Source of the DNA: an uncultured Planctomycetia bacterium | GTDB lineage: Bacteria > Omnitrophota > Gorgyraeia > JABMRG01 | Assembly: GCA_964634945.1 (NCBI GenBank) | Contig: CAZWMG010000002.1 | Span: forward strand, 102,661 to 166,660 | DNA length: 64,000 nt | Direction: 5' to 3' | Shown here: positions 1 to 64,000 of the stretch, one piece after another | Numbering within the stretch: the stretch's first letter is position 1 | How the letters are laid out: each line of letters opens with the position of its first letter | Position numbers and translations under genes: made by a program | The notes under the pieces: model-generated | Database searches by the model: none | What the model saw: only the letters and a program-made list of their open reading frames with translations | Told to the model about the DNA's origin: nothing

Positions 1-2
1 TG

Positions 3-86
3 AAGCTGCTTTTAGACAAGGGTATTATTATCGCGAAAGGCCCTGCCGCGACAGGCAGATACTATATATTAAACAAGGAGCTTTAG
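3..86 (+). CDS. 3' end of an upstream gene (partial; C-terminal tail ...KLLLDKGIIIAKGPAATGRYYILNKEL*), possibly a winged-helix-type C-terminus
   Basis: Frame-3 translation is open from the window edge to TAG at 84-86 and reads as a plausible protein C-terminus. No start codon lies within the window. Confidence 0.3.
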   Translation, partial: KLLLDKGIIIAKGPAATGRYYILNKEL

Positions 87-136
87 CGTCTTCGTTGCGC
101 GTTATAGCGTAATCGCGTTTGGAAAGGGTTCAGACG

Positions 137-168
137 CCATAACGCCATAACGCCATAACGCTATAACG
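137..168. repeat. 8-nt tandem repeat (CCATAACG x3 + CTATAACG) immediately upstream of the RND gene start
   Basis: Direct reading: gacg-ccataacg-ccataacg-ccataacg-ctataacg-aaatt. Its reverse complement matches the 32-nt repeat unit at 59080..59143. Confidence 0.8.
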
Positions 169-173
169 AAATT

Positions 174-3100
174 ATGGGATTACCAAACCTTTCAGTCAAG
201 AGGCCGATTACTATATCTATGCTCTTTTTGGGCATAATCATGATCGGTTTTATCGCCTTTAGTCGCCTGCCTATAGAACTTCTTCCTAATTTTAGTTTTG
301 GTGATATATCCATATTTATTAATATACGCGGTGGTATGCCGCCTGAGGAAGTGGAAGAGCAGGTAACCAAGCCGATTGAAGAGGCGGTGGGCACAGTCTC
401 TCATCTACGTAATCTCATATCTGTATCAGAGGAGGGCCGTTCACGAATAGTGTTGCGGTTTGAGCCGGGCATTAATATGAATTACGCGCTTTTAGAGGTC
501 AGAGAAAAATTCTCAAGGATACGGTCAAAGCTCCCCAAGCAGATAGAAAAACCGGTAATAGCGAAGTTTGAACAACAGGATAGGCCGATAGTTATACTTG
601 CCGTAACAGCGCTAGGTTACACGCCTGAGATGCTTCGAAGGATTGTCGACGAGAATATAAAAGATCGCATCCTCAGGGTAAATGGTGTAGCCAATGTTGA
701 TATTGGCGGAGGCAGGGAGCGCAAGATACTCGTTGAGGTTGACCAGAGGAAACTTCAGGCGTATAACCTGCCGATAGGAAGGGTCATAAATGCCCTTAAT
801 ACCAACAATATCGATCTTCTCCTTGGCTCATATGACAATAAGCGGAACAAACATCTTATTCGTGTCTCAGGCGGATTTAAAAGCATAGAAAATATTGAGA
901 ATGTCGGCATAGCTGCTACGCCAAGCAGGTCCATCATCAAGGTAAAGGATGTCGCGGATGTTAAGGATTCTTACCTTGAGGCCCAAAGTTACGCGCGTGT
1001 AAATGTCCTGCCCGTTGTCTCCTTATACATACAAAAAGAGAGCGAAGCGAATACAGTCGCGGTTGCGCAAGGCATAGAGAAGGTAAAAGAGGAGCTCACA
1101 TCAGGCATACTGGATAAACGTATCAGGGTCATAGAGACATATAATCAGGCAGATAGCATCAAACAGGCGATAGACGGCGTTAAGAAGACCCTATTATGGG
1201 GCGCGTTATTCGCTATACTGGTATTGTGGTTTTTCTTAAGAGATATGCGTTCCACATTTATTATCGCCGCGTCAATACCAATATCAGTAATAGCTACCTT
1301 CATGTGCATGTACTTTTTTAAGATAACCCTTAACATCATGACCCTAAGCGGCCTTGCTATCGGCGTAGGCATGCTCGTAGATAGCTCTGTAGTTGTGTTG
1401 GAAAATATACACAGGCTTAAGGAGAACGGCCTTAAGATAAAGAGAGCGGTTATTGAAGGCGCTCAGGAGATGATACTCGCTATAACAGCGGGAACCGTAA
1501 CGACTATAGTTGTATTTTTGCCTATTATATTTATAAGCAAGGATATAAGGATTCTCTATATGGGCCTTGCCCTAACAGTAGCATTCTCATTGATCGCTTC
1601 GCTGTTTGTGGCGCTTTCATTAGTACCGATGCTTTCGGTTTATCTACCGGCAATGGATTGGCGCAAGCTTTTTAGGCATAAAAAGCCTAAGGCAAGATCT
1701 GCTATAGAGGTATCAGCCGCAAAGAGAAGGCCTCTTATAGAAAAATTCAGAAAAAAATACAGATGCCTTCTAATACGTAGTTTACGCAGCCGCTATCTAC
1801 TGCTCATTATTACGATAGCGCTCTTCTGTGGTGCTATATATGTCCTGCAAGTTCATGTAGAAAAGGAGTTTGTCGGTACGGCCCAGCAACAGGATTTTAC
1901 TATTTTTATCGAGCTTCCGACAGGCGCTAAGCTTGATATCTCAGATCAGGCTGTTATAGGTATAGAGGAGGTCTTAGAGACTGTCCCTGAGATAAAGCAG
2001 TTTTCATCGCGCATAGAGAAGTGGTCATCAAAGATATATGTAAAATTAGTCCCTCTAGGCCAGAGAACACGTTCCACCAAAGAGGTCATAGAGGACCTGC
2101 GTACAAGGGTTGAGGATGTAGAGAGAAAGTTCCGGGAGGCGTTTATATACTTTGAAGAGGCGGAAGAATCAGAGACCAATGAGATTATTATTGATATATT
2201 TGGATATAATTATAATAACCTCAATGAGATTGCCATATCCATGCTTACAAGGATGCAGGCTATCCCAGGATTGCTTGATCTTAAGATAAGGTGGAGAAAG
2301 GGCAGGCCGGAATGGAAACTAAAGGTTAATCGCCGAAAGGCGTCTATGTACGGACTTACGGTCGATGATATCGCGAATGTAGTCCATGCTCAGATGAGGG
2401 GCCTAAGAGCCACACTGTATCATGCGGATGCCAAGGAGATAGAGGTTATTGGCAGGTTGCAGGAAAAGGACAGGCGTACCCTGGACCAGCTGAGAAAACT
2501 TACGCTTACAGCGCCGGATGGCACTAGCGTATTCCTTGAACAGGTAGTTGATCTTGAGCCAGGCATCGGCCCTAGTAAGATATGGCGCAAGAATAAGTCT
2601 CGTATGATACAGATAAGCGCTAATCGCGGAAGTCTTGCGTTTGGGACCGCGGCAGATAAGATACAGGATGTGCTAAAGGACCTCAAGCTGCCAAAAGACT
2701 ACTACTACAATTTGGGTGACAATTACTGGAGGATGGTACGTAACCAGAAGGAGTTTTTGTCATTATGGCCCCCTGGTATATTATGGATAGTTATAGTACT
2801 TATATATCTGGTATTAGCGTCTCTATTTGAGTCATATTCGCAGCCTTTTATCATTATGATAACAGTCCCCCTAGCTGTTATAGGTGTCGCGGCGGCATTA
2901 TGGATAACAAAGAAGACCATCAATATAAGCGTACTTATGGGGGGCATTATGTTAGGTGGTATTGTTGTAAACAATGCTATTATATTGATCGATTATACTA
3001 ATCGCCTGATTCAACAGGGTTTTCGCGGCAAAAGGGCAATAGTAACAGCCAGCATAAGGCGTTTGAGGCCGATTATGATGACAACATGTACTACTCTTTT

Positions 3101-3275
3101 AGGGCTTTTGCCCATGGCAGCGGACAAGAGTGAACAGGCGACTCTTTGGTCCCCATTAGCAATAACAGTTATGGGTGGCCTTATAAGCTCGACGGTACTT
3201 ACCCTATTTGTTGTCCCAAGCACCTATGTCATGTTCCAGGATATAAGAAGGCGATTCCTCCCCAATACCCCCTAA
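174..3275 (+). CDS. RND (HAE1/AcrB-family) inner-membrane efflux transporter, 1033 aa
   Basis: Full-length ORF. The N-terminus reads MGLPNLSVKRPITISMLFLGIIMIGFIAFSRLPIELLPN, typical of AcrB-type pumps. Length ~1030 aa fits the family. It has two hydrophobic TM clusters (around aa 340-480 and 880-1020) separated by large periplasmic loops, and the C-terminal 12-TM architecture. Confidence 0.88.
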   Translation: MGLPNLSVKRPITISMLFLGIIMIGFIAFSRLPIELLPNFSFGDISIFINIRGGMPPEEVEEQVTKPIEEAVGTVSHLRNLISVSEEGRSRIVLRFEPGINMNYALLEVREKFSRIRSKLPKQIEKPVIAKFEQQDRPIVILAVTALGYTPEMLRRIVDENIKDRILRVNGVANVDIGGGRERKILVEVDQRKLQAYNLPIGRVINALNTNNIDLLLGSYDNKRNKHLIRVSGGFKSIENIENVGIAATPSRSIIKVKDVADVKDSYLEAQSYARVNVLPVVSLYIQKESEANTVAVAQGIEKVKEELTSGILDKRIRVIETYNQADSIKQAIDGVKKTLLWGALFAILVLWFFLRDMRSTFIIAASIPISVIATFMCMYFFKITLNIMTLSGLAIGVGMLVDSSVVVLENIHRLKENGLKIKRAVIEGAQEMILAITAGTVTTIVVFLPIIFISKDIRILYMGLALTVAFSLIASLFVALSLVPMLSVYLPAMDWRKLFRHKKPKARSAIEVSAAKRRPLIEKFRKKYRCLLIRSLRSRYLLLIITIALFCGAIYVLQVHVEKEFVGTAQQQDFTIFIELPTGAKLDISDQAVIGIEEVLETVPEIKQFSSRIEKWSSKIYVKLVPLGQRTRSTKEVIEDLRTRVEDVERKFREAFIYFEEAEESETNEIIIDIFGYNYNNLNEIAISMLTRMQAIPGLLDLKIRWRKGRPEWKLKVNRRKASMYGLTVDDIANVVHAQMRGLRATLYHADAKEIEVIGRLQEKDRRTLDQLRKLTLTAPDGTSVFLEQVVDLEPGIGPSKIWRKNKSRMIQISANRGSLAFGTAADKIQDVLKDLKLPKDYYYNLGDNYWRMVRNQKEFLSLWPPGILWIVIVLIYLVLASLFESYSQPFIIMITVPLAVIGVAAALWITKKTINISVLMGGIMLGGIVVNNAIILIDYTNRLIQQGFRGKRAIVTASIRRLRPIMMTTCTTLLGLLPMAADKSEQATLWSPLAITVMGGLISSTVLTLFVVPSTYVMFQDIRRRFLPNTP

Positions 3276-3315
3276 CTTTACATTTTGAGTATTGCACTTT
3301 TTTGTAAAGTTAGGG
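3270..3315 (+). terminator. Perfect 13-bp inverted repeat (CCCTAACTTTACA / TGTAAAGTTAGGG) with a 20-nt conserved loop, overlapping the RND stop codon. Candidate terminator or protein-binding palindrome, and a member of the 34-nt element family.
   Basis: Seen directly: 3270-3282 is the reverse complement of 3303-3315. A T-rich tract follows (attttgcgatattt). The loop/core sequence TTTACATTTTGAGTATTGCACT(T/A)TTTTGTAAAG recurs at 52447..52480 and 52508..52541. Confidence 0.5.
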
Positions 3316-3360
3316 ATTTTGCGATATTTCCCTAAAAAGCATATTTTTTTACATTTTCAC

Positions 3361-3389
3361 TTGACTACATTAGGATAAAATGGTATACT
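3361..3389 (+). promoter_or_regulatory. Candidate sigma70-type promoter for the giant gene: TTGACT - 17 nt - TGgTATACT (extended -10)
   Basis: TTGACT at 3361-3366, a 17-nt spacer, then TATACT at 3384-3389 preceded by TG. A Shine-Dalgarno AAGGGGG at 3506-3512 lies 7 nt before the ATG at 3520. Confidence 0.45.
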
Positions 3390-3519
3390 TCTGCTGTACC
3401 TTAAAAAAGATTTTAAAAAATGTGTAATAAAGTATGAAAAACTTAAATAAAACTTCAACATTTTTAGTCTTTTAATGTGTTATATATAATAGAGATTAGA
3501 TTCACAAGGGGGCAATAGG

Positions 3520-6500
3520 ATGTTTTATACCAATAACAGAGGAAGAATAATATTTAAGTGTATTAGTATTATTATAATCCTCTGTTTTTTTATTCAGGAT
3601 ATCGCGTCAGCGACTAATGGCCTGCCATTATGGTCAGTAATTAATGGAAACCGTGTGCTTGATGCCCGCGCAAAAGATTTCACCAACCTCGCCAAGATAG
3701 AGATCCCAAAAGATTACGGCATAATCAAAGAGATCCATAATACCGGAAGCGATAAGATAATAATCAATATCCAGGACGCGCACGCTAATCTAGGTGCCCA
3801 GGAATCGATTAACAAGCTTATAGAAAGCCTTGATAATGATTACCAGCTCAAGCTTGTGGCATTAGAAGGTGCTAAGGGGAATGTAGATACCTCATTGTTT
3901 CAGTCTCATCCTGATAATAATGCCAGAAAAAAGATAGCAAAATACTTTTTAGACAGAGGCAAGATAAACGCTGCTGAATATTACAAGATAAGCTCAGATT
4001 CAGATATAAAACTTTACGGCGCGGAGAATGGCTCGCTATACAGAGAAAACGTTAAATCTTACATAGACTCGCTAACTAATAAGGGCAGCATACACAAGGC
4101 TATTATTACCTTAAAGAGAGTAGTCTCACAGCTTAAATCTAAGGTATATTCTAAGCAGCTCCTAGAGCTTGATAGAAAGAGGCTAGAATACAGGACAGAC
4201 GCAATATCATTTAAGGAGTATTGGAAATATTTAGGCGCGCAATCAAGCAGGTTGAGGATAGACATATCAGACTTTGAGAATATTCGCGCTCTTCTTGATG
4301 CCTCAGAGCTTGAGGATAGAATAGATTTTAGCGGTGCGGAAAAAGAACGCCAGGCATTGATAGAGGTGCTTACAAACAGCCTTACCGGCGATAATATAGA
4401 GCAACTCTTATCGGAAAGCATGTCTTTTAGGTTGGGTAGAATACAGCCGTCAGTATATCATAACCATTTAAGGGATTACGCCCTGTCATGCGGGATAGAT
4501 ATATCATTGTATCCTAATCTTTCTGGTTATACAGATTATGTCAATATCCACGATAAGGTCGCATTGGACTCACTCTTTATTGAGCTCGATGAGCTTATAG
4601 ATAGCGTGCAATCACAATTAGTCCGTAATGATGATCAGCGCCTGCTTGCCTCGATATCAAAGAGAGCGGATATTTTGATAGAACTTTTAGATGCCAAGAT
4701 TGTAAATAGAGATCTGCAGTATTACAAATCGCATAAACAGGATTTTATACCTCAGAACATAACGCACGAATTATCCCCTTTAATGGCAAGGTATGGCATA
4801 GAGGTTAATCTCGTACCTGAGATGAGGGTAATTTTAGAGGCGCTTCCCTCTGTAGAGAAATTCTATGATTTAGCGACAAAGAGAAACAAGGCGCTTGTTG
4901 ATAATACACTAAGCAAGATGCAAAAGGATAATCGTTCTCTGGCAGTGCTTGTAACAGGTGGTTTCCATACAGAGGGTATCGCTAATATATTGAGAGACAG
5001 AAATATATCATATATGGTGGTATTGCCAAAATTTTCGAAAGATGCGCTTGACAGGCCTTATGATGATATTGTCTTGAATAAGCGCTTGCCATTTGAAGAG
5101 GTGCTCTCAAAAGGTGAATACTATCTCCAGGCACCAAGTATATTCTCAATGTTTGAACCTGTGGCAGAACAGAGAATAGGTCTTTTAACCTTTATACTAC
5201 TTCTTTCGTTAGGTGACATGCAGGCAATAGATAGCGATGCCTTTGTGCAGTTGGGTAAGGATATATTTAAGGTAATTAAAAAAGGCCAGGGCATAACAGT
5301 AGAATCGATATCATCAGAAACTGACCCACTTACAGTTGAAGACAATACCGAAGAGACCGCTCGAAATTTAGTTAAGGTGCTTGAAACATGGAATAAAAAG
5401 CGCAGAAAAGAAGAGTCATCTGGTGAGGTGTTAAATAATACGTTGACACCGAATGATCTCGAGATATTAATCAGGAACATGCTTAAGGATACAGAACTTG
5501 GCAGGTCCGAGTTTGAAGAGACCGAATTAACAGCAGCGGTAAAAGATTATAAGAAGATAGTTTTGGAAGAGTCTGCTATCAAAAGCGCGGATTCCGCTGC
5601 TCAGGAGATACTTGAAAGGCAGTTTCAGAGGGCATTTGAGAATCTGCAAAGCTTAAAAGGTAAACCAGGCTATGATTTAGCAAAGCGTAAATTAGAACAG
5701 GTGCCGGCATATAAACACAGACTCGCTACGGCATTAGAGAATGTAAAGACTGAAGAAGACGTTGCTAATAAGGCCCATCTTGATACCTTGACAAAAACAT
5801 CTTCAAGCGGTTTAGGTAAACCTGTTAAGCATTTATACGGTAGACATGAGCCGGAATGGGAATCGATAGTATCGGGTTTAACATCATATATTATTGCGGT
5901 GAATCTTGTGAGCTTTTCGTTTGACCGAATGAATAAGGCCTACGTTACTTTAGGTGATGATATATTCTTTGTTTCTGTAAACGAAGACACCGAAAGCCTC
6001 GGTGATAAATTTTCAATCAGAACCAGCACAAAAGAGGAGATGGATGCGGATAGCGTAGAAATATTGCGCCCCTTAGCGAATGACTGGGTCAAGGGTTGGT
6101 CTGATATATTATATGATAGAAACAGACGCAGTGTCCAATTTGCGCTTAATGATATAGATACCATGATGCGTCATATTATGAGTTATAAGGGAAGTAACGC
6201 CATGATTATGAATGTTTTGGATGATCCTCGCGTAGAAAAAGAGGTACATAAATATATTGAAGTATTGTCGCCCAAAGTTGAAAGCGCGCTGAATAAGCAA
6301 TTAGAGAATAGGTTAAGCAATATTGAGCTTGATAATAGTTTGCCTGCGCATCAACAGGGTATAGATGAATTATATTATCTATATGGCAATAAGGCACAAG
6401 AGGTTCTTAAGGCCCTATCAACTCCGGATATTGCCAAAGCAAAAACATCCTCTTCTAGTGATATTACATCAATGCGTATATCAAAAGATCAGGAGGAGAT

Positions 6501-9500
6501 ATTAAGAAGCCTTAAAAGTGATGAAGATAAGCGAGCATACATAATGGGTGAAGCAAGAAAAGCATTAGAAGAGTTGGAGGATGGTGAACATGGTGCAATA
6601 GATAAGATTATCAAGGAATTTTTAGCCATAACTACTAGGCTCGACATAAGAGAAGAGGAAGTAAGGGGATGGATATCTGAGATATTGGGAGTGGATTATG
6701 TTTCAAAAGATCCTAGCTCAAAATCAGCTTCAAGTGGGCAGATACTGCCAGCCATCTCAAGTGGTTACCAAGAGACGATTGACTATTTGATGACTTCTGA
6801 TGGTGAAATGTACATTCAGAATCATTTGATAAATTATAAAGAACTTATCAGTAAGATAGTAGCGTTAAGGCTGTTTATGGGGTCTGAGATAACAGATGGC
6901 TTTAAAACAGCCCACTTAAATAGTATTTTCTTATCAATCAATGAATTATATGATAAGTTGAAAGAGCTAGCGCCGGCTTCTAAAGACAAGCAAATCTTGG
7001 AGGAATATAAATATAGAATAGACCAGTATTACACCAATATGATACAGGAAATAAATCGCACCATTGCTTTACACGCGCTTGCTCTGAAGAGCAAGACAGA
7101 AGCTATAACAGATAAAGCAAAATTTAAAAGATACATGCAAGTCTTAACAGACACAGTAAGTGTTTTTAGGAATACAGAATCTGGCATAGCTAATATAAGC
7201 GAGGAAATAGATAACTTAATGAATGAAGCTCAGGAAATAAAATTAAGAGAGCTTGCTATAAAGGATTTTTATGAGCTCGGGCATTCTGCCGAAATATTCA
7301 GTGAGGTTAAGGATGTAGCGGGGATAAGAAAGGAACAGATCTCAGAAATATTAACGGAGGCAAAAAAACAATCGTCTAAGTTATCTAGCCTTAAAAAATT
7401 AACAGAATTAGCATTACCAGGTAATGAAAAGCTAGTGCAGGAGATTGAAATTCAGAAAGAAGCTCTTGACCAGTTACTTAGTACGGCAAGAGGAATGGAT
7501 AAATCTATCTTATACGGGGAAATAGTAAACACGTCAGAAGAAGATTGGCAAAATACGTGCAAGGGATTCTGGAAATTCCTCAATCGAGGCAAGAGAACCG
7601 TAATAAGGCGTATGAGCGATAAAATCAGAAATCTGATGAAGCATAGAATACAAGAGGGATTAAAATTAGATGAATCGAAACTAGCATTATATAGAAGCAA
7701 GATAAGCGATATTTTCTCAGAAGAGAATAGGTCAATAAAATTTCAAGAATCGCGATTTGTTATCTTGAATAGCGTTACATCAATCTCTAGAAAATTATCT
7801 AATTTAAAGGGAAATATTACAAGAACAAATAATCGTTTAAAGGCAGCATCCGCAGAGAATATTGCAACATATAGTGAAAAACATAGCCAGGCAGTGAGAA
7901 AGTACAAAGCTTACTTAATAGAATTAGCTAGCGTTAATCCTGATTACTATTATCTTGTGAAGTCGCGCTTTACAAAGGATCATCTTAAGTTTACCCAAGG
8001 GCTTGATTTTACAGCTGGTAGAAGTCTTCTGGAAGAATGTGATACTATTGCGAAACGAAGCTTTAGGAATAATCCTCGCGCGTTAAATAATGAATTATTC
8101 CCATTTGAATTAATAGCAAGGTTGCTTGCTTTAGGATATTCATATAAAGAAGCGAGTCAGTTGACATGGTGTATTATTAGGCCTGAGCAAGAACCGTCTT
8201 TGGTATTGACTGCAGATGCTATACTGGGCTTAGAAGAATTAGGTGTAAAATATAGTGCAAATAGCTCGGTTTTGCCGATAAACAAGAATGCCTTACGTAT
8301 AATAAAAAGTATGGATCGTTATAATCGCAACATAGCAAAAAGCGAAGCAATATTTGCTAAAATTGAACAGAATGCTGTAATGGCATCAAAAAGCTCTTCA
8401 AGCGGAGAAAATAATGCGCAAGATATTATAAGATCTTCAACATGGCTCAATCAGTATTTATCATATGAGAACTCGGAACATGTAGATACGATTAAGAGGC
8501 TTATGGAGAAACATAGTAACTTTTTGGATAAGCTGAGAATTCTGGAAAAATTAGATAAAGAAGGCATAAATATTCCGTTTGCAATGGGCTTATTCCGCCG
8601 CAAACCATCTGTCTTAGAAGAGAGAATACGCAAATTACATGGTATCTTTCAAGATAGGCCTATAACTAACAATATGCTGACTGACTATTCAAAAAATCTT
8701 GAAGATCAAGAAGGGGAAGGGACAATGGAGTCTGTCTTGAGTCAAGTAGGCGCGAGAGATGGGGCAGAGCCATCTGTTGATAAGCAAGCAGAAATCGAAG
8801 GTGAATATGTATCAGGACCAATAGACGATGCCTTGGAAGAGATAGCGGGCATTTTACAAGTAACATCATTCCAACCAAAATCATTAGAAGATGCGATAGC
8901 TGATATAGAGAAAGAGCTAGAAAGACCTTCCGAAGCTCCATCCGGAGAGATGGCAAGGATTTTGGATGCAACACCGCTATCGCAGCCAGAATTATTAGTG
9001 GGGGAGCCCAAGCCAACTATAATAGGTACTGAAGAAAAAGCAGATGCTATTTACATGGGTAAGGTTTTAAAAACTGCTAAGGATTTATCATTTGCCGAAC
9101 AAACATTACAGGGCAGATTGGACGCATTAGATGAGCGCGCCAGATCGCTTAAACAAAAAGATAAACATGACCTTAGGTATATGGTCAGCGCTCTTAAAGG
9201 TGATTTAGGTTCTAAGATTACAGTAAAACTCTTCTCTATTAGCTCACGATTAGAAAGCAAGGCCCCAGGATCTATTTCTATCAGCGAACTGAATAGGTTT
9301 GAAAAAACTCTTGAAGATGTCAAGACTGAGATGGCCGGCTTATCAGAAAATATAGATCACTTAGAACAAACATCAGGCGTTGCAACTAGATCTGAAATAT
9401 CAAAAGAAGAGCAAGGGAAAACACTGCCTAGGAAAGGTAAGGCAGCATCTTCCGAACAGATACAGAATATACAAAAGACCGTGCAGGGCCTATTATCTGA

Positions 9501-12500
9501 TTCGCACGTACTACAAAGTAGATCAGATAACCTTTATGCTCAGGTTGAGAAAGCCAAAAAGCGTAAACTTTCTAGAGAGACCTTGCCTGTCATAGATACC
9601 ATTAATAGCGAAATAGGTTTATTGATATTCAACACATTAACCCCTATTAGCAATATATTGAATGAGAGAGCAAGGCAATTTTATAATACTGAATTAGTTG
9701 ATCTTAACAGACGCCTTAAACAAGCCAGAGTAGAGGCAGACAGAATAAAAACTAATATAGATGGACTGGAAAAGAGAATAAACGCTTCTCTGAAAATTAC
9801 AACAAAAGAAGAGGTTCCAAAAGAGGCCCCAAAAGCAGATGCAAAGATAGGAGCTGAAGCCAGATCCAAAGCAGAAGTAGATTTGCTGAGTGAACATATT
9901 TTAAAGATAGTAACAGGTAAAACAGAAGGCCTGATATTCGCTTGGATTATTGATAGATATGAAAAAGCAGATACAGAGCAGAAAAAAGATGCTATTAAGC
10001 AGGAGCTGGGCAAGGCATATTTCGGGGTTACAGATTTTAGCATTGTAGACAAGAAGCTACGTGCGATAAACTCCCTTTATAAATATTATAAGAGTAAGGG
10101 GCTTGATATAGATATACCTTTGCTTGCAGAGCTTTTTAATCATAAAGATAAAACCCCTGACCAAGTAATAGATTTATTGGTAAGGGCGTTTAATGGAATT
10201 AGGCCGAATGAAGCGCTTAAAATAAATAATAACGCTTTTAACATAACTCGTGACTTATTAGAAAATTATCCCTCTCTAGAAGATTATCTTACTGATATAA
10301 CCATGCTCTTTAGGCCTGCAAAAGATGGCAGTATAAAGGTCGAGACTACTCTTATAAGATTAAAACTAAAAGCAGATAGCAAGGGAGCAGACGCAGCCAG
10401 CATAGCCGTAGGCAAAATATACAACTTAGTATCAGAGAACCTGCCTGAGAAGATTAAGGCCCAAGTACAAGAGGCAGAAGGCGCGGTTTCTTATTTAATG
10501 AAGCCATCAAAAATCCAGCAAGCATTGCTTGAAAAAGCAGGCTACACAGAGTATAGGCCAGGCCAGGCAGAGGCTATGAATATGCTTGTAGATGCAATAT
10601 CCGTTGAATTAAGAGCAGGTGGCGGTAAGACTATTGTATTAGGTGGTTCCGCGCTTTTAAGGCTTGAAGAAGGCAAGATACAGGGTGAAAAGGTATTTAT
10701 ATTGCTTCATGAAGATCAATTAGTACAGCAGGCCTTAGAAGGTGAGGATGGAATTAGGATGGGTGAAATCTTAAGTAAATGTGGCAGGGTGACAGGCTTT
10801 GTGCTGCCTGATGACAATACCCCTAATAAACTGCATTATGTTATGTATAAAGACGGCAAGGAGTTTCGTAATCCTGACAATACAGAGATATCAGCTGAGT
10901 ATTTTTATGCGGAATGTGAGATTGTGTATGCTGCCACAGAGAGGGTTATACACAGATATCAAGCGGAAATGCTTGGGAGTGAAAAAACAGCTTTTATTAA
11001 CAGCCTAAAAAGCAAAGAGGGTAAAGGCGTATTTGCACTATTAGATGAAGGCGATATACAGCTATTGTCTGATAACCCATGTGTAATATCCGGTATGCCG
11101 CTTGAAGACTACGCTGAAAGAATACAGGCAAGAAGATATATACAGTCGATGCTAAATGATGAAGTATTGCCTAAAAACTTTAATTCAGAAAAAGAGAAAC
11201 TCACAGAAGGCACAGATTTTTTAGATTATGTAAGAAAAATCAAGTATTTAGATATAGCGGAAGGTTCCGAAGAAGCCTCGCTTACTTCTAAGGGAAAATC
11301 AAAAATAAACAGGATGAAAAAGGCTATAATTAAACTCGCTAAAAAAGACGGTACTTATAATGAAACATTAAAGCATATCATAGAAGTATATTATGGCGAG
11401 TTTGTGTTGGAGGCTCTAAAGGCAAATATATTCTACAAAGAAGGCGATAACTTTACAGCTATAAAGGATGAAGATGGCAGAATTACCAATGTGCATGTTG
11501 TAACAAAAGATCTTACCAAGACAAAAAAGGGCATGTCTTTTGGAGAAGGCATGCAGCAGGCGATAGAAATAATGGCAGAGGTAAGGGGAATACATGTTCC
11601 CGGAGGGCCTGAAACAGGGGTAACTGCCGAAACTATGACATCGATGGCAGATACGACACAAGGGTTTTTAGAAAACAAAGATATTGTGAATGATTTCGCG
11701 GCTGCCAGCGGAACCATGCAGATAGATAGATTTAAAAGTAAGTATGAGGGCAAGAAAGTTGAAACAGTTAAAGGCCTCCCTGAAAAGCTCGATGAAAGCG
11801 CGGGATATACTGTTTTTGAGCAAGAAAATCAAAAGTTTGGAGAACTTATAGGAAGGTTGGGAAAGAGGCTAGGAAATAATCAGCCTGAGGTATTTTTTGC
11901 TGAGTCTGACGCGAAGGCAGAACGGCTCAAAAAACTAATAAAAGAAAAACTTAAGAATGGGCTTGAGGAAAACGGAATCATTATCCATATAGGTGATGGT
12001 AAGAATCCTGAGGGGTTGAGAAATGCTATTAAATATGCCGGTTACACGAATGTAATTACAATATTTACAAATATAGCTCAACGCGGTATTGATATTGAGA
12101 TAAAAGGAGAGAGCCTGCTTTTTGATGAGAAGACAGGCCGGTATAGAGATGGTGATATTATCTATGAGAATAGGCTTGCCGCTCCGGGGCTTTTTGTTAC
12201 TACTACAACGTCACAAGCCTGCGCGATAATTGAGCAGATGAGAAAACGCGCGGACCGTGGAAAAAATAGAGGTACATGGGAAGGGCTTGTATCATTAGAT
12301 GAGGGAGATTTGCGTTACAGAGAATCTCTTGACCAGCAAAGAGCAGGCCTGCGCAAAATAATAAAAGAATACGCAAAAGAACAAAATATGCTGATAGAGG
12401 TACAGGTAAAACGCATAATACTTGCCATGAGGGATGAGATAAAAGATATTAGTCAACAGCCGCAGGAGCTTGAAGGCAAATTTACAAGGCAAAGAGATAT

Positions 12501-15500
12501 AATAGCTAAGCGCACAGGTTCTCTAACAGCATTTAAGGAATTACTCGCAAATCTCCACTCAGGGATAATATTAAGAGCTATAGAGGAATCTTTCTCTCAG
12601 GGGCAAAGTTTAGATGAAAAACTAGAGGAGATAAGAAGGCTTATAAATAGCAGGCTGAGACAGCAAGAGCTTGTTGAAGAGATGCGGGATATTATAATAA
12701 GCGAAGAAAATGATAATAATAAGAAAAGAACGGAATATGAAAGAGAAGTTAGTAAATATCAGGCAGCGCTTTTAAGGCTAAAAGAGTCTATTGCGGGCTC
12801 ATCCGATAAACTAAATACTTTTCTTGAAACCATTGGGGCTGATAATTTAATACCTCAAGAACCAGATAAGCGCGCGGCATTACTGGAGGTTATAAATCAA
12901 CGTCTTATAAATGAACTGGCAAAATTCCAGACAGAACAACAGCGCTCAAGAAAACAGCTCGACCGCCTAGCGCATGATGCGCAGCAAGGAGTTGCCGGTG
13001 CATTTACACAATTCGATGCTGTTATCGCAAAGTCTACACAGGTAGCGCGTGATTTTAGTTCTAGGATTAACAGCAAGGACGGAATAAAAACATTTTTAAG
13101 CGTTATTCTTGCAGGGCAGGCAAAAGGTAAGGTTTCTGAGGCTAAGAAGCGTAAAGGCTTAACAATGCCCACAAAAGCATTGCCTGTTCTGGCTTCCATT
13201 CTGGCTGTATTAACAGGGCTTGTCTCGGTTTTATATAGCGTTGGAAGCATCAATACATTATTGTTGCCTTCTATTTTGGGGCTCTCTACTGTATTCCCAT
13301 TACTCTTTCCAATTATGGGCATAATCGCGGCGATGTTTTTGATCGTTAATATATACGTTCAACAAGGCTATGGCAAGAAGATAGGGGTTCTAGTCAAAGA
13401 ATCAGCCAAAGACTTTTTCAAGATTACAACAGGCACAAAGAGCATTGATACAGGTAGCCAGCTTGCTGACGCAAAGGCTTTCTGGGCCTCATTTGGAAAA
13501 TTTGCAGGTACAACATTATTGTTTCTGTTAGCAACCCCTGGACTTTGGTCAGGCGCCGGTATGTTAATAGCAGCGATTATAAACCCAGGTATAGTTATAT
13601 TTGGCTTACCTGTTATACCTTTAGCTTTTATAGTACTATGTTTTTCATTATTAGCAAACCTGACATTCCACCGTGTATTTAACAGCCAACTTGAGCGACA
13701 AAGGCATATAACACCTACCAGATTTCAAGCAGGCCTTAACGCCTTTGTGAGGGCTATTGCATTAGGCATAGGTATTTCATTTGCAATTCAAGTTGGCACA
13801 GGTGCTGTTTTGCTTACGCTTTTACCGATAACCGCTATTGTAATAACAGCCATAGTTTCATCTTTGGCTACAAAAAAACAAACAGGACGGTACTATAAAG
13901 AAAAGCTACCGGAATATATAGGTTGGGTTACAGGAGTTATCGGAATAGGGGTTGTGCTTTTACTTGCTAGCTGGATAGGTGCCGCTGCTGTAGCGGGAGT
14001 TGCAATGCCCGCATTACAGGTCGCATTGGCAGTTGTAGGTTTAGGGACAATATCTCTACAGTCTCTCAGTGCGGGCAAGGCCGCTAGTATCGCTGTTGGC
14101 AAAGTTAGTGATTCCTGGAAAAAGAAACAGGTATGGATAACGAGTTTTATCCAGAACCTCCTGCCCAATAACAGAACCATAATAATGTATTCTATGATGA
14201 TAGTAGCAATCCCTCTATTAGTAGGCGGCGCTGTTAATACGATTTTGGTTGTATTGGCAAGCGGAATAGCTATTTGGCTACTTAATAAATTTAATGTTTC
14301 AATAGGAAAGCGGTTAGGTCCTAAGTGGTCAAAGAGATTAGGTGGCGTATTTGGGCAAGCGATGATGTATTCAGCCGCGACAACACCGATTGTGCAATTT
14401 ACACAAATGGCTAATCAAATGGATGAAAGACAATACCGGCAAACACATATTACGCGGGTATCCGAAGCGATAAAACAAGGCCAAAAGAATTTTCAAGACA
14501 CGCTTGGAGAAATAGAAAATTATAGTCCCGATCAGCTCAAAGGGCTAAAGAACCTTACGAAGAATATAGAGGGGTTTGTAGATGGAATAATTACAGGTAA
14601 ACCTGCTCCAACAGCTGTACCTGATTTAACAAAGGAAAAAAAAGAGAAAAGAGAAAAGGTAGAGACAGCTGAAGTAGGAGAATCAAAAGAGGCACAGCCC
14701 CGCGCACCTGCATTTACTCAAACCCCACAAGTAAGAGAAGAAGCAGAAGCTGTAGCCAAAGCAGAAGAGGAAGCCAAAGCAGTAGCAGTGAAGAAAGCTA
14801 AGCTTCATGTCCACACAGTTAAAAAAGGTGACAGCTTATGGAGATTATCAATAAGGTATGCTAAAGGAGAGAGCAAGCTTTATCAATTGAGGTTATTCGC
14901 AGAGATTCTTAAAGTTAATAAGCAGTTTACTGATCCTCGCATTATACATCCCGGAGACAAAGTAACTATTCCGGTGTTAAGAGCTACAAAAATTGTACAA
15001 AAAACAAAACCACAGGTTTATGTAGTTAAAAAAGGTGACAGCTTATGGAGATTATCAATAAGGTATGCTAAAGGAGAGAGCAAGCTTTATCAATTGAGGT
15101 TATTCGCAGAGATTCTTAAAGTTAATAAGCAGTTTACTGATCCTCGCATTATACATCCCGGAGACAAAGTAACTATTCCGGTATTAACAGGTACAGTAGT
15201 TTTAGTTCCACCCCCACCGCAAGAAAAGGTAAAGGTAGAGTTAAAGGAGAAGGCAGTGGTTGCGGTACCTCTGCAGGATAAGAAAGAAGAGCAACCGGTA
15301 AAAGAAAGAGTGCAAGATACAAGCGTACAAGTTAAGGGTGATAAGGCCGCAGTTGCGGTGTTACCACAGAAACATAAAGAGATTAAGCCAAAAGTAGCTC
15401 AGCCCATAGCTAAAAAGAAGGATACTGCAGCGAAAGCAGCTGTTGGCAAGATTAGTGTTGCGCCTATAGTAGCAAAACCTATTTTACAAGAAACTGTAGA

Positions 15501-18500
15501 GAGGCCAAAGGCTGCAGAGCCTACAATATCCGCACCAGAATCTTTGCCTGTCAGACTCACAGCAGATAAGAGATTATTGCCCCCTGCTGAACCTTTGTTT
15601 CAATTAGCTATTCAAGAAAACTTTAAGCCTAATCCCAAAGATGGAACATTGAGTATCCCCGAAGGATTGTCAAATACGATTCCTGCTAAATATCTTGCTG
15701 ATATGATAGGCGCGCACTATTTCGAAATTCCCCCTAATGTTCAGGGATGGAAATATTTTGATACAGTTATAGAAAACGTTAATAAGCGGTATCCTAATTC
15801 TGTAAAGATAGAGACTCATCTTAATACACGTGATTACATAGGCTTGTTTTATGGCAAAAGAGTAAAGATTGTAAAGGGAGAAGAAACTGTAGAAGTCATT
15901 CAACCTGTGTTGCTGGATATTAAAGATGGTGAAGTCGATGTTACGCCATGGAAAGTGGGAGATGAAGTATCAAGGATTTTAGAGCATAAAGATACAGCTT
16001 TATTGGAGTTCGGTTTAGCTAAAAGATTTGGTGAACTTAGCGCGTTAGAATTTAAAGAGCGCTTGAAGAAGGCAGATGTACTAATAGATTATTATGTCAA
16101 TAATGTCCTAAAAACCAAAGGGGAAGTTGCTAAGGTTGTATTCCCGGGACATGGTGGAGAAAATTATGCAACGTCATATTTTGGCCAAAAAGTTGGCGAT
16201 ATCTTAACAGAAGGCCAGCCTGTAATAATGTCAGCACAGCTAGTACAGCAAGCATCTCAAATACAACAAGCACGCGTTGCTGGACAAGAGAAGAAAAAAG
16301 TTGAGGCAAGTATCCCTAAGAAGTTGCCTGATATTGTTATAGCAAAAAAAGCATCAAAAGCCCCGCCTGCGAAAGAAGCCTTCTTGCAAGAGACGAAGCC
16401 CGAACTTGTAGAGACAGAGGCGATCCCCGAAGCAGTAAGCCGACAGGATTTCGCAAGGCAATTAGAAGCATTAGAAGCTCTTATTGCGGCTAAAGAGGCA
16501 TTAACCCGGGCAGAGAGCAATATAGCAAGCATTCAGCTCAAAAGAGACGATCTGGCAAAGAGTTCATTAGGATTAACGCCTAGCATAGGTTTCTATTCCA
16601 ACAGAGTAAATGAAGTGCAAGGCAGCATAGAAGAGTTGGATTTAAAACTTGCTGCAGATAAGGCAGGAGAAGAACAAGGTAAGCTTACGGTTCAGCGTAG
16701 TGCATTATCAAGGCTTGTTGTAACATTAAGAAACACCTTATTAGCAGGTGAGGTCAGGGCAGGAGACATAAAGGAAGAAGCCGGCAAATTAACGATGAGA
16801 ATAGCGCAGGCCAAATCAGCGGTAGGAGAGAAAAGGGCATATGTGCAATCCGTTCTTGCTCAGGCAGAAGATGCTGGATTAAAAATAAGCGCATCGGATA
16901 GTACTGAAAATTTAAGATCCAGGTTAGACTCATTGAAAGAGCAGGTCCCATTTTCCGCCCTGTTAGTTAGGAAGATTCTTGAATGGATTAGTGGTATTCG
17001 CGAGTGGATAATACAGATATTGATAGAATTTAATATCATAGAAGGCCAAAAAATCTATGGACAGAAAATTCTGCGGAAGAAATCTCCTCCTGCATTCTTT
17101 TCGCCGGTGAGAAAAGCCGCGCAAAAGAGTTTAACAGAGGTTCCCATGCTGCCTCAGATCGGAGATAAGAGGCAGATAATAGACTATGATAATATGACGC
17201 GTGAGCTGGCGTCTATTATATTGCAAAAGGAGGAGAGCCTGCAGGGACGAGGACTTATTACCCAGGTTTACTTGAAGAAAATAATAGAAGATTTTGCCGG
17301 AAAGAGGTCTTTATCAGAAAAAGAAGAGGCCAGGCTCGCGGAGAAGACATTAAGCTATCTTTCAGATGTTTTAAATATAAGAATATTAGACTTAAAAACA
17401 AGAGCTCTTGAAGAGACAAATCCTGACACAGCATTAGCACTGCTTAATGGGCCGCTACAATCTACGAAGAGGCAGCTGCAGATAGTAAGAAATACTATGC
17501 GTGAATATAAGGGGCAAGTTATTAGGTCTGAAAACCGCTCTTATGTTTCAAAGGGTATCGAAGATGCGTTAATGGCAGCTGAAAAGAGATTAAATGGGAT
17601 ACTTAAGAAAGATATAACACTGGGACAATCACAGCAATTAGCTGTTTTAAGCCGTGTATTGAAGGGGGCTAAAGAGGACAAGACGCCTATTACATTAGGT
17701 TACCTGAAGTCGAAGGTGGATGAGGTATTAAAGAGTAAAGAGGTAAAAGATGAGAAGGCCTTGTTGATATCTGTATTAGCAGATGTTAAAGGCATGCCTT
17801 CTCTTGCTGAACTTGAGATGATATATGAGCTTCTTGCCATGATCAATAAAGAGAGGGCAGAAGAGCTCTTGCTTGAGCAGGCTATAGATAAGAGAGCTAT
17901 TGAGGTCATATTTAAGGAAGAGACATTCGGACTTTATAATAAGCCTGGAAGCGTTTTTGAGAGCATTTATAAAATGGCACAGGCCTATACAGAAAGCCTG
18001 CAAGAACTTTATATACCAAGGCCGGAAAGAACTGTGAATTTAAAAGCGGCAATGGATAGACTCAATAAAACAAAAGAAGCGCTTGAATTGGCCTTAAATG
18101 GCAATAGCTGGGGTATGCTTCTTGATGCGCGCTTTTATATGGATATGGATTACCAGAGCGACCTGCTTGCCTCAGGAGAGACAGCAGGCGAATATGGGAA
18201 TGTCTTTGGCGTAAATACAGGACTGCTTATAAAGTTTTCAATAGAATCGAAGAGAATAGCTCCGAAACTGGTAGTAGACTATTTGAATGCATTGAATAAC
18301 ATGAAAGCGATAGAGCAGGTATCCAGGTTTGAGGAGATGGCGCCTTCTCTTTATATTAAGGCAATCGCGGATAGTATACAGTCAAGAGCCAAGGCTACAA
18401 GCGTGGAATTATCTGCGTTAAAAGGCACAGGTTCTACGGCACTCAATAAGCTTTTTAAATTAAAGGAAAGCGCACTGAATGCTAAAGCGCAGGGACTCGA

Positions 18501-21500
18501 GGCGCTAAGGGCATCTGATTACGAAAAACTCAATATAGATGAATTATTTAAAATAGGCTCACCAGAGATCTTGTACGAATTCTTATCTGGTGAATTGATA
18601 AGTGCAGCAAAGACGCAGGAAGACGGTGGCTTGTGGACAGCCGGCGCAAGCAAGCCGGAGAAGAGGTTTTTAGAAGGAGCATGGTTTGCCCTGAATCTTG
18701 GTGTTGTGGATATTGCGAAAACTGACGCGGAAATAGACTGGCTCGCTTTTATAAGAACATCCATTCCTATATATGATAGTTCTGAGGAACATTATTTGAA
18801 TCTTAAAGATAATGAGAGAAAGAGGCTTGTTGAGACGGTTAATATGGACATAGCCAAACTTCAGAATTACCTCTCCTTAATTGAGAATAATATAAATTTA
18901 TATGAGAAAGAATTTAATAGAGCTAACAGCAGACTAATTCCGGATGGCGTAGATAAGACGCTGCAATCACTTACTTATCTCAATGAAATGCCTGTTGCCA
19001 TGGCAAGGACCCGCGAGTTGTGGGCAGGTTATAAATATAACGGCAAAGAGTACCAGGGCCTTTTGAAGGCATTAGCCCAAAAAGCCATATTATCGTCAAG
19101 AATAGAAGAATTGAAGAAAACAAGAACCAGGATAGACAGCTTGTATAAAGATCCCACCAAAGAAGATAAGCAGTACGCGGAGGATAAGAAAGATGAGTTT
19201 GGAGATAAAATAGAAGAGCTGGATTCCAGGATTGAAAAAGCTGCAAACATTACTCAATTAAATAGCATAGCAGAGGCTGTTAGGGCACTGCCTAGTCAGT
19301 ACAGAGCATACTTTTATGATGATTTAAATTCCGTTGATGAGCATATTAGCAAATTGCTGGATGCTGTTCAAGGCAGAGCCATATTTCTTGTTGAGAATGA
19401 TATGCCTATAGCGGTTACATTACGCGCCGATGGGAGTAAGTTTTTTAAACTTATGCGTTACAGTGCCATGTCGCCTAAAGAACAGGTTAAACTCTTTAAT
19501 ACCTGGAAAGAGGCCATCGATGAGAGATTGAAAAATATGGCATCACCAGGCAAGGAGAGCCTTAAAGAGTTCCGTGCGTGCCTTTATTCCGCATTACCAA
19601 TAGGAAGTATGCAGATATCATTCGTAGGTGAGTGCGATAGTATAGTAATCAGGGCCAAGTCCTCAAAGACACTTTCACAGCTTACAGATGTCGCCAAAGT
19701 GTTTAATAAGCTTAAGCAGGATATGCTTAAGGTGGTAAAGGGCCATAACACGCGCGAGATATTAGAGAAGATAGATGTTGTCTACCGCATTATACATGAG
19801 CGCGGCATAACTTTATTAAATAATAGGCCATTATCAGAGGATACCTACAAGACTCTGGATAGCTTATTTGCTATTCTGCCTGAGCAGATATTCTCTCCAA
19901 AACAGAGGGCCGAACTTTATGAGAGATGGGTACAGGCATTGGATAGCGCGTCCAGGCTTGCAAGAGAAGAAAGAGCCGCATCTTCTATTATATCAAATAT
20001 AGACGATATTAAAAAGAAGCTGAACCAGCGCCTGAACAAGGTCTTTATAGTTATTCTGAAACAGAAGAAGTTTAATGAAGATATAGCTAAGGACATAAGA
20101 AGCAGGCTCCAGTCAGCTGATACATTAAAGGGATTATCTGAGATATTAAATGAAATAAATAAAGCGGAATCAGAATATAAGCGCTATTTTGTACGCGACA
20201 TAATATATTTCTCAGGCGCTATAAAAGAGTTTCGCCAAAGAATAGAGGCGGCGGCATTAGAGATGACAGCGCGTATACCTTTGGCTGAAGATTCTGTTTC
20301 CGATATATCTACGATAATATCTGCCATGGGCTATGAGAAGATGCCGCGTGAATTGCAGAATGAATCGCTTATCAAATGGCATGAAGTGATACTTAAGGCA
20401 ATAGAGGGCCATGATAATTTAAAAGGAGTAAAGACTGATATTGAAGCGAAATTACCAACAGCAAGAAGTGCTGGTCATTGGTTAGGATTAGTACCAAAGA
20501 ACCAATACTCTGATTGGGAGCTCTTAGAACATATTAGGATATCCGCGAAAGATAAAGATTACACAGAAGAAGTTTTGCTAAGCGCGCTTCTTAATGAGTT
20601 AAACGCAAGATTCATGCTCATTGTCCCATCCGTAATAGCGCAGAATGACAGGCCAATAGACATGCAGCTGCAGATTGCGTTCGAAAGATTCTGTAATTCT
20701 ATCCCGTCAGATGAATTAAATCCCTACAAGGTAAGAGAACTCAGACAGGAGCTGTTTAGAGCTTTGCTCAAAATAGCTAAGCAGGACAGTTCAATAGAAG
20801 AGTTGGCAAGCAGCACTTTTGAGAGCATGTCTGCGCTGGCTTCAAAAAAAGATAATAAGTATGTTTCATCAGAAGATGTTATATTGCGCGTTGCAAGAAA
20901 AGCGCCTCAAGATTCAAAGAGCACAACGCATTTAAAGAGTATGATCAGCAGCATAAACAAGAATCTCGCACTGACAGAGATTCAAGCTTCGCGGGCAGAT
21001 GCCTTAAAAGGCTTAGAAGGCAGTATTGCGGATATTGAGAAGAGATCAAAGAGGCTTGCAGAGTCAATTAATAAAGCCATTGTAGGCACACAAGACAAAA
21101 TAGGGGTTATTACTACGGATTCTGACATAGAAACATTGGTCAAAGGAGAATATGTAAATAGTATATTAAGAGAGATAATAGTTATTAATAAGAATATAAG
21201 AGCGCTCTCTATCGTAAGCGTAAAAGCTGATTCAGATTATTCTTCGTATGTAACAGGCCTTTCAGGAAGGGCCGCACATTTAAAATGGCTCTTAAAGCAG
21301 AATTTAAAGGTAGCAGTAGTAAATAATAAGAATGCCTCAGCGCAGGATAAGATAAGGGGCCTCTCATTCCTTACAAACAATTTATATAACACCAGCCTGG
21401 CTTATAACTCTTCTGATATAAAAAGCATGTATGATAGCCTATCCAAAGCTGGTAAAGAACAGGCGTATCTAAGGCAGGTTTATAATACAGCTATAGACAA

Positions 21501-24500
21501 GAGGGGAAGGTATGTGCGCTCCCTTATAGGCGGCGCAGGTTCCCCCACGGGCCTAATAGATTCATTAAAAAGAGGAGATTTCAGATACAATATAAAAGAA
21601 TCTGAAGATATACTTATAGCGCTCCTTAAAGAGGCTAGGGATAATAGTTACTATACTGCAGGCACTATCAATAATATAGGGCAACAGATAAATCAAGCGC
21701 TTACAATAGCTAAGGATGATACCAAAAAAGCGGTTGGTGATTTTAGCACTGTTTTAGAGAAGCATATATCAAACCAAGGTACACGTATCACCTCAGAACA
21801 TAGTGAGGCAAACATATTGGCAGCGTGGAACATTATAGAGTCCTATATGCTTAATGCGCTTAATATTCTTCCCCCGGGCGCTGAAAGGGATAATATCGTT
21901 AGTAGTACATGGAGCGCGCATGAATATTTAAAGGATACCCTAGAGAGCAGGAGAAGCCGGCAGAAGAGTTTTGATGCATCTTATTTTGAACTATCACGCA
22001 GGCTGGATTATATTGATATAAAAACAAACAGCACTGATGAGATATTTGGTATTATCGGTGAGTTGAAAACCCTTGATATTGAGTTTTCCCCTTATTTTAG
22101 AGGTGATGTAGATAAAGATAATGATTTTGAAGCTAAGGTAAGGCAGATTTATGGTACAGCCCATATGATGTCACTTGATATGATAGCATCAACTGCGAAA
22201 TTATCAGAAGACAGAGAGGATAATAAGAAACTAATAAATGATATAAATAGAGTTATAGGCCTAGTGGGTAACCTTAAAGATAGCAGAGAAAAGGCTATCG
22301 CCCTGGATAGGCGCAATAAGTTAAATCTTACGCTTATAAATATTATGCTAAATACTGGGGATGCGTTGAGTGATAAGGCTGAAGAGGTGATAGAGACTAA
22401 CAAAGGCCTTGATAGCGAGGCTCTTGTTATTAAGATAAAAGAGGCCCTAATCGCAGATAGCAGAAGTCAGGAGCTGCTCTGGCAGGAATGGATACATATT
22501 ATAAATTTACTAACAGATGCAATTGATAAGGGGTTCCCTCTCCCTCCCGCACAGGCACTTGCAGCAGATGCAACCAGACCTAAGGCTGAACGCTTCAAGG
22601 ACGCGTTAGGACTTACATCCAGCAATATATCTGTTTCAAGGAAGGAGATTGCAAGGCTTGGTGTAGAAGAGGCCAGGATACGCGAACGAATGCTTGAAAA
22701 TACCAGATGGCGCTTCAGTTTTGAAGGCAGTATAGGAACAGAACTTATAGACTTTTATCTTAAGACAACCATAAATATATCTACGGATGCGGATGAGAAA
22801 TACGCGGCACTTGCAACCAGGTTTAATGAATTGAAACATAAAATAGCTATAAGGCAATCGAATTATATGGGCGCAAGATTGATTATGGAGTATATATTAG
22901 CAAAACGTGATTTTGTAAACATCCAATCAACTATAGGCTTGTTAAGGGATGAGTTAAAGACAGCGCCGCAGCATAAGAGAGAATCTATAAGTGTTGAATT
23001 AAGAGGGCTGCAAAAAGCCTATAACCACGCGGAAGCGGTTTTATCAGACTTGACAAGGCCCGGTGCGATACCTGCCGAAGCGCTTGATTCCTTAGGTAGT
23101 ATGAATATCGATTATACGTCATTAGACGCGGATAAGCTTAGCAAGCTCAGCGGATTATTAGAGGAAGGCCTTAGCGCGGTTAATAAAGCCAGCGGAGTAA
23201 ATGATATCAGTACATACCAGATGGCATCATTAATAACAGAGCTGGCACAAGTAGGCATAGAGAAGGTAGAGGAACATAAAGATGGTATAACCATATATTT
23301 GGGTAACAACATAATCGGTTCAGCTGCCAGAACGCTCTTTCCGATAATATTTGGAATGTTCAGCGGACCGGATAAGTCCATGCTTGCCGAGGCAAATGTG
23401 CAGTATATACAGAGCTTAAAAGAGATGTTCTCCTCGCAAGAAGAGAGAGCCAGCAGGCAGCAGAGGCTAAAGCAAGTATATGGCCGCAGTATACTCAACC
23501 GCGGAATAGCCCAAGCCCAATATGAATTAAGCCAGGCAAAGACGGTTGAAGAAAGATACATAAGAGAAAAAGCAGTAAACATGGCATTAAAAGAATATCT
23601 GCGCGTGCGTATAGATATGAGTATGATGGATATACAGCCGGATACCCCTGAAAAAGATGATGAAAAGATAGCTAATATAATAGCCTCGTTGAAGGAGAAT
23701 AAGGGTAAGAGGCAGGATATATATAATCAGGCTCGAACAGAAGGAAAGCCTGATAAGAATAAGCTTTTCTTAGCAGAAGAAGGATTTAAGAATGCGATAG
23801 CGCAGATATTGATTCCCGATAACTTACCTACTACAGGCCAATACTATGCTTACGCGGATTGGTTAAGAGGCGATGTTGCCCGCATGGTAAGCAGATTTTA
23901 TCGCTCAGGAGAGGTCCTTACTGTTATATATGACGGCGGCCTGTTTACTGACCAGCAGGTTATTACCACAATAATGGAGATGCGTAATTATAGCACAAGG
24001 TATTCTGTTACAAGCGGCGATAAGCTTGATCAGCATGGCCAGTTGGCACAAGGCCTGCGCAGATTTGATATTACAGATAAGGTTTCATTAGAATATAATA
24101 TACAGCTTGCACTGGCGACATCGAGTTGGGGCACGAGTGTAGATAGTGACTCACTTCGTACAGAGATGGGGATAAATCTTCTGGTTGAAAGAGAGGGTTA
24201 CACATTGACTCTTCCTGTAGACTTGTCTATTGATGAAGATGGCAGGGCAGTCTATACGCTTGGAGCCGGTGTAAGGACAGACGGCGGCTTTGAGGCTATG
24301 GCAGGGATAATAATGGATTCTGATGACAAGATGAGATGGTGGGCAAACCTGAGCAAGATGTATGACAAGGTTATGATAGCCTTTACGTATACAGATTCTA
24401 GGCTGAATATGCGTACATACTATAGCCCTGTTTCATATCTTACAATAAGCCCTGAGATAGGCCATGATTTCGATACAGGAGAGACTTCCGCAAGGATGGG

Positions 24501-27500
24501 GTTTGGTGTGAATTATGAGGGCATGATAAGCTGTACTGTTGAGCCGGTGTATAGCAAAGACAGTGGCACAGCGGTTCCTGTAACAGTATCCGGCCGCACT
24601 GATTTTGGCACAACAGCACAGGCGACATATAGTGATGGCGGGGTCTTTACTATTAACCAGATTTTATCTAACGGTTTTGAGGTAGGCACAGGTTATGAAC
24701 ATGTAGACGGCTCAAAAGGTATTTCCAGAACATTTGCAAGCTGGACACCTGCTTCGCCTATGCCGGGCCTTGGTGTTGCGCCGAGCGTTGAGGTCTTTGC
24801 AGAACCGGGTGATTCCTATACCTATGGAGCGGGTTTAAATGCGGTTATGCCGGGAGGAAGTTCAGGAGAGCTATATGTTGCAAAAGAGCAGGAAGGCGTA
24901 TCCGCGAGATTACGCCTTGAGTGGGACATATTAGATTTGGGAGGATTTCTATCTCAAGGGCAGCAAAGACAAGCAATTAATTTTTCACCATTTTCTGATG
25001 CTACTTTTATAAACCCTAAAACCATAGCAGTGCCTGAAAATAACATAACTTCTAGCGCTTTCGCAATAGATCTTACTTATACGCAGAACCTTACAGCGAA
25101 TATAAAAGCAAGGTGGGAGAAGGAACAGGCACGCGATAAGCTTTTCTGGGAGGATAAAGGAGTAGGCGCAGAGTGGCTTAAGGAATTAGACAGTTTAAAC
25201 AGCCTGCTTGAAGAATACCGCCTTCTTACTGAGAAGATGCAGGCCGCAAGGAAAGAAGGCGCCGCTGCCAGGGCAAAATGGTCAGCCTTAGCAAAGCAGA
25301 CAGAACGCAGTATTGTGCTCTTACAAGAGATAAATGAAAAATTGGATAAGCTCCATGTTATATTCGCGGAAAAAGCTAAGATAGAGGATAAGATAAAGAA
25401 GTATGCTGAGGAATACGCTAAAGATATCGATGCCATCACAGCTCTACGTAAAGATATTGAGATGATGATTACGCAACAGGAGAAAGAGCTTGCTGAATAT
25501 AATGCCGTAGAGAGTGAAGCAGGTACTGTTATCCTATTATTTAATAATCAGGTTAATGATATAGCATCTTCCTGGATATCGGCTGAGGATGCCTCTATTT
25601 CAGGATGGAAAGCCCTTTATGGCAGCATTGAGTCAGATGTCAATACTTATCAGTCAGAGATATCCCGCGCAAGAAGGTTATGGGATAATCTAAGTGAGGG
25701 TGAGAAGAAAGATTTAAAAGAGGTGGTTAATGAGGAGAAGAGCCTTTTAATGGGCAGAGACTATTTTGGCTATACAACAAAACCGGATAATGAGGCAGAG
25801 TACTGGGCACAGATTATTGTGGCAGCTAGAGAGAATAATGAGGATCTCTCTTCATGGGTCAAGAAGAGGTTAGAGGCGTATGATTCCTTATCGAAAAAGA
25901 CCCAGCTTGCAACATATCTTCAGGAGAGCAATATAAAGGGTGGTTATTGGGAAAATAATAACAGCATTATGATATTCTGGGCAGAACTCTGGCTAAATAA
26001 CAGCTATGGCGAAAAATGGGTTACGCAGGAACTTGCTGACAGGATATCCTTTAAGACAATGTTCGAGAATTTCTATGAGGTGAAGTTTGATTCGTATAAT
26101 CCACAGCATGAAGAGGCCCTTATGCTCTTTACGGGAATGGCAAGGTTTGGCAACAAGGAACTTAAGGTGATACAGGAATTAGCCAATCTTGCGGCTGAGA
26201 ATAGAGAGTTTATAGAGGCTGTATGCGGCAAAAAAGATCCTCTAAATTATCCCCAGGATTTACAAGCTCTTCTTGAATGGGGCGCTTATATAAAAGTTGC
26301 TATGGATAATGGTTATGATCCCGCGGCATTTCTACAGCTTATTACATTTCTTAAGCCATATTACGCGGATATGCTGATAGCAAAAGGTATTATCAAAGCG
26401 CGCGATGAAATAGACGCCTTACTAAAGAGTCCTGCTAATGAGCACAGCCTGAAACTTCAAAAGTATTTAGCTCAGATAATGGATTCCGGTATCGTATCTG
26501 GCTCAACCTATACCAAAGAATTTATGCAGGAGTACCTAAATTCTCAGGTTGAACATGACGCTAAGATAAAGAGTCTTATAGGAGATGATATACTTGAAAA
26601 CTCAGAGAGCGTTGGCAAATATTTCGGAGTACTCTCTGCTGTACAGGATAACTGGGTGCAGGCAGGAAAGCCCAATATAAAGGGAAGAATAGGTATCGCG
26701 CTCGATTCGATGATAAAGTTAGCAGGTATTGCCAGGGCAGATACTACAATAAATGACAGGCTATTTGACGGTAAATTAGATATCAGTAACTCGAAACATC
26801 TTAGTAAGTTATTGTATTTTGCTCTTTATGATATAGGTGTAATGACTCATGAGATAACTGTTAGCGGTGAAGAGCTTATGCGTAACACAGCACATCTTTC
26901 AGATCCTGTAAGAAAGTTTCTCGGGCTTGATAAATTGTCAGAGGCGGATGCTGATACATTATTCTATTGGGCGTACGCGGCTATTAAACTCAAATCACAA
27001 GGCAGGGAGAACACTCTGGAACTGGTAAAGACAGCCTTAGATACTATGCACGATGCAAAGGAGCTGGTTGAGAAACTCGCGCCAAGTCAGGGTATATTAA
27101 CAATACAGCAGCTTCGAAATGTTAAGATAAGCCCTGAAGATGGACTTGGATACCAGGCATCACGCATTATGTATGAGGAGGCTGCATCGAAAGAGTCTGT
27201 TATTAAGGAGCTTGAGACAGATGTTAAGATGCATGAATCTCTAACAGAAGTCTTTGATGACGCTGATATTACTAATCCTCAATATCGTATATATCTTACA
27301 GGTTTATCGAAAGCAGAATCAGAAGCAAAATCCAAAGGTAAAATATTCGACGCAGCAGTATTTGCTAAAAAGATGCAATCTATTGCCGGTATGGACGCGT
27401 TTCAGAGCCTGATAGGCAATAGGAAAATAGGCATTGGTGATATTGTTGACGGGGTACCGAGCGCTCAGCTTAGGATTTTGGAGAAAATTACCGAAGTCTC

Positions 27501-30500
27501 GCTCATGTCTCAGGACGAGATAAAAGAGTTATTGGGCGCGGATGCTAAGGATATAGATATTGAGCAGCTTATCAAGGATATGGCAAACCTTAGGAGCGCT
27601 GACTGGAACTGGGTCGGAATCGAGGCCTTCGATATTGATAAACATGGTGATATGCTGTTTGTATTTGCGCTTATGGCTCAGCAACAAATAGATATAGATG
27701 GGGCCCTTATTCCTATAGGAACAACAGGCGTGGAAGAGTTATTTGCCTTTATGGGTAACAAAAAGGCAAAAGACGCTATATCTAATCTTACAAACAACGC
27801 GATAGATTTTAGTGCCCCACAGGATATTTACAGTGATAATTTTAAGGCACTTATTACTAATTCCCAGTCATTATATAAAATATATACAATAGAACAATTA
27901 GAACTCGCGACACAGATAAAGCCTTTATCAGAGAGCCTGTTTAATCTGGAGGAAGGCACATTAAGCATAACAAGCCCAGAACACAGAAGGGTCATATTCG
28001 AGAGGGTAGACGATGCTACGGTAGAAGGCTCTGATGTTATAAGCCATCTTAATTCTGTATTAGAGCTTAAGGAAGACTTTGAGAAGAGCTGGGGAGCTTT
28101 AAGTTTTGAAGAAGATAAAGGAACTTCCGGATCAAGGGGGACGCCTAAGCTGAAGTTTCTTGAAGAGATGGCATATATATATGATAAAGCCAAGAAAGAT
28201 AAAGAGGAAGGGCTTTCAAATTCAAGGTTCGCGGATGAAAAGTTTGTAAAGGCTGTAATAGAGTATTCCGGTCAGCTTGATGACGCAGATTTCTCCTGGT
28301 GCAAATCGGGTAATGAGGCCACAGCCCCTGAAGTTTTAAAAGACTGGAAACGCTATTTCGGCACCCTGGCAGTGATATTGGCTTATGAAGGAGAGGTTTT
28401 TAAGTCCTATCCTGAATACGGAGGCGCTTCAAAAGCAGTAGATAATGTCAAAGAACTGCTGTCACATATGTCAAAATTACACGAAAGTATCACAAAGAAT
28501 AAAGATTATAAAAAAGCCCTTCCTGATGATGCTAATTTTGCTGAATTGAATAATGTAGCATGGAAGTTTCTTATATCCGAGGCAGTGTATGAACTTAACT
28601 GGCTGCCTGACGGAGCTGTTATGGGTATAGAGAACAGGGCGAAAGCGCTTAGTGACTCACTTTCAATATTTGATTATGTAGAGAAGATGTATAAAACATT
28701 ACGAGAAGAGGCCCCAAAGATAACTACTCTTGAAGGCAAAGGTATATTAGATCAATTGATTTCAGGTATTGAGCTTACAGATACTACTATGACAGCTGAA
28801 AAGCTGGAGGCGATGAGAGATGTTATAGCATATTACGTAAGCAAGAGGCCTGAATTAGGCGTAGAGGGCGTATTGAACATTACCCAGACTCCTCTTAGTG
28901 TTGATAGCGTTATATTAAACCTAATTGCGGATACCAAGACGCAAGTAAAATCTGTTAATACGACGACTCTGATAGATTCTATGATATATACAAATATTCA
29001 TTTACGTGATGAGATAAAGGCTGATCTAGGGGAAGAGTCTGAGAATGTTGTGGCATACTGGACAGAGGTAGTCAATCGATCATTAAACAATGCAGCGCGT
29101 TCGGAATCTCTCCGGGAGATCGTAGATAAGCTGAAGAAAGATAGTAACTTTTATTATGTATTTAATCAGCCTGCTTATGTAAAACATCCTACAGGTACTC
29201 CTGTATGGGATATGACCGATGGAGCAGCATGGGATTTTCTTTATGGTACAGCTACAAATTACATAGGCCCTGACAAGCCATGGCAGACATCAGAAGAATA
29301 CCTAGCCTCTGTAAAGGATGTAAGAGATATGCTTGATACATATAAGCCTGAGATCGAGAGCTATCTTTCTGATTCTAAGCTTTGGGGCCTTTCAATACCA
29401 AAGAACCTATTGTATTATAAATGGAATGATTCCTCAGCCGAGGGAGCTAATCAGAAGAAGGTAGCGGATATACTTTGGGGCCTTGCTTTATTAATTAATA
29501 GATATTCCATACCGCATACAAACATTGATACCGGAAGCACAGGTACATTGACTATAAAGGACTTGATTAAATTATCGCCTGATCTTCTTGATAACTTAAG
29601 CAACCAAAAAGGTATAGCCAATACTCAGATATTATCTCTTATCCGTGACCTTCATCCAAGAGTTAATGCGAACGATGTATACAGGACAAATGGGAGAAGC
29701 GGCGCTATAATACGCCAGTTATACGCTGATTTTGCTGAGATGATTCGCACTGGTTACTATTATGTGTATACATATGCACAGGATTCATCAGGCAAGGTCA
29801 AACAGGAGCTTGTGCGTGTTAAGTCTGATGAGCCTATTACAAAAGAGCTTATCGAAAGGAACCTGCGAAGGACTAAAGAATTAATAGACGCTGGAGCGCT
29901 CAATTATATTTATACCATGTCACCTGAAACAAATGGCATAAAATATTATGGTAATTCCGAATACAGCCCTATAATAAGGAATTATTTCAATTACATAGTA
30001 ACGCAAGACAATTATAATCAGCAAGAGTTACTGAAGATGCTCCATGCCAAGAGCATGTATCATCAGTCTATAGTAAAGCAGTCCAGCCAATGGAAGGCAA
30101 AGTTCCATGATTTTTATAATATACCCGCTGGAAGCGAGCTTGACCCATTAACGAATAAGGCATATGACGACGCGTTAAGCATCCTTGCGTCAACACTTGT
30201 TATAGGTAGTGTTAAGTATAATCCCGCAACAGGTACATTTGAGCCTACAGGAGCTGTACCTGAATCAGAATGGAATGAGAAGATAAATGACTTTATAGAA
30301 TTACTTCCTATCATGGATGATATCTACGCTAATAATAAGGCTGCTCTAGATAGTATAGCAGCTGCTTATGGCATAACAGAAGAGAGTGATCCGCAGGCAT
30401 ATTATACAATAGCTGCTGATATAGCATACAATTTTAAGACAGGCTACTTACAGTATGACGCAAAGACAGCCACATTCAAAAGAGCATGGCCCGAAGGAAC

Positions 30501-33500
30501 CAAAGGCAACCTTTCTGCTTTTGTGAACAATGTCTTAAATACTGTCAATAAAGAGTATGTAACCAATCTTCAAACGCTTTTTAATAACCCAAGGGTTATA
30601 AGCCTGGCTAAGAATATTTATGGCGCAGATACAGAAGAAGAGGTATCTGCTGTTATTACAACGATACTCAATGATTTTACAGAAGGCTACTTACAGTATA
30701 ACCCGAAGACAGGCCAATTTGATAAATATATATGGCCTGAAGGAACCAAAGGCAACCTTTCTGCTTTTGTGAACAATGTCTTAGGTACTGTCAATAAGGA
30801 GTACTTAAATAATCTGGGCAGTCTGCTTAATAATCAAAGCGTTATAAATTTAGCGAAGAATGTCTATGGAGCAAGCGCAGAGCAGGAGGTATCCGCAGTT
30901 GCTGCCCAGATACTCAATGATCTTGATAAGGGGTATTTGCAGTACAACCCCGCATCAGGAAGATTCGATAAGAGGATATGGCCTGAAGGAACCAAAGGCA
31001 ACCTTTCTGCTTTTGTGAACAATGTCTTAAATACTGTCAATAAAGAGTATGTAACCAATCTTCAAACGCTTTTTAATAACCCAAGGGTTATAAGCCTGGC
31101 TAAGAATATTTATGGCGCAGATACAGAAGAAGAGGTATCTGCTGTTATTACAACGATACTCAATGATTTTACAGAAGGCTACTTACAGTATAACCCGAAG
31201 ACAGGCCAATTTGATAAATATATATGGCCTGAAGGAACCAAAGGCAACCTTTCTGCTTTTGTGAACAATGTCTTAGGTACTGTAACAACAGGGTATCTGC
31301 GCGATCTGAGGACTATCCTTACTCATTCAAGGTTTAATGCTATAGCTAATGCTTACAAAACAAAGACTGATGAGCAGAAATCCGCGGTTGCTACCCAGAT
31401 ACTGAATGATTATAAGAAAGGTTATTTGGAATATAATATTCAACAGAGAAGATTTATATGGAAAAAGTATGATTTTTCTATAACCTTGTTAAATATAATC
31501 AATGAAAGTGCTGATCTGTTAAGCCGGGGCCTGTTGGACAATATGCGCGAATTATATACAACATATTCAGGAAGCGTAGACAGGATAGCGCAGTCTCAGG
31601 GAGTAGTTGACCGTAATTCAACAGAATACAGCTCAATAGTAGCAGACTTAGCTCGCCGGATGATTCTGGAGAAGATTGATCCAGTAGATTTATGGGACAT
31701 GCCCCGTAACATCGAGGACGCGAAATCCTTAAGAGACGCTTTGGCTGCCGACCCTAATCTACTTAGATTTATAACAGGAAAAAATAATATAAATACTCCT
31801 GAAGTTGAGGCCTGGGTTGTCGCGCAGGCAGCCAAGATAGGCCAGGGCATAGACAAGGGTTTTCCTGATTATAACTCGTATCTCATGGTTATGAAGGCAT
31901 GGATGCATATATGGAATGATGTCTGTGAGCAGATTGGACGCAGGCCTAACATAGATTTAACTTCAGGCTTTGGCTATGAGTTAAGAAACGGCCAACTCTA
32001 TTTAAAATATTATAGCGGGGATTATTCCGGTATAAAGATAGGTGTTGATAATCAGGATCTGGCTGATATTACTGTGACATTGGTAAAGGGCAATGAGGCA
32101 TCTGCTGATGAATACGCTACATGGCAGGTAATGCAGCAGGTAATAAACAAGGAAAGAAGGATTTATAAGATAGCTGATGCCGGGCCCGGTTACGAGAATG
32201 TGCAAAGCGCGTATCGCGGCGATATTAAGGTAATAGAAAAAATCTATGCTTATAAGGAGCAGATACCGGGATACCTCTCTAAGGAGCCGCTTTGGACTGA
32301 AACAAATACCTATGATGTCCGCACAGGAGCTCCAATCAGAGTAGAGGCTCACCACTCTATAATAGAATATTCACGTGAGTATCATGATTGGTATGAAGTA
32401 CCGCGCGATGAACGCAATCCAAGTTTTGGTTTTATAAGATCAACCATGCCTATAGGTGGAGTTATCAGAAGCGCAGACGGGAGTTTAAAAGAGAAGTTTA
32501 CAATAAGCGACATAGATAAAGAGAGAGGCACCTTTGTCCTGCAGGTAGATGTGTATGCGCAGCAAGATGGCAAGGATATTGTTATAGCCACAAGAAGTGA
32601 GATATGTGATATCGGCACAGGTGGTGTTTTGGATCAGAAGAATAGCGATGGAACGTATATCAGTTATACCTATAGAGACATACTTTTAAGGATAGCCTCA
32701 AAAGTAGAAGAGTTTGCTGGAACTGATGAGGCCCCGGTATCTGTGCATGAGCTTTATGATTTAGAGGGCCTGCCTGGCGAAGGTATTGCTGCAACAGATA
32801 TAGACCAATGGAGCAATACAAAGACGCATGATCCGCACGGGGCGCTTGTGGCTCAGACGGATATAACTGTTGCCGGCAATACGACTACCTCTGTATATCG
32901 CAATAAAGATACACAGAAAGAGATAGTAAGAGTTGAGCGGGATGAGCAAGGCCATATAATAAAGATAGGCATGTTTAAGGGGCATGTCCGTGATGAGGAA
33001 ACAGGCGACTACTTGGCAAGAGTTGAGACAGTAGATCCTGTTAGGGCAGGATGGGCCAAGTCAGGCCTTGATATGGAGGCTTTTGTAAGGGATATGGCCG
33101 CCTCTAATTCAGGTAAAGAGTTTATAGATCTTGATCCTAAACTTGATAAGTCGTTGATTGAGACAAGGTTATATAATGGCCCTAAATTAGTTGAACTGAT
33201 ATCAGAATCACAGGCAGGTAAGACCATAACCAAGGTCTATTATGATAAAAGAACAGGTAATGAGGCATTTAGAGTAACAAGAAATGCTAATGGCGAGATA
33301 ATAGATATAGGTATTTATAGAGGCTATCAATATGAGGATAAGATAAGCGGCGCAATATTGACATTGGAAGAGGCAAAACAGATTTATGGCAAAGATTATA
33401 TAAAAGAGACTTATAGGCTAGCGAAGGTTGACAGGCTCGATGTGCAAAAAGCCGGGTGGGATGAGATTATGGATACTACTTTCGGCCGCATGCCCGCTTC

Positions 33501-36500
33501 CGAGGTTTTCTTAGGTCAACTTAAAGAGACATCCGATCCGATAGGCGCGGAATTCAGGATAAATGATAACAAAGGAATGGCTATAAAAGATATTGCAAAA
33601 CAGACCGAACCTTTTGTTATTGAAACAAGATGGTATAGCAATGAAAAGTTGAGAAAGCAGATTGCCACTAATGAAGCAGGAACAGCGGCTACTACTATCT
33701 ATTATAACCAGCAGACAAACCAGGAAATAGGCAGAATAGTAACCAATGAAGACGGGACATTGATAGTAGATATAGGCGTATTTGAGGGATATGATGAAGA
33801 TCATAACGCTATTGTACAGATGATAGATCCTGTAAGAGCCAGCATGAAGGTACATGAAATAGAGGAACTTGCCACAGAGTTAAGGCAGGGTAATAACTTA
33901 ATTATCAAAAGAGACAATGGCAAGATAAAAATAGGCACGTTTGCCTTTGATCCAAAGGTTATTATGGAACGCAGATACAGCGGACAGTATCTTGTTTCGC
34001 AGGAGACAGAATCAGTTGCCGGAAAATCGTGTATACAGGTATACTATGATAAGAACAGAGTGCGTGAATCGGGCAGGGTAGAAAGAAATGTAATGGGCGA
34101 TCTGGTGGGTATAGGCAGATTTATAGGGTATAACGAAAGAGGAGATGCCTATGTAGTAATGCTTGATCTTAGAAAATTGACATCGTTATCAGGATTAGGC
34201 AGAAATTTAGTTCACATGCTTGAGGAGGGCAAAGAGCTTCCGAATAACTTTGGTATACCTGAGGATGCTATGTTTTTGAAAAATTTAATTGAAACCAGGG
34301 TATATAGCGGTGAAAGATTGATGCACTCTACAATATCAGGAATTACAACATCTGTATTTTACAATAAGGATACAGTTCAGGAGATAGCAAGAATTGAAAG
34401 AACACGCGTGCCTGTATACAAGATAAGTGATAAAGGTAAGGTGACAGGAAGTGAGGCCCTTACTCTAACAGAAGAGGGGGATGTAGATTTTAAAGGCAGA
34501 ATAACCAGCATAGGTACGTTTAAGGGGTATGATAGAGAAGGAACAGGTATCTCTACTGTTGAGATGGTAGATACGCGAAGGGCTGGATTGAGCCATAGTA
34601 AAAAAGGACCAAATAGCAGCAAGCCTGTTGATAGTAGAATTCAAAATATAATGGCAAGATTTATCAAGGGAGAGCCTGTATTTTTGCAAGATGACGAATA
34701 TAAAATATTTCCAAGAGCTATAACAAAAAGGCAATATTCAGCAGAAGACCTTTATATCGAAACAGCTTTTTCAGAGGGTGGTTTGGTAGAAACAGAAGTA
34801 AAATATAAAGAAAACTATAAAGGTGAAAAACTCCTTTCAGAAGAAGGTAGGAAGGCATATGGCGTAGATGGTAGCGACGCTACACGAAAGCGCATGCTAA
34901 GACAGACAGGCCTGCTGTTAGGATATCAGGAAGAAACCGGATTTGCCAAAATAAGTATGAAAGATGAGATTACTGGCAGGGGATGGACAGAGATCCATAA
35001 TGTTGCAGGTATTGTAAAAGAGCATATAGAGGTTGACTCAGAAGGTATACTTGACCGTGCTGTTTATAATTACGATGAAGACTGGTTGGCTACTACAAGT
35101 GAAACAGAGGTTATTGATGGAGATGGAACAATAGCAGGTACATCGTATCGTGGGAAATTTAAAGGTTATATTAATGGTTACGCTTTAGTTGAGCTCCAAA
35201 ACGTGAAGAACGAAGATACGTGGCAGGAGCTTCTTAATCAGATAGGTGAATTAAAAGCAAAGGCACAAGGCATTGTAAAGAATGGTAATTTTATAGCGAC
35301 AACAACGGATGTCTTTGATTACGAAGGGCAATTAGGATTATTAGGCACAACCACAAGTATACATGGATATGAATATGACCCAGCTATATCTTTTATCAGA
35401 AACATGCTGCGTAAAGACACGCAAAACGCGGTTACGGAAAAATACGCTATTGATAGATACGGCATAAAAAGACCGGTAGCAGAGCTGACTAGAGCCGATT
35501 TGATAGATGGGAAACCTCTTATACTTTATCACAGCAGGTTAAATGATTATGCCTGCCAGAGCCTTGATAATAAAGAAGGCCAGGTAAGAGCAAAGATAGA
35601 AGGGCTTATTGTAGAAGGTAAATTTGTGCGCCTTTCTATAGAAGTCCCAAGATATATGGGCGTATTTAAACATTTTGGCCATATGTCAAAAAGCCGTGTA
35701 TATCGATACTTCCAGAAGCAAGATCTGGCAAATGACCTTAAGGTTCTAGAAGGCCTATGGGATTTGCACGCAGATGAGACGGATACAGATATTGCCAAAG
35801 CGCTGATGCAGGAAGGCCTATTAAAATATAAACGCATGTTAAGCAAAGATGGTGCAGCTATCCCCATTGAAGAGTTGACGTTGGATGACTTCATAAGTAT
35901 AAGTAATGATATGATAGATATTAAGAATGTTCCTTTATACCAGACCATTACGCCGCTTTTTCAGCATGCGGTTCAAGAGGCAGAGGATGGCAGAGGAAGG
36001 GTCGCGCTCAAATATACAATGGAAAGACAACAGGATGGTACATTCATAAGGAGAAAAGCGGTGTTTTTGAAGTATTATGATGACAGGAAAGACCCCCGTG
36101 TCCCTACTAGCAGCCCTAAATATGGACTAACTGTCATAGCGGATCACAGCAAGACGAATGCGGTTCATAATAACGGCAGCATAAACTATGGCAGGCCCGT
36201 GGATGAGTCTTTTTTTGAAGGCCTTTATAATAAAATGGTACGCATAAGACAGCATGGTTTTGAAAGTAAATTAACCTCGCTGGTAGACAGGAATGGCTGG
36301 GGCAGGGTTGCTGCTAAGCATGAAGGAGTTCTTGCAGAAGGCGAAGAATGGAACAGGTACGCTAAATTTATAGCTACAAGGCACATACTTAAGCATTATG
36401 ATGACTTCACTGAGAATGGCCTGGGCATACTGCGCGTAGCAGACATGGGCCAGACATATGTAATCACAAGCACGACCAAAGATGGCTCATACATATATGA

Positions 36501-39500
36501 TGGAAATTCACCTTTTAAGGTATCGTGGTTTAAGGAGATAGCAGAAGATGCAGAAATAAAGAACTATATCTTAAACCTTAAGATGTTAGAGTCCTGGTAC
36601 GAAAAGATGGATTCTAATGGATTATTAAGAGAGTTTCTTATTACATATGCGGATATGTCAGGCATGTTCAAGCCTTTCAGAGAAGCATTAAGTGACAAGG
36701 CTGCCCACGATATTGCAAACAAGAACTGGGGCGTAATCAGTGAGAATAAATCCAATGCAAGGTTTGATTTTGATCCATCAGTATCTGAAAAACTTATTTA
36801 TCTATATGGTAAAGACAACTATGGGGTATCTAACATACCGGACATGGTGAAAGGTTTTTATATTGGTTTGGCATATAGTAATGGCAGACTAGATAAGAAG
36901 GATGGCGCCAAAACACTTTTTGATCAATCAGTATTGTATTCGGATCCAAAACTTAATATCAAAGAAGTAGATAGCAAGGGTAATGTTGCGTATTTTCGCG
37001 AAAACCTAATATCTGGCTTACCTCGTATCTTTGTTAAGAATAACAGAGGATTTCCTATAGATGTACGATTTGGATTTATAGATCCGGTTACAGGTGAGAT
37101 GATAACGCAGAAAAGAAGCACGTATAAGTATGGCAAAAAAACGGATATCGCTACTGCCGCCAGTACGTTTTCGATTTTTGATACAAGAGATATGTTCGTT
37201 TCAAGTAAGTCTATCATGAAAGCACTTTTGTCAAATGGCACAATTCTTGCTCAGGAATCTTTATATAGTAGAGTTGGGCTTGGCATCAAGCAGTTTGAAA
37301 AACGTACTAATGCTTATAAAACCAGAGGCTCTAGAAGGGTTATTGAGAATGAAGGTTCAAAATCGACAATAGAACTTAATAGGTGGGGGCTTGAAGAATC
37401 TTCTCAAACGTTGGATAAGGGTGACTACATAACACTCGCGGTCTCTGATGACAAAATAGGCGTAGATAGAAGTAGTTTGTCAGTTCCGGTTAAAGAAAAA
37501 ACAGGCATTATTAAGTATAGAGGGGTTATGCTTAATCCGTATTTTCCCGATAGGGCCCCTGAATATTATGAAATAAGGGAAGTGCTCTATTATAATCAAT
37601 CCGGAGATGTTATGTTTAGAGGTGATGAGTGGAGTGATAGATATGGAAATATTGTTGTAAGGGTTGTAAACAAGCATACTAATGACGGCGACGGATTTAT
37701 AGCGACCTATTTCTTTAACAGGGAAGGTTATAAAGAGTATATTGCAGATAGTGTACTTAGCCAGGATAAGACTAAAAACATAAAGCTTACTTTTTCCAAA
37801 AAAATCGACAAAGAAATCGATGCCAGCGAAAGTGAATATTTATATCTACATATTGACGTGGAACCTTCTTTAGCTGGAGATATCGAGTATTCTCTGATTG
37901 TTAGAGATGAGAATACAGAGGCCATTATTAGCCATGACTCGCTATTTAGTCCCTACAGTGGCAATAAAATGCGAGAACCAACAAGAGAAGATCCTGAGCG
38001 CGAAAGCGCGGTTATCACGAATTCAGAGTGGAAAGAAGACCAATCTGTGCTGGTCTTGCCTGTTAAAGAACTGGTTAATCAGGGTATCGATGTATCGCAT
38101 ATCAGAGATATGGAATTAATATGTAAGTCCGGATTTAACGGAAGGATTAGAATTAGCCCTGTTTACAGGCTTGGCGACGCGACAGGCTTGAGCCGCGTAA
38201 AAGTACCTAAATTAGAACAAGAGGCCTTACCTGTCGTTGCTCTGCGAAGCGCCGGAGAGCATGTGATTAAGAACGCGCGAGTCAACATAGAAGGTAAAAC
38301 TTATTATACGCTTACAAGTATTTATAGTGCTGCTAATACACGTTTACGAGATGAGGTAACTATAGAGTACATAAATGAGCTTAATGGTAAGGCTGAAACA
38401 AAGAGTATCATTATCTATTATGACGAATATGGCAAATATCCGGTTCTGAGCGTAGACAAATTGACGGGAGGCAATCCACGCGCGTATGCGGTAAGAGAAA
38501 AAGATGGATGGATATATATATGTTCCACGCACCCTATTACAAATATAAAGTCAGAAGGCGCTTTTAGCAAACAGGCCTTAAGGGATGATATCCCGGCGTG
38601 GGAAAAGCGCGGTGAATTCGTAATGATAGCGAAGATGGAAAAGGGTATATTGGAATATGACTATAACAAGGCTTATAATACACTTATACAGTATATAGTA
38701 AGGTCGGTTAAGGGTGAAGATGTTGAGCATTACTCCAGTTCTCTTGCGCCGCTTATGACGCCTGATTATCTTATCGAGCTCCTTGATTATACAGGAGAAA
38801 CCCTTGCAAAGGAATTTACCAGAAACATAGATGTTGATGTTCCCGAGTATGATCTTTCTAATATCTCCCCTTACCTATCAGGTGGAGAGGTTTTATCTAG
38901 AATGCAGAGCTTTAAAAAGGCATTTCAGCCTATAATTCAACACCAGGCGCGCGCCCCTGATGATAAAAAACCAACGCTCTTTTTAGACGCAAAAGACTCT
39001 GATATAATGAGCCTATATGATAACAGCATATTAATGCCCGCTTTGTGTATGTCAGGCCAACAGCAAAAGGCAAAAGAGATAATATCGTTTGCCTTATCCA
39101 CCCCACAAGATGCTGAGACCGGTTTAATATATGACCAGTTTTACGCTAAAACAAACCATCCTAAGCTTGGAAGCAGTAGAGACGTTACTTTGCATTCAAA
39201 TGTTTATTTTTTAATCAACTCATTAAGCTACTATCTTGAAACAGGAGACGATGATTTTCTAAAAAGTACAATAGATCTGGCAGATAACCTTATCACAGGA
39301 CAGTTATTAGACCGGGAATCAGGTTTATATTTTGAATCGACAGCGATACAAAGTATGGTAGCGCTCCAGTCTGATTATAGGGAGATTAAAACTGACGACC
39401 AGATCCTTATGCTTAATCTTTGCGATGCGCTGCTAAGTGACCCAATAAGGCAAAATATCGGAAACAAGCGCATCGCGGTAATTGAGAAAACAAGAGACGG

Positions 39501-42500
39501 CATACTATTGGCGCTTAAAGATAAGAAATTAGTAGACTCGGAAAATTCTATTATTTACAGGGGTTTGTATAAAATATTTAAGAAAACAGAAGATCACCCA
39601 TATACTTTGTTAGGTTACGGATTTATGCCAGGGCTCTCAAGCAAGTCATTTTTAAATGTTATTTCGTTTAATGCTGACGGGGATAAGCTCAATTTGAGTT
39701 TCAAAGACGTTTTTGATAGATTCGAGTCTCACTTTATAGTATCAATCGGAAAGATTAATAACGATGTTATTGCCGGACCAAACCTCGCAGGCATTGACCA
39801 GGGCGATGTTATATACACAGAAGAGTTGATGAGCCTAATAAACCTACTCCGCTTGGAGATAGAAAATTCCAGGGATATAAAAAACAAGGATTATTACAGG
39901 AGAAGGTTGGAATTCTATTCAAGGTCTCTCAGTCACATAGTTGATATGTCAAAAAACTCCAGCCTGATGGATATTCCGCTGGTTGTATCCATGCAAGATG
40001 GCAAGATAGCGGATACATCCAAAAAGAGTGTGGCTCACAGGCACAGGGCAGCAATTTTAAATAACCTTTATCGTTCATCAATAGTCACTTCAGCGGAAAA
40101 CTTTTACAGCAGTATAGGGTATTCACCTGAGAAGATACAGGGCGGCACATTTTTCCGAAAGCTAAAGATAGCAGCGGATAGACAGGCATCTATGCAAAAA
40201 TCCGAGACACAAGAGATCTCAGATGAGAGTTCGAAAAAATATATTATCGCCTTTATTCTGATGATAGCGGCGTTGGCATCTCTTGGTATAGCAAGTTCTT
40301 TTTACAAGGCAAAGCCGTACAAGTCGACCAAGCCTTCTCCGAAAGGTGATGACAGCGGTGATGGAGAAGGTACCCCTCCTGCTGATGAAGGCACAAAAGA
40401 AGCTGTTGTGGCAGCAACGGTATCAAGCTTACAGAAAATTACTATAAAGGCACTTGCTATAGTTAAAAAGGCGAGCCTGCCGAAAAAACTGATGATCTTA
40501 GCTGTTATGTTAGCAATACCGCTCTTACTATCTAATCCGGCATTGTGTGCTGGATTAGGTCTTCTAACTCAACAATCAGTTGTTGCCCTTACCGGTCTGC
40601 CGCTGATATCTTCCGCTTTGAATTGGATAAGCTCATTAGGTGCGGTTAAATTAATATATATCGCGGTATCGCTTGCCTTTCCGGCGTTAATCCTTGCTTC
40701 AAATTACATAACCTCTTTCGCAAGAAAGATATGGTTTAGCACTAAGATGCGCAGTATCGCAAAAGATGGCAAAGCCAAACTGTACGATAAAGATGACATG
40801 GAAATAGCCCTTACCAGGTGGAACAATATGATTAATATGACCAGCGATGTTTCAGATAAGGAAAATAACGTTGTTGTAAATCACCCCAGAGTAAGGAAGG
40901 CAGACGGACCGATTGAGGTAAATTTCCTTTTTAGTCTTCGGGTTATTTATACATTGGCATTAAAACAACATAAAGAAGAAACAAAATTAAGCGATGACGA
41001 TCTTATAACAAAGACAGATGACCCGCTACTTAATGGCCTTGACACTTTTGTACTTATGGTTGGAATGTATATGCGTAAGGTTATCTATGACTCAAAAAGA
41101 GATGAGAATGGCCAATTAGTAGATAGTAACCACATATGGTCAAGGCTCGAATCTTATTTTTATGAAAAGAGAGAGCTTCTAAGAGATGCGATGTCACAAA
41201 ACAATAAAGCGGAATTTAATGATATACTGATAGATATGGGGATTGCCCCGATAGCGCAAAAGAGCGCAACAAATGAAGCGATATTGGAGATAGTCGAAGG
41301 TTATGGAGATGCAAGCTCTGAGGAATTCAGAGACGAGCTGGCAGAAAGAATAGGTGTTTCAGCTGAAGATCTGGGTGTAAAAAAGTTTGTAGAGGATTTT
41401 GAGAATTTTACTATACAAGAGGATTTGGCAAAACCTATCCATCCATGGGCGCTGCTCGCCGCGCGGCTATTGCCAAGGTTCCTGCTTGCTGCGGTTGGAG
41501 CGCTTATATTTAAGGCAGAGGCATTAGGCGCCACTGGTTTCTTAGGTGCTTTTATCGCAGGCCCATTAGCAGCTTTATGGCCTTATCTTGCTATTGCGGG
41601 AATAGTTATTATTCTGGGCTCATTGCTTAATCTGTATATTGGTAGGCATGCTAAATTAAATAAACTATCCGGTACATTAGGCACTGTTTCGCGTCTTACA
41701 AAAATAGGCGCATTAATCGGGCTTACATGCCTTGTTGCCGCTATTTCGCTTACGCCATTAGCTGCGGCAGGCGCTCCTTTAAGCATAATGTGGTTAGCCA
41801 AGCTTATTATAATCAGCTATCTTACTTTCGAAACATTTAGCCAGATATTCTTCAGGCATTCAATAACATGGCTTTCTCTTAGGTATCATTTCTCACCAGC
41901 TGTATCTACGGGTGGCCCTGGTTCTGTCATATCATATGTTACTTTATACGCGCTTACAATAGCTTTCGGAGCGCTTATGGGATTTAGTACTTATAATTTC
42001 TTTGTACAGTTTCAAGCTTTAGATACAATAGGAAGTTTCTTGCAATTAGTAGGGGGAGTGCTTGTATTTATTAATACCTTATATTTGACTAATTATGGTT
42101 TCTGGCAGATGCTTACCGGTGCAGCTTCAGGGGCCGTAAAGTTCCCACTTCAATTATCAGCCTTGATACTTTCTGCCGGAGTCTTTACCTTTGCCTTGCC
42201 GGCATTCTTACCGATTATACCTATTGCCGTGTTACTGATAAATAAGGTTATTAGTTGGATAGTACCTTTAAATAAAAGAAAGCGCCTAAAAGATGAGGCT
42301 GATGAGCAAGATAAAAAGACAGTTCTTGTATATATGGGCGGTGACGCGCTTGGCATGTTCATTAGATTGGCTGATCCCGTAGGGGAATTTATTAACAGAT
42401 GGAAAGCCTTAAGAGGAGAGAATTCCGAAGTTCTTAGTGCAATCAGAAAAGAACTTGGCTGGAAGGGCCTTACTTCGGAGAAAGAATTAGAGGTAGTAAG

Positions 42501-45500
42501 AAAATGCCTGGAAGCATTAAATGCAGCGGAACAAAAAGATAAAGTTAGCCTATTCCATTTGAAGCAGCTTGAAAAAGAATCTGATATGCCAAATATTTTG
42601 AAGATAAATCCAGGTACAGAAGAAAATAAGAAGCTTATAATAGATGGCTGGAGAATAAGAAGGCATCTGGTGGAGATGCTTGGTAAGGCAGGCTATGCTC
42701 AGGATACAGGGATTAATCTTGCAGAACAGGCAGAAAGAATAGGCCAGGATAAAAGCCTAAGCGGTAAGGTATTATTCTATTTCATGCAGAATAAGTATAA
42801 TATGGGCACCGGAGGTGAACCGTATAATTTGAAAACCATAGGGCTTGCTGATGGAAATGATTTAGGCCAGAGAGAACTTCTGGCATTGTTGGTGGAATAT
42901 TTCTTAGGTAACGCAAACAAGGATACGGAACTTATAGATCCCCCTAAAGCGGCATATGTATTATATGACTGGACGCCGTTTGGTTTTAAATCCGCTGCTA
43001 TGAACGCTATTGATATGGTTCCCGAGCACTCATCAGATATAGGTTCTATGGTTGTTATGGACAGGGATGCCACGGTCCATGATCTGGATAGTTATATATA
43101 TGATTTAAAACGAATACGCCGTGATGAAGAGATCGCGATAATAGTGCCTGGCAGGGGAACTACCAACACGCTTACTACAATAGGCAAGGCTTCACAGCTT
43201 ATAGAGGAAGGCCATAGATCGTATTTAAGCGGTGTAATGGGGCTTTTAGGCGGAACTCAGGGCGAGTTCGTTGGTACAGGATGGGGCAACATGTTAAGAG
43301 TTACCATGGCAGAGTCTCTCGAAGCGCTAGGTGCTCCGGATTACCCAACACCTTCCATTACCAAGGCGTTACGAAAAAAACATAAAGGATTCTTTGATAG
43401 GTTATTTGCCAATAGTTTTGGCCTTAGAGGGTATGTACCGAATGCGGTTGGTATAAGCGAAGATATTTGGGCTGTTGTTCAGGCCGGTGAAACGCAGATC
43501 GGACTTGGTAGAATTCCGAAGATGCTCGTATCCAAAGCCTTTTGGCACAAGATACGAGAGACCTTTACTCACGCGGAATGGTTTACAGCCTTTCCAAGGT
43601 GGTCAGGCGGCCTTATGCAGATGAACAATGATATTATTATGCAAAGAGCAACATTCTTTGGTCCGTTTAGTGTCTTTGCAAAAGAGGTGAGGCAATTAGG
43701 GGGCGATTTCTTCACTAGTTCACCTTTCGCGCTTCTTAATATATTGATAATGACCGTTGCGGTATGGGGAGGATTCAGCCCGTTTTATGGTATCCTGCTT
43801 GGTTTTTGGCTTGTAGGGTTTGTGTTTACTAATATATTAATGGTTCATGGGCTCATAGCTTATCTTGAAGGAAGCGGCTTTAATACCATAACAGCATTAG
43901 CCTCAGGTCTTATAGTTGGGGCTTTAATGCCATGGAACCTGCCTCTTATCGCAATAGGTTTTGTTCTTGGAGGATTCATCGTAGGCGGTAGTAAGTGGTT
44001 ATTAAGCAGGCCAAGGGATATGATATTATTTCCTTTACAGCTTGTTATACACGCCTTTGCGCAGATTAAAAACGCCTCTTTGATATCTGTTAAGGCCGCA
44101 AGAAAGCTGGAATCTATGGCAAGTAGGGTCAATGATAACGCAGGTGCATGGGTAAAAGATGCTTCAGAAAGAATGTCTCTCAAGTTTGGCTTATCAGGAG
44201 CAGCATTACCTGTTTCTAGCATAATAGATATACCTGCGGTTAAGAGTGATACCAAGAAAAACTTTATAAGCATGCGCAACATAGCATTTTTAGGAGCCGG
44301 GTCTGTTTTGATAAGCATGGTTGCAGTATACGCGCTTAATATCCAAAATGTTGTAATGCTTTTGGCGGGATTGATATTTAGTGTAGGTATTCTTGAAGGG
44401 CCAAATTATACAAATTTAAAAGAAGGTGGTTATTGGATACGGAATGAATATATGCGGAGAATAGTTGTTTTTGCGCTTAATATTATGCCAAAGGTAGCAG
44501 GAGCAACAGTTGCCGTAACAACGCTTGTGTGTTTACATTTCGCCAGAATTATGCTCCTAACCAATCCATTGGCCGCAGCTATACTCTTTTCTTCAGCTAT
44601 CGCTATAGCAGGCATTGTATATGGCGTATGGAGAAGTACAGATCATTATAAGGTAATAGCTCTACATAAAGCTATCTTGAAAAAGGCTAAGGATAATAAG
44701 AGTATTTTAGAAAGTATGCATCTAAAATATGGCTCAAATGTAGAGTTTAATGACATGACTAACCTGGTAAAGAATAATTACAGGGATATGCTATATGATA
44801 TTGTAACAAGCAAAGAGTATAAAGGCCCAGAAGCATTTGTGAACCACTTAAAAGACTTAAAAGACTTAAAAGACTCAAAAGACTCAAAAGACTCAAGAGG
44901 CTCAAAAGACTCAAAAGACTCAAAAGACTTAAAAGCCTCAAAAGAGAAAGACTTAAGAAAAATAATTATAAGTAAAAGCTTGAAAAAATTAGATACAAAT
45001 TTACTGATTAAGAGAGAGATAAGAACCAGGCTTGTTTCAGAGTTTATCCGCTCGTATAGGCTTAATCTACTTTTGTTCGTATGGATATTTCTCCCAAGTT
45101 TACCGGCGAATATTAATTACTTTCTGCATTCAGGAGGAGACCGTATAATAGAAACAGCATCAGAGTTTTTCAAGCCATTTGTCTTGCCTCTGCAGGTAAT
45201 GTTTTATTATATATTAGCAGGGCAGATTGTTGGTTCTGTGCAGCTTGCATATTGGAAAAACAGGACAGTTAAGATTACAAGGGGTATCGACAGGTTACCG
45301 TTAACAGGCAATAGACAAAAAGCAGAGGCATTATTGTCTTTACTTAAGATATATCTGGAGCAGAGGAGTTATGGTTATGTAAAGAAGACATACAATGATA
45401 TTAAGCTTGTTTTGGGTGCAACGCTTGATTCGTCTCCGATAGAGAGTACACAGGACGATTCTCCATCGCAATCGCTATCACAAACAGCTACTGGTTTTGA

Positions 45501-46422: not shown

Positions 46423-46466
46423 GGGTAAGTCCACACACAACTAAAAACGATTTCTTTGCCAGGGTT

Positions 46467-46491
46467 AGCAGGAATTTTTCAAATTCTTGCT
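46467..46491 (+). terminator. Hairpin (11-bp stem with one G-U pair, 3-nt loop) 45 nt after the giant-gene stop. Candidate terminator/attenuator.
   Basis: AGCAGGAATTT-TTC-AAATTCTTGCT. It is followed by an A/T-rich stretch but not a clean U-tract. Confidence 0.35.
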
Positions 46492-46583
46492 AATTACAGG
46501 ATATTTTATGTCCAAATTATTTAAGACTTTATAAACCATGATGCCAAGAGCTGCATTTAGCATTTAACAGTGGGGGATAAGAT

Positions 46584-49500
46584 ATGTTTAATAAAGCAAG
46601 AAAAGCTTTTTCTTATTTAGTATTATTTTCTTTCTTTTTGAATAATACAGCTTATGCGGAAATTGCTAACAATTCTACATTGCGATGTATATCTTCTGCC
46701 AATGCACACATTGGGCAGAAGATAGCAAGCAACTTTTTAAATGCCCCACCTGATATAAAATCTTCAAACATTAAAACCTCCTCATCCGGCATTATAACTC
46801 CTGAAGATATATTCACAAGAAAACTCGCGTTAGCGATAATTAAGCCGGATGTCAGTTCTGATATAAATAAAAACATAGCAGCGAATAAGAGCCTCTTTAG
46901 CAGGGATGATATAATACGAGAGCTTGAAGATAAGGGTTTCGAAGTAATAACTACTTTACCTGCAAACGTTTTAACCAGAAGAGATGCGGAAGAGTTCTAC
47001 TCAGAGCATAAAGATAGGCTATTTTTTAGCGATCTTATTGAATATATGACATCAGATGAAAGTGTACCGGTTATATTGCGAGGCCCGGAAAACGCATGGC
47101 AGAAGTTAAGAAATGTTTTAGGGGTAGTGGATGGTAACGAGCAAAATACTTTAAGAGAAAAACTTGGCGCGCATAGGAAACAGCTTCCCGGCAATGTTAA
47201 TATCATATACAACAGAATACATGGATCTGATTCATTTCAGTCAACACTTAGAGAGATTCTTTTCATTGCGGATAAGATGCAAAGTACGCCTTTTCTTGGA
47301 TCCGGCGAAAAACTGCTCATGTCTTTGTCATTGGAATCAGATAGGGCATATTTCTCAGCACTTTACAGGCAGTATAAGCTTCAGTTGCTTGTATTAAATA
47401 GAGCACGTTTCTTAATCAATGCGGATGCTTCGCTGACAAAAGACGACGCTCTTGTAAGAGCCACAGCTTCGATAACAGCTGAACTGAAAAAAACAGGAAG
47501 AGATAAAGACGCCTTAATATTAGCGGATTCCAAGCCGCTTATTATTGGTCAAAGCTTTTTTCCTTCAGCACTACTTTCAGATAAGGATTTTAGAGATAAG
47601 CTAGGAGCGGTTCAATATGATGATATTGCTAATGACCCTAGAAACATAGAGGCCGCGACAGGTGTAACAATGGTACAAAATCCATTAAATGGCGGCATAG
47701 GCCAGGCAATGGACAGGTTGGGTTTCTTAGAGGCTATTTGGCCGGCAACCGGGCGAATAGGAGTGCCTGTGCTTGGCGCAAAGGCTATGGACTGCTATTT
47801 TAATGTTAAGGTAGTAATAAATGGCCAGGAAAAAGAAGCATTTGTAAGCGTTGCTGAAGCTACTATACTCTCTCTTCTTAACGAAGTAGAGAGAGGCTCA
47901 TATAGGCATGGCATCTTAGAGGAGTTTATAAGTAGTGAAACAAGCCAGGCAATGGAAGATCTTAAAAATACAGTATATCTTTACGATAGGCTCGACCCTT
48001 TTAAAGCCGACAAGAGGACATATGGCAATATACTTAAAGAGAAGAATATGTTAGGAATAATGCCGGAGCAGGCGATGTTTCCGCGTTTTGACGTAGAAGA
48101 TAACTACAGGCTTACTGATAAGTATACAGCTCCTGGAAGCCATGGACATTGGGGCGTTTATGCGCTTTCTAACATACCTGATGAAGAACTTCCACAGGAT
48201 GGGAGTATTCAGATAAGGAGCATATTTAATGGCGATGGCATATCTAATTCACCGAACAATGTTATAGCAGGTTGGATGGCGAGAGAAGGCGCGCCTGTTA
48301 TAATGATAACAACCACAAGAGCTCCGATAGATGTAAAGGGTGGTATGTTGGGCGTGGAATATTTAGATGATGAAAAGGTTAGAAAAAATATGCTTGAATT
48401 AGCAGATGCAAAGACAAACGACAAGGAGCAATCTGGTCAGGCTGAACTCTTCAAAAATATGGGTATCTCTGAAACGGGTAAAAATTTTGGCAAAGAAGGC
48501 ATGCAGCTTTTTAATACTAACACAGTGCTCTTGAATGATACAGTTTTGCAGCCATTTTTAAGAGAGTTACGAGAGACACTTGGCATAGAAGAATATAACA
48601 GGGCGATAAGCCCAAAGATGATGATGAAATCTGTTGTACAGAAAGATGGCAAAGAGTATGCCCAGTTAGAAGGCGCTATGGGTTCTTCAATGCTTAATCT
48701 TGCCGGATTTTTATCTACAAATAATGACCCACAGATAATAGACTTATGTAAAAAACATGGCATAGATCCAAATCTATTTTTACGTTTAGTCAATATAGAC
48801 GTAAATAAGAGGACAGATTTCTTCGCTCCTATAAAATTTCCTATAGATTACTGGTTGCAGTTTTTTAGTGACCATTTTACAGTCGATACAACTACATGGA
48901 AGCTTAAGAACCTAAGGCCCGGCCATCTGCCAGCCCTGGATACGCCGGATCAGGATAAGGATGAATACTACTCGAATGTGCTTAATCTGTTTAACCTTTT
49001 TGGAGATAAGGGTGTATTAAATAAAAATAATCCTGTAATGACAAGTACAATTGGCCTTGATCTGCTAAAGCTACGCGGTAAGGTTAAAATAGCCGGTTCA
49101 ATACTACGGGGAAATGTTGTAGTGATAAATGAGGGCGATGGTGTTGCTGATTTAACTACTGGCGAGATACAAACGAAGTTGCTTGCCGATAACATGGTAA
49201 GCCTGGATAATGGCAAGCTGGTCTTAGAGGATGTTGCTATAGTAATAAGGGAGAATGGTAAGGATATAAAAGCAGCTAAGTTGCAAAATAAGGAAAGCAT
49301 AGATATTGTAGTTTCTGCGTTAGTTTCAGATAAGGCCTCCTCAGCAGGCATGAATCAGGAAACAGATATTCCAGCCATCAAGAGTATTGTTCACCAAGCT
49401 AGAGCCGCTCTGACGCAAGAGCGCAAGAAAGGCATAGAATTCGGAACCAGCGGTTTTAGGGGTATAAATAGTTTAAATGAATTAACCGTAGCTATTACAG

Positions 49501-52415
49501 CGCAGGCAAACGTGGATTATATAAAAGAAGCTGGTGACAGAGATAAGGTATTTGTTATCGGCAGGGATACCAGAGAACAGGGGAATGACTTTATTATGAT
49601 TACCGCGGCAGTATTTGCTGATAATGGCATAAAAGCAGTTATCTCGGACGGATATACACCAACTCCTGTAATTGCACATGCCACTGTTGCTAATGCATAT
49701 GGCGGAGCTATAAATTTTACTGCAAGTCATAATCCCCAAGAGTATAAAGGATACAAGTTTACCCCCTCGCATGGCGGGGCTGTGCTACCGGAAGTAACCG
49801 ATGTAATACAGTCGAAAACGAACGATTACCTAAAGCGATTGGAGTCGGATAGCGGAATTATAGCTGCCTTGAATAGCCCATACCTAAAAGCTGCTTTGAG
49901 TTATAAGGAGATGTTTGAGTCTTTTGTTAATTCCGGTGATATTAAATTCATCGATCCAGTAGAGGCTTATGTAGAGTATCTTTTTGGTCTTGAGATGCAA
50001 GGTGTAAAGATATTTGATAAGGTAACAGATTCCCGGCTTGGTGTTATAGCAAGCGGCTTGCATGGAACAGCAGGCCCTTATTTTGAGCGCATCTTTGGCC
50101 CAAAAGGATTAAATAAGCTGGCAGTAGATGTTTTAAATAGAGCGCCAAGAGAAGACTTCGGCCGTTTTAAGAGCCCCGAGGCAAAAGAAGCAAATCTTAA
50201 GGATGTAGTAGATCTTGTCACTAGGCTTGATAATGTGTTAGGTGTTTCAGGTGACGGTGATGCAGATAGAGAAGGAATTATCGATATAAATAGCAAGTTT
50301 ATAGAACCGAATGAATTAGCTGCTATATTTTATTGGTATCTTCATGAGATAAAGGGTCTAAAAGGCGGCGTTGCAAAGACTGTGGCGACTACGAACCTTC
50401 TTAATGTGTTAGCAGGTACGTTTAATGAAGAATGTTATGAAAAACAGGTAGGTTTCAAGAATTTTATGAATGAGATACTTAGCGGAAAGGCTATTGTGGC
50501 TGCGGAATCGAGCGCTCACATAGGAATAAACGCTGTGTCCTGGGATGACGCTTTTTTATGCGCTCTATTAACATATCAGATACTCTCTGATAAGGACAAT
50601 ATTAAGGAGAAGACAGGCGTTGAATTGAAAGCCCTTACCGATATCTTAGATTATATACAGAATAAGGTTGTTAGCAGTTATTTTAGTTTTTATGAGGGCA
50701 AGATACCGGCTGATGAGGCGACAAAGAGCCTGCTTTTAAGCTGGAATCAAAGCCCCGAGATGCTTAGCAGAAAGCTTGGTGAGGAGCAATTGTTATCTAT
50801 CTTGCAATACAATAATTTAGAGGTAGCTCAGATAAGCACTTTGCCAAAAAAGGGGATAAAGGTTGTTCTTAAGGATAGAAGCTGGCTCTGCCTAAGGCCT
50901 TCAGGCACTGAACCGCTGGTAAGATTATATGCGGAAGGGGCAGATAAGGCTGCGCACGAGGCGTCTAAAAAGAAGGAAATTCTTAAAAAGATAGCTCAAG
51001 CTTTATTGAAGGTTGATAAGGAGAAGCAGTCATTAAAGGCCTCCTCATCCGGCACTCAGAGCGCCCAGGATAGTGTAGAGTTAAGCTCTATCAGCAGACT
51101 TTTTTCTCAATTTGTATCCGAAAAGAATCCAGATACTTTAAGAAGTTTGATAAAAACAGCCAGAGAAGCTATGAGGGATACTTATGCAAATCCAGATAAG
51201 AAAGAGATTCTTCACAATGCAATTCTTTTTGCGGAGATGAGATTACTTAGTGAATTTCCGCCAGAATCAACAAAAGATAAGAAGAAACTCCTTTCTAAAT
51301 ACGCGGAATTGGAAAGGCAGTGGCAGAAAATGTTTGAAAAAATGTCACAAGATGCCTATAAAGTTTCAAAACGATATTTTCCAGATGAGTATAATGTGTT
51401 GCAATATAAGCTCAAGATGTATAAGGATTTTTTAGTTGTGCTTAAGCAAGATATGGAAGAGCTAGAAGATAAATTGCTACAGCAGATCTCAGATGCAAAA
51501 TCCTCCTCAAGTGGTGAGAGCAAACTCTCCGCTGAGAGAGCGGATGCTATTGAGGCAGAGCTTGGACATCTCTTTGATATTACAAGAGAGACTATGATAG
51601 AGGGTCTAGCAAAACCACCTATTGTAAAAATTGATCTAGCGAGAGATGATTTCCTGTCTATTGAATTTGCGCTGCTGCTGGAGAGATATAGGCAGATGGC
51701 TGTAAAAGAGTTTGGGGAAAATATAATAATGGATATCTTGCCTAGTAGAAATGGGAACGAAGGCGTGCGTGTGGGCATATCAGTAAAACCAGATAGCGCA
51801 GCAGTTGAATATAAATCTTCCTCATCTGGTATATTGCTTACTGAAAATGATTTAGGCCTTATTGAACTCGCCGCTGATGTAGCGGACCTAAGTGACGCAA
51901 CAGGTACAATAGTATACGATGATACAGCAATGTCAACAGAACAGCAGGGAATATTACGGAACCTTTTAGGCAAGGGTACACAAGGTTTAGCTGACCTAGA
52001 GGCAAAACTGGGATGTGATGTAAGGCTAATGTCACAAGGCGATGTATCGGATAACGCGAATACAATAATAATCTCAGACGGAGAAATTCCGGGTTTTCTT
52101 AATGCCAAATACTTAATCACAGAGCAGACACAGATAGATACTAGTTATATCGCGGTAACTCCTCTCATAGCGATAGCAAAAGGATTATTGGGGCTAGACA
52201 ACATAACAAGCCAGCCGGAACTATATGAAGCCCTTAAGAGTTCAATAAGAAGCATAAGTCAAGGCCTTCTAAATGCAAGCGATATAGAAGCTGCCATAAC
52301 CGCCTATATAAATGGCAGCCCAATGCTTGTAAAATTACCGCCTGCGTCAGTATATGATTATGATAAGCTTGAGCAGTTGTATCGTCAGGCGCTTATGGTA
52401 TTGATCTCCGCGTAA
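46584..52415 (+). CDS. 1,943-aa fusion protein: nucleoside-diphosphate kinase domain + eukaryotic-type UTP-glucose-1-phosphate uridylyltransferase (UDPGP family) domain + phosphoglucomutase/phosphomannomutase domain + Lys/Glu-rich C-terminal region. It has an N-terminal signal-peptide-like segment.
   Basis: NDK (~46815-47250): KLALAIIKPD...GFEV...FYSEHKDRLFFSDLIEYMTSDESVPVILRGPENAWQKLRNVLG...NRIHGSDS. UGPase (~47450-48950): LNGGIGQAMD (LNGGLGTSMG), APGSHGHWGVY (PPGHGDIY), FNGDGISN, TRAPIDVKGGML (TRADVKGGTL), FNTNTVLL (FNTNNLWI). PGM (49430-50990): GIEFGTSGFRG, TASHNP, GDGDADR, RPSGTEPLVRLYAEG. SD GTGGGGGATAAG before ATG. Signal: MFNKARKAFSYLVLFSFFLNNTAYA. Confidence 0.88.
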   Translation: MFNKARKAFSYLVLFSFFLNNTAYAEIANNSTLRCISSANAHIGQKIASNFLNAPPDIKSSNIKTSSSGIITPEDIFTRKLALAIIKPDVSSDINKNIAANKSLFSRDDIIRELEDKGFEVITTLPANVLTRRDAEEFYSEHKDRLFFSDLIEYMTSDESVPVILRGPENAWQKLRNVLGVVDGNEQNTLREKLGAHRKQLPGNVNIIYNRIHGSDSFQSTLREILFIADKMQSTPFLGSGEKLLMSLSLESDRAYFSALYRQYKLQLLVLNRARFLINADASLTKDDALVRATASITAELKKTGRDKDALILADSKPLIIGQSFFPSALLSDKDFRDKLGAVQYDDIANDPRNIEAATGVTMVQNPLNGGIGQAMDRLGFLEAIWPATGRIGVPVLGAKAMDCYFNVKVVINGQEKEAFVSVAEATILSLLNEVERGSYRHGILEEFISSETSQAMEDLKNTVYLYDRLDPFKADKRTYGNILKEKNMLGIMPEQAMFPRFDVEDNYRLTDKYTAPGSHGHWGVYALSNIPDEELPQDGSIQIRSIFNGDGISNSPNNVIAGWMAREGAPVIMITTTRAPIDVKGGMLGVEYLDDEKVRKNMLELADAKTNDKEQSGQAELFKNMGISETGKNFGKEGMQLFNTNTVLLNDTVLQPFLRELRETLGIEEYNRAISPKMMMKSVVQKDGKEYAQLEGAMGSSMLNLAGFLSTNNDPQIIDLCKKHGIDPNLFLRLVNIDVNKRTDFFAPIKFPIDYWLQFFSDHFTVDTTTWKLKNLRPGHLPALDTPDQDKDEYYSNVLNLFNLFGDKGVLNKNNPVMTSTIGLDLLKLRGKVKIAGSILRGNVVVINEGDGVADLTTGEIQTKLLADNMVSLDNGKLVLEDVAIVIRENGKDIKAAKLQNKESIDIVVSALVSDKASSAGMNQETDIPAIKSIVHQARAALTQERKKGIEFGTSGFRGINSLNELTVAITAQANVDYIKEAGDRDKVFVIGRDTREQGNDFIMITAAVFADNGIKAVISDGYTPTPVIAHATVANAYGGAINFTASHNPQEYKGYKFTPSHGGAVLPEVTDVIQSKTNDYLKRLESDSGIIAALNSPYLKAALSYKEMFESFVNSGDIKFIDPVEAYVEYLFGLEMQGVKIFDKVTDSRLGVIASGLHGTAGPYFERIFGPKGLNKLAVDVLNRAPREDFGRFKSPEAKEANLKDVVDLVTRLDNVLGVSGDGDADREGIIDINSKFIEPNELAAIFYWYLHEIKGLKGGVAKTVATTNLLNVLAGTFNEECYEKQVGFKNFMNEILSGKAIVAAESSAHIGINAVSWDDAFLCALLTYQILSDKDNIKEKTGVELKALTDILDYIQNKVVSSYFSFYEGKIPADEATKSLLLSWNQSPEMLSRKLGEEQLLSILQYNNLEVAQISTLPKKGIKVVLKDRSWLCLRPSGTEPLVRLYAEGADKAAHEASKKKEILKKIAQALLKVDKEKQSLKASSSGTQSAQDSVELSSISRLFSQFVSEKNPDTLRSLIKTAREAMRDTYANPDKKEILHNAILFAEMRLLSEFPPESTKDKKKLLSKYAELERQWQKMFEKMSQDAYKVSKRYFPDEYNVLQYKLKMYKDFLVVLKQDMEELEDKLLQQISDAKSSSSGESKLSAERADAIEAELGHLFDITRETMIEGLAKPPIVKIDLARDDFLSIEFALLLERYRQMAVKEFGENIIMDILPSRNGNEGVRVGISVKPDSAAVEYKSSSSGILLTENDLGLIELAADVADLSDATGTIVYDDTAMSTEQQGILRNLLGKGTQGLADLEAKLGCDVRLMSQGDVSDNANTIIISDGEIPGFLNAKYLITEQTQIDTSYIAVTPLIAIAKGLLGLDNITSQPELYEALKSSIRSISQGLLNASDIEAAITAYINGSPMLVKLPPASVYDYDKLEQLYRQALMVLISA

Positions 52416-52543
52416 TAGCTATTTACAAAGCGATAAGTTTACATTTTGAGTATTGCACTATTTTGTAAAGCTTGATCTCCGCGTAATAGCTATTTACAAA
52501 GCGATAAGTTTACATTTTGAGTATTGCACTATTTTGTAAAGCT
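52401..52543. repeat. 81-nt tandem duplication (52401..52481 and 52482..~52543) that recopies the last codons plus the TAA stop of the fusion gene, together with the 34-nt palindromic element
   Basis: ttgatctccgcgtaatagctatttacaaagcgataagtttacattttgagtattgcactattttgtaaagc occurs twice back-to-back. The second copy diverges into the RBS of the next gene. Confidence 0.85.
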
Positions 52544-52552
52544 AAGGATAAT

Positions 52553-54352
52553 ATGAAAAGTATTCTTAAAAAAATAGTTACCTGTTTAGCGACAGCGACC
52601 TTTCTTATTAGTAGTCCTGCCTACCCATCTTCTATGGATACTAACACATTGCGTTCAAAGGCCTCTGTCAATACTCCCGCTAGTCATAATCTGGCCGATA
52701 GGTTCCTAACCAATGATACACAAGATGCGGAAGGTGGGTTTGTTTTTCGTAAGTGGAGCAAGAAGCCTGATACTTTAGCGTTTGGTAAGTATGGAAGTTT
52801 GAGAAGAAAACCCAACAAGCTTACAGACATAGCATTAGCAAGATTTAATTCACAATTAAGAAAGACAAAAAAACGTTTACTGGATGAAGGTTTTTTTAAT
52901 AAAGAAGATTTTAAGGTTGTATTAGAGATCATCTATCCTGCCTATAAGGCCGCAACATATTCCAAGAAGAGGGATACTATTATATTAGATCGTCGTTGCT
53001 TTGGAAATGACGATTTTTTGTATTTTAAGATCAAGCACGAGCTTACTGACCGCAAATTGCCTGAGATAGATATTATAGGAGAGCAGTTTAAAGAGTTACC
53101 TGGGCTAAGAGAACTCTTTACTCTAATTACAGTGGATATCCAAGGCCTTATGCATTTAAGAGATAACTACCGAGGTCGGGCAGAAGATATATTAAAATAC
53201 TGCCGTAGCGTAGGACATCACAACAGAGGACTATTAACATGTTATGAGAAGATAATGAAGAACCCGTCGCTTAATGACCCGTTTGCTTTTACAGAGGACG
53301 TTTTCAGGCTTGTAGAGAGTGAGAGGCGCAAGGCATATTTTCCGAATACGCGTAAAGCAGTTAGAAAAATAGCCAGAAAAAATAGTGATGGCAGCATTAA
53401 TTATGAGATGACCTCCACTATATTAAGGGCTTGGTTGAAGTCAATACACAAGCAGTTTATTGAATTGCGAGATATAAGAGAGGTATCGCAATTCAAGCCC
53501 CTGACAGATTTTAATAAAAATACGCCTATATCGCTAAGGCCATTTATGCCTTACGCTAAGGAGATAGATTACCAGCTTGACAATGATTGTATCTTTCTGC
53601 GGGTAAAGATAGATGATAAAAAAGGCCGGATCAAGTACGCTTACCTTTATATAGGCCTCAATGATGATTGGAATAGTGTATTAGGAAAGCGCGGAAAGAT
53701 CTATAGCTTAACATATCATAAATGGCAGCATACCAGCTCGGGCATATTTCAGTATGTAAATTATGGTACGGAAAAAGAGAGAGGTTTATACTGGGATTAC
53801 CTTATCAGGCTTCCGGTTAGCCAGTTGATAAGCAAGCTCTGCAACAATTCAGGCCAGGACAATCTTAAAAAACTTTTTTCGGACCTATTTAGTGAGTTGG
53901 GGGTAAAAGGCGACATGGGAAGTAAGGCATGGCTTTCTGTAAAAAAGATCGTAGGAAGAAAAAAGGGGCCGAATAATTATTATGTGATAAGGGGCATAAT
54001 TTGGAAACATATTGATCGCAAGCACCCTAAATTGTTCTTAGGTGAGGATAACCTGCGTGACACCTCTGTGGGTGAGGTACCTGCCTGGTTATTGACAGAA
54101 GATTCTGAGATGGGCCCAAAAGCCCTTTCATTTTTAAATCCGCGTAAAAAATGCAGCTGCCCAAATTTTTATGAAGAAGCAGATCGCATATCTATGCGGG
54201 AGATCTTAAGGATGCTAGAAAAAGCCTCTTCTCAACCTATGCAGCAGATGAACCTTTTTGGCGCGGGAAAGCCTGCCCCTGCTGCTATACTTAGTATTTC
54301 CAATATAAGTAAAGCGCAGATTGTAGATTCTGCTATATATATTGCGGCATAG
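52553..54352 (+). CDS. Secreted hypothetical protein (~599 aa from ATG 52553; the ORF track extends to a TTG at 52517)
   Basis: ATG at 52553 is preceded by AAGGA. N-terminus MKSILKKIVTCLATATFLISSPAYPSS is signal-peptide-like. No recognisable catalytic motifs. Confidence 0.6.
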   Translation: MKSILKKIVTCLATATFLISSPAYPSSMDTNTLRSKASVNTPASHNLADRFLTNDTQDAEGGFVFRKWSKKPDTLAFGKYGSLRRKPNKLTDIALARFNSQLRKTKKRLLDEGFFNKEDFKVVLEIIYPAYKAATYSKKRDTIILDRRCFGNDDFLYFKIKHELTDRKLPEIDIIGEQFKELPGLRELFTLITVDIQGLMHLRDNYRGRAEDILKYCRSVGHHNRGLLTCYEKIMKNPSLNDPFAFTEDVFRLVESERRKAYFPNTRKAVRKIARKNSDGSINYEMTSTILRAWLKSIHKQFIELRDIREVSQFKPLTDFNKNTPISLRPFMPYAKEIDYQLDNDCIFLRVKIDDKKGRIKYAYLYIGLNDDWNSVLGKRGKIYSLTYHKWQHTSSGIFQYVNYGTEKERGLYWDYLIRLPVSQLISKLCNNSGQDNLKKLFSDLFSELGVKGDMGSKAWLSVKKIVGRKKGPNNYYVIRGIIWKHIDRKHPKLFLGEDNLRDTSVGEVPAWLLTEDSEMGPKALSFLNPRKKCSCPNFYEEADRISMREILRMLEKASSQPMQQMNLFGAGKPAPAAILSISNISKAQIVDSAIYIAA

Positions 54353-54456
54353 CTTTTATCTGGCAGTTGCGCGGCTAATAAAACAGGAGTTTCAGAAGGT
54401 TTTTTTTGAGGAAAGGAGGGCAAAAAATATAAAAGCGGAAATAACAGGATTTTAGC

Positions 54457-54485
54457 TTGACGTAAAGAATATATTTTGTTAAACT
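54457..54485 (+). promoter_or_regulatory. Candidate sigma70 promoter: TTGACG - 17 nt - TGtTAAACT
   Basis: TTGACG 54457-54462, then TAAACT 54480-54485 with an upstream TG. Strong SD AAGGAGG 8 nt before ATG 54565. Confidence 0.4.
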
Positions 54486-54564
54486 AACTACCATTCATTA
54501 TTTTAAAAGAGTGATTTTTCACATAGATTATAACGATTAAAATATTCAAAAGGAGGATGAGAGC

Positions 54565-55209
54565 ATGAGAAAGATGTTAGCACTTAGCGCGTTGGCACTG
54601 ATTGCCGTATCATTAGTGGCAACAGGATGCGCCAAACAGGAAGAGATCGTAATTGAGGAGTTTGAGTCCCAGAACGCGGCAACGGGAAAAGATTTTAAGG
54701 TATTCAATATATATACCGATAAGTCATCTCCGGGTAACCATTATATACCTTCAGGCTGGATGGGTGATTTTAGCGACATAAAGATAAACGACCGTTATAT
54801 GGAAGGTGCGCATAGCGGCACTACCTGTATACAGGTAGAGTATCTTCCTCGCCGTTCACAGGGGGCCGGTTGGATGGGAATATATTGGCAGAACCCAGCT
54901 AATAATTGGGGATCTAAAAAGTCAGGCTTTGATCTTACCGGAGCTAAGGAGCTTGTTTTTTGGGCTCGTGGAGCTAAAGGCGGAGAAATAATATCAGAGT
55001 TTAAGATGGGCGGCATTACAGGTGAATTTTCAGATTCTGATTCCGCTGGCATAGGCCCTGCTATGCTTACATCAGATTGGAAAGAGTATAGGATAAATTT
55101 GGAAGGTAAGGATCTATCCCATATAATAGGCGGTTTCTGCTTATCCGCTAACGCTGATGATAACCCTGATGGGTTTATTATCTATCTTGATGATTTAAAG
55201 TACGAATAA
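54565..55209 (+). CDS. Lipoprotein with a beta-sandwich carbohydrate-binding-module-like domain (paralog A of 62607..63209)
   Basis: Lipobox LVATGC. Shares with the 62607 protein the blocks Y.PSGWMGD.SDI, G..C.(Q/K)V.Y, G(A/R)(G/R)W.G.YWQNP.NNWG, DLTGAK.L.FWARG.KGGE.I, G.(K/L)..D..YI.GGF, (I/F)YIDD..YE. Confidence 0.7.
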   Translation: MRKMLALSALALIAVSLVATGCAKQEEIVIEEFESQNAATGKDFKVFNIYTDKSSPGNHYIPSGWMGDFSDIKINDRYMEGAHSGTTCIQVEYLPRRSQGAGWMGIYWQNPANNWGSKKSGFDLTGAKELVFWARGAKGGEIISEFKMGGITGEFSDSDSAGIGPAMLTSDWKEYRINLEGKDLSHIIGGFCLSANADDNPDGFIIYLDDLKYE

Positions 55210-55218
55210 ACATAGAAG

Positions 55219-55270
55219 AATAGGAGATAGCGCCTCTTTTTGTCATAAAGAAAAGGCGCTCTTCCTATTT
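55219..55270 (+). terminator. Imperfect GC-cored hairpin (AGCGCC...GGCGCT with extended A/T pairing) followed by a T-rich tract
   Basis: aataggagatAGCGCCtctttttgtcataaagaaaaGGCGCTcttcctattt, located 10 nt after the stop at 55209. Confidence 0.45.
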
Positions 55271-55285
55271 ATCCGAGGTAATATT

Positions 55286-56572
55286 ATGACTGCTATAAAG
55301 ACTAAGACAAAGCCAAAGAAGACAACAAAGAATAGAAAACTCCTTATGGCCCTGCTGCTTCTCCTGCTGATCCTGCTTCTGGGAGTAGGAGCAACATTAC
55401 TTCTTAAATTTTCCAGCAAGCCAGGCACATATATACATAAGAACACGAAAGGTGACTATGTATTACTTGCTAATGGCAGGCCTTTAATAGTTAAGGGTGT
55501 ATGTTATAGCCCGATACCGGTGGGAGAGGGTTCTGTATATAACTGGTGGGGAGACAAGGCAAGGCCCTGGATGATTGATGGAAAGCTTATGAAAGACGCG
55601 GGGATAAATACAGTTAGATTTTATGAGCCCGGTGACAAGCCATCACAGGTGAAGAAGGTAATATCGGATTTTTATGATAATTATGGTATATACTCGATCA
55701 TGGGCCATGGTTTGGGTTTTTGGGATTTTCCACATGCGAATTACGCGGATCCTGCCTTTCAGCAACAGATCAAAAGGCAGGTATACCAAATGGTAAAGGC
55801 ATACAGAGACGAGCCCGGAGTATTGGCATGGGTCTTAGGTAATGAAGCGAACTATTCTTTTGATGGAAGCGTAAATCCATGGTCTACCTCAGAGCTTGAC
55901 TCTATTAATAACCCGCGCGATAGAAAATTGGCTAAGGCCAAGATATATTACACATTCTTAAATGAGCTTGCCCAGATAGTTAAAAAGATAGATCCGTCCC
56001 GGCCAGTAGGCTTTGGAAACGGCGAGCTTGGCAGTATAGAGGTCGCAAAAGAGTATTGCCCTGATTTTGATTTTGTAGGTATCATAATCTACAGAGGCAA
56101 GTCTTTCGGCAATATGTTCCGCCAGCTTAAAGATAGATATGGGAAACCATCCATCATTATTGAGTTTGGCTGTGACTCTTACAACGCGTTAAAGCAAGAA
56201 CCGGATGAAGAGAACCAAGCATTCTTTTTAAAGACGCTATGGAATGAAGTAGAGTATAATTCATATACGGGTAAGGGTGAAGGAAACTGTTTAGGCGGCT
56301 GCATATTCGAGTGGAATGATGAGTGGTGGAAGCATGGACAGGATGATATCGGTGAATGGAACCTACAAAATACCCAGGCAGGATGGACTAATGGGTCATA
56401 TTATTTTGATACTGAGGGCAATCCTAATATGAATGAGGAATGGTTTGGGATTGTAACTTTAAAGGCTGAAAAAGAGAATGGCGTTAACAAGAGGGTTCCT
56501 AAAAAGGCTTATTACGATTTGAAGGAGCTTTGGGAGCAAGAGGATAAGGTTACTGCCTGCGACTGGAGATAG
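55286..56572 (+). CDS. Membrane-anchored clan GH-A (TIM-barrel) glycosidase/transglycosylase. Its motif pattern most resembles GH72 beta-1,3-glucanosyltransferases (GH2/GH5-like not excluded).
   Basis: N-terminal anchor LLMALLLLLLILLLGVGATLLL. NGRPLIVKGVCYSP (GH72 FYIRGVAYQ), NTVRFYEP (NVIRVY), acid/base VLAWVLGNEANY, nucleophile block IIIEFGCDSY (GH72 FFSEYGCN), GGCIFEWNDEWWKHG (GH72 SGGIVYMYFEEENKYG). Confidence 0.6.
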   Translation: MTAIKTKTKPKKTTKNRKLLMALLLLLLILLLGVGATLLLKFSSKPGTYIHKNTKGDYVLLANGRPLIVKGVCYSPIPVGEGSVYNWWGDKARPWMIDGKLMKDAGINTVRFYEPGDKPSQVKKVISDFYDNYGIYSIMGHGLGFWDFPHANYADPAFQQQIKRQVYQMVKAYRDEPGVLAWVLGNEANYSFDGSVNPWSTSELDSINNPRDRKLAKAKIYYTFLNELAQIVKKIDPSRPVGFGNGELGSIEVAKEYCPDFDFVGIIIYRGKSFGNMFRQLKDRYGKPSIIIEFGCDSYNALKQEPDEENQAFFLKTLWNEVEYNSYTGKGEGNCLGGCIFEWNDEWWKHGQDDIGEWNLQNTQAGWTNGSYYFDTEGNPNMNEEWFGIVTLKAEKENGVNKRVPKKAYYDLKELWEQEDKVTACDWR

Positions 56573-56701
56573 GTTCGTATAACGTTGTGCGTGATGCGTA
56601 TTGCGCAATGCTAAAACCGCAATACCTGCCTACCGGCAGGCAGGCGCGATACGAGATACTCAATACGAATATTATATAATAATACTTAATAAGGAGCAAT
56701 A

Positions 56702-58012
56702 ATGCAAAAGTTTCTGTCAATAGCGTTGTTTTTAGTTATGGTAAGCGTTACTGGTTGCGCACCCGGAAATGGTGCTGACAAAGTTGCATCGGATAAGATA
56801 ACCGTCTGGCATTGGATGACGGATAGAGAAGGCACCTTTAACGAGCTCGCGGAAAAATATAAAGCGCTTACAGGAACGGATGTTAAGTTTGAGTTATACG
56901 CGCCAACAGACGCTTACAGCGAGAAGATAAAAGGCGCGGCACAGACACAAACCCTGCCTGATGTTTTTGGCATACTAGCCGATAAGAGAGTTATATCATC
57001 GTTTATAAAGGCAGGCCATGTTCTTAATCTCGATACTTATATGGATGCGGATAATGGAAAATGGAAAAAGGTATTTTACGCAAAGGCACTGAATGTTAAC
57101 AGGTTCATGCTGGGTAACGAATTTGGGGTTGCGCCAGGCATCTACGCGGCGCCTTTGGATGTAATGAATATACAGATGCTATACAACAAGGATCTGTTTA
57201 AGAAGGCAGGCCTTGACCCGGAGAACCCACCCAGGAACTGGGCAGAATTTTTAGATGCCGGAAACAAGCTTCACGCTGCCGGCATACAAGGCATGGTAAG
57301 CGGATGGGGAGAGATCTGGATGATAGATTGTCTCGCGTCTAATTACGCGTATAATATAATGGGTGAAAAGAAGTTTATTGACACTATCAAGGGAGAGGTC
57401 TCATATGCTGATCAGGACTGGATAGATGTCTTTACTGTTTTTAAAGATATGAGAGACAATAACCTGCTTGCCAATGGTATCGTTACTATGGTCAACAAGC
57501 ACGCGGAACAGATGTTTGCGAACCAACGCGCCGCGCTGGCATTTAATGGTTCATGGTGCGTAAATGTATATCATGGCATGAATCCGGATCTGAATTATGG
57601 CGCAATGTTGCCACCTGCGTATTCAAATAAATACCCTATGAAGATATGGGGTGGAGCGGGTGCCAGCCTTATGGTTAATGCTAGGACTAAAGATAGAGAC
57701 AAGGTCGTTGAATTCTTAAAATGGTTTACAGCTAAAGGCCAGCAGGCATATTTAGCGAATGAGACACGCAACCTGCCCGCTAATAAAGATAGCCTTGGTG
57801 AGATATCTCCCGTATTAGCGCAGTTTGTTGATGATATGGATAGCGTTACCCATCCGAACAATCTTAATGTTTCAGAGTTTCCTAAGGTTATAGAAGCGCG
57901 AGATAAGGGCATACAGTCTATTGTAATAGGCGAAAAGACCCCCGAAGAAGTCGCTTTAGAGGTGCAGGCTGTTAAGATAAGAGAGATGGGAAAAGCAGGG
58001 GGACTCTCCTAA
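56702..58012 (+). CDS. ABC transporter extracellular solute-binding lipoprotein, carbohydrate family (SBP_bac_1/MalE-like)
   Basis: Lipobox VSVTGC; KITVWHWMTD, NIQMLYNKDLFKKAGLDPENPPRNWAEF, typical sugar-SBP length and motifs. SD AAGGAG. Confidence 0.85.
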   Translation: MQKFLSIALFLVMVSVTGCAPGNGADKVASDKITVWHWMTDREGTFNELAEKYKALTGTDVKFELYAPTDAYSEKIKGAAQTQTLPDVFGILADKRVISSFIKAGHVLNLDTYMDADNGKWKKVFYAKALNVNRFMLGNEFGVAPGIYAAPLDVMNIQMLYNKDLFKKAGLDPENPPRNWAEFLDAGNKLHAAGIQGMVSGWGEIWMIDCLASNYAYNIMGEKKFIDTIKGEVSYADQDWIDVFTVFKDMRDNNLLANGIVTMVNKHAEQMFANQRAALAFNGSWCVNVYHGMNPDLNYGAMLPPAYSNKYPMKIWGGAGASLMVNARTKDRDKVVEFLKWFTAKGQQAYLANETRNLPANKDSLGEISPVLAQFVDDMDSVTHPNNLNVSEFPKVIEARDKGIQSIVIGEKTPEEVALEVQAVKIREMGKAGGLS

Positions 58013-58143
58013 AGGGGACGCCCCTGAGCATGGAAATAGATAAAATTTTGCAAAAATAATAAATTTGTGCAACATGCAATAATATATATATAGTTAAGCA
58101 AAATATAGTTATCAGAAAACTAAAAAAACGATAAAACTCAATC

Positions 58144-58166
58144 TCAGGGGTGTCCCCTTTGCTTTA
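58144..58166 (+). terminator. Small GGGG-TGT-CCCC hairpin followed by TTTGCTTT. Candidate intra-operon attenuator between the SBP and permease genes.
   Basis: caGGGGtgtCCCCtttgcttt. A near-reverse-complement partner AGGGGACGCCCCT sits at 58010-58022, overlapping the SBP stop. Confidence 0.3.
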
Positions 58167-58184
58167 AAAAGTTTTAGGAATAAG

Positions 58185-59078
58185 ATGGAACATAGAAAAG
58201 CAAAAAAGATATTTACGAATTATCTCTTTGTCCTACCTGCGGTGCTATTGTTCTGCACCTTTCATCTATACCCTTTTGTGAATGTTTTTCGTTATTCACT
58301 GTTTCAATGGGATGGTATAGTACCATTTTCATCCGCGCAATTTGTAGGCCTCGCGCATTTTAAAGATATATTTACTGCTAATCCACAGTGGTGGTATTCC
58401 ATGTGGCATGCTTTTTATATTACCCTTCTTACATTGATATTTCAGAATGGGCTTGCCCTGCTTTTAGCACTTGCATGTGATAGGGCCATAAGAGGCGCTA
58501 AGGCTTACAGGATGATATTCTTCCTGCCGCCTGTGCTTTCCGGTATCGTGGTAGGACTTATCTGGCAATGGATATATGATGGTAATTATGGGCTTTTAAA
58601 TTACTGGTTGACGAGCATAGGCCTGGGCCATTTAGCGCGTGCCTGGCTTGCGGATCCTAATACCGCACTTACATGCGTTGGCATAGTGCATATGTGGAAG
58701 GGTTTTGGATGGGGCTTTATAATACTCTTGGCCGGCCTTCAATCTATACCCCGTGAATTATATGAGGCGGCAAAGGTAGATGGCGCTGGGGCATGGGATA
58801 CATTCAGGCGCGTTACAGTGCCACTTATGGTGCCTGTCTTTGTTCTTGTAACGATCCTTACAATACTTAATACAATGCAGATATATGATCTGATAGTCTC
58901 TCTTACAGGTGGAGGCCCGGGTTATCATACAGAGGTTCCGATAACAAGGATATTGGCGGCGATGAGGGGTGGCTCGCGTCTTGGTTACGCTTGCGCTCTC
59001 GGCATTGTCTTTGGACTTATGTTACTTGTTGTATCATTTATACAGATACAGGCTTCAAAATTGGCAAAACAGGAGTAA
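58185..59078 (+). CDS. ABC sugar transporter permease (MalF/UgpA-like)
   Basis: Six TM stretches. EAA-loop LQSIPRELYEAAKVDGAGAWDTFRRVTVPLM. Confidence 0.85.
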   Translation: MEHRKAKKIFTNYLFVLPAVLLFCTFHLYPFVNVFRYSLFQWDGIVPFSSAQFVGLAHFKDIFTANPQWWYSMWHAFYITLLTLIFQNGLALLLALACDRAIRGAKAYRMIFFLPPVLSGIVVGLIWQWIYDGNYGLLNYWLTSIGLGHLARAWLADPNTALTCVGIVHMWKGFGWGFIILLAGLQSIPRELYEAAKVDGAGAWDTFRRVTVPLMVPVFVLVTILTILNTMQIYDLIVSLTGGGPGYHTEVPITRILAAMRGGSRLGYACALGIVFGLMLLVVSFIQIQASKLAKQE

Positions 59079-59079
59079 A

Positions 59080-59143
59080 CGTTATAGCGTTATGGGGTTA
59101 TGGTGCTATTGCGTTATAGCGTTATGGGGTTATGGTGTTATTG
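59080..59143. repeat. Two tandem copies of a 32-nt unit (CGTTATAGCGTTATGGGGTTATGGTG(C/T)TATTG) in the permease-permease intergenic space. It belongs to the same family as 137..168 but is in inverted orientation.
   Basis: Direct reading. The reverse complement of 135..170 is cgttatagcgttatggcgttatggcgttatggcg, which matches the first ~26 nt of each unit. Confidence 0.8.
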
Positions 59144-59168
59144 CGTTTAGAGCTATAAAAGGAAAGAG

Positions 59169-60053
59169 ATGCAGAAACCTATATATTACAAAGTAAAACA
59201 ATTCATACTAACGTATTCTACCCATATACTGCTTATTATCGTATCTCTTAGCTGCATACTCCCTCTCTTATGGATGTTCTCATCAAGCTTAAAGACCCAG
59301 GCAACGGTCTTTTCTGATATGAGCCTTTTTCCACAGAATCCGCATTGGGGGAACTTTTATATCGCCTGGACAAAAGGCGGGTTTGGCAGATATTTTTTCA
59401 ATAGCCTGCTTTATACTATCGTAGTTGTGCTAGGTATCGTATTTGTTACATCTCTAGCCGCGTATGGTATTTCACGGCTTAAGATACCCGGTAAGAATAT
59501 TATATTTTATGTTTTTTTAGCTGCCATGATGATACCGATACCCGGCGCGTTTGTGGCATTGTATGTGCTTTTAAATAAGCTGGGATTCTTGAACCCCCAA
59601 ACAGGTTTTCCATTACTGGATAACGCTATAATGAGGCTTGGCTATATCCTACCTTTGATAAACAGCGGGCTCTCTCTCGGTATATATATGCTTAAGACGT
59701 TTTTTGATAAGATGCCCGGTGACCTGGAAGATTCCGCGAGGATAGACGGCTGCTCGGTATTTGGCATATATTGGCACATAGCCTTACCTATGGCAAAGCC
59801 CGCGATAGCGGTTATTGTAATCTTTAATACATTGAATGTGTGGAACGAATACTTGCTCGCCATGCTTGTGTTGACAGGCAAGAACCTTATGCCTTTAACC
59901 AGGGCACTTATGGTCTTTCGCGGTACACATATTACTGAATACCCGCTTCTTATGTCAGGCATGACAATTACGGTAATACCGATAATAATTGTGTATATAT
60001 TATTACAAAAACATATCATAGCGGGCATAACAGCAGGAGCGGTAAAGGGATGA
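59169..60053 (+). CDS. ABC sugar transporter permease (MalG/UgpE-like)
   Basis: EAA-loop LEDSARIDGCSVFGIYWHIALPMAKPA. Six hydrophobic stretches. Overlaps the next gene by 4 nt (ATGA). Confidence 0.85.
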   Translation: MQKPIYYKVKQFILTYSTHILLIIVSLSCILPLLWMFSSSLKTQATVFSDMSLFPQNPHWGNFYIAWTKGGFGRYFFNSLLYTIVVVLGIVFVTSLAAYGISRLKIPGKNIIFYVFLAAMMIPIPGAFVALYVLLNKLGFLNPQTGFPLLDNAIMRLGYILPLINSGLSLGIYMLKTFFDKMPGDLEDSARIDGCSVFGIYWHIALPMAKPAIAVIVIFNTLNVWNEYLLAMLVLTGKNLMPLTRALMVFRGTHITEYPLLMSGMTITVIPIIIVYILLQKHIIAGITAGAVKG

Positions 60054-60673
60054 AAGTTCGGTTATCGGTTGTAGGTTTTGGGTTATCGTTAATACTTTTT
60101 GCAACAATACTAGTTGCGGTTTATGCTTTTGCGCTTGAATTGCCGGAAGGAGTAAAGGATTATTATAAAGACGGCGTGGCTAGCGCTCCCGGGAGATCAG
60201 AAGGAGTGCCTCCTACAGTCAAGAAGGCTGATGTAAAAGAAGGCGTTGATATGGGCAGGAGGGAGACCAAGGAGTATGATTTTAGCGATGAATCCGCGGG
60301 AGCCCTTATGGCAAAGGCATGGGAAGCGCTTAATAAAAAAGATGAGCAGGCCCTAACCGCTTATACGTCAAGGTGCATAGAACTTTACGAAGAAGATGCG
60401 AAAGATCAAGAGGCAAAACTTGATGCCTTCGCGCCATCAGGCTCTGAAGCGGATTACGACGCCTTAAATAATGTCGCTGTCTCTTATTTTATTCGAGGTG
60501 AATTTTACAAGTACAAGAAGGATTGGAAAGAATCCAGTAAGAATTATAAGAAGGTTGTAGATAATTTTTATTTTGCGCAATACTGGGATCCACGCGGATG
60601 GTGGTGGAAGCCGGCGGAGATATCAGAAGGCGAGATAAAAAAGATTGATGAAGGTTATTATGAGAAAGATTAA
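60050..60673 (+). CDS. Membrane-anchored hypothetical protein (207 aa), translationally coupled within the transporter operon
   Basis: N-terminal TM (VVGFGLSLILFATILVAVYAFAL). Start overlaps the upstream stop. The next gene starts 2 nt after its stop. Confidence 0.6.
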   Translation: MKVRLSVVGFGLSLILFATILVAVYAFALELPEGVKDYYKDGVASAPGRSEGVPPTVKKADVKEGVDMGRRETKEYDFSDESAGALMAKAWEALNKKDEQALTAYTSRCIELYEEDAKDQEAKLDAFAPSGSEADYDALNNVAVSYFIRGEFYKYKKDWKESSKNYKKVVDNFYFAQYWDPRGWWWKPAEISEGEIKKIDEGYYEKD

Positions 60674-60675
60674 GT

Positions 60676-62571
60676 ATGCGTTCTAAGCTCTACATCCTGT
60701 GTTCTATATTAGTATTTTCTTTCATAGTCTTGTTGGCTGGTTGCGGGTCATCTAATAGCTTTGAGGAGGCACCTAGTTTTAAACTCGCGGAAAGAGGAAG
60801 CGAAGGCATAATAGATTACAAAAAATATGGCGTCTTTGAGGGCGTTGGTACACAAGATTACCGTTATATTATAGATGACCAGGCAGGCCTGTCAAAGGCT
60901 GTTGGTGAGGGCATATATCCAAATTCATCAAGCGTACTTAAGGACCCGGGGTATGAGGAATTTAAGAGTTCAGGCAGGCTCAAGGGCAAGCATTGGGATT
61001 TTATAAATAAACCTGAATATCAGGCAAATTTTTATAAGTGGGCAACGGCGCCTGAGGATAGAGGAGTGAAATTATTTTATACTGCTTTTGCCCTTGAAAA
61101 ATCAGGCCATATAAAGCAGGCTATCAAGGCGTATTACGCGCTTTGCGTAAATTTTCCAAAGACTATAGGGTGGACATATTGGCATACACCCTGGTATGTT
61201 GGCCAGGTGTCGATTGACAAGATAAGATTTTTATGTAAAAAATATCCTCAGCTAGGGTGGAGACTTGAGGGTGGATATATACTTGTAAAGAATGGCTATG
61301 ATGACAATGTAAGAAACGATGTATTCATAGTTGATCCGGGGCGGATTGTAAAGGCGAAACCGGAACAGCTTCAAGAGAAGAGAAGAGATATAGCCAACCA
61401 AGAGATTATTAAATCAACAGGGGATGATCATATCAAGCTTGTACAGTATGAGGATAGGTCATGGCAGCTTTATGTTGACGGCAAGCCTTACATCATTAAA
61501 GGGATTGCTTATGAGCCCAGCAAGATAGGCCAGAGTCCTGATCAGGGAAATCTTGAGGATTGGATGCAGCAGGATAATAACCATAACTCTAAGATAGATG
61601 CGCCATATGACACATGGGTCGATAAGAATAAGAATGATATTAAGGATGCTGATGAGCAGGTGGTAGGTGATTTTAATCTTTTATGGAATATGGGTTGTAA
61701 TACCATAAGGGTGTATCATCATGCTTCAAATATGCCGTTGTTAAGAGACCTTTATGAAAATTATGGGATTATGTCACTGATGGGTGATTTTATAGGGGCA
61801 TATGCTATAGGCTCAGGCGCTACATGGTATAAAGGTACGGATTATTCGGACCCGGTTCAGCAGCAGAATATGTTGGATAGCATAAAAGAGATGGTAGATA
61901 CGTATAAGGATGAACCGTATGTACTTATGTGGGTCCTAGGAAATGAGAACAACTACGGTGTGGCTAATAACGCTAAGAAGGACCCTGTATCATACTATAA
62001 GTTTGTAAATAAGGCAGCAGAGTTTATAAAATCGATAGATCCCCATAACAGGCCGGTCGCTATATGCAACGGAGAGATAATATTCCTTGATATATTTGCC
62101 AAAGAATGCCCCGCTGTAGATGTATTTGGTTTGAATTCGTATCGTGGAGATTATGGTTTTGGCCATTTATGGCTTACTGTAAAGGAAGAGGCGGATATCC
62201 CGGTTATTATAACAGAATATGGTTGCCCGGCACATAATATGTATACAGATGAGGCAACAGCCGAATTGCAGCAGGCAGAATATTTAAAAAATTGCTGGAT
62301 TGATATTATATCTAATTCAGATGGCTATGGGCAGGGGAATAGTTTGGGCGGAGTATTATTTGAATGGGTAGATGAGTGGTGGAAGGCGTATGAGCCTGGG
62401 CTGCATGATACAAAGCCTTTATGGGCAGGATCATTTCCCGATGGATGGATGCATGAGGAATGGCTCGGAGTAGCATCACAAGGCAGCGGTAAGAATAGTC
62501 CGTATCAACGGGTCTTAAGAAAAGCATATTACGAATACAGGGATATGTGGAAAACTAGGGAAAGCGACTAG
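60676..62571 (+). CDS. Lipoprotein clan GH-A glycosidase/transglycosylase, GH72-like (paralog of 55286..56572), with an extra ~230-aa N-terminal region
   Basis: Lipobox VLLAGCGSS. DGKPYIIKGIAYEP (GH72 NGSQFYIRGVAYQ), NTIRVYHH, VLMWVLGNENNYG, VIITEYGCPAHN, GGVLFEWVDEWWKAY. Confidence 0.6.
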   Translation: MRSKLYILCSILVFSFIVLLAGCGSSNSFEEAPSFKLAERGSEGIIDYKKYGVFEGVGTQDYRYIIDDQAGLSKAVGEGIYPNSSSVLKDPGYEEFKSSGRLKGKHWDFINKPEYQANFYKWATAPEDRGVKLFYTAFALEKSGHIKQAIKAYYALCVNFPKTIGWTYWHTPWYVGQVSIDKIRFLCKKYPQLGWRLEGGYILVKNGYDDNVRNDVFIVDPGRIVKAKPEQLQEKRRDIANQEIIKSTGDDHIKLVQYEDRSWQLYVDGKPYIIKGIAYEPSKIGQSPDQGNLEDWMQQDNNHNSKIDAPYDTWVDKNKNDIKDADEQVVGDFNLLWNMGCNTIRVYHHASNMPLLRDLYENYGIMSLMGDFIGAYAIGSGATWYKGTDYSDPVQQQNMLDSIKEMVDTYKDEPYVLMWVLGNENNYGVANNAKKDPVSYYKFVNKAAEFIKSIDPHNRPVAICNGEIIFLDIFAKECPAVDVFGLNSYRGDYGFGHLWLTVKEEADIPVIITEYGCPAHNMYTDEATAELQQAEYLKNCWIDIISNSDGYGQGNSLGGVLFEWVDEWWKAYEPGLHDTKPLWAGSFPDGWMHEEWLGVASQGSGKNSPYQRVLRKAYYEYRDMWKTRESD

Positions 62572-62606
62572 TCTTCATAAACACAATACAAACAAAGGAG
62601 GAGCAC

Positions 62607-63209
62607 ATGGGCAAAAAAAGATTTTTAGGTTTGATAGTATTTGCGGCTCTGGTTTTTAGCACGATGGCGCTTCAGGCGCAGAGTGTGGAGTTCTTTGAGC
62701 CATTCAATGTCTATACAGACAAAAACGCGCGCGGCAATCACTATTCTCCGTCGGGATGGATGGGTGATTACAGTGACATCGCTTTTACGGACGCGTGGAA
62801 AGAAAACCCGCATTCAGGTATGAGTTGTATTAAGGTTAATTATAAGCCTAAGGCTTCACAGGGCGCAAGGTGGACAGGCATGTATTGGCAGAACCCACCT
62901 AATAACTGGGGAGAGAAGAAGGGCGGATATGATCTAACAGGCGCTAAAAAACTCACATTCTGGGCACGTGGAGAAAAAGGCGGTGAACGCATAGAAGAGG
63001 TCAAGATAGGCGGCTTATCAGGCACATACCCTGATTCAGATATCGCGGCAGCAGGCCCTATTATCTTGACAAAAGATTGGCAGGAGTATAGTATAAATCT
63101 AGATGGTAAAGACCTAAGCTATATAAGCGGTGGCTTTGTATGGGCTACTAATCTTGATGTTAATCCAAGTGGGTGTACTTTTTATATTGATGATATAAGA
63201 TACGAATAA
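62607..63209 (+). CDS. Secreted CBM-like beta-sandwich protein (paralog B of 54565..55209)
   Basis: Signal peptide MGKKRFLGLIVFAALVFSTMALQAQS. Shares the blocks listed for paralog A. SD GGAGGAG. Confidence 0.7.
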   Translation: MGKKRFLGLIVFAALVFSTMALQAQSVEFFEPFNVYTDKNARGNHYSPSGWMGDYSDIAFTDAWKENPHSGMSCIKVNYKPKASQGARWTGMYWQNPPNNWGEKKGGYDLTGAKKLTFWARGEKGGERIEEVKIGGLSGTYPDSDIAAAGPIILTKDWQEYSINLDGKDLSYISGGFVWATNLDVNPSGCTFYIDDIRYE

Positions 63210-63339
63210 AACACACCTGCGTGAATAATGAAGAAAAAGGGGCAGTTTGCTTTTATACAGTCTTTTTATAGAAGTAGCCTGCTCCTTTTTTAACTAGAAA
63301 TAGCGGTTTAAGGTACGGTTTTTGTAATACAATAAATCT

Positions 63340-64000
63340 ATGAAACAAGATTATCCAGATCGCAGAAAATATATAAGGTTGAATTCATGTTTCCCAATTG
63401 AATTCAGCTTCTTTTTTTCCGCGAAAACAACACTCACAAAAGAATACCAGGGTTTTACGCGTGACATCTCTGAAGGTGGCTTATGCCTTGACGCGAAGAA
63501 CCTAAGCGATGAAGATTCCGTGCTTGTGTTGAAAAAATGGCCGAGTCTGAATCTTACTATTGATATACCTGTCTTGGGCCATCTGGTTAAGACAAGAGCA
63601 AAGGTTGTATGGGTTAAAAAAGATGATAGTGACACGGAAAAGAATAACTATTTTATAGGGGTCTCTTACCTGGATATAAATGCTAAGGATAAGAGGAAGA
63701 TTATAAATTACGCACGGCGCTTGAAATATTTACCACGTTTGGCTGTAGCGTTACTTGTTCTTATGTTTCTAGGAATAGCGGCCCTTTCTTTTTATCATAT
63801 ACAGTCAAAAAAAGAGAATAAGGTGCTGGTAAATCAGCTTGTTTCTGTATCAGAGGTTAAGTCTGATCTTGAAAAGCGCTTAAATGAGCTCAAGACCCGC
63901 AAGGATATGCTGGAGGCCAAGCTTGTTAAAAGCGCTGAAGGAGCTGTAGGTCTTAAGCAAAGAATAGCTGATATAGAAAAGAGATTGACTGATGAGAAGA
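63340..64000 (+). CDS. PilZ-domain (c-di-GMP-binding) protein, 5' part; continues past the window end. It has a C-terminal TM segment and a coiled coil.
   Basis: The ORF is open from ATG 63340 to the window edge. The PilZ signature RRKYIRL (RxxxR) ... DISEGGLCL (D.S.GG) has correct spacing. This is preferred over the overlapping minus-strand 94-aa ORF 63351..63635. Confidence 0.55.
   Translation, partial: MKQDYPDRRKYIRLNSCFPIEFSFFFSAKTTLTKEYQGFTRDISEGGLCLDAKNLSDEDSVLVLKKWPSLNLTIDIPVLGHLVKTRAKVVWVKKDDSDTEKNNYFIGVSYLDINAKDKRKIINYARRLKYLPRLAVALLVLMFLGIAALSFYHIQSKKENKVLVNQLVSVSEVKSDLEKRLNELKTRKDMLEAKLVKSAEGAVGLKQRIADIEKRLTDEK

Follow-up and report, generated by a model that had tools for sequence, protein, structure and literature searches.

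A candidate REP/MITE-like palindromic repeat behind stop codons in a species of the Omnitrophota

INTRODUCTION

The repetitive extragenic palindromic sequences (REPs and REPINs) of Enterobacteria and Pseudomonas are mobilised by RAYT enzymes and occur in tens to hundreds of copies. In Escherichia coli, REPs can protect or end the upstream transcript. Miniature elements (MITEs) and other small palindromic repeats, such as Correia/NEMIS, RUP, ERIC and SMAG, make up a second group of comparable sequences. To our knowledge, no small palindromic repeat has been described in the literature for the Omnitrophota.

Here we describe such a repeat in a 64,000-nt stretch of DNA (the window) from an Omnitrophota species near Candidatus Orphnella occulta. 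Like a REP, it is an imperfect palindrome of 33–46 nt that is strictly extragenic and lies just past stop codons between co-directional genes. It is lineage-specific, with another variant in sister lineages (types A, B and C are distinguished below), its copies within a genome are closer to each other than orthologous copies are, and a 3' stem-loop role on the upstream mRNA is plausible. On the other hand, a 5' GTAG (GTRG) tetranucleotide is missing from every copy and from its immediate flanks (CCCTAAC, CGATAAG, CTCTAAC and CCTTAAG), there are no inverted doublets, the 20-nt loop is unusually long, and only three loci are known from the window and the collections scanned. Membership in the REP-RAYT system is not established.

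Like the MITEs, the repeat has terminal inverted repeats (13 bp), occurs in both orientations, and is present or absent between relatives, site 1 being empty in contigs L042 and L044 and site 2 in the Orphnella contigs L045–L054. Short flanking direct repeats (CCCTAA, TCTAA and GATAA) may also be present. It is, however, far shorter than typical MITEs, which exceed 50–100 nt, and has no known parent IS; the direct repeats are short and unequal in length, and one of those at site 1 is part of the stem. REP/REPIN elements and very small MITEs are its closest analogues.

Two other classes share single features with the repeat. Rho-independent terminators likewise form a stable hairpin past the stop codon and before the next promoter, but their standard form is a GC-rich stem with a loop of 3–8 nt and a U tract. 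This element departs from that form, with its AT-rich stem, 19–20 nt loop and unconserved U tract, and a terminator scan misses it; moreover, unrelated loci have its sequence in common, beyond the structure. In integron attC sites, too, the hairpin comes right behind an ORF, and the ends of type A are like RYYYAAC and GTTRRRY. The element is, however, too short for an attC site (46 nt versus about 55 nt or more), perfectly paired, and accompanied by no integrase domain in ten Pfam-scanned ORFs of the window and by no cassette array; the GTTRRR-like ends are found in type A alone, whereas CTAAGG and CTTAAG stand there in types B and C.

RESULTS

Anatomy of the repeat

A core of 33 nt, TTTACATTTTGAGTATTGCACT(T/A)TTTTGTAAAG, was present in three exact or near-exact copies on the plus strand of the window, at 3277–3309 (copy 1), 52438–52470 (copy 2) and 52509–52541 (copy 3). 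The number expected by chance was 0. The original prediction had proposed a 34-nt element at three sites. The three sites proved real, but the 34-mer as written contained one T too many and gave no match even with three mismatches allowed. Its first copy (3276–3309) enclosed the core, which starts at 3277; its second, placed at 52447–52480, belongs at 52438–52470, and the third starts at 52509.

At site 1 the core is part of a larger palindrome of type A (3270–3315, plus strand). The arms, CCCTAACTTTACA (3270–3282) and TGTAAAGTTAGGG (3303–3315), form a perfect 13-bp stem around a 20-nt loop. Folding recovered the predicted perfect stem, with its inverted TTTACA and TGTAAA arms. The structure was far more stable than those of shuffled sequences, both as RNA (-21.4 kcal/mol, z = -6.1) and as DNA (-11.3 kcal/mol, z = -6.8). 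The left arm takes in the final Pro codon of the RND pump gene upstream and its TAA stop codon. The full unit is a palindrome of 43–46 nt, and its intact form consists of 13-bp arms and a 20-nt loop.

Contrary to what had been supposed, the hairpin was not kept at all sites. At sites 2 and 3 (type B) the outer arms are non-complementary and pairing is reduced to a 6-bp TTTACA/TGTAAA stem. The folds there resembled those of shuffled sequences (z = +0.4, 0.1 and -0.3). Across all copies compared, the inverted repeat was 13 bp and perfect at site 1, 12 bp in contig L041, 11 bp in contig L026 and 6 bp at sites 2 and 3. A partial extra left arm, TAGCTATTTACA, was present on the plus strand at 52416–52427 and again at 52487–52498; weak pairing of this arm with TGTAAAGCT is possible. 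It looks like an internal duplication of the arm.

Gene setting and signals

Site 1 follows the gene of an AcrB-type RND pump (174–3275; Pfam ACR_tran) and precedes a giant ORF of 14,300 aa (3520–46422), which was outside the Pfam scan. The Omnitrophota are known for giant genes (bioRxiv 10.1101/2023.11.21.568195). Sites 2 and 3 lie between the gene of a 1,943-aa fusion protein (46584–52415), with Pfam NDK, weak UDPGP-like and PGM/PMM matches, and that of a 599-aa signal-peptide protein of no Pfam family (ATG at 52553, to 54352). Downstream of the latter is a glycoside hydrolase and ABC sugar-transport cluster with several Pfam families.

All the large ORFs of the window, including these four, are on the plus strand, so the genes that flank the copies are co-directional; the statement that they are convergently transcribed was wrong. 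At each of the three known loci the repeat occupies the spacer between a stop codon and a downstream gene of the same direction. Nor is site 1 immediately upstream of the next gene: the ATG of the giant gene is 210 nt away. In the promoter scan, 3361–3389 (plus strand) came out as a strong promoter of sigma-70-like type (TTGACT-17-TATACT plus an upstream TG), 45 nt past the end of the hairpin. This promoter of the giant gene belongs to the context and not to the repeat. Copy 3 abuts the Shine-Dalgarno sequence of the 599-aa protein gene.

Promoter and terminator scans of both window loci called no consensus promoter or terminator inside the element. Two promoter-like pairs in it were considered and rejected; the scan called neither TTTACA-17-TTTTGT nor TTGCAC-17-GATAAT, and the second would put the -10 box against the ATG. 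A short run of U (AUUUUG, four U) followed the stem at site 1 only; none followed the stem of L026 in either orientation, and that in L041 was weak. Rfam gave no match at gathering thresholds in the window, and none at E <= 1 in 3200–3560 and 52350–52620. The TyrR box is TGTAAA-N6-TTTACA. The TTTACA and TGTAAA arms resemble it, but the order of the half-sites and their spacing are wrong, and this candidate was dropped.

Search for further copies

Whole collections were scanned with an exact 18-mer of the core, CATTTTGAGTATTGCACT. Among 185,579 species genomes there were 11 single matches, in unrelated taxa and none with the arms. This is chance level, as we estimate that roughly 17 would be expected. 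Metagenome contigs gave 29 matches, of which the one in L026 was the sole real copy. The match in contig L031 was a few bases longer, but it fell inside a 290-aa ORF of an organism of 32% GC and was rejected.

No match to the 18-mer was found in viral contigs. BLAST of the 46-mer against plasmids and phages gave matches at chance level only (E about 0.7–0.8), and nhmmer and regular-expression searches over about 585 kb of related Omnitrophota loci (partly redundant) found no further members. The repeat is thus documented at three loci in four copies, which is not a genome-wide count since the source genome is outside both scanned collections; if the genome holds these copies only, 'repeat family' would be a generous term.

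The copy at the radical SAM gene

The fourth copy, CTCTAACTTTACATTTTGAGTATTGCACTTTTTGTAAAGTTAGGC (L026:4913–4957), matches 3272–3314 of the window at 97.7% identity over 43 nt. Nothing else in L026 resembled the window by blastn or tblastx. A radical SAM gene of the AmmeMemoRadiSam type has its stop codon 14 nt before this copy, and a promoter (TTGACA-16-TAAAAT) of a hypothetical 179-aa ORF follows 33 nt after it. Both genes run on one strand and the copy on the other; the position of the repeat behind a stop codon is independent of its orientation.

The L026-type sequence was invariant in ten of ten among the contigs listed, which came from different samples and included NCBI GCA_964513125.1. 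These contigs have 40% GC and 74% amino acid identity to Orphnella occulta, both the same as the window. From this equal composition and equal distance, they are probably of the same species as the window.

In Orphnella occulta itself, the radical SAM spacer contains a diverged A-like copy that has kept the TTTACA...TGTAAA arms. The element at this locus thus predates the split of the two species. The Orphnella copy carries an 11-nt duplication of an arm and a T/C polymorphism in one arm (TGT or TGC), and has no significant fold. It evolves in a roughly neutral way.

Insertion and replacement at site 1

The RND homologues came from Candidatus Omnitrophica/Omnitrophota, and the cluster of at least 90% identity included Candidatus Orphnella occulta. 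The 599-aa protein was 71% identical to its Orphnella orthologue.

In L042 and L044, whose RND proteins are 88% and 87% identical to that of the window, the RND stop codon runs straight into the conserved AAAAAGC...TTGACT promoter region, and there is no hairpin. Compared with these two, the window has 60 extra nt (3276–3335, plus strand), made up of the hairpin and a 20-nt tail, and CCCTAA stands as a direct repeat at 3270–3275 and 3330–3335. The same slot was filled by unrelated sequences of 72 nt and roughly 45 nt in L055–L058 and L060–L064. The spacer between the RND and giant genes is thus a variable hotspot.

A related hairpin, designated type C, was found at the exact place of site 1 in L041 and in the Orphnella occulta MAG L059, followed by a homologous tail. 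It reads CTTAAGTTGACA-19 nt-TGTCAACTTAAG, the right arm being TG(T/C)CAACTTAAG across the two sequences. Between types A and C, three stem pairs are changed on both sides, and no pair is broken in L041. In the loops, 9 to 13 of the 20 positions match across types. The type C loop matched the type A loop slightly better when flipped (13/20 versus 9/20), but this was too weak to establish an inversion.

In the RND gene tree the window and L041 group together (92.1% nucleotide identity), with L059 outside at about 88%, and third-codon-position identity is 81% between the window and L041 and 72% with L059. The hairpins of L041 and L059, on the other hand, agree at 43 of 45 positions; that of the window agrees with L041 at only 28 of 46 but with L026 at 43 of 46. 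Since the hairpins of L041 and L059 agree while that of the window matches L026 despite the RND tree, the most parsimonious reading of the alignments is that type C was the resident hairpin and gave way to type A on the window's own short branch.

The three double changes in the stem might be taken as compensatory, and thus as proof of an RNA structure. They represent, however, a single A/C split and not independent covariation, and the pattern is better read as a swap of one palindrome for another. Template switching at quasipalindromes, which perfects inverted repeats by mutation alone without selection (PMC7202029), is a further source of such patterns.

Insertion and duplication at site 2

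In the ten Orphnella occulta contigs (L045–L054), the distance from the fusion-gene stop to the next ATG was 28 nt and the element was absent. The corresponding spacer of the window is 137 nt. This spacer is thus a lineage-specific insertion that was duplicated afterwards; it falls in a junction that elsewhere is a tight operon spacer. The right 'outer arm' of copy 3, GCTAAGGATAAT, aligned with the ancestral Shine-Dalgarno region and not with the element, which accounts for the absence of the long stem.

For 52401–52543, Tandem Repeats Finder gave a unit length of 71 nt, a copy number of 2.0 and an identity of 100%. Along the first unit (52401–52471, plus strand) come the last 12 nt of the fusion-gene coding sequence, its TAA, 22 nt of spacer and core copy 2. 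The second (52472–52542, plus strand) is identical to it and ends 10 nt before the ATG at 52553. The junction between them reads GTAAAGC/TTGATCTCC, and neither flanking ORF is altered. A tandem duplication had been predicted here with a unit of 81 nt, which is too long; that it recopied the stop codon, with the last 15 nt of the coding sequence, was confirmed. Because the duplication is perfect, it looks like the product of very recent slippage or unequal exchange beside the hairpin.

Small duplications near hairpin arms were recurrent, namely the 11-nt one in Orphnella and the extra left arm at 52416–52427. The 71-nt duplication fits this pattern.

DISCUSSION

The repeat described here is real and non-random, and of an ordinary kind, being a small palindrome repeated in intergenic DNA. 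The original prediction was right about its existence, and corrections fell on several details, among them the coordinates and the direction of the neighbouring genes, and on the regulatory interpretation. With moderate confidence, we interpret it as a low-copy dispersed palindromic repeat of about 43–46 nt, REP/MITE-like in character. Of the three candidates originally put forward, the REP/MITE-like element is the best fit; the operator and the RNA motif found no support.

Identity between copies points in the same direction. Paralogous copies in the species of the window are 87–98% identical, a range that reflects which pair and which stretch are compared, and orthologous copies 57–70%. The conservation of the loop had been taken to indicate a function beyond that of a simple terminator. 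With 9 to 13 of 20 loop positions matching across types, the identity of the loop within the genome is better attributed to recent copying than to a functional reading of the loop.

We propose that the repeat settles, in either orientation, in spacers right behind the stop codons of co-directional genes, and that its copies spread by transposition-like copy-paste or by ectopic gene conversion. The copy at the radical SAM gene is older than the species split. At site 1, an older, related type C hairpin was, on the most parsimonious reading, overwritten by type A in the lineage of the window. Site 2 is a fresh insertion into the spacer that is 28 nt in Orphnella; sites 2 and 3 are degenerate copies minus the outer stem, the tandem copy having probably arisen by recent slippage or unequal exchange. 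The anatomy of the repeat, its presence or absence between relatives, the swap at site 1, the independence of orientation and the lost stem at site 2 come from the sequences themselves, whereas the way of copying and any role in RNA are inferred. Where the stem is intact, at site 1 and the radical SAM locus, the message of the upstream gene would carry a stable stem-loop at its 3' end. Such a stem-loop may act as a REP-like protector of the 3' end or as a weak terminator-insulator, or it may merely be tolerated.

Direct repeats ending in TAA flank the hairpin and its variable tail (CCCTAA at site 1, GATAA at site 2 and TCTAA in L026); the comparison with an empty site refers to site 1. They may point to duplication of the target or to targeting, but their lengths are short and unequal and they could be due to chance. 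An extension of this idea is an active, non-autonomous single-strand mobile element, of a kind new to the Omnitrophota, that an enzyme like those of IS200/IS605 or RAYT would move in trans. It would home to the NTAA of stop codons and could overwrite sister hairpins, as appears to have occurred at site 1. The TTAGG of its right arm would then base-pair with a CCTAA target. No transposase or RAYT-like gene was found among the ten Pfam-scanned ORFs of the window or the ORFs of L026. We regard this specific version as improbable.

A different interpretation is that the hairpin is a functional 3' end (a terminator, an insulator or an mRNA stabiliser) kept by selection, with the likeness between copies due to ectopic gene conversion and not to mobility. 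At two loci the intact copies do have a stop codon on one side and, 33–45 nt downstream on the other, a strong sigma-70-like promoter, and at site 1 the stem is followed by the short U run. Types A and C are both perfect-stemmed in spite of the three pairs changed on both sides, a pattern that replacement or quasipalindrome template switching (PMC7202029) explains better. The type C hairpins of L041 and L059 are 96% identical while third codon positions are at 72%. This is a hint that the site-1 hairpin is under real constraint and may be more than selfish DNA. The rest of the evidence is less favourable to this interpretation: L026 has no U tract in either orientation and that of L041 is weak; the loop of 19–20 nt, the AT-rich stem and the empty terminator scan do not fit a terminator; site 2 is a new insertion into an operon spacer and has no stem; the Orphnella copy at the radical SAM gene has decayed; and L042 and L044 have no hairpin at site 1 at all. 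We consider selection for a 3'-end function unlikely. If the element were an operator, read by a DNA-binding regulator with sequence specificity, or else an RNA motif, this would account for the palindromic TTTACA/TGTAAA half-sites, for the extension of the 33-nt identity over the loop, and for the position of the copies upstream of genes, copy 3 even abutting the Shine-Dalgarno sequence of the next one. This was the reading preferred in the original prediction, in which the element could coordinate expression of the pump with that of the giant and fusion genes. That proposal does not agree with the fourth copy, which is at unrelated genes and reversed, nor with the relatives that keep the gene order without the element. 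In the closest relative the orthologous copy differs in both half-sites and loop, and no Rfam match was obtained. The distance to the promoter is also inconsistent, being 33–45 nt upstream of the -35 box at site 1 and the radical SAM locus, with no promoter at site 2. Co-regulation of the three genes is accordingly very unlikely.

Least probable in our judgement, to the point of being scarcely credible, is that the copies are integron attC-like sites, or att direct repeats bounding a 49-kb island with the giant and fusion genes. Copies 1 and 2 are indeed direct repeats around 3520–52415, and the ends of type A, CCCTAAC...GTTAGGG (GTTAGGC in L026), resemble R''/R' boxes. Types B and C, however, are without the AAC/GTT triplets, and the 46-nt unit with its perfect stem has no bulged bases or central bubble. 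There is no integrase domain in the ten Pfam-scanned ORFs (the giant and the last two ORFs being outside that scan), the genes are not cassette-like, and the order of RND, giant, fusion and signal-peptide genes is kept in relatives free of the repeat. As to the 71-nt duplication, the complete identity of its units and the single assembly available for this exact locus could suggest an assembly artefact. Short-read assemblers usually collapse short tandem repeats and rarely create them. Arm duplications also occur in independent sequences (the 11-nt one in Orphnella, L075–L080, and the extra arm at 52416–52427), and an artefact therefore has a low probability.

The REP/MITE-like reading, then, changes what the conservation of the loop means. 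It is a by-product of recent copying and does not testify to a regulatory code that would tie the efflux pump to the 14,300-aa giant gene and the sugar-nucleotide fusion gene. The orthologous spacers at site 1 offer a clean example of one hairpin variant taking the place of a second. Should the full genome prove to contain many copies together with a cognate transposase, the repeat could be used as a strain marker and a small model of repeat turnover in this uncultured phylum.

Insertions and repeats beyond the 33-nt core

Contigs of relatives that carry the RND locus were compared over the stretch separating the RND stop from the conserved AAAAAGC...TTGACT promoter region of the giant gene. 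This stretch was occupied by unrelated sequences of 72 nt and about 45 nt in the close relatives L055–L058 and L060–L064, and was empty in L042 and L044. The spacer 3' of the RND stop is therefore a hypervariable insertion hotspot.

The 10-mer TTTACATTTT, which forms the left end of the 33-nt dispersed palindromic core, was found again at 3347–3356, directly 5' of the giant-gene promoter's -35 hexamer. This recurrence was probably due to chance in AT-rich DNA, because the relatives differ at this position, with TTTGCATTTT or other sequence.

Besides the palindrome of the 33-nt core, a second small repeat family is present at 87–173 and 59079–59150. The octamer ACGCCATA is repeated 4.4 times at 134–168, and its reverse complement, CGTTATGG, 8.5 times at 59080–59147; both arrays form inverted repeats. 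The segment at 87–173 is an 87-nt insertion separating two RND genes, which abut or overlap in L041 (a relative) and L059 (the Candidatus Orphnella occulta MAG). Related GGTTATNG repeats were seen in the Orphnella ABC-permease spacer, the same spacer as that at 59079–59150.

Giant ORF and fusion protein

3' of the RND operon lies a single giant ORF of 14,300 aa (3520–46422, + strand). Tandem repeats of 207 nt (14817–15195), 246 nt (30431–31283) and 9 nt (11 copies, 44846–44945) lie in frame within it. At the DNA level, no alignment with Orphnella was found past the first 1.6 kb. The orthologues in relatives are 7,846–10,563 aa long, with Pfam matches to SecA_DEAD, LysM and Glucan_synthase.

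The fusion protein (46584–52415, + strand) is 1,943 aa long, versus 2,496 aa for its Orphnella orthologue. Its parts are nucleoside diphosphate kinase, a region with weak similarity to UDP-glucose pyrophosphorylase and a complete PGM/PMM module.

Palindromes in relatives

Several inverted repeats based on TGATACGGTT/AACCGTATCA (L042:2354–2631 and L044:2518–2706) sit between a ROK-family gene and an outer-membrane efflux gene. One of them, whose 15-bp stem encloses a 21-nt loop, is conserved in both relatives. These repeats look like operator sites of the efflux operon.

In Orphnella, a palindrome with a perfect 28-bp stem and a 22-nt loop (L047:10993–11070) lies between a GH2-like gene and a 200-aa gene. 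The matching 35-nt spacer of the window (62572–62606) does not contain it. The Orphnella palindrome is another lineage-specific palindromic insertion.

Follow-up and report, generated by a model that had tools for sequence, protein, structure and literature searches.

The Omnitrophota are tiny, probably predatory bacteria with giant membrane proteins (West-Roberts et al. 2023, bioRxiv 10.1101/2023.11.21.568195; Nielsen & Lui 2026, bioRxiv 10.64898/2026.06.07.730766). In the literature, 5,761 proteins with a length of 10 kaa or more are on record for the Omnitrophota, the largest of which reaches 147,155 aa; the threshold of at least 10 kaa is that of Nielsen & Lui (2026), while West-Roberts et al. 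(2023) apply the term 'giant' above 30 kaa. These proteins feature many transmembrane (TM) helices and a divergent SecA DEAD domain with a preprotein-binding domain, and genes for solute-binding, ABC and glycoside-hydrolase proteins are located downstream (West-Roberts et al. 2023; Nielsen & Lui 2026); 'PF07517 SecA DEAD-like' is one of the architecture clusters in the latter study. An upstream T2SS/type IV pilus-like cluster and small downstream PilZ genes are frequent but not universal (13/14 giants). The giants have been interpreted as a means of attaching to prey and degrading its wall, and their SecA-like domains have been proposed to help move parts of the giants' own chain into or across the inner membrane. 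They represent a recognised puzzle, as thousands are known, nearly all of their sequence is unannotated, and a role in predation or host attachment is only inferred.

The window (the whole 64-kb stretch of DNA analysed here, from whose first nucleotide all positions are counted; all features described are on the + strand) contains an ORF at 3520..46422, with an ATG start, 14,300 codons and a stop. This is one genuine gene encoding a single 14,300-aa membrane-anchored mosaic protein. Its translation contains only one stop, at the end; given the base composition of the ORF itself, the stop probability is 0.071 per codon and log10 P for 14,300 stop-free codons is -458, which rules out a chance origin. 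The five other frames contain 411-1,498 stops each, with longest open runs of 76 codons (+ strand) and 204 codons (- strand), and only two antisense ORFs of at least 150 aa (156 and 152 aa) are present. GC content is uniform at ~40% along the whole ORF, and the in-frame codon usage of each 3-kb tile correlates with that of the neighbouring genes at r = 0.75-0.92, versus 0.07-0.42 off frame. Two claims of the first-pass annotation, an uninterrupted 42.9-kb coding frame and uniformly short off-frame and antisense ORFs, thus stand, whereas its placement of the gene among the largest bacterial genes is overstated in light of the published Omnitrophota proteins. At 14,300 aa the protein is above the 10-kaa catalogue threshold and below the 30-kaa 'giant' threshold.

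The start codon at 3520 is supported by the syntenic orthologues, which begin with the same MFYTN... peptide. It is preceded by a Shine-Dalgarno sequence (AAGGGGG, 3506-3512) and a TG-extended promoter-like site (TTGACT-17-TATACT, 3361-3389, 10/12 positions), both recognised solely by their match to the consensus. In other MAGs, purifying selection acts on the first ~740 aa (dN/dS 0.12-0.19).

The window begins inside an AcrB gene upstream of the giant gene. This AcrB is 70-88% identical to those of MAGs labelled Candidatus Omnitrophota, in which the giant gene is found in synteny; the two closest MAGs by AcrB (92-95%) carry the depositors' label 'Planctomycetia'. The best matches to the SecA part and to the C-terminal module are Omnitrophota proteins. 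In a window without a marker gene, AcrB synteny and these best matches together place the host in the Omnitrophota (PVC group).

On the basis of its nearest relatives and downstream genes, the gene belongs to the already described giant Omnitrophota proteins. It shares with the SecA-bearing members the phylum, an ORF above 10 kaa, a signal-peptide-like N-terminus, many TM helices, a SecA nucleotide-binding domain (NBD) and preprotein-binding domain that have drifted far from housekeeping SecA, sequence that mostly defies annotation and includes internal repeats, fast mosaic evolution, and downstream GH2-type hydrolases with a solute-binding-protein ABC importer. The protein is nevertheless small for its class (14.3 kaa versus the published 30-147 kaa). 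Unlike the 'Archaeovorins', it has no Pfam-detectable glycosyl transferase, methyltransferase, glycosyl hydrolase, peptidase or NUDIX domains, and unlike the Dockerin-type giants it has no dockerin or TSP3 repeats (Pfam, E <=0.5). RND efflux genes rather than T2SS/pilus genes are found upstream (within 10 kb in a syntenic relative), and no PilZ genes are detected downstream. The protein also contains a LysM pair and a GT-A membrane module, neither of which is mentioned by West-Roberts et al. (2023) or Nielsen & Lui (2026). The conserved C-terminal membrane module is the main new point, and no new category of protein is added.

A highly improbable alternative is that the giant ORF is an assembly artefact, in which separate genes or strain pieces were joined in frame or the repeat copy number was mis-assembled, with no 14,300-aa polypeptide in existence. 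A metagenome scan found no independent assembly spanning the middle of the gene (aa ~4,000-8,900), the C-terminal ~5,200 aa match a separate 6,442-aa Omnitrophota protein elsewhere (P0041), and the GT-A module is divided over two ORFs in one lake lineage. Near-identical repeats, including the LysM duplication (98% over 207 bp) and units 2 and 4 of repeat array A, could mislead short-read assemblers, so that the repeat copy number is open to assembly error. However, the stop statistics make an accidental in-frame join negligible, the other frames are full of stops, GC content and codon usage are uniform and resemble those of the neighbouring genes, and the window is free of N runs. Three other MAGs share the 5' end in synteny, and a Logan assembly of SRR29008691 (contig L007) matches the 3' end (aa 13795-14300 plus the next gene) with 100% identity. 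The same modules occur in stop-free frames of >5,000-6,870 aa in relatives, and equal or bigger genes are documented on complete long-read genomes of Omnitrophota.

The protein is a mosaic, as had been described. A signal-like N-terminus is followed by an N-terminal module, a lineage-specific segment of ~1.6 kaa, a SecA-like ATPase, a ~10-TM bundle and two LysM domains, and then by ~5 kaa of orphan sequence, two repeat arrays in a ~3-kaa beta-rich region, and a membrane module of ~1,100 aa. Hydropathy analysis alone detects ~30 hydrophobic helices in four clusters, in the form of helical hairpins with K/R-rich loops on one side. Searches with the whole protein, 5,000-aa tiles and 1,000-aa tiles identified only the SecA-like and LysM domains in Pfam and NCBIfam; of the modules proposed earlier, these two were matched on tiles, and Glucan_synthase was not.

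The first-pass annotation had interpreted this mosaic as a machine threading through the whole cell envelope, with K/E/L-rich coiled-coil spacers over ~70% of its length joining SecA-like, TM, LysM, beta-barrel and GT48 modules from the inner to the outer membrane. The SecA-like module, the peptidoglycan-binding LysM pair, the TM bundles (alpha-helical by hydropathy) and the repeat modules (two internal arrays) are all genuine, and a membrane-flanked glycosyltransferase-like domain is present at the site called 'GT48-like', where FFDRLF...GISEDIWA recalls by eye the FKS1 sequence HPDFINATF...LNEDIYAG. The spacers are not supported: K+E+L make up 25.5% of the protein, 5% of residues are in 100-aa windows with >=40% K+E+L, and 3% look coiled-coil-like to a crude heptad filter. 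There is no supporting evidence for an outer-membrane beta-barrel, and all membrane segments, with their one-sided loops, look like inner-membrane helices. The trans-envelope model is largely refuted, and as a description of the whole protein it is very unlikely.

In the N-terminal region, residues 1-31 (3520..3612) resemble a signal peptide by direct reading (RGRIIFK, a hydrophobic core and ASA|T), are conserved in the orthologues L002 and L005, and are predicted to be removed by cleavage after the segment. The conserved module at aa 32-740 (3613..5739), assigned by homology, features invariant QDxHxN..AQ, EGA and GGFH motifs. It is 57-71% identical in L002 and L005 and 22-25% identical in three further proteins (P0048, P0103, P0143), which carry the C-terminal module as well. 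No Pfam match to this module was found, nor any PDB match with a six-sequence profile; its QDxHxN and GGFH motifs are reminiscent of the ChaN/TIKI/erythromycin-esterase-type superfamily. The segment that follows (aa 742-2344, 5743..10551) is lineage-specific by comparison with L005, with ~1,660 aa versus ~172 aa in that orthologue; the difference was judged from L005 only, since L002 has a 100-N gap at the junction and was left out. The segment contains a weak hydrophobic stretch (aa 782-801) and has no database match.

The SecA-like ATPase motor is found at aa 2345-2950 (10552..12369), identified by Pfam (P-loop_SecA, E 8e-8, and SecA_PP_bind), by a profile against PDB SecA (profile A1, E 1e-45; as a single sequence against E. 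coli SecA, E 4.5e-4), and by its motifs. Walker A (GGGKT, aa 2367-2371) and Walker B (DEGD, 2509-2512) are intact, as are helicase motifs V and VI in NBD2, and the preprotein-binding domain is located after NBD1 at ~2566-2683. The order of NBD1, preprotein cross-linking domain and NBD2 is that of canonical SecA. The motor differs from canonical SecA, to which it is just ~20% identical, in that it starts around residue ~2,350 within a giant chain, lacks a clear helical-wing or C-terminal domain, leads directly into a ~10-helix TM bundle of its own, and can evidently be exchanged between giant genes. Alignments with E. coli SecA stop near residue 600-640 and those with T. maritima SecA reach ~735-752; judging from these, the SecA scaffold has probably been lost.

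Membrane bundle 1 (aa 3220-3589, 13177..14286) consists, by hydropathy, of five uncharged hairpins of 37-66 aa (~10 TM) with K/R-rich loops, and is conserved in L002 and L005. A SecY-like identity was considered and rejected for lack of evidence, as a three-orthologue profile has no match among PDB sequences; the arrangement of hairpins and K/R loops resembles an anchor more than a channel. The N-terminus is orthologous to those of L002 and L005 (57-71%), but the SecA-TM segment is only ~22% identical to theirs, which share 72% with each other, and is closer to an unrelated Omnitrophica fragment (P0001, 39%), the closest relative of the SecA-like part. The giant gene therefore appears to evolve fast and by module exchange. 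The SecA-TM swap between otherwise orthologous genes represents a clear module replacement and illustrates how giant genes evolve.

The two LysM domains at aa 3765-3887 (14812..15180) are matched by Pfam PF01476 and NCBIfam LysM-type models as two stretches, with scores of 52.5-58.2 bits compared with the PF01476 gathering cut-off of 20.9. They are a tandem duplication with 98% identical DNA (TRF 14817-15195, period 207). The positive-inside rule predicts both ends of the post-SecA bundle to be cytoplasmic, and simple charge rules would place the pair on the same side as the ATPase; this topology conflict sharpens the question of how giant chains get inserted and exported. Beyond the pair is an orphan region of ~5,000 aa (aa 3902-8895, 15223..30204) in which the coding signal is intact; Pfam, NCBIfam and a metagenome scan with aa 4001-8900 detected no domain or relative.

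Two internal repeat arrays follow. Array A (aa 8938-9346, 30331..31557) has five units of ~82 aa, with units 2 and 4 nearly identical, and array B (aa 9785-10421, 32872-34782) has five or six units of ~115 aa with a hairpin-type motif, T.VYYDK...G.I..IG.F.GY. The Gly/aromatic-rich, Leu-poor region at aa 9135-12172 (30922..40035), which contains array B, is collinear with, and 30.5% identical to, P0041, and the last ~300 aa of the giant protein are 25% identical to the C-terminus of the same protein.

The C-terminal membrane module contains bundles 2a (aa 12241-12401) and 2b (aa 12645-12908; together 40240..42243), identified by hydropathy and as parts of a conserved module. These precede a GT-A glycosyltransferase-like domain (aa 12909-13396, 42244..43707), recognised by its predicted fold and motifs and predicted to face the cytoplasm because the flanking loops are K/R-rich. 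Bundle 3 (aa 13397-13704, 43708..44631; hydropathy) follows, and then a C-terminal tail (aa 13705-14300, 44632..46419) with a weak HEAT-like signal and a repeat of 9 bp x 11 (TQK) at 44846-44945. Within the family, D13181 (MDRDA), TGWGN (13252-13256), E13314-D13315 (GISED) and R13360-W13361 (PRWSGG) are invariant, and the D, ED and RW residues remain so in 19 diverse relatives. Only the first D of the DRD at D13181 is invariant in the family, and the Q of QxxRW is absent.

AF2 models of the module are of moderate confidence (mean pLDDT 53 and 61; pTM 0.46 and 0.61). In the model, the conserved D directly follows a beta-strand and the ED is at a helix N-terminus, as in GT-A enzymes. By hydropathy, TM bundles of ~8 helices each are on both sides of the domain; they are modelled at low confidence. 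The top 21 Foldseek matches are chitin, hyaluronan and cellulose synthases, with a best E of 2.2e-4 and low TM-scores (<=0.29), and a second, independent model gives the same picture. Sequence and profile methods tie the module to no GT family. No GT2 model in Pfam (Glycos_transf_2, Glyco_trans_2_3, Cellulose_synt, Chitin_synth) or NCBIfam matches the giant protein or its relatives, and the family profile has no match among PDB sequences. In an hhalign comparison with the verified TED...QxxRW segment of BcsA, only PRWSGGxxQ and IRWARGMVQ align (E 0.055, not significant).

The proposed GT48 identity is not borne out. Pfam Glucan_synthase (PF02364) was not matched at E <=10 with 291-, 560- and 1,151-aa queries or at E <=0.5 with tiles, Fks1 was not matched by phmmer or the family profile, hhalign of profile A3 against verified FKS1 1150-1318 gives a probability of 0.4%, and Fks1 ranks only 50th by fold. 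The module does resemble S. cerevisiae Fks1 in belonging to a large multi-TM protein whose cytoplasmic glycosyltransferase domain has TM bundles on either side, and in short motifs that are similar by eye (FDRLF / SEDIxA). In the models and the sequence, it resembles processive GT2 synthases (bacterial BcsA, plant CesA/CslF6, chitin and hyaluronan synthases) in having a predicted cytoplasmic GT-A domain inserted between TM bundles, an acidic residue after a beta-strand, ED at a helix start, and RW ~45 residues later. The module nevertheless differs from these enzymes in having no detectable sequence or profile similarity, no Q of QxxRW, an unconserved second D of DxD, an additional ~40-residue insertion ahead of the ED motif, a far greater number of flanking helices, and a position at the end of a 4-14-kaa protein rather than a standalone one. 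Judging by the models, the conserved module resembles a synthase of sugar polymers, one that goes unrecognised in domain databases. It is tentatively suggested that aa ~12605-13640 could be the founding example of a new family of membrane-integrated processive polysaccharide synthase-translocases, which Pfam, NCBIfam and PDB sequence search all miss.

The gene immediately downstream, with no terminator-like site in between, encodes a 1,943-aa fusion (46584..52415) in which domain matches identify an NDK, a UDP-sugar pyrophosphorylase-like region and a four-domain phosphoglucomutase/phosphoglucosamine mutase. These domains make the protein a candidate for supplying and recycling UDP-sugar. The fusion gene also follows the 3' end of the giant gene on L007, but at 19 other loci no NDK/UDPGP/PGM fusion was found next to the module, so that the functional link between module and fusion relates to this locus alone. 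Pfam further identifies two GH2-type TIM-barrel proteins (Glyco_hydro_2_C, 55286-56572 and 60676-62571), a solute-binding protein (SBP_bac_1, 56702-58012) and two ABC permeases (BPD_transp_1, 58185-60053); the solute-binding protein and both permeases are also found, 60-64% identical, downstream of a module-bearing giant ORF in L024. The downstream genes include small ORFs (214, 207 and 200 aa) without Pfam or NCBIfam matches, to PilZ or otherwise. In the syntenic L005, the 10 kb upstream contains ROK, a TolC-like OEP, an HlyD adaptor and two AcrB pumps (RND efflux), and no T2SS/type IV pilus genes.

The gene as a whole is probably best explained as encoding an inner-membrane-anchored Omnitrophota mosaic giant with a SecA-like motor, a LysM/beta-rich arm and a GT-A glycan synthase module. 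The motor, at the cytoplasmic face, may help to drive sections of the very long chain to which it belongs into or across the inner membrane, and the LysM pair and beta-rich repeats would provide an extracytoplasmic arm for binding cell wall or prey. The GT-A module at the C-terminus could build a glycan from cytoplasmic nucleotide-sugars, most likely processively, and this glycan would pass through the flanking helices. The co-directional NDK-pyrophosphorylase-phosphoglucomutase fusion would supply sugars and recycle UDP, and the downstream GH2-like enzymes and ABC importer would bring sugars in. If the module does found such a synthase family, the conserved core job of these giants would be making and extruding glycan, and not only binding or digesting prey walls; here a SecA-type motor would act in cis with the synthase, and a dedicated UDP-sugar regeneration enzyme alongside it.

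A somewhat unlikely alternative is that the protein makes no polymer and acts as a surface adhesin and predation factor, the role put forward for Archaeovorin- or Dockerin-type giants. The GT-A domain would then be a non-processive lipid-carrier glycosyltransferase (ArnC-, DPMS- or GtrB-like) decorating the cell's own envelope, or a dead scaffold, and the sugar genes would serve prey-sugar catabolism. This agrees with the literature reading of the giants, and the GH2 and ABC-importer genes, the missing Q and the lack of a conserved partnership between module and fusion gene are consistent with it. However, Foldseek ranks only membrane-integrated processive synthases at the top for both independent models, and the TM bundles flank the domain on both sides instead of providing just a C-terminal anchor. 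The ED and RW residues are invariant across the 19 relatives with a spacing of 46 aa, compared with 40 aa in BcsA, which argues for a processive-type active site. The giant protein itself, moreover, contains no hydrolase, peptidase or dockerin domains detectable by Pfam or NCBIfam.

A glycan synthase module of this type would turn part of the 'dark' sequence into a hypothesis for mutagenesis and enzyme assays. A word-indexed search with the C-terminal 1,550 aa gave nothing, as TM-rich words swamped the candidates; an exhaustive homology search identified 146 representatives of the family, always within very large ORFs. Omnitrophota, Verrucomicrobiota and related MAGs encode the module at the end of very large proteins (4 to >14 kaa), and it connects the giants of the Omnitrophota with a Verrucomicrobiota family of ~4,300-aa proteins. 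At the loci of two further relatives (P0051 and P0075), the genes are split or fragmented.

The giant ORF (window 3520..46422, + strand) begins with an ATG in the ORF listing and extends for 14,300 codons, with a single, terminal stop in its translation. Its base composition predicts one stop per ~14 codons, and the log10 chance of 14,300 open codons is -458. The two other + frames contain 1,284 and 1,498 stops and no open run above 76 codons, and the three - frames contain 411-957 stops each, with a longest open run of 204 codons; only two antisense ORFs are 150 aa or longer. GC content is ~40% along the entire length, and in 3-kb tiles the correlation of codon usage with neighbouring genes is 0.75-0.92 (r) in frame versus 0.07-0.42 off frame. 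Since the in-frame correlation is seen in every tile, the whole length looks coding in this genome. Consensus matches to a promoter (TTGACT-17-TATACT with a TG extension, 3361-3389) and a ribosome-binding site (AAGGGGG, 3506-3512) are present; no terminator-like site was found after the stop of the giant ORF, and the window contains no N runs. The giant ORF is a real gene, and on the stop statistics and the uniform in-frame coding signal the single long frame described in the first-pass annotation stands.

Relatives of the AcrB-type pump encoded just upstream (174..3275) were detected in six MAGs, at 95, 92, 88, 84, 70 and 49% identity. The label is Candidatus Omnitrophota for three of these MAGs and 'uncultured Planctomycetia' for the other three, those with the 95%, 92% and 84% relatives. 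In half of the six (loci L001, L002 and L005), AcrB is followed downstream by DNA for the beginning of this giant protein, and all three open with MFYTN... as the window's protein does. Identity to the giant protein is 75% over the 165 available aa of L001, 57% over aa 1-996 for L002, where the frame is open for at least 2,390 aa and runs off the contig, and 71% over aa 1-741 for L005, where it is open for at least 3,274 aa and runs off the locus. For aa 1-740, dN/dS is 0.12-0.19 versus 0.05 for AcrB, with dS near saturation; this region is constrained yet evolving 3-4 times faster than the pump. The Logan assembly of SRR29008691 (contig L007) contains the last 506 aa of the giant protein and the entire next gene at 100% identity, and a metagenome scan with aa 4001-8900 returned no independent sequence for the middle.

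The gene fits the known kind of Omnitrophota giant protein. Such giants have been described as rich in TM regions and mostly unannotatable in sequence; their SecA DEAD and preprotein-binding domains are divergent, and binding-protein transporters and glycosyl hydrolases are encoded downstream (West-Roberts et al. 2023, 10.1101/2023.11.21.568195). A later catalogue holds 916 proteins of at least 10 kaa, up to 147,155 aa in length, and 5,761 such proteins are counted overall; TM helices or a signal peptide occur in 94%, GH2 flanks are recurrent, and one architecture cluster is defined by a SecA DEAD-like domain (Nielsen & Lui 2026, 10.64898/2026.06.07.730766). Compared with these giants the window's protein is small for its class, and it falls outside both the 'Archaeovorin' and the 'Dockerin' subtypes. 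Neither West-Roberts 2023 nor Nielsen & Lui 2026 mentions LysM, GT48 or the C-terminal module.

All window genes run in one direction. The gene downstream of the giant ORF (46584-52415, +) encodes a 1,943-aa fusion protein with a nucleoside-diphosphate kinase (aa 106-228), a UDP-sugar pyrophosphorylase-like region that falls below Pfam's cut-off (aa 492-707), four phosphoglucomutase/phosphomannomutase (phosphoglucosamine mutase) domains (aa 951-1460; best NCBIfam match archaeal GlmM) and ~480 C-terminal residues without annotation. The predicted domains are the activities needed for UDP-sugar synthesis and recycling of UDP to UTP, and the fusion would be a complete enzyme for both tasks. Its gene is identical on L007 and absent from all 19 metagenome loci with the C-terminal module. 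Farther along, a 611-aa ORF (52517-54352, +) has a faint fucose-pyrophosphorylase-like signal (E 0.008) and no significant Pfam or NCBIfam match; ORFs of 214, 207 and 200 aa (54565-55209, 60050-60673 and 62607-63209, all +) likewise lack a significant match. Two GH2-type TIM-barrel proteins (55286-56572 and 60676-62571, +) match only the GH2 catalytic domain (E 4e-11 and 3e-13); because the usual N-terminal sugar-binding and Ig-like GH2 domains are missing, they may represent a divergent hydrolase family. A solute-binding protein and two ABC permeases also lie downstream of the giant ORF, and their counterparts follow another module-bearing giant ORF (locus L024) at 60-64% identity. Upstream of the giant gene, L005 (1-13099) encodes a ROK-family protein and then a complete tripartite RND efflux system, composed of a TolC-like outer-membrane protein with an AMIN domain, an HlyD-type adaptor and two AcrB-type pumps, one of which bears a C-terminal DeoR-type HTH. 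The window's first gene is the second pump of this set; no T2SS or pilus cluster was found in the same stretch of L005.

The giant protein has an ordinary composition, with 10.1% L, 7.9% K and 7.5% E. The first-pass annotation had assigned ~70% of its length to Lys/Glu/Leu-rich coiled-coil spacers, a figure that does not survive counting: K+E+L is 25.5% overall, 100-aa windows with at least 40% K+E+L hold 5% of residues, and 3% is coiled-coil-like by a crude heptad filter. Pfam and NCBIfam searches of 5,000-aa tiles and of 1,000-aa tiles that overlap recognised only two things, the SecA-like region and the LysM domain pair. The earlier domain list is half right, and the mechanistic picture built on it is not supported. 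The conserved N-terminal module (aa 32-740; window 3613-5739, + strand) has no Pfam match and, in a profile search, none in the PDB. In A7, a six-sequence alignment of this module, invariant QDxHxN..AQ, EGA and GGFH motifs are common to three 5-6-kaa relatives, and these may resemble motifs of ChaN / TIKI / erythromycin-esterase-type proteins.

A profile built from four sequences of the SecA region aligns with 24 SecA proteins of solved structure across NBD1, the preprotein-binding domain and NBD2, at E 1e-45 to 7e-27; searched singly, the window's sequence reaches E 4.5e-4 against E. coli SecA. The SecA-like motor is probably active, since it has Walker A at aa 2367-2371 (GGGKT), Walker B at 2509-2512 (DEGD), motif V as TNIAQRGIDI, and the motif VI arginines. 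In the first membrane bundle (aa 3220-3589), five uncharged stretches of 37-66 aa form hairpins, about ten helices in all, and the loops between them carry 5-8 Lys/Arg and 0-4 Asp/Glu. The orthologues share this bundle, for which solved structures offer no relative. By the positive-inside rule, both ends of this post-SecA bundle are cytoplasmic, which fits the ATPase; the LysM pair and the ~8,300 aa after it would then be on the cytoplasmic side too, unless they are exported otherwise. The envelope-threading machine proposed earlier is not supported; according to published work, the topology of Omnitrophota giant proteins is unvalidated (West-Roberts 2023; Nielsen & Lui 2026).

The LysM pair (aa 3765-3887; window 14817-15195) is a tandem duplication of 207 bp, and the 98% DNA identity of the copies indicates that it is very recent. 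Such a tandem duplication is also a possible copy-number error site in a short-read assembly. It is followed by an orphan region of about 5,000 aa with no match of any kind. Repeat array A (aa 8938-9346, window 30431-31283) comprises five ~82-aa units. The protein sequences of units 2 and 4 hardly differ, which means that a block of two units (~164 aa) has been duplicated recently. Together, the LysM and array A duplications show ongoing expansion. Repeat array B (aa 9785-10421) comprises five or six ~115-aa units with a hairpin-type motif. A Leu-poor, Gly/aromatic-rich and probably beta-rich region (aa 9135-12172) encloses array B together with units 3 to 5 of array A, and is collinear with a 6,442-aa Omnitrophota protein (P0041) at 30.5% identity. 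For other giants a beta-helix / RHS-like structure has been reported. At the sequence level there is no indication of an outer-membrane beta-barrel in the giant protein.

The window's aa 742-2401 are represented by only ~172 aa in L005, which contains no Ns. Over the N-terminal 740 aa, identity to L002 and L005 is 57-71%. The SecA-TM segment (window 10552-14286) is only ~22% identical to these syntenic orthologues, themselves 72% identical there, but 39% identical to its closest match, a fragment from an unrelated Omnitrophica MAG (P0001). This pattern of identities points to replacement of the SecA-TM cassette between giant genes, rather than drift.

The C-terminal part includes helix clusters at aa 12241-12401, 12645-12908 and 13397-13704 around a ~490-aa soluble domain (aa 12909-13396), and a tail of ~600 aa follows the third cluster. 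An exhaustive HMMER search with aa 12600-13750, which cover the C-terminal module, matched 146 cluster representatives, and for 88 the E-value was < 1e-30. In most relatives the module is near the C-terminus of 4,200-4,400-aa proteins, and in some it belongs to proteins of 5-7.7 kaa; named members are from Omnitrophota and Verrucomicrobiales MAGs. In each of the 19 metagenome loci the open frame that holds it is very large, the longest exceeding 6,870 aa. Three relatives (P0048, P0103 and P0143) carry both the C-terminal and the N-terminal modules, so the two ends define a protein family with very different inserted middles. Neither the giant's C-terminal module nor those of the relatives match any Pfam or NCBIfam model. 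In a 19-sequence profile, the soluble-domain invariants are D13181 (MDRDA), R13212, E13229, G13254-W13255 (TGWGN), E13314-D13315 (GISED), R13346 and R13360-W13361 (PRWSGG). The flanking loops are Lys/Arg-rich, which would place the soluble domain in the cytoplasm.

The same profile found nothing among PDB sequences, and a structural test was therefore needed. Two AlphaFold2 models were built with 27 relatives, one of the whole module (mean pLDDT 53, pTM 0.46) and one of the soluble domain and the next helices (mean pLDDT 61, pTM 0.61; core blocks 80-93). With the whole-module model, the top 23 Foldseek matches are only membrane-integrated processive GT2 synthases (hyaluronan synthases, chitin synthases and CslF6; best E 1.1e-3), followed by other GT-A enzymes. 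With the soluble-domain model, chitin, hyaluronan and cellulose synthases take all of the first 21 places, with five matches at E <= 1e-3 (best 2.2e-4, probability 1.00), BcsA at rank 49 and Fks1 at rank 50 (E 0.54). In this model the invariant D comes after a strand (270-276) and a helix (408-424) begins with the invariant ED; we take these to be the positions of the DxD motif and of the TED motif of the 'finger helix' in GT-A enzymes and BcsA. The ED-to-RW spacing is 46 residues in the giant versus 40 in a verified E. coli BcsA segment, and in hhalign the family profile aligns with BcsA only at PRWSGGxxQ and IRWARGMVQ, in the right register at a non-significant E of 0.055. The GT48 assignment of the first-pass annotation has one resemblance by eye, FFDRLF...GISEDIWA, which recalls Fks1. 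However, against FKS1 residues 1150-1318 (taken from the PDB, E 5e-111) the family profile gives an hhalign probability of 0.4% and E 0.15 in a different register, and together with the negative Pfam and PDB searches and the low fold rank of Fks1 this causes GT48 membership to fail. The most useful new element is this database-dark, synthase-like membrane module with a predicted GT-A domain, conserved across large PVC-group proteins.

Two further features of the C-terminal region were observed. The tail contains 11 in-frame copies of a 9-bp unit, ACTCAAAAG (Thr-Gln-Lys), at window 44846-44945, and this repeat could be a contingency or length-variable tract. In four loci from lake metagenomes (L009, L010, L028 and L029), the C-terminal module is divided between two ORFs that overlap and lie in different frames, with the break inside the GT-A domain near giant aa ~13250. 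At least six contigs, from ENA and JGI assemblies made independently, show this split, which represents either a genuine split or frameshifted gene or a sequencing error that recurs at one site.

What the first reader, a model, noticed from the sequence alone, without database searches (positions are those of the whole stretch)
3520..64000. System-level hypothesis: a eukaryote-like beta-1,3-glucan synthesis, supply and remodelling locus built around a giant gene
All of the following are co-located on one strand with short intergenic gaps. There is a GT48-like synthase inside the giant protein, a UDP-glucose supply fusion, and two GH72-like clan GH-A enzymes (in fungi GH72 Gas/Gel enzymes elongate and branch beta-1,3-glucan). 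There are two CBM-like binders, an oligosaccharide-type ABC importer and a PilZ c-di-GMP receptor. PilZ domains gate bacterial cellulose/alginate synthases. The combination GT48 + GH72 + UDPGP is the fungal cell-wall glucan toolkit. I am not aware of it being described in a bacterium. The giant protein could build a glucan-containing extracellular structure (sheath, stalk, attachment or predation organelle).
Basis: inference. Interest (0 to 1): 0.85.

Follow-up and report, generated by a model that had tools for sequence, protein, structure and literature searches.

The report
Giant Omnitrophota protein with polysaccharide-synthase module
A 14,300-residue membrane protein of an uncultured Omnitrophota bacterium carries a previously unrecognised cellulose-synthase-like sugar-polymerising module near its end.

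Summary
The gene layout is real: a 42.9-kb ORF is followed on the same strand by 11 complete ORFs and a twelfth (PilZ) that runs off the window end.

- **Confirmed:**
  - an NDK + PGM/PMM fusion with a weak UDPGP-like middle;
  - an SBP plus two ABC permeases;
  - a PilZ protein;
  - two clan GH-A hydrolases;
  - two paralogous small secreted proteins.
- **GT48:** not supported by Pfam, PDB sequence searches, hhalign or shuffle-controlled hmmsearch.
- **The hydrolases:** they resemble GH158 beta-1,3-glucanases, not GH72.
- **Prior description:** the pattern of giant gene + pilZ + binding-protein transporter + glycoside hydrolases is already described for Omnitrophota (West-Roberts 2023), read there as prey-wall digestion.

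My reading is a c-di-GMP-linked, cellulose/curdlan-synthase-like exopolysaccharide machine inside a giant envelope protein. This is a new variant of known kinds. The product is unknown; beta-1,3-glucan is plausible but unproven.

The parts
3520..46422 (+). Giant ORF of 14,300 aa. It has an N-terminal hydrophobic anchor (aa 10-28), a further single predicted hydrophobic segment at aa 783-801, and three transmembrane clusters (aa 3220-3585, 12242-12907, 13397-13703).
   Evidence: ORF listing. Hydropathy scan. Few internal repeats. Part of it is shared with relative P0040 over aa 9073-14291.
11215..12456 (+). Divergent SecA-like region (giant aa 2566-2979): preprotein cross-linking domain plus P-loop domain.
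   Evidence: PF21090 at 4.4e-7, 30.1 bits (cutoff 27). PF01043 at 2.3e-4, 22.2 bits (cutoff 23.5). Matches the 'divergent secA' trait of Omnitrophota giant genes.
13177..14274 (+). First transmembrane cluster (giant aa 3220-3585, about 10 helices).
   Evidence: Hydropathy scan.
14812..15180 (+). Two LysM peptidoglycan-binding domains (giant aa 3765-3818 and 3834-3887).
   Evidence: PF01476 at 4.8e-14 overall, with two stretches. PDB SafA/LytE LysM hits.
15181..40242 (+). About 8,350-aa region between LysM and the second transmembrane cluster. No family match; presumed extracytoplasmic. Internal repeats at aa 8896-9246 and 9776-10294.
   Evidence: No Pfam or PDB sequence hits. Repeats. Localisation is inferred from LysM and transmembrane positions.
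41017..44628 (+). Conserved synthase module (giant aa about 12,500-13,703): helical domain, transmembrane bundle, cytoplasmic GT-A domain, interface helices and a second transmembrane bundle.
42919..44091 (+). Catalytic core of the module (giant aa 13134-13524). Invariant residues: K24, D48 (DRD, the DxD position), D62, R79, T81, E96, G121-W122, S180-E181-D182, K211-x-R213-E214, R227-W228-x-x-G231, Q242.
   Evidence: 17-sequence alignment A2. Motif positions relative to predicted strands and helices. RWSGGLMQ compares with E. coli BcsA RWARGMVQ.
45598..46422 (+). C-terminal domain of the giant (aa 14027-14300) with a weak HEAT-like match. It is shared with the C-termini of other large proteins in related contigs.
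   Evidence: HEAT_2 at 0.0029. 40% identity to the L059 upstream gene C-terminus and 33-35% to P0150 and L051 ORFs.
46584..52415 (+). 1943-aa fusion: NDK (aa 106-228), UDPGP-like (aa about 360-860), PGM/PMM I-IV (aa 951-1460) and an unknown C-terminal 480 aa. It has a Sec-like N-terminal leader.
   Evidence: Pfam. NCBIfam pgm, GlmM and ndk. Ugp1 at E = 0.023. The UDPGP-like part is 69-77% identical in P0148-P0152, including one protein from Candidatus Gorgyraea atricola.
52517..54352 (+). 611-aa ORF of unknown function with a signal-like leader.
   Evidence: Only a weak Fucose_pyrophosphorylase hit (0.0082, below cutoff). None in NCBIfam.
54565..55209 (+). 214-aa putative lipoprotein, paralogue of 62607-63209 ('CBM-like', unverified).
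   Evidence: Translation shows a lipobox-like ATGC. No family match.
55286..56572 (+). 428-aa membrane-anchored clan GH-A hydrolase, GH158-like.
   Evidence: GH2_C at 3.6e-11; GH72 at 0.0018, below cutoff. PDB GH158 9oro_A at 4.5e-9 and BuGH158 6pal_A at 9.3e-7.
56702..58012 (+). Extracellular solute-binding protein (carbohydrate-type ABC).
   Evidence: SBP_bac_1 at 1.8e-34 and SBP_bac_8 at 8e-29.
58185..60053 (+). Two ABC permease genes (58185-59078 and 59169-60053).
   Evidence: BPD_transp_1 at 8.7e-14 and 3.4e-12.
60050..60673 (+). 207-aa membrane-anchored ORF of unknown function. It overlaps the permease stop codon.
   Evidence: No family match.
60676..62571 (+). 631-aa lipoprotein-like clan GH-A hydrolase, GH158-like.
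   Evidence: GH2_C at 3e-13. PDB GH158 9oro_A at 2.4e-12 and 6pal_A at 8.8e-8.
62607..63209 (+). 200-aa secreted paralogue of 54565-55209.
   Evidence: Translation. Weak choice-of-anchor J hit at 0.0041.
63340..64000 (+). N-terminal part of a 707-aa PilZ-domain protein (PilZ, then a transmembrane helix, then coiled coil). It runs off the window.
   Evidence: Translation with RRKYIR and DISEGG motifs. PF07238 on record for the full gene. TIGR02266 at 1.7e-5.

Best explanation
The window comes from an Omnitrophota genome related to Candidatus Gorgyraea and shows a typical Omnitrophota giant-gene locus.

**Proposed architecture of the giant protein (topology inferred)**
- A cytoplasmic SecA-like ATPase region and a first helix bundle, which may help thread the protein out.
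- Two LysM domains that pin it to peptidoglycan.
- About 8,000 residues of unknown extracytoplasmic sequence.
- Near the C-terminus, a membrane-embedded processive glycosyltransferase of the cellulose-synthase fold.

**Proposed mechanism (steps inferred unless marked)**
1. The GT-A domain takes an NDP-hexose in the cytoplasm.
2. It adds sugars to a growing chain held by the RW-containing interface helix.
3. It pushes the polymer through its own helix bundle to the outside, next to the giant extracellular part.

**Roles of the neighbours**
- The downstream NDK / UDPGP-like / PGM fusion converts hexose-6-phosphate to hexose-1-phosphate to UDP-hexose and regenerates UTP.
- The PilZ protein couples activity to c-di-GMP, as in BcsA or Alg44.
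- The two GH158-like enzymes, the two small secreted paralogues and the ABC importer either trim and recycle the polymer (as BcsZ does for cellulose) or harvest beta-1,3-gluco-oligosaccharides from outside.

The fold, the motifs, the family and the gene neighbourhood are shown. The topology, substrate, product linkage and regulation are inferred. Beta-1,3-glucan, made as by the bacterial GT2 curdlan synthase, is the leading guess for the polymer.
For: **The module**
- Conserved in 146 clusters.
- AF2 model has pTM 0.79.
- Invariant K, DxD-position D, S-E-D and RW..G..Q occur in the GT2 order and at the expected secondary-structure positions.

**Coupling to sugar-nucleotide supply**
- NDK + PGM/PMM with a UDPGP-like middle in the next gene.
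- P0043 has NTP_transferase + fucose pyrophosphorylase fused behind the same module.
- In L048/L049 and L059 a giant gene is followed by PilZ and then UDPGP-like or multi-enzyme sugar-nucleotide proteins.

**PilZ**
- Window.
- L010: 138 aa, 9.5e-12, about 400 nt after a module-bearing giant ORF.
- West-Roberts 2023 report pilZ after most Omnitrophota giant genes.

**Beta-1,3 link**
- Both hydrolases hit GH158 best.
- GH158 enzymes are beta-1,3-glucanases (PMC13195107; PMC7157763).
Against: - No sequence-level link to any GT family: Pfam gives nothing, and the profile against E. coli BcsA or Fks1 is no better than shuffles. The fold assignment therefore rests on one AF2 model built from 25 sequences.
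- The first 'D' of the GT2 D,D,D signature is not conserved.
- The fusion protein, the 611-aa ORF and relative P0150 begin with Sec-like leaders and a positive N-terminus. That would place NDK/UDPGP/PGM outside the cytoplasm, where nucleotides are lacking.
- The window's neighbours are absent from 44 module-bearing loci in other genomes, though several of those loci end inside the giant ORF. In the Verrucomicrobiota loci examined, unrelated genes follow instead.
- GH158-like enzymes plus an ABC importer fit substrate scavenging equally well.
- PilZ is 17 kb downstream here, not adjacent.
Confidence: 0.45

Rival explanations
1. Prey or host cell-wall attack (West-Roberts/Kizina model). The giant protein is an adhesin and digestion platform. 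The downstream glycoside hydrolases, binding protein and permeases digest and import carbohydrates from a prey envelope or from environmental laminarin-type glucans. The sugar-phosphate enzymes process imported sugars. The glycosyltransferase module has a side role, such as glycosylating the giant protein or making a capsule.
For: - The locus pattern matches the published one: SecA-like domain, many transmembrane helices, pilZ, SBP transporters and glycoside hydrolases.
- The hydrolases are GH158-like and are extracytoplasmic by their leaders.
- LysM domains bind peptidoglycan.
- PGM/PMM-type domains with apparent extracellular location were already noted for Archaeovorins.
Against: - It does not explain a conserved, apparently catalytically intact processive synthase module.
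- It does not explain nucleotidyltransferase domains fused to that module in a relative.
- It does not explain the recurrent PilZ neighbour, which in known systems gates polysaccharide synthases.
- No peptidase or muramidase domain was found in this giant.
Confidence: 0.3
2. One reading: the module is a true, very divergent GT48 (Fks/callose-synthase) beta-1,3-glucan synthase, and the locus is a bacterial counterpart or source of the eukaryotic glucan toolkit.
For: - A partial 5328-aa gene upstream of PilZ in a related contig (L049) has a precomputed, unmarked PF02364 Glucan_synthase hit plus HEAT_2, the same tail architecture as the window giant.
- Most family members have DRN (DxN) at the DxD position, reminiscent of the Fks1 DAN motif (PMC12715860).
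- Fks1 has the same cellulose-synthase-like fold.
- The GH158-like neighbours point to beta-1,3-glucan.
Against: - No PF02364 hit in the window giant or in 30 family members.
- No Fks1 hit with single sequences or two profiles at E <= 10.
- hhalign probability is 0.3% against verified Fks1 1101-1318, and hmmsearch --max is no better than shuffles.
- The module keeps the GT2-type RW, which the verified Fks1 segment lacks at that place.
- The transmembrane region of the related gene in L059 is not similar to the window module.
- GH72 is not supported.
Confidence: 0.1
3. Adjacent but functionally separate units: (a) giant gene plus sugar-nucleotide fusion, (b) a laminarin-type oligosaccharide uptake cluster, and (c) a PilZ coiled-coil protein. 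They are merely co-oriented in a compact genome.
For: - None of the neighbours is found beside the module in 44 other genomes.
- Gaps of 100-212 nt at several junctions could hold promoters.
- The [small secreted protein + GH] pair is duplicated around the transporter, like a self-contained uptake cluster.
Against: - West-Roberts 2023 report the same downstream gene classes as conserved across Omnitrophota giant-gene loci.
- The order giant -> PilZ -> UDPGP-like recurs in three related contig types.
Confidence: 0.15

Closest known systems
Omnitrophota giant-gene loci ('Archaeovorin'-type and related; West-Roberts et al. 2023 bioRxiv 10.1101/2023.11.21.568195; Seymour et al. 2023 PMC10066038)
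   Same: - Giant ORF with many transmembrane helices and a divergent SecA-like domain.
- pilZ, solute-binding-protein transporters and glycoside hydrolases downstream.
- PGM/PMM-type sugar enzymes associated with the locus.
- Omnitrophota origin.
   Different: - The ORF is smaller (14,300 aa against more than 30,000 aa).
- No dockerin, TSP3, GT1/GT5, peptidase or GGDEF domains were detected.
- pilZ is not immediately downstream.
- Those papers do not mention a cellulose-synthase-like membrane module or glucan synthase.
Bacterial cellulose synthase BcsA-BcsB with BcsZ and a PilZ domain (GT2; PDB 4p00/4hg6)
   Same: - GT-A domain set between helix bundles that form the export channel.
- DxD, (T/S)ED and RW..G..Q motifs in the same order.
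- A PilZ c-di-GMP receptor and a cognate endoglucanase encoded with the synthase.
   Different: - No detectable sequence similarity.
- PilZ is a separate 707-aa protein, not a C-terminal domain.
- No BcsB or BcsC homologues.
- The synthase is a module inside a 14,300-aa protein.
- The hydrolases are GH158-like (beta-1,3), not GH8.
Agrobacterium curdlan synthase CrdS (GT2 beta-1,3-glucan synthase; from my own knowledge, not tested here)
   Same: It would be the bacterial precedent for making beta-1,3-glucan with a cellulose-synthase-fold enzyme from UDP-glucose.
   Different: No comparison could be run because no CrdS sequence was available. The product of the window module is unknown.
Fungal Fks1 / plant callose synthase (GT48; PDB 7xe4, 8jzn; review PMC12715860)
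   Same: - Cellulose-synthase-like fold with a GT-A domain between helix bundles.
- Catalytic ED motif.
- Many family members have DxN rather than DxD.
   Different: - Fails the Pfam, PDB-sequence, hhalign and shuffle tests.
- Fks1 is not among the listed structural neighbours.
- The module keeps RW.
- No accessory domain or Rho1 context.
GH158 beta-1,3-glucanases (BuGH158 6pal; GH158(Pro) 9oro; PMC7157763, PMC13195107)
   Same: They are the best solved relatives of both window hydrolases. The window enzymes are clan GH-A TIM barrels with NE acid/base-type (GNEANY, GNENNY) and E-(F/Y)-G nucleophile-type motifs.
   Different: - Only the central 130-185 residues align, at E 1e-9 to 1e-12.
- Pfam files them under GH2_C.
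- The 631-aa enzyme has a 320-aa N-terminal extension.
- Activity is untested.

Membership tests
GT48 (Fks1 / callose synthase, Pfam PF02364) | Match to the Pfam Glucan_synthase model at or near its gathering score | tested here: not met
   No PF02364 hit in the whole giant at E <= 0.01, nor in 1000-aa pieces at E <= 0.5-5. None in 30 family members.
GT48 (Fks1 / callose synthase, Pfam PF02364) | Significant sequence similarity to solved Fks1/Gsc2 | tested here: not met
   phmmer of the giant against PDB gives none. Profiles A1 and A2 against PDB at E <= 10 give none. hhalign of A2 against verified Fks1 1101-1318 gives probability 0.3%. hmmsearch --max scores -2.5 bits, and 541 of 2000 shuffles do as well.
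GT48 (Fks1 / callose synthase, Pfam PF02364) | Fks1 as nearest structural neighbour | tested here: not met
GT48 (Fks1 / callose synthase, Pfam PF02364) | Catalytic ED motif and DAN (DxN) in place of DxD (PMC12715860) | tested here: inconclusive
   S-E-D is invariant. The DxD position is DRD in the window but DRN in most members. ED is shared with the GT2 TED motif, so it does not discriminate.
GT48 (Fks1 / callose synthase, Pfam PF02364) | Beta-1,3-glucan product from UDP-glucose; Rho1 GTPase activation | not testable with these tools
   Needs biochemistry.
GT2 processive membrane synthases (BcsA/CesA, HAS, chitin synthase, CrdS) | GT-A domain fused to a channel-forming helix bundle (cellulose-synthase fold) | tested here: met
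GT2 processive membrane synthases (BcsA/CesA, HAS, chitin synthase, CrdS) | D, DxD, (T)ED, QxxRW signature in order | tested here: inconclusive
   DxD (DRD), S-E-D and R-W-S-G-G-x-x-Q are present and invariant or nearly so, with an upstream invariant K as in KAGN. The first D is not conserved, and Q of QxxRW is replaced (x-P-R-W).
GT2 processive membrane synthases (BcsA/CesA, HAS, chitin synthase, CrdS) | Match to a GT2 sequence model or to a GT2 protein | tested here: not met
   No Pfam GT2-type family is reported for the window module or for 30 members. Family HMMs against E. coli BcsA are no better than shuffles.
Omnitrophota giant-gene locus (West-Roberts 2023) | Giant ORF with many transmembrane helices and a divergent SecA-like domain | tested here: met
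Omnitrophota giant-gene locus (West-Roberts 2023) | Downstream pilZ, binding-protein-dependent transporter and glycoside hydrolases | tested here: met
   pilZ is 17 kb downstream rather than adjacent.
Omnitrophota giant-gene locus (West-Roberts 2023) | Omnitrophota genome | tested here: inconclusive
   No marker gene in the window. The nearest named relative of the fusion protein (71% identity) is from Candidatus Gorgyraea atricola, Omnitrophota. Module relatives occur in Omnitrophota and Verrucomicrobiota MAGs.
GH72 (Gas/Gel glucanosyltransferases, PF03198) | Match to PF03198 at gathering score | tested here: not met
   18.0 bits against a cutoff of 25.9 in the 428-aa enzyme; none in the 631-aa enzyme. 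No GH72 structure is among the PDB hits at E <= 1.
GH158 (endo/processive beta-1,3-glucanases) | Significant similarity to solved GH158 enzymes across the catalytic barrel | tested here: inconclusive
   Top PDB hits are 9oro_A (4.5e-9, 2.4e-12) and 6pal_A, but only 130-185 residues align. No CAZy/dbCAN model was available. Alignment of the catalytic Glu residues was not checked residue by residue.
UDPGP (UTP-glucose-1-phosphate uridylyltransferase, PF01704) | Match to PF01704 at gathering score | tested here: inconclusive
   19.6 bits against a cutoff of 22, E = 4.3e-4. The only PDB hit is Ugp1 at E = 0.023. An LNGGIGQAM motif is seen in the translation.
PGM/PMM and NDK | All four alpha-D-phosphohexomutase domains; NDK domain | tested here: met
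   PF02878/79/80 and PF00408 all above cutoff; PF00334 at 67 bits. NCBIfam pgm, GlmM and ndk partial scores are below the equivalog cutoffs, so sugar specificity is open.
PilZ c-di-GMP receptor (PF07238) | PilZ domain with RxxxR and (D/N)xSxxG motifs | tested here: met
   PF07238 is on record for the full 707-aa gene. RRKYIR and DISEGG appear in the window translation. c-di-GMP binding itself is not testable here.

The most novel reading that the evidence does not exclude
The C-terminal module defines a new, Pfam-invisible family of processive polysaccharide synthases of the cellulose-synthase fold. The family is spread through the PVC bacteria sampled here (Omnitrophota, Verrucomicrobiota, and MAGs labelled Planctomycetales) and is nearly always built into proteins of 2,000 to more than 14,000 residues. 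On this reading, many 'giant genes' of Omnitrophota are at heart c-di-GMP-gated, self-anchored exopolysaccharide machines. They would build the cell's own glycan coat, possibly beta-1,3-glucan, along a giant protein scaffold, rather than (or as well as) acting as prey-wall digestion devices. Sister lineages may carry a true GT48-type module at the same position. That would make this protein family a place where GT2-like and GT48-like synthases are exchanged, and it would bear on the bacterial ancestry of eukaryotic glucan synthases.
Probability: 0.2. Interest if true: 0.8.

Novelty: new variant of a known kind. Interest (0 to 1): 0.55.

Why it matters
Giant genes of Omnitrophota are among the largest known genes, and their function is openly described as poorly understood (PMC10066038). 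The current proposal is prey-wall digestion.

A conserved, apparently intact cellulose-synthase-fold module would give these proteins a concrete, testable catalytic role. Three observations point the same way:
- The module itself is conserved and retains its catalytic motifs.
- pilZ recurs as a neighbour.
- Sugar-nucleotide enzymes are fused to it or encoded next to it.

This would also explain why pilZ genes follow giant genes. It adds a sequence-orphan branch to the processive synthase superfamily (146 clusters at 50% identity) that standard annotation misses.

The 'fungal toolkit in a bacterium' claim should not be propagated on present evidence.

Tried and rejected
1. **Single-sequence AF2 of aa 12600-13750.** pLDDT 36.9, unusable.
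2. **Word-indexed homologue search with the module.** No hit. With profile A2 it returned only 21 short fragments, none with Pfam GT domains.
3. **My eyeball alignment of module motifs to Fks1** (ISEDIW against NEDIYAG, KxRE against KGRD). I verified the Fks1 segment, then found no statistical support. Rejected as evidence.
4. **My eyeball match of the L059 upstream gene's transmembrane region to the Fks1 'RxTG' region.** No Pfam hit, no PDB hit, and no better than shuffles against an Fks1 segment recalled from memory. Rejected.
5. **Attempts to fetch the 5328-aa PF02364-bearing gene.** The metagenome scan with its PilZ returned an unrelated contig, L051.
6. **afdb50 fold library.** Unavailable.
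7. **The search for related loci with broad alignments A1 and A2.** Failed for lack of conserved stretches. It worked with the 4-sequence alignment A3.
8. **The tblastn.** It used out-of-frame pieces of the fusion protein. Redone in frame, with the same negative result.
9. **Exact look-up of the AcrB product.** Not on record.
10. **Shared domain between the giant's C-terminus and the fusion or 611-aa ORF within the window.** None found.

Full report
**1. What is in the window**

The + strand carries an AcrB-type pump gene (174-3275; ACR_tran 4.7e-226), which is outside the finding. It is followed by one uninterrupted ORF of 14,300 codons (3520-46422). Eleven complete + strand ORFs come next, and a twelfth (PilZ) runs off the window end. 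Ten of the eleven gaps are 2-212 nt, and the second permease gene overlaps the 207-aa ORF by 4 nt. GC content is about 40% throughout, with positive GC skew. Pieces of the same sequence occur in several public short-read assemblies, so it is not an assembly artefact of one sample. A 43-kb open frame cannot arise by chance.

**2. Origin**

The downstream 1943-aa protein has relatives that are 69-77% identical over parts of its length. One comes from a MAG of Candidatus Gorgyraea atricola, phylum Omnitrophota. The giant protein shows the traits published for Omnitrophota giant genes:
- a divergent SecA-like region (P-loop_SecA 30.1 bits, above cutoff; SecA_PP_bind 22.2 bits, just below cutoff);
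- many transmembrane helices;
- downstream pilZ, a binding-protein-dependent transporter and glycoside hydrolases.

The locus type is therefore already described (West-Roberts et al. 2023, bioRxiv 10.1101/2023.11.21.568195; Seymour et al. 2023, PMC10066038). [quoted passage not shown] They do not mention a glucan or cellulose-synthase module.

**3. The claimed GT48 synthase**

A hydropathy scan shows three helix clusters. The last two (aa 12242-12907 and 13397-13703) flank a soluble stretch of about 490 aa, which is the layout of processive membrane synthases. GT48 membership fails every test I could run.
- No PF02364 hit in the whole giant, nor in 1000-aa pieces at E <= 0.5-5.
- No Fks1 hit by phmmer against all PDB chains.
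- No Fks1 hit with two family profiles at E <= 10.
- No PF02364 hit in 30 family members scanned individually.

I had noticed motif resemblances (ISEDIW against NEDIYAG, and others). I obtained the true Fks1 1101-1318 sequence from the PDB search. hhalign then gave 0.3% probability. An unfiltered hmmsearch scored -2.5 bits, equalled by 541 of 2000 shuffles. The resemblance is not evidence.

**4. What the module is**

An exhaustive HMMER search of 1.84 billion representatives found 146 clusters (128 at E <= 1e-10). Most lie inside proteins of 2,000-7,700 aa. The conserved part is giant aa about 12,500-13,640; the rest of the giant is essentially unique.

A genome scan found 44 loci, mostly in Verrucomicrobiota (Limisphaerales, Pedosphaera) and Omnitrophota MAGs. 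Four were labelled Planctomycetales, and single loci carried other labels (Clostridia, Limnocylindrales). In Verrucomicrobiota the module sits about 400 aa from the end of proteins of about 4,100-4,350 aa. In Omnitrophota it sits inside ORFs that fill the whole 21-kb loci.

With a 25-sequence alignment, AlphaFold2 gave a model of aa 12749-13659 with mean pLDDT 74.5 and pTM 0.79.

| Search | Result |
|---|---|
| Foldseek | 45 membrane GT2 synthase chains at E <= 0.012 |
| Fks1 | absent from both lists |

The 17-sequence core alignment has these invariant residues:
- K24.
- D48, which follows a predicted strand at the DxD position. It reads DRD in the window and DRN in most members.
- S180-E181-D182 at the start of a helix, as for TED.
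- K211-x-R213-E214.
- R227-W228-S-G-G231.

Q234, three residues after G231, is highly conserved (it appears in the alignment consensus) but is not invariant. The window motif RWSGGLMQ compares with E. coli BcsA RWARGMVQ.

The order K ... DxD ... (S/T)ED ... RW..G..Q is that of GT2 processive synthases, although the first D of the D,D,D signature is not conserved. At the sequence level the family is an orphan: its HMMs score E. coli BcsA no better than shuffles, and no Pfam GT2 model matches. I conclude that it is a processive synthase of the cellulose-synthase fold, not assignable to GT48. By structure and by the RW motif it is closer to GT2.

**5. A loose end that keeps GT48 alive at low probability**

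In contigs from a related organism (its homologue of the UDPGP-like region is 69% identical), the gene upstream of a small PilZ gene is a partial 5328-aa ORF. Its precomputed Pfam record lists PF02364 Glucan_synthase (unmarked, so E <= 1e-5) plus HEAT_2. I could not retrieve that sequence.

A probable orthologue's last 811 aa (L059) shares only the C-terminal 275 aa with the window giant. Its transmembrane part resembles neither the window module nor Pfam or PDB entries. Sister lineages may therefore carry a different, GT48-type synthase at the equivalent position. That would fit a synthase role for the tail of these proteins, but it does not make the window module GT48.

**6. The neighbours**

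- **The 1943-aa protein.** It contains NDK and a complete phosphohexomutase. Between them lies a region that weakly matches UDPGP (19.6 bits against cutoff 22; yeast Ugp1 is the only PDB hit, E = 0.023; an LNGGIGQAM motif is present). Together these could make a UDP-hexose from a hexose-6-phosphate and regenerate UTP. The sugar is not fixed, because the PGM/PMM and UDPGP families also handle mannose and GlcNAc.
- **Support for coupling to the synthase.**
  - P0043 has NTP_transferase and fucose-pyrophosphorylase domains fused behind the same module.
  - L048/L049 show giant -> PilZ -> a 3104-aa multi-enzyme (epimerase, GDP-mannose dehydratase, ROK and others) -> a UDPGP-like protein -> a 2823-aa multi-enzyme.
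  - L059 shows giant -> PilZ -> UDPGP-like.
- **A serious caveat.** The fusion, the 611-aa ORF and P0150 start with Sec-like leaders with a positive N-terminus. Taken at face value, this exports them. West-Roberts noted the same puzzle for sugar-phosphate enzymes.
- **The two hydrolases.** They are clan GH-A barrels. GH72 is not supported (18 bits against 25.9, in one enzyme only). The best solved relatives of both are GH158 (9oro_A at 4.5e-9 and 2.4e-12; BuGH158 6pal_A), which are beta-1,3-glucanases.
- **The two 200-214-aa paralogues.** They have no family match, so 'CBM-like' stays a guess.
- **The transporter.** The binding protein and two permeases are standard carbohydrate-type ABC parts. 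No ATPase gene is present.
- **PilZ.** The ORF encodes a 707-aa protein with PF07238 and both c-di-GMP-binding motifs.
- **Conservation.** None of these neighbours occurs next to the module in the 44 genome loci. In the Verrucomicrobiota loci examined, unrelated genes follow instead. The linkage is lineage-specific to Omnitrophota, where pilZ does recur (L010; West-Roberts).

**7. Mechanism proposed**

Shown:
- the fold assignment, from a predicted model;
- the conserved catalytic-type residues;
- the family and its distribution;
- the domain content of the neighbours;
- recurrence of PilZ and sugar-nucleotide enzymes beside related giant genes.

Inferred:
- The topology runs from a cytoplasmic SecA-like region and GT-A domain, through periplasmic LysM, to an extracytoplasmic middle of about 8,000 aa.
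- The module polymerises an NDP-hexose and extrudes the chain through its own helices.
- PilZ conveys c-di-GMP control.
- The GH158-like enzymes and the importer trim and recycle the product, as BcsZ does in cellulose operons, or alternatively scavenge foreign beta-1,3-glucan.

Beta-1,3-glucan as the product rests only on the GH158-like neighbours. The bacterial precedent would be the GT2 curdlan synthase, so no eukaryote-like machinery is needed. I give this integrated reading about 0.45. The digestion and import model with a side role for the glycosyltransferase gets 0.3, merely adjacent units 0.15, and true GT48 0.1.

**8. Verdict**

The locus class is known. What is new is a Pfam-invisible synthase module of the cellulose-synthase fold, conserved across giant and large proteins of PVC bacteria. 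It offers a mechanistic reason for the conserved pilZ neighbour. I classify the finding as a new variant of known kinds, with interest 0.55.

Noticed in passing
window 46584-52415 (fusion aa 66, 919, 1487, 1641, 1746); giant aa 761, 1626, 14029: The motif K-[TSA]-S-S-[SA]-G occurs 5 times in the fusion protein (0.17 expected by shuffling), mostly at or near borders of the recognised domains, and 3 times in the giant. It also occurs in relatives P0150 and the L059 upstream gene. It could be a linker or a proteolytic processing site of polyproteins.
   Followed up: partly
window 46584-46720, 52550-52680; L048:10001-10150: The NDK/UDPGP-like/PGM fusion, the 611-aa ORF and relative P0150 all begin with a Sec-like hydrophobic leader followed by a shared 'N.S.LR.(I)S' motif. 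Yet their enzyme domains need cytoplasmic nucleotides, so their localisation is unexplained.
   Followed up: partly
window 45598-46422; L059:1611-2438; L048:15185-15586; L051:2514-2954 and 9409-9843: The last 275 aa or so of the giant (ending VATQA) form a domain shared with the C-termini of several other large proteins in related Omnitrophota contigs (33-40% identity). It may be a common docking or sorting domain.
   Followed up: partly
L049 (JGI 3300077567, contig Ga0643578_0000565), gene upstream of PilZ: A partial 5328-aa gene has a precomputed Pfam hit to PF02364 Glucan_synthase (GT48) plus HEAT_2. This suggests that some related giant proteins carry a Pfam-detectable GT48 domain. The sequence could not be fetched.
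   Followed up: partly
proteins P0037, P0054, P0058: In three family members the two halves of the synthase core appear in swapped order (query 738-917 precedes 424-725). This could be circular permutation, domain duplication or misassembly.
   Followed up: no
protein P0043 aa 1144-1618: A relative has NTP_transferase and fucose-pyrophosphorylase domains fused C-terminal to the same synthase module.
   Followed up: yes
window 42919-44091, core residue 50: The window protein has DRD at the DxD position. Most family members have DRN (DxN), the variant seen as DAN in metal-independent Fks1.
   Followed up: partly
window 30205-31257 and 32845-34401 (giant aa 8896-9246, 9776-10294): These are the two main internal repeat arrays in the giant protein (units of about 60-110 aa, 30-45% identical), apart from one weak match between aa 5223-5370 and 5514-5656. 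They are partly shared with relative P0040.
   Followed up: no
window 174-3275: A full-length AcrB/RND efflux pump gene lies immediately upstream of the giant gene, where published loci often have type II secretion-like genes. No such secretion genes are in the window.
   Followed up: no
window 56702-60053: The ABC importer has a binding protein and two permeases but no ATPase gene in the cluster.
   Followed up: no
L010:14011-14391: In one Omnitrophota locus, a 23S rRNA-intervening-sequence-protein (bAvd-like) gene sits between the module-bearing giant ORF and its PilZ gene.
   Followed up: no

Follow-up and report, generated by a model that had tools for sequence, protein, structure and literature searches.

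Results

A giant ORF carries a SecA-like module

The window (the whole 64,000-nucleotide stretch of DNA that was analysed) contains an unbroken reading frame at 3520-46422 that encodes a protein of 14,300 amino acids (aa); this ORF and all of its features described below lie on the + strand. Its N-terminus (3520..3612) resembles a signal peptide, MFYTNNRGRIIFKCISIIIILCFFIQDIASA followed by TNG: the first residues are positively charged, the core is hydrophobic (KD 2.42), and an A-S-A site is present. Similar N-termini were found in the relatives P0002, P0007, P0012, P0005, P0006, P0013 and P0016. Residues 7-635 are conserved across relatives, and these N-terminal ~600 conserved residues matched nothing in PDB or NCBIfam. 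Carbohydrate-uptake genes lie close to the ORF.

Pfam searches of the other ~10,000 aa of the giant protein returned LysM and a weak HEAT match and nothing more; dockerin domains and the Archaeovorin domain set were absent from the protein. Hydropathy analysis detected no hydrophobic segment in aa 3595-12241. Two LysM domains (14812..15189; Pfam LysM E=1.3e-14, with NCBIfam LysM-type matches) begin ~170 aa past the last membrane helix, and this stretch contains a 207-bp tandem duplication with 98% identity. The LysM domains lie outside the conserved cassette described below and give context to the idea of self-export.

Motif blocks of the SecA-like ATPase motor

The SecA-like ATPase motor (10552..12354, aa 2345-2945) consists of NBD1 with an inserted preprotein cross-linking domain (PPXD), followed by NBD2. 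A previous reading of the DNA from its sequence alone (the sequence-only reading) had placed SecA motif blocks in SecA order at 10550-12330 (aa 2344-2937), and the blocks were indeed found in that order; the motif strings it quoted were the canonical SecA consensus, from which the local sequence is far more divergent. The motor opens with a Q-like block, YRPGQ (10552-10566), and Walker A, LRAGGGKTIV (10609..10638, containing K2370), which reads G.GK[TSP] in every family member covering the site. Motif Ia, FILLHEDQLVQQA (10696-10734), and motif Ib, VYAATERVIHRYQAE (10924-10968), precede Walker B DEGD (D2509, E2510, D2512) with its PxxISG element, LLDEGDIQLLSDNPCVISG (11038..11094), whose D, E, D, P and S positions do not vary when the family is aligned with canonical SecA. 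The NPCVISG that follows DEGD is the counterpart of DEVD...TPLIISG in SecA.

The PPXD core (11215..11568) was delimited by Pfam PF01043 and contains GEGMQQAIE, the counterpart of GLHQAIEAKE; a further motif block, GMSFGEGMQQAIEIMAEV, lies at 11530-11583. In the alignment, the PPXD is inserted between PxxISG and motif III, the same point as in SecA. Motif III, AAASGT (11698..11715), carries the invariant G2731 and T2732. NBD2 (11809..12459, Pfam P-loop_SecA, PF21090) contains motif V, VITIFTNIAQRGIDI (12052-12096, with the invariant R2855), motif VI, EQMRKRADRGKNRG (12232-12273, with the invariant Q2906, R2910 and R2913), and SLDEGDL (12292-12312).

When the Walker B acidic residues and the arginines were checked for conservation, as the sequence-only reading had proposed, they proved intact: K2370, D2509/E2510/D2512, R2855 and Q2906/R2910/R2913 show no variation within the family or relative to canonical SecA. 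The presence of these nucleotide-binding and hydrolysis residues argues against a dead ATPase and suggests that the motor probably still hydrolyses ATP. The invariance of Walker A, Walker B and motifs III, V and VI, despite an overall identity of 23-50%, points to selection for activity. The PPXD was retained in all 10 family members, which argues for a polypeptide motor rather than a helicase.

Relationship of the motor to SecA

In the profile search proposed by the sequence-only reading, P-loop_SecA (PF21090) matched the window protein with 31.2 bits (cutoff 27, E=2e-7) and all 10 family members, and SecA_PP_bind (PF01043) matched the window protein marginally (21.8 bits, cutoff 23.5, E=3e-4) and likewise 10/10 family members, with a best E of 2.8e-14. 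SecA_DEAD (PF07517) matched eight of the ten members and gave no match to the window protein at E<=0.1; SecA_SW (PF07516) matched none of the ten. The NBD1 is of the DEAD-like type (PF07517) with Walker A and Walker B, as expected of a SecA. The NCBIfam SecA model PRK12904 matched aa 2362-3101 (E=6e-12), and a phmmer search against PDB returned SecA chains only (E=3e-4). Scored with an HMM built from 13 canonical SecAs, the window sequence reached 68 bits (E=2e-22) and most relatives 120-189 bits, which places the window among the most divergent members. When the family profile was compared with canonical SecA, the E value was 2e-53, and hhalign of the two gave 2e-76.

The AF2 model of the motor (pLDDT 78.7) predicted a fold that matches canonical SecA. 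The top 35 Foldseek matches were all SecA or SecA2 (best E 1.8e-23), so the proposed structural comparison agreed with the assignment. These results indicate that the segment is, as judged from both sequence and predicted fold, a very divergent SecA-type ATPase motor. A generic SF2 nucleic-acid helicase with a superficial likeness to SecA is effectively refuted and has next to no probability, because the matches outside the family among 1.84 billion representative sequences were canonical SecA in every case, the family-to-SecA E values are those given above, the PPXD interrupts NBD1 where it does in SecA, and DinG ranked ~15 orders of magnitude below the SecA matches in Foldseek; the preference of the sequence-only reading for a SecA-type motor over such a helicase is thus borne out.

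Elements of SecA that are absent

The sequence-only reading had described the motor as complete, which does not hold. Canonical SecA is a free-standing protein of ~800-1000 aa with a lipid-binding N-terminal segment and a C-terminal tail/SEC-C, and it couples to SecY through its scaffold domain and two-helix finger. In canonical SecA numbering, the family alignment begins around residue 80-95, so that the first ~80-95 residues are missing, and neither SEC-C nor a recognisable scaffold/wing was found. Scores against SecA equivalog models fell far under their cutoffs (44.5 bits versus 814, and 25.3 versus 800). The helical region after NBD2 showed no significant profile similarity to the C-terminal domains of SecA (hhalign E=0.28), the scaffold helix was aligned differently by HMMER and MAFFT, and no homology of this region to either the scaffold domain or the two-helix finger of SecA could be demonstrated. 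At the position equivalent to the SecA scaffold, the AF2 model has a helix of 62 residues as well as a helix-loop-helix. On the basis of this model, the helical region may be a structural analogue of the scaffold/two-helix finger.

Motor, linker and membrane domain are conserved together

The motor is the first part of a conserved cassette (10507..14619, aa 2330-3700) that comprises the motor, a helical linker, a ten-helix membrane domain and a tail. The cassette spans ~1,370 aa, shows 23-50% identity and is collinear in all nine long relatives; its flanks are unconserved, and its start ranges from aa 194 to aa 2728 among the family proteins. No second copy was found in the giant protein. This co-conservation suggests that motor, linker and ten-helix domain form one functional unit.

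The helical region between motor and membrane domain (12355..13164, aa 2946-3215) was defined by AF2 secondary structure and family conservation. It includes a low-confidence insert (aa ~2935-3023 in the AF2 model) specific to the window and P0001, the 62-residue helix (12610-12795, aa 3031-3092), and the conserved helix-loop-helix, FQTEQQxSRKR...GVxGAFxQFD (12862-13071, aa 3115-3184). The membrane domain follows at 13177..14301 (aa 3220-3594). The sequence-only reading had expected a 12-TM domain here: a multi-helix membrane domain is present downstream of the motor, and hydropathy and loop charges resolve it into ten helices in five tight hairpins instead. Its model is of low confidence (pLDDT 60.8). 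No relative of the domain was found by Pfam, sequence or fold search, no known transporter or channel was matched, and a word-indexed homologue search with the membrane-domain profile found nothing. The five hairpins showed no internal repeat.

Relatives were few, about 17 among the 1.84 billion representatives, and all of them were fragments of long ORFs. They are separated from canonical SecA by a gap in score (family E<=4e-10, with thirteen at E<=1e-52; canonical SecA E>=5e-6) and in identity (25-52% within the family, 19-21% to SecA). The three relatives that carry names are annotated as Omnitrophota/Omnitrophica, P0003 being Candidatus Omnitrophica, and a Candidatus Omnitrophota MAG with 45-54% identity was the nearest relative in the GTDB species genomes. 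In the word-indexed homologue search, the cassette profile retrieved P0003 and canonical SecAs only, and the SecA-like region alone gave no matches. A scan of metagenome contigs with the cassette alignment returned 80 loci with 21-26% identity and no new family members; the scan patterns were ones shared with ordinary SecA, and the 80 loci were taken as canonical secA. P0002 was considered as a stand-alone version of 1,534 aa and was rejected, since its gene runs off the contig end.

Membrane orientation

We examined the charges of the membrane-domain loops. In 10/10 members, each motor-side loop contains 2-9 K+R; on the other side of the membrane, the loops have 0-2 K+R and a length of 1-4 residues (one loop has 21). 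Both ends of the ten-helix domain are on the K/R-rich side. Applied to these loops, the positive-inside rule gives the motor a cytoplasmic location. The sequence-only reading had reached the same location from helix counting; the location is supported by the loop charges, but the counting argument fails because in several relatives the signal-peptide-like N-terminus is the sole hydrophobic segment ahead of the motor. The hydrophobic hairpin that it had placed at ~aa 525 is just a single weak segment at aa 553-571, which falls inside the conserved stretch of aa 7-635, with another weak one at aa 783-801. Lowering the hydropathy threshold revealed no convincing extra membrane helix, either ahead of the motor or beyond helix 10.

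The signal-peptide-like N-terminus and the ten helices give an odd count, and the topology is not self-consistent. By helix counting, the LysM region of the window protein falls on the cytoplasmic side. Periplasm-type domains downstream of the cassette, with no membrane helix between, were found in two members: LysM in the window protein and an MdoG-like domain in P0008. A signal-peptide-like N-terminus combined with periplasm-type domains downstream and no intervening membrane helix constitutes a topology paradox.

Discussion

Comparison with known systems

Most giant Omnitrophota proteins carry a divergent SecA_DEAD and PP-binding region without scaffold/wing, and the genomes that encode them also have a separate normal SecA and SecYEG, according to the available text of West-Roberts et al. 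(2023, 10.1101/2023.11.21.568195). The same text proposes self-export for these proteins, shows long branches in a tree of their SecA-like domains and suggests the adjacent membrane regions as a possible anchor for that domain. In the accessible part of a later preprint, these domains are treated as a PF07517 architecture group (bioRxiv 10.64898/2026.06.07.730766). As far as these texts describe them, the giant proteins share with the window protein a divergent SecA_DEAD and preprotein-binding domain without recognisable scaffold/wing, a very long ORF, many membrane helices, a predicted signal peptide and nearby carbohydrate-uptake genes. They differ from it in size (>30,000 aa in the 2023 set, as described there, versus 14,300 aa) and, as far as described, in the dockerin domains and the Archaeovorin domain set, neither of which the window protein has. 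Judged by this description, the window motor appears to belong to the divergent SecA-like set of giant Omnitrophota proteins. The sequence-only reading had called such an arrangement unusual; it is striking against bacteria in general, but the available 2023 text reports it as common in giant Omnitrophota proteins.

The motor shares with canonical SecA (NCBIfam PRK12904 / TIGR00963) the order NBD1, PPXD, NBD2, the motif set and the invariant motif residues. It differs in its low identity and equivalog score, as reported above, and in its setting: canonical SecA is a free peripheral protein, whereas the window motor is covalently part of a giant protein and joined to a ten-helix domain. A further comparison is with accessory Sec systems (SecA2 with or without SecY2), whose cargo is very large surface adhesins. 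The accessory SecA2 model TIGR04221 scored 16.5 bits against a cutoff of 725, and SecA2 is a separate protein, whereas the window motor is part of the presumed cargo. No SecY-family match was found in the cassette or the neighbouring genes, and there was no SecY fold match.

Proposed function

We are highly confident that the motor is a SecA-derived, probably active ATPase of the giant-protein type. We propose that this ATPase module is tethered by the co-conserved helical linker and the ten-helix membrane domain, and that the tether stands in for two parts of free SecA, its lipid-binding N-terminus and its C-terminal tail. The cassette would be part of a giant cell-envelope protein in a bacterium of Omnitrophota type. 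The motor would act in cis, its PPXD clamp gripping unfolded stretches of its own polypeptide, and ATP would be used to feed that polypeptide across the membrane, probably via the ordinary SecYEG of the cell. In this way, the motor may help to export the long downstream region that bears the cell-wall-binding LysM domains. The data show homology to SecA, the domain content, the motif conservation, the cassette and, by loop charge, the orientation of the membrane domain; we infer ATPase activity, a polypeptide substrate, action in cis and the use of SecYEG. A SecA-derived, probably active ATPase combined with self-export in cis is our best overall explanation, with about an even chance of being right, and the self-export mechanism taken by itself is put forward tentatively, at somewhat under even odds. 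The overall explanation is favoured by the co-conserved cassette, the motor-side loop charges, the periplasm-type domains downstream in two members and the published proposal for this class of domains. It is weakened by the SecY-coupling elements that sequence comparison does not detect, the inconsistent topology, the cytoplasmic position that helix counting gives the LysM region, and the strong divergence of the window motor. Export of a polymer through the membrane domain, as the sequence-only reading had suggested, is unsupported, since that domain matched no known transporter or channel.

Another reading is that the anchored motor exports other proteins in trans, for example hydrolases for prey or polysaccharides, in the manner of SecA2. 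It is unlikely: the NCBIfam SecA2 match is weaker than that to SecA proper, a SecY2-like partner was not detected in the cassette or neighbouring genes, no candidate cargo was identified, and a motor fixed 1:1 in a protein of 14,300 aa would make an uneconomical general exporter.

Roles outside translocation are likewise improbable. The motor could serve as a clamp that binds polypeptide, hydrolyse ATP in the assembly or quality control of the protein's cytoplasmic part, or attach the protein to the membrane, its ATPase function having lost its importance. Such roles would fit the SecY-coupling elements being undetectable by sequence, the extreme sequence divergence together with the long branches in the tree as published, and the cytoplasmic position of both flanks of the membrane domain by helix counting. 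Against them stand the hydrolysis motif residues, invariant in a family otherwise 23-50% identical, and the PPXD kept in all members.

A bolder reading, and a very unlikely one, is that motor and ten-helix domain form a self-contained, single-chain translocon. The ten helices would form the channel, and the motor would thread its own ~8,600-aa downstream region, or possibly another polymer, through it, needing neither SecYEG nor conventional topology signals. SecY, too, is a ten-helix protein whose termini both lie in the cytoplasm. Such a unit would agree with the strict co-conservation of motor and membrane domain as a single cassette, with the ten helices whose ends are both cytoplasmic, and with the conserved helix-loop-helix directly ahead of the first membrane helix. 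If true, it would explain the periplasm-type domains that follow an inward-pointing last helix with no membrane helix in between, and the failed helix counting.

Significance

To return to self-export in cis, a SecA-derived motor inside its own cargo is the main clue to how polypeptides of 10,000-150,000 residues may be exported or inserted. This clue was published for the Omnitrophota giants in 2023, so the locus opens no new question with respect to the available text of that work, and the window motor is a further example of a kind known since then. What is added here is a sharper, testable definition of the unit as a fixed cassette in which motor, helical linker and ten-helix domain go together, the conservation of intact ATPase motif residues with an explicit list of the absent SecA parts, an orientation for the membrane domain deduced from its loop charges, and the topology paradox set out above. 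The fixed cassette, the motif conservation and the loop-charge orientation go beyond what the available text describes. At 14,300 aa, the window protein is smaller and more tractable than giants of >30,000 aa, and its ~1,370-aa cassette could be produced separately.

A SecA-derived motor within the giant protein

The window carries a single unbroken ORF on the + strand (3520-46422), which encodes a giant protein of 14,300 aa. A series of SecA-type ATPase motifs was found at aa 2344-2937 (window 10550-12330), in the following order: a Q-like block (YRPGQ), Walker A (LRAGGGKT), motif Ia (FILLHEDQLVQQA), motif Ib (VYAATERVIHRYQAE), Walker B with the next strand (LLDEGDIQLLSDNPCVISG), a block between Walker B and motif III (GEGMQQAIEIMAEV), motif III (ASGT), motif V (ITIFTNIAQRGIDI), motif VI (QMRKRADRGKNRG) and a final block (SLDEGDL). 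The sequence-only reading had reported such blocks in SecA order, and this order was indeed kept; however, the strings it quoted (YGTNNEFGFDYLRDN, GLHQAIEAKEGV, TIATNMAGRGTDI and others) are ordinary SecA consensus, with which the local sequences have the pattern in common but share few letters.

The resemblance to SecA is more than chance. With the window protein as single sequence, the Pfam P-loop_SecA model passed its cutoff (31.2 bits against 27), SecA_PP_bind scored just below (21.8 bits against 23.5, E=3e-4), and the NCBIfam SecA model PRK12904 covered aa 2362-3101 (E=6e-12). SecA chains were the only phmmer matches among all PDB sequences. Of 1.84 billion representative proteins, scanned exhaustively with phmmer, only 29 matched: the top 17 were relatives that carry this module, each a fragment of a very long ORF, and nine of the other 12 were scanned with Pfam, seven of these proving to be ordinary SecAs with the full set of four SecA domains. 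The family profile (window protein plus relatives) reached canonical SecA at E=2e-53, and hhalign of the family against 13 canonical SecAs gave a probability of 100 (E=2e-76). An AlphaFold2 model of aa 2330-3189 (mean pLDDT 78.7, pTM 0.73) was compared with the PDB by Foldseek; the best 35 matches were all SecA or SecA2 (E 1.8e-23 to 1e-8), followed by DinG (3.6e-8). Pfam detected the preprotein cross-linking domain (PPXD), the polypeptide clamp, in 10 of 10 family members, inserted into the first nucleotide-binding domain (NBD1) at the SecA position, indicating a SecA-type protein rather than a generic SF2 helicase that lacks the elements specific to SecA.

We aligned the window protein with ten relatives and eight canonical SecAs. 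Walker A residues G2367, G2369 and K2370 were invariant or nearly so, and the following were invariant: D2509, E2510 and D2512 of Walker B, P2520 and S2524, G2677, Q2680, A2681 and E2683, G2731 and T2732 of motif III, T2847, T2850, N2851, A2853, R2855 and G2856 of motif V, and Q2906, R2910 and R2913 of motif VI. The Walker B acidic residues and the arginines R2855, R2910 and R2913, whose conservation had been in question, are thus retained. A pattern scan found the motifs in every relative covering the sites, apart from truncated fragments and two relatives: P0017, which is divergent, and P0012, which becomes so past about its residue 870. Because overall identity inside the family is only 23-50%, the conservation of these residues makes it probable that selection maintains ATP binding and hydrolysis.

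Several parts of canonical SecA are missing. The family alignment begins only around canonical SecA residue 80-95, and both the SecA N-terminal segment and the SEC-C tail were absent in the alignment with canonical SecAs. Pfam SecA_SW matched no family member, and the helical region past the second nucleotide-binding domain (NBD2; aa 2946-3215) showed no significant profile similarity to the SecA C-terminal part (E=0.28). It is therefore fair to speak of a complete motor but not of a complete SecA. In the AlphaFold2 model, a 62-residue helix (aa 3031-3092), preceded by an insert present only in the window protein and P0001, is followed by a helix-loop-helix (aa 3115-3184) with the strongly conserved motif FQTEQQxSRKR...GVxGAFxQFD. 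They occupy the place of the SecA scaffold helix and two-helix finger, of which they are possible analogues; HMMER and MAFFT alignments placed the scaffold helix differently. Taken as a whole, the module is very probably a SecA-derived ATPase of the giant-protein type that is probably active.

The motor is joined to a ten-helix membrane domain

Each of the nine relatives of sufficient length has the SecA-like part, helical linker and membrane domain in collinear order. The start of this cassette varies between residues 194 and 2728 in the different proteins, similarity stops at about aa 3700 in the window protein, and the flanks are not conserved among relatives. No second copy was found in the giant protein.

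The membrane domain, earlier described as having 12 TM segments, consists of ten hydrophobic helices that pair into five tight hairpins. It had no Pfam match in any member, no sequence relative by profile search and no internal repeat. In 10 of 10 sequences, the segments before helix 1 and after helix 10 and loops 2-3, 4-5, 6-7 and 8-9 contained 2-9 Lys+Arg each; the alternate loops, of 21, 3, 2, 4 and 2 residues (one residue in a few members), contained 0-2. The positive-inside rule would place both ends of the domain, and hence the motor, on the cytoplasmic face.

The N-terminus and a topology paradox

The giant N-terminus resembles a cleavable Sec signal peptide (...IIFKCISIIIILCFFIQDIASA|T; window 3520-3612). 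The same type of start, ending in a conserved acidic or Gln-rich stretch (EEIA.ADGF / QDIASATNG), is seen in relatives whose N-termini are intact. One helix plus ten makes an odd count, so the cytoplasmic motor proposed earlier agrees with the loop charges but conflicts with the helix count. A weak segment of the window protein (aa 783-801) could mend the count; relatives show that it is not a general fix, because P0002, P0007, P0012, P0006, P0013 and P0016 have no other hydrophobic segment ahead of the motor, even when the threshold is set low.

LysM and MdoG-like domains are normally extracytoplasmic. Two LysM domains, a recent tandem duplication (window 14817-15195; period 207 bp, 1.8 copies, 98% identical), lie 170 aa downstream of helix 10, past which no hydrophobic segment was found before aa 12242. 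Helix counting puts them on the cytoplasmic side, which is odd for a peptidoglycan-binding domain. In parallel, P0008 carries an MdoG-like (periplasmic glucan biosynthesis) domain at residues 2378-2635, about 1,200 aa past its cassette, with no convincing membrane helix between. These downstream domains and the helix-count conflict are consistent with a model in which active export, and not helix-defined topology, would carry part of the chain across the membrane.

The N-terminal ~600 aa (aa 7-635; window 3538-5424) were kept at 32-34% identity in six relatives, with conserved stretches including IQDAHANLGAQ and TGGFHTEG, and had no match in Pfam, NCBIfam or PDB sequences. Two more hydrophobic-helix clusters lie near the C-terminus (aa 12242-12907 and 13397-13703; window 40243-42240 and 43708-44628); they had no Pfam match and were unrelated to the cassette membrane domain.

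Likely function and relation to published giant proteins

We tentatively propose that the SecA-derived motor acts in cis and would help to export stretches of the giant protein to which it belongs; the simplest route would be the ordinary SecYEG channel. This is the best reading because the clamp domain and ATPase residues are kept, and because the module is membrane-fixed and immediately precedes a very long region that carries cell-wall-binding domains. Alternatively, cleavage of the giant protein could free the cassette as a separate membrane protein of ~1,400 aa. Its modular conservation is compatible with this; Pfam found no peptidase domain in the giant protein. A dedicated exporter, working in trans on other cargo, is unlikely, and a clamp or anchor that does not translocate is equally so. 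Less probable still is a self-contained motor-plus-channel. With the PPXD at its SecA position, a nucleic-acid helicase is effectively excluded.

Self-export was also suggested by West-Roberts et al. (10.1101/2023.11.21.568195), who describe SecA-like domains of giant Omnitrophota proteins; these domains occur in genomes that also have a normal SecA and SecYEG, and they may be anchored by adjacent membrane regions. Among Omnitrophota proteins of 10,000 aa or more, a PF07517 architecture group is listed by a 2026 preprint (doi 10.64898/2026.06.07.730766). Our closest cassette relative among GTDB species genomes belongs to a Candidatus Omnitrophota MAG, its entire 7.9-kb contig being one open frame, and another is annotated Candidatus Omnitrophica. 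The central point, a SecA-like domain in a giant protein with a suggested self-export role, is already published and the window is a further example: remarkable biology of moderate interest, not novel in kind. In the passages covered from these papers we found no description of the fixed cassette of motor, linker and ten helices, the residue-level conservation, the loop-charge orientation or the family-wide topology paradox. The sequence-only observation is thus confirmed and its interpretation partly supported.

Neighbouring genes and repeats

Directly upstream of the giant gene lies a full-length AcrB-type RND efflux pump gene (window 174-3275; PF00873, E=5e-226). The gene that follows the giant gene (window 46584-52415) encodes a 1,943-aa protein in which nucleoside diphosphate kinase is fused to a UDP-glucose-pyrophosphorylase-like part (weak match) and a complete phosphoglucomutase/phosphomannomutase; the fusion appears to be a single-chain nucleotide-sugar pathway. 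Genes for carbohydrate uptake and processing are clustered at window 52517-62571, as reported near other giants: they encode two ABC permeases and a sugar-binding protein, a pair of GH2-like TIM-barrel proteins, and a 611-aa protein whose fucose-pyrophosphorylase-like match is weak. With its sugar ABC transporter, GH2-like hydrolases and nucleotide-sugar enzyme fusion, the neighbourhood fits the carbohydrate-import genes that published work places near giant genes.

The giant gene contains two further tandem repeats, one with a 246-bp unit (window 30431-31283; 3.5 copies, 77% identity) and one with a 9-bp unit, ACTCAAAAG (window 44846-44945; 11 copies). The exact GH2-like protein at window 55286-56572 (loci L082-L084) was found with the same neighbours on contigs of SRR31802795, SRR31802796 and SRR8146440, whose assemblies are in 10-16-kb pieces. 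Because it occurs in several independent sequencing runs, the organism is real and recurrent.

Follow-up and report, generated by a model that had tools for sequence, protein, structure and literature searches.

The SecA-SecYEG and SecA2-SecY2 systems both combine a SecA-type motor with a ten-helix membrane partner whose N and C termini lie inside, and the SecA2-SecY2 accessory system exports very large adhesins. In type II secretion, ExeA (GspA) connects a cytoplasmic ATPase through a transmembrane (TM) segment to a periplasmic PG_binding_1 domain. Closer still are the "Archaeovorin-type" giant proteins of Omnitrophota (West-Roberts 2023, bioRxiv 10.1101/2023.11.21.568195; Nielsen & Lui 2026, bioRxiv 10.64898/2026.06.07.730766), which exceed 10,000 aa and combine many TM regions, some of them beside the motor, with a SecA DEAD and preprotein-binding region that lacks a wing domain and with a nearby sugar-import locus. 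The TM regions adjoining the SecA-like domains of such giants have been proposed to be a membrane anchor, and a separate proposal holds that the SecA-like domains, which lack the SecY-engaging parts, export the giant protein itself (West-Roberts 2023). LysM is one of the ligand-binding domains listed as extracellular in gigantic proteins of Omnitrophota (Burroughs 2025). The layout of motor, membrane region and cargo is already outlined in this literature on giant genes.

The window analyzed here, a stretch of DNA of 64,000 nucleotides, shares with the Archaeovorin type the ORF length, the TM regions, some of them beside the motor, and the SecA region without a wing domain. Its giant ORF (3520-46422, on the + strand like all features described below) encodes 14,300 aa in one unbroken frame of the ORF list and holds every feature discussed; the region at 13160-15190, to which an earlier note had drawn attention, is part of its interior. 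The protein is longer than 10,000 aa, has many TM regions and divergent SecA domains, and is encoded in an Omnitrophota genome; it adds one more member to the Omnitrophota giant-gene class known from the literature. It differs from the published descriptions in two respects: LysM domains, present here, receive no mention in the main text of West-Roberts 2023 or Nielsen & Lui 2026, and a discrete conserved membrane domain, delimited here, does not appear to be defined there. The present analysis sets out the boundaries of ten helices and an additional segment 11, their conserved cytoplasmic loops, and the wall- or glycan-related modules behind them. Unlike in SecA-SecYEG and SecA2-SecY2, the motor, the membrane domain and the very large substrate to which they would be dedicated are one polypeptide, and similarity to SecY is absent. 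ExeA resembles the module in tying a cytoplasmic ATPase across the inner membrane to a peptidoglycan binder, and one relative of the window protein (P0012) has PG_binding_1 domains as well; however, the ExeA ATPase is of the AAA+ type, has a single TM segment, is not fused to cargo and is not homologous to the module.

The giant ORF is syntenic with giant ORFs in two Omnitrophota MAGs (L005 and L002), in both of which the giant ORF comes after the same AcrB gene. The neighboring AcrB is 49-95% identical to MAG genes, three of them labelled Omnitrophota and three uncultured Planctomycetia. Chance or artefact as the source of the membrane cluster is excluded by the ORF, by this synteny and by conservation across the family. 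Downstream in the window are a sugar ABC importer and GH2-like genes; type II secretion genes do not occur within the window. At its N terminus the protein has a signal peptide or signal anchor of the Sec type (3520-3612; MFYTNNRGRIIFKCISIIIILCFFIQDIASA, followed by TNG), with a positive n-region, a Kyte-Doolittle (KD) peak of 2.42 at aa 10-28 and an ASA|T site at which it is predicted to be cleaved. A PxW motif behind this site is conserved in relatives. In three relatives (L005, P0002 and P0005), there is no clear TM segment between the signal peptide and the SecA-like domain. A Sec-type signal peptide without a clear TM segment before the motor means that the global topology is not self-consistent under simple rules.

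The SecA-like ATPase (10537-12459, aa ~2340-2980) contains NBD1, PPXD and NBD2, recognized by the Pfam models P-loop_SecA and SecA_PP_bind. Its Walker A (AGGGKT, aa 2366-2371) and Walker B (DEGD, at aa 2509) motifs are both intact, and the motor must therefore sit where ATP is available. SecA structures align to the motor family profile with E=1e-46 and are covered over SecA residues ~84-583, up to 677 at most. The motor thus lacks the distal part of the SecA scaffold, the two-helix finger and the wing, and it has no Pfam match to the wing or scaffold. Because the NCBIfam SecA equivalog score is 45.6 bits against a cut-off of 814 (a second equivalog reaches 26.5 against 800), the motor is no true SecA. 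Between the motor and the membrane domain is a helical linker (12460-13164, with the motifs EYEREVSKYQ and FQTEQQRSRK) that is kept in all homologues obtained by the exhaustive search described below. The weak NCBIfam SecA alignment extends into it, to aa ~3101, and the linker is probably what is left of the first helix of the SecA scaffold.

The membrane domain that follows (13177-14292, aa 3220-3591) consists, by hydropathy, of ten helices in five hairpins: TM1 (13177-13242) and TM2 (13291-13359), TM3 (13510-13581) and TM4 (13588-13668), TM5 (13741-13797) and TM6 (13801-13869), TM7 (13918-13992) and TM8 (13996-14067), and TM9 (14179-14229) and TM10 (14230-14292). Their 19-residue KD means are 1.77-2.67, and hydropathy shows no second such cluster upstream of aa 12242. 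The earlier note had counted about 12 helices; the dense hydrophobic cluster is real, but it amounts to ten strong helices plus one marginal segment. Averaged over the family, each of the six long loops carries 4-7 Lys or Arg residues and the five short turns, 0-4 residues long, carry about none. On this positive-inside pattern, both ends of the ten-helix bundle lie on the motor side. The best-conserved motifs of the domain (YLRQxYxKKIS, PTRFQxGxNxFVR, ESFIPNSRNIxMY and RYSVNIEKxxGR) are all in the Lys/Arg-rich long loops, and in the family alignment certain Gly, Pro, Gln and Arg residues are invariant as well. An AF2 model of the domain is all-helical (pLDDT 65, pTM 0.66). No known family was found for the domain: it has no Pfam match, and a Pfam transporter family is absent from all 12 of the 12 members examined.

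An exhaustive search of 1.84 billion representative proteins with aa 3000-3760 as query returned 15 homologues, which align over the full length of the hydrophobic cluster with 26-47% identity and E-values down to 7e-197. A profile scan of a metagenome collection added two loci, both redundant with homologues already found (P0006 and P0007). Judged by these searches, the membrane domain forms a separate and rare family. The SecA-like motor is located upstream of it in all relatives whose sequence extends N-terminally (11 of 11), and the proposed order of motor, membrane domain and wall-binding module is real, with the first two parts present in every informative relative. What comes after the membrane domain is more variable and includes PG_binding_1, MdoG, Glycoamylase/DUF3131 and HlyD-like lipoyl repeats; no further hydrophobic segment intervenes between the membrane domain and these downstream domains. 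Their occurrence at the LysM position favors periplasmic exposure of this part of the protein. P0012, which has two PG_binding_1 domains there, gives independent support to a likely peptidoglycan-contacting, extracytoplasmic role past the membrane domain.

Hydrophobicity by itself gives ten helices and a cytoplasmic LysM pair, and an automated topology predictor may well return the same. The earlier note had placed the motor inside and LysM in the periplasm; the extracytoplasmic-type domains of the homologues agree with this placement, but an even helix count does not. Since either 10 or 12 helices would put LysM beside the motor, a periplasmic LysM needs one more crossing, and the sidedness hinges on segment 11 (14338-14412; LGGVFGQAMMYSAATTPIVQFTQMA), the sole candidate for an 11th. 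Segment 11 is conserved in the family alignments, uncharged and weakly hydrophobic, with the family consensus GGxxMxSAxxTPMVxYPQxA and two conserved prolines. Its 19-residue KD mean is 0.99 here and 1.07-1.81 in the homologues, with KD values of 1.5-1.8 in four relatives, and the uncharged runs measure 19-34 aa. A crude Hessa-scale sum is +7.4 for segment 11, compared with -0.9 to +3.5 for TM1-10, and in the window protein it is a poor transmembrane helix. Both AF2 models prolong TM10 through segment 11 as one long helix of low confidence and are uninformative on this point; the second (TM9 to LysM2) has a pLDDT of 53 and a pTM of 0.24, and its LysM part is not credibly folded. Two further conserved elements follow. 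A helix motif (14518-14598; NYSPDQLKGLKNLTKNIEGFVDGIITG) has G, L and N residues (G..L..N) that are invariant in 14 sequences. With the [EQ]xRAP[PT]A motif (AQPRAPAF, 14692-14715), the conserved module reaches its C-terminal end; the motif is present in the window protein, L005, P0002, P0004, P0006 and L007, and is degenerate in P0001.

The two LysM domains are located at 14812-14976 (aa 3765-3819) and 15019-15183 (aa 3834-3888). They do not follow the membrane domain directly, as had been suggested: 172 residues, holding segment 11, the G..L..N helix motif and the RAP motif, separate TM10 from LysM1. The claim that there are two such domains is itself borne out, as Pfam LysM (PF01476) matches two stretches (52.5 bits against a cut-off of 20.9, E=4.8e-14), PDB sequences of LytE (1e-7) and SafA (2e-6) are matched, and the NCBIfam SafA-type LysM model scores 64 bits. 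Both copies carry the hallmarks GDSLW, ILKVN (whose Asn closes helix 2) and IIHPGD, at positions referenced to the AtlA LysM, and glycan binding by LysM relies mainly on main-chain contacts (PMC4083421). At the level of sequence, the LysM identity is secure; AF2 over this part (pLDDT 40-55) is too poor to confirm the fold. The domains belong to the same Pfam family as the LysM domains of SafA, LytE, YneA and TsaP and share with them GD[ST]LW, the structural Asn and IxPG, but they differ in an insertion of ~9 residues between the two helices and in their position deep inside a giant polytopic protein, 3,765 residues from its start. The second repeats the core of LysM1 exactly: the tandem repeat has a 207-nt period and 98% identity, within which 159 nt are 100% identical (14817-14975 and 15024-15182). 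LysM is not the fixed part of a device that it was first taken to be, as the window protein has two copies, L005 has a single one and L002 lacks the domain; wall tethering is therefore not essential to the module. The Pro/Lys/Ala-rich linker noted behind LysM2 is also real and, from its translation and composition, Val-rich as well (15208-15564, aa 3897-4015; V 16%, K 16%, A 14%, P 12%). It opens with PPPP, and a (G)PPPP motif recurs behind the module in L005, P0001, P0002, P0009 and P0012. A conserved domain of ~220 aa follows this linker.

The region at 13160-15190 encodes the membrane-embedded part of a conserved three-part module that occurs in a small group of related Omnitrophota giants and is made up of a SecA-derived ATPase, the helical linker, and the ten-helix domain with segment 11. 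The ends of the bundle and the long Lys/Arg-rich loops would be cytoplasmic, on the motor side, and the membrane domain would serve as a membrane anchor and docking platform for the motor. Segment 11 would make one more crossing, probably aided by the cis-acting motor and by the Sec/YidC machinery of the cell, and this crossing would leave a lineage-specific "cargo" outside the cytoplasm. The LysM pair would be the first elements of that cargo and could bind the cell's own peptidoglycan, tethering the start of an exported region of ~8,400 residues, with the PPPP/Lys-rich spacer coming after it. This proposal as a whole, in which a membrane domain anchors the motor, segment 11 crosses and the exported cargo is led by a wall-binding LysM pair, is judged to be somewhat on the probable side.

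If the ten helices were the only crossings, both flanks would be cytoplasmic, and LysM would either function in the cytoplasm or meet the wall only after release or lysis. This would account for the ten strong helices and the Lys/Arg-rich stretch directly after TM10, for a segment 11 that is the least hydrophobic of its family in this protein, and for AF2 models without a hairpin fold-back of segment 11. Kbp of E. coli, to which LysM has a weak PDB match (E=0.84), is moreover a cytoplasmic LysM protein. However, five domain types (LysM, PG_binding_1, MdoG, Glycoamylase/DUF3131 and HlyD-like) occupy this position with no intervening TM segment, and because all are typically extracytoplasmic, it is unlikely that every one of them is cytoplasmic. 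The ten-helix arrangement without a further crossing is thus considered unlikely.

The wall-bound function in the preferred proposal could also be directed outward, with the LysM pair binding prey wall (peptidoglycan or a GlcNAc polymer) after cleavage of the cargo, for example near the RAP motif, which is conserved between module and cargo. Published views of these proteins center on prey adhesion and wall degradation (West-Roberts 2023; Burroughs 2025). The glycoside-hydrolase-like genes and sugar importer downstream would fit such a role, and the number of LysM copies differs among close relatives, as expected of host-range modules. The pair is, though, only ~130-170 residues away from the inner-membrane domain and comes before the long linker, a position that suits attachment to the sacculus of the cell itself, and Pfam detects no peptidase domain in the giant ORF. 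A prey-directed LysM pair is considered improbable, and binding to the wall of the cell itself is preferred.

A self-contained translocon would go further: the ten-helix domain would be the pore for the ~8,400 residues downstream, the fused motor would push, and segment 11 would sit inside the pore instead of in lipid. The strict coupling of the motor to a large polytopic domain, where one or two helices suffice for anchoring, is consistent with this idea, as is a motor without the SecY-engaging parts of SecA. Segment 11, a conserved stretch without charges but with prolines, is too polar to sit in lipid, and ten helices with both termini inside match the helix count of SecY. Against this, the channel-like character suggested by the earlier note finds no counterpart in sequence or fold. 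A family profile run against all PDB sequences gave no match to the membrane domain and no SecY with E up to 10. Foldseek searches of PDB and BFVD gave no likeness to SecY, MFS or flippase folds (best TM-scores 0.1-0.18); the SecY fold is absent among the PDB matches listed, whose best TM-scores are at most 0.18, and MFS, MATE and MurJ entries do not rise above noise (E at least 0.08, TM-score 0.10-0.18). No convincing internal repeat or pseudo-symmetry was detected between the five hairpins or the two halves (hhalign probability at most 31%). Invariant positions within the helices are mostly Gly or Pro and conserved polar residues are few there, the periplasmic turns are very short, and the AF2 model is of moderate confidence only. 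Genomes with Omnitrophota giant genes are, in addition, reported to have SecYEG (West-Roberts 2023). A pore formed by the module itself is therefore quite unlikely, and an "autotranslocon" fully independent of SecYEG, with its own motor and its own pore, segment 11 threaded through it and the ~8,400 residues including LysM delivered to the periplasm, is very unlikely.

An inverted topology (signal peptide, periplasmic SecA-like domain, ten helices and periplasmic LysM) was rejected, as the periplasmic loops of each protein would then carry ~28 Lys/Arg residues and the ATPase would not be in the cytoplasm.

[quoted passage not shown] In this family, the motor is always fused to one rare, conserved ten-helix domain whose conserved surfaces are turned towards the motor, and the module behind that domain is typically related to the wall or to periplasmic glycans, as is LysM here. 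The key point that this isolates is whether segment 11 crosses the membrane, and how. Automatic topology calls for such proteins can put LysM, PG_binding_1 and MdoG on the wrong side of the membrane. If the autotranslocon were true, the substrate would itself encode the machine that exports its downstream region.

The interval at 13160-15190 corresponds to residues 3214-3890 of a single unbroken ORF of 14,300 codons (3520-46422, + strand, from the ORF listing of the window). Within the first 10,000 residues of the giant protein, Pfam recognizes only SecA_PP_bind (aa 2566-2683, +), P-loop_SecA (aa 2764-2979, +) and LysM, the last twice, with the better stretch (aa 3765-3818, +) at E=4.8e-14 and 52.5 bits (cut-off 20.9). 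Hydropathy analysis places one hydrophobic segment near the N-terminus (aa 10-28) and a dense cluster at aa 3220-3591, and finds no clear hydrophobic segment between aa 3591 and aa 12242. The order proposed in the earlier note, a SecA-like motor followed by a hydrophobic domain and two LysM domains, is real and found at the positions given there. Near the C-terminus, three hydrophobic clusters (window 40243-44630, aa 12242-13703), with about 3, 8 and 8 candidate helices, gave no second match to the membrane-domain query aa 3190-3660 at E<=1e-5. The ORF also includes two in-frame tandem repeats, one of 246 nt x 3.5 copies with 77% match (30431-31283) and one of 9 nt (ACTCAAAAG) x 11 copies (44846-44945).

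A motor profile built from five family members matches SecA structures at E=1e-46 and covers SecA residues ~84-583, in some matches up to ~677, a span that takes in NBD1, the preprotein cross-linking domain and NBD2 and reaches no further than the beginning of the scaffold helix. In the giant protein, Walker A reads AGGGKT (aa 2366-2371) and Walker B reads DEGD (aa 2509), and the GxGK, SGTM, RGxD and Q..R..R....G.W motifs are invariant in all five motor sequences; such intact ATPase motifs imply a motor that would be cytoplasmic. Because the NCBIfam SecA equivalog models score only 45.6 and 26.5 bits, far under their cut-offs of 814 and 800, the motor is a SecA-derived ATPase and not SecA.

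Among 1.84 billion cluster representatives, searched exhaustively by HMMER with aa 3000-3760 as the query, there are only 15 homologues of the membrane domain (E 7e-197 to 1e-5), all fragments of very long proteins, with which the hydrophobic region aligns end to end at 26-47% identity. Gly, Pro, Gln and Arg occupy the invariant positions of the family alignment, and YLRQxYxKKISxLD, PTRFQxGxNxFVR, ESFIPNSRNIxMY and RYSVNIEKxxGR are strongly conserved. Eleven relatives are long enough N-terminally for motor coupling to be assessed (homologues P0001-P0005, P0007, P0009, P0011 and P0014, and the related loci L005 and L002); the remaining members are fragments starting within the linker or membrane domain. 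In 11/11, a SecA-like domain lies ~205-300 residues ahead of helix 1, and one conserved helical linker, shared by all, connects the two. The membrane domain is best described as a rare new domain specific to the Omnitrophota giant-protein clade.

Family-averaged analysis resolves ten hydrophobic cores, paired into five hairpins. In the window, 19-residue Kyte-Doolittle means for the ten helices run from 1.77 to 2.67, and the ~12 helices of the earlier note are therefore an over-count, while its remark on Gly/Pro-rich helices was correct. The five within-hairpin turns are short (0-15 residues) and average 0-0.7 Lys/Arg per sequence; the six flanking and connecting loops are long and average 4.1-7.0 Lys/Arg each. 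Because Lys/Arg concentrate in the long loops, the positive-inside rule would place both bundle ends and all conserved motifs on the cytoplasmic side, shared with the motor.

The giant protein opens with a Sec-type signal peptide (window 3520-3612, aa 1-31), in which a positively charged n-region precedes a hydrophobic core and an ASA|T site; it is kept in relatives. Hydropathy detects no clear transmembrane segment from the signal peptide to the SecA-like domain in L005, P0002 or P0005. The global topology is paradoxical: a signal peptide, no clear transmembrane segment in several relatives, and then a presumably cytoplasmic SecA-like ATPase. A periplasmic motor on an inverted hairpin bundle, which would reconcile the signal peptide, was rejected, as its periplasmic loops would have to carry ~28 Lys/Arg per protein and its ATPase would lie outside the cytoplasm.

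TM10, the last of the ten helices, is followed by a Lys/Arg-rich stretch and then by segment 11 (LGGVFGQAMMYSAATTPIVQFTQMA in the window), which is conserved, uncharged and weakly hydrophobic, with the family consensus GGxxMxSAxxTPMVxYPQxA. Its Kyte-Doolittle mean in the window, 0.99, is the family's lowest; homologues range over 1.07-1.81, with values of ~1.5 or more in P0003, P0006, P0008 and locus L007, and the uncharged run spans 19-34 residues. Downstream of the last hydrophobic segment are a helix motif, YSxxQxAGLxxLxxNIxxVxDxxMxG (14518-14598, aa 3667-3693), in which G, L and N are invariant in 14/14 family sequences, and a conserved [EQ]xRAP[PT]A motif (14692-14715, aa 3725-3732) also present in L005, P0002, P0004, P0006 and L007. 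The latter, which may serve in processing or sorting, marks where the conserved motor-membrane module ends; past it the relatives diverge completely.

The first recognisable domain after the module varies with the lineage: two LysM in the window, one in L005, two PG_binding_1 in P0012, MdoG in P0006 and P0004, Glycoamylase and DUF3131 in P0010, HlyD-like lipoyl repeats in P0008, and none but a coiled coil in L002. No hydrophobic segment separates it from the membrane domain in any of these sequences. The LysM, PG_binding_1, MdoG, Glycoamylase/DUF3131 and HlyD-like lipoyl types usually belong to the periplasm or the cell surface. Since such domains lie on one flank and a cytoplasmic ATPase on the other, the comparison argues for an odd number of membrane crossings, with segment 11 as the sole candidate for the extra one; the case rests on comparison and not on direct evidence. 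Judged only by its hydrophobicity, segment 11 is a poor helix, both AlphaFold2 models extend the TM10 helix through it at low confidence, and a standard topology predictor may return ten helices and place the LysM domains inside. A chain with only ten crossings, and LysM domains therefore in the cytoplasm, is unlikely.

The LysM domains do not follow the membrane domain directly, as had been stated: LysM1 starts 172 residues past TM10. Both copies have GDSLW, an Asn ending helix 2 and IIHPGD, matching the hallmark positions described for AtlA LysM, which binds largely via main-chain contacts (PMC4083421). The nearest solved relatives are LytE (1e-7) and SafA (2e-6), relative to which the window LysM has a ~9-residue insertion between helices; in NCBIfam, SafA- and YneA-type LysM are nearest. 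The 159-nt cores of the two copies (14817-14975 and 15024-15182) are 100% identical and their flanks unrelated, the mark of a very recent duplication or gene conversion. The low-complexity linker that follows is real (aa 3897-4015), PPPP-initiated and Val/Lys/Ala/Pro-rich, and several relatives also have (G)PPPP past the module. Beyond it is a small conserved domain (15592-16254, aa ~4025-4245) that has no Pfam match and contains the invariant motif PGHGGENY; its L002 counterpart, 48% identical, comes after a membrane module without LysM. Burroughs et al. (2025, PMC12419801) list LysM among the domains with which gigantic Omnitrophota proteins bind ligands outside the cell. It is doubtful that the pair, released by cleavage close to the RAP motif, is aimed at the wall of prey.

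A channel-like membrane domain, as earlier envisaged, is unsupported. No Pfam family recurs in the 12 aligned members even at E up to 5, and the family profile, run against all PDB sequences at E up to 10, matches no SecY, MFS, MurJ or other membrane protein. The AlphaFold2 model (12-sequence alignment) is all-helical and of moderate confidence (pLDDT 65, pTM 0.66); Foldseek against PDB and BFVD gave nothing at E of 0.001 or better, with best TM-scores of 0.10-0.18 and MFS entries only as noise. Profile-profile tests of hairpin against hairpin and half against half revealed no internal duplication. That the bundle is itself a pore in which segment 11 is threaded is quite improbable. What the earlier note observed is largely correct, and its interpretation is supported in part: as to domain order, motor coupling and a wall-binding role, but not as to the channel, the helix count or direct LysM adjacency.

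Upstream of the giant ORF is an AcrB-type pump gene, whose closest relatives in a one-genome-per-species collection (49-95% identity) are in MAGs; three of them carry the label Candidatus Omnitrophota, three that of uncultured Planctomycetia. Two of these MAGs, L005 and L002, have a giant ORF after the pump gene as in the window, 57-70% identical in its N-terminal part and ~22% in the SecA-like and hydrophobic region. In L005, the conserved N-terminal region leads almost immediately into the SecA-like domain; ~1,650 residues of the window protein (~5770-10720, aa ~750-2400) are absent, a case of large indel variation among orthologous giant genes. Directly downstream, a 1,943-aa protein (46584-52415) fuses nucleoside-diphosphate kinase (NDK), a UDP-glucose-pyrophosphorylase-like region and the full set of four phosphoglucomutase/phosphomannomutase domains into an unusual single-chain sugar-nucleotide pathway. 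A sugar ABC importer locus follows (54565-63209), with a binding protein (56702-58012), permeases (58185-60053) and one GH2-like TIM-barrel protein on either side (55286-56572, 60676-62571).

This gene setting matches that published for Omnitrophota giant genes, with a sugar importer nearby in both. In West-Roberts et al. (2023, bioRxiv 10.1101/2023.11.21.568195), carbohydrate importers are seen near such genes, transmembrane regions adjoining SecA-like domains are suggested to be a membrane anchor, SecA-like domains are proposed to help export the giant protein itself, and transmembrane-based localisation is cautioned to be unreliable for these proteins. Nielsen & Lui (2026, bioRxiv 10.64898/2026.06.07.730766) catalogue 916 long proteins, including a 20-protein SecA-DEAD architecture group. 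The motor-membrane-LysM protein is a new member of this class.

The evidence tilts slightly towards a reading in which the interval supplies the membrane portion of a conserved module of SecA-derived motor, linker and ten-helix domain. The helix bundle would anchor the motor to the inner membrane, offering it conserved cytoplasmic loops, the chain would cross once more at segment 11, and lineage-specific cargo would thereby be exported; the two LysM would tether the cargo's start to the cell's own peptidoglycan, before a long flexible spacer. To the published picture this adds a delimited, rare and conserved membrane domain that is always fused to the motor in the 11 informative relatives, and comparative evidence on sidedness, which hinges on segment 11.
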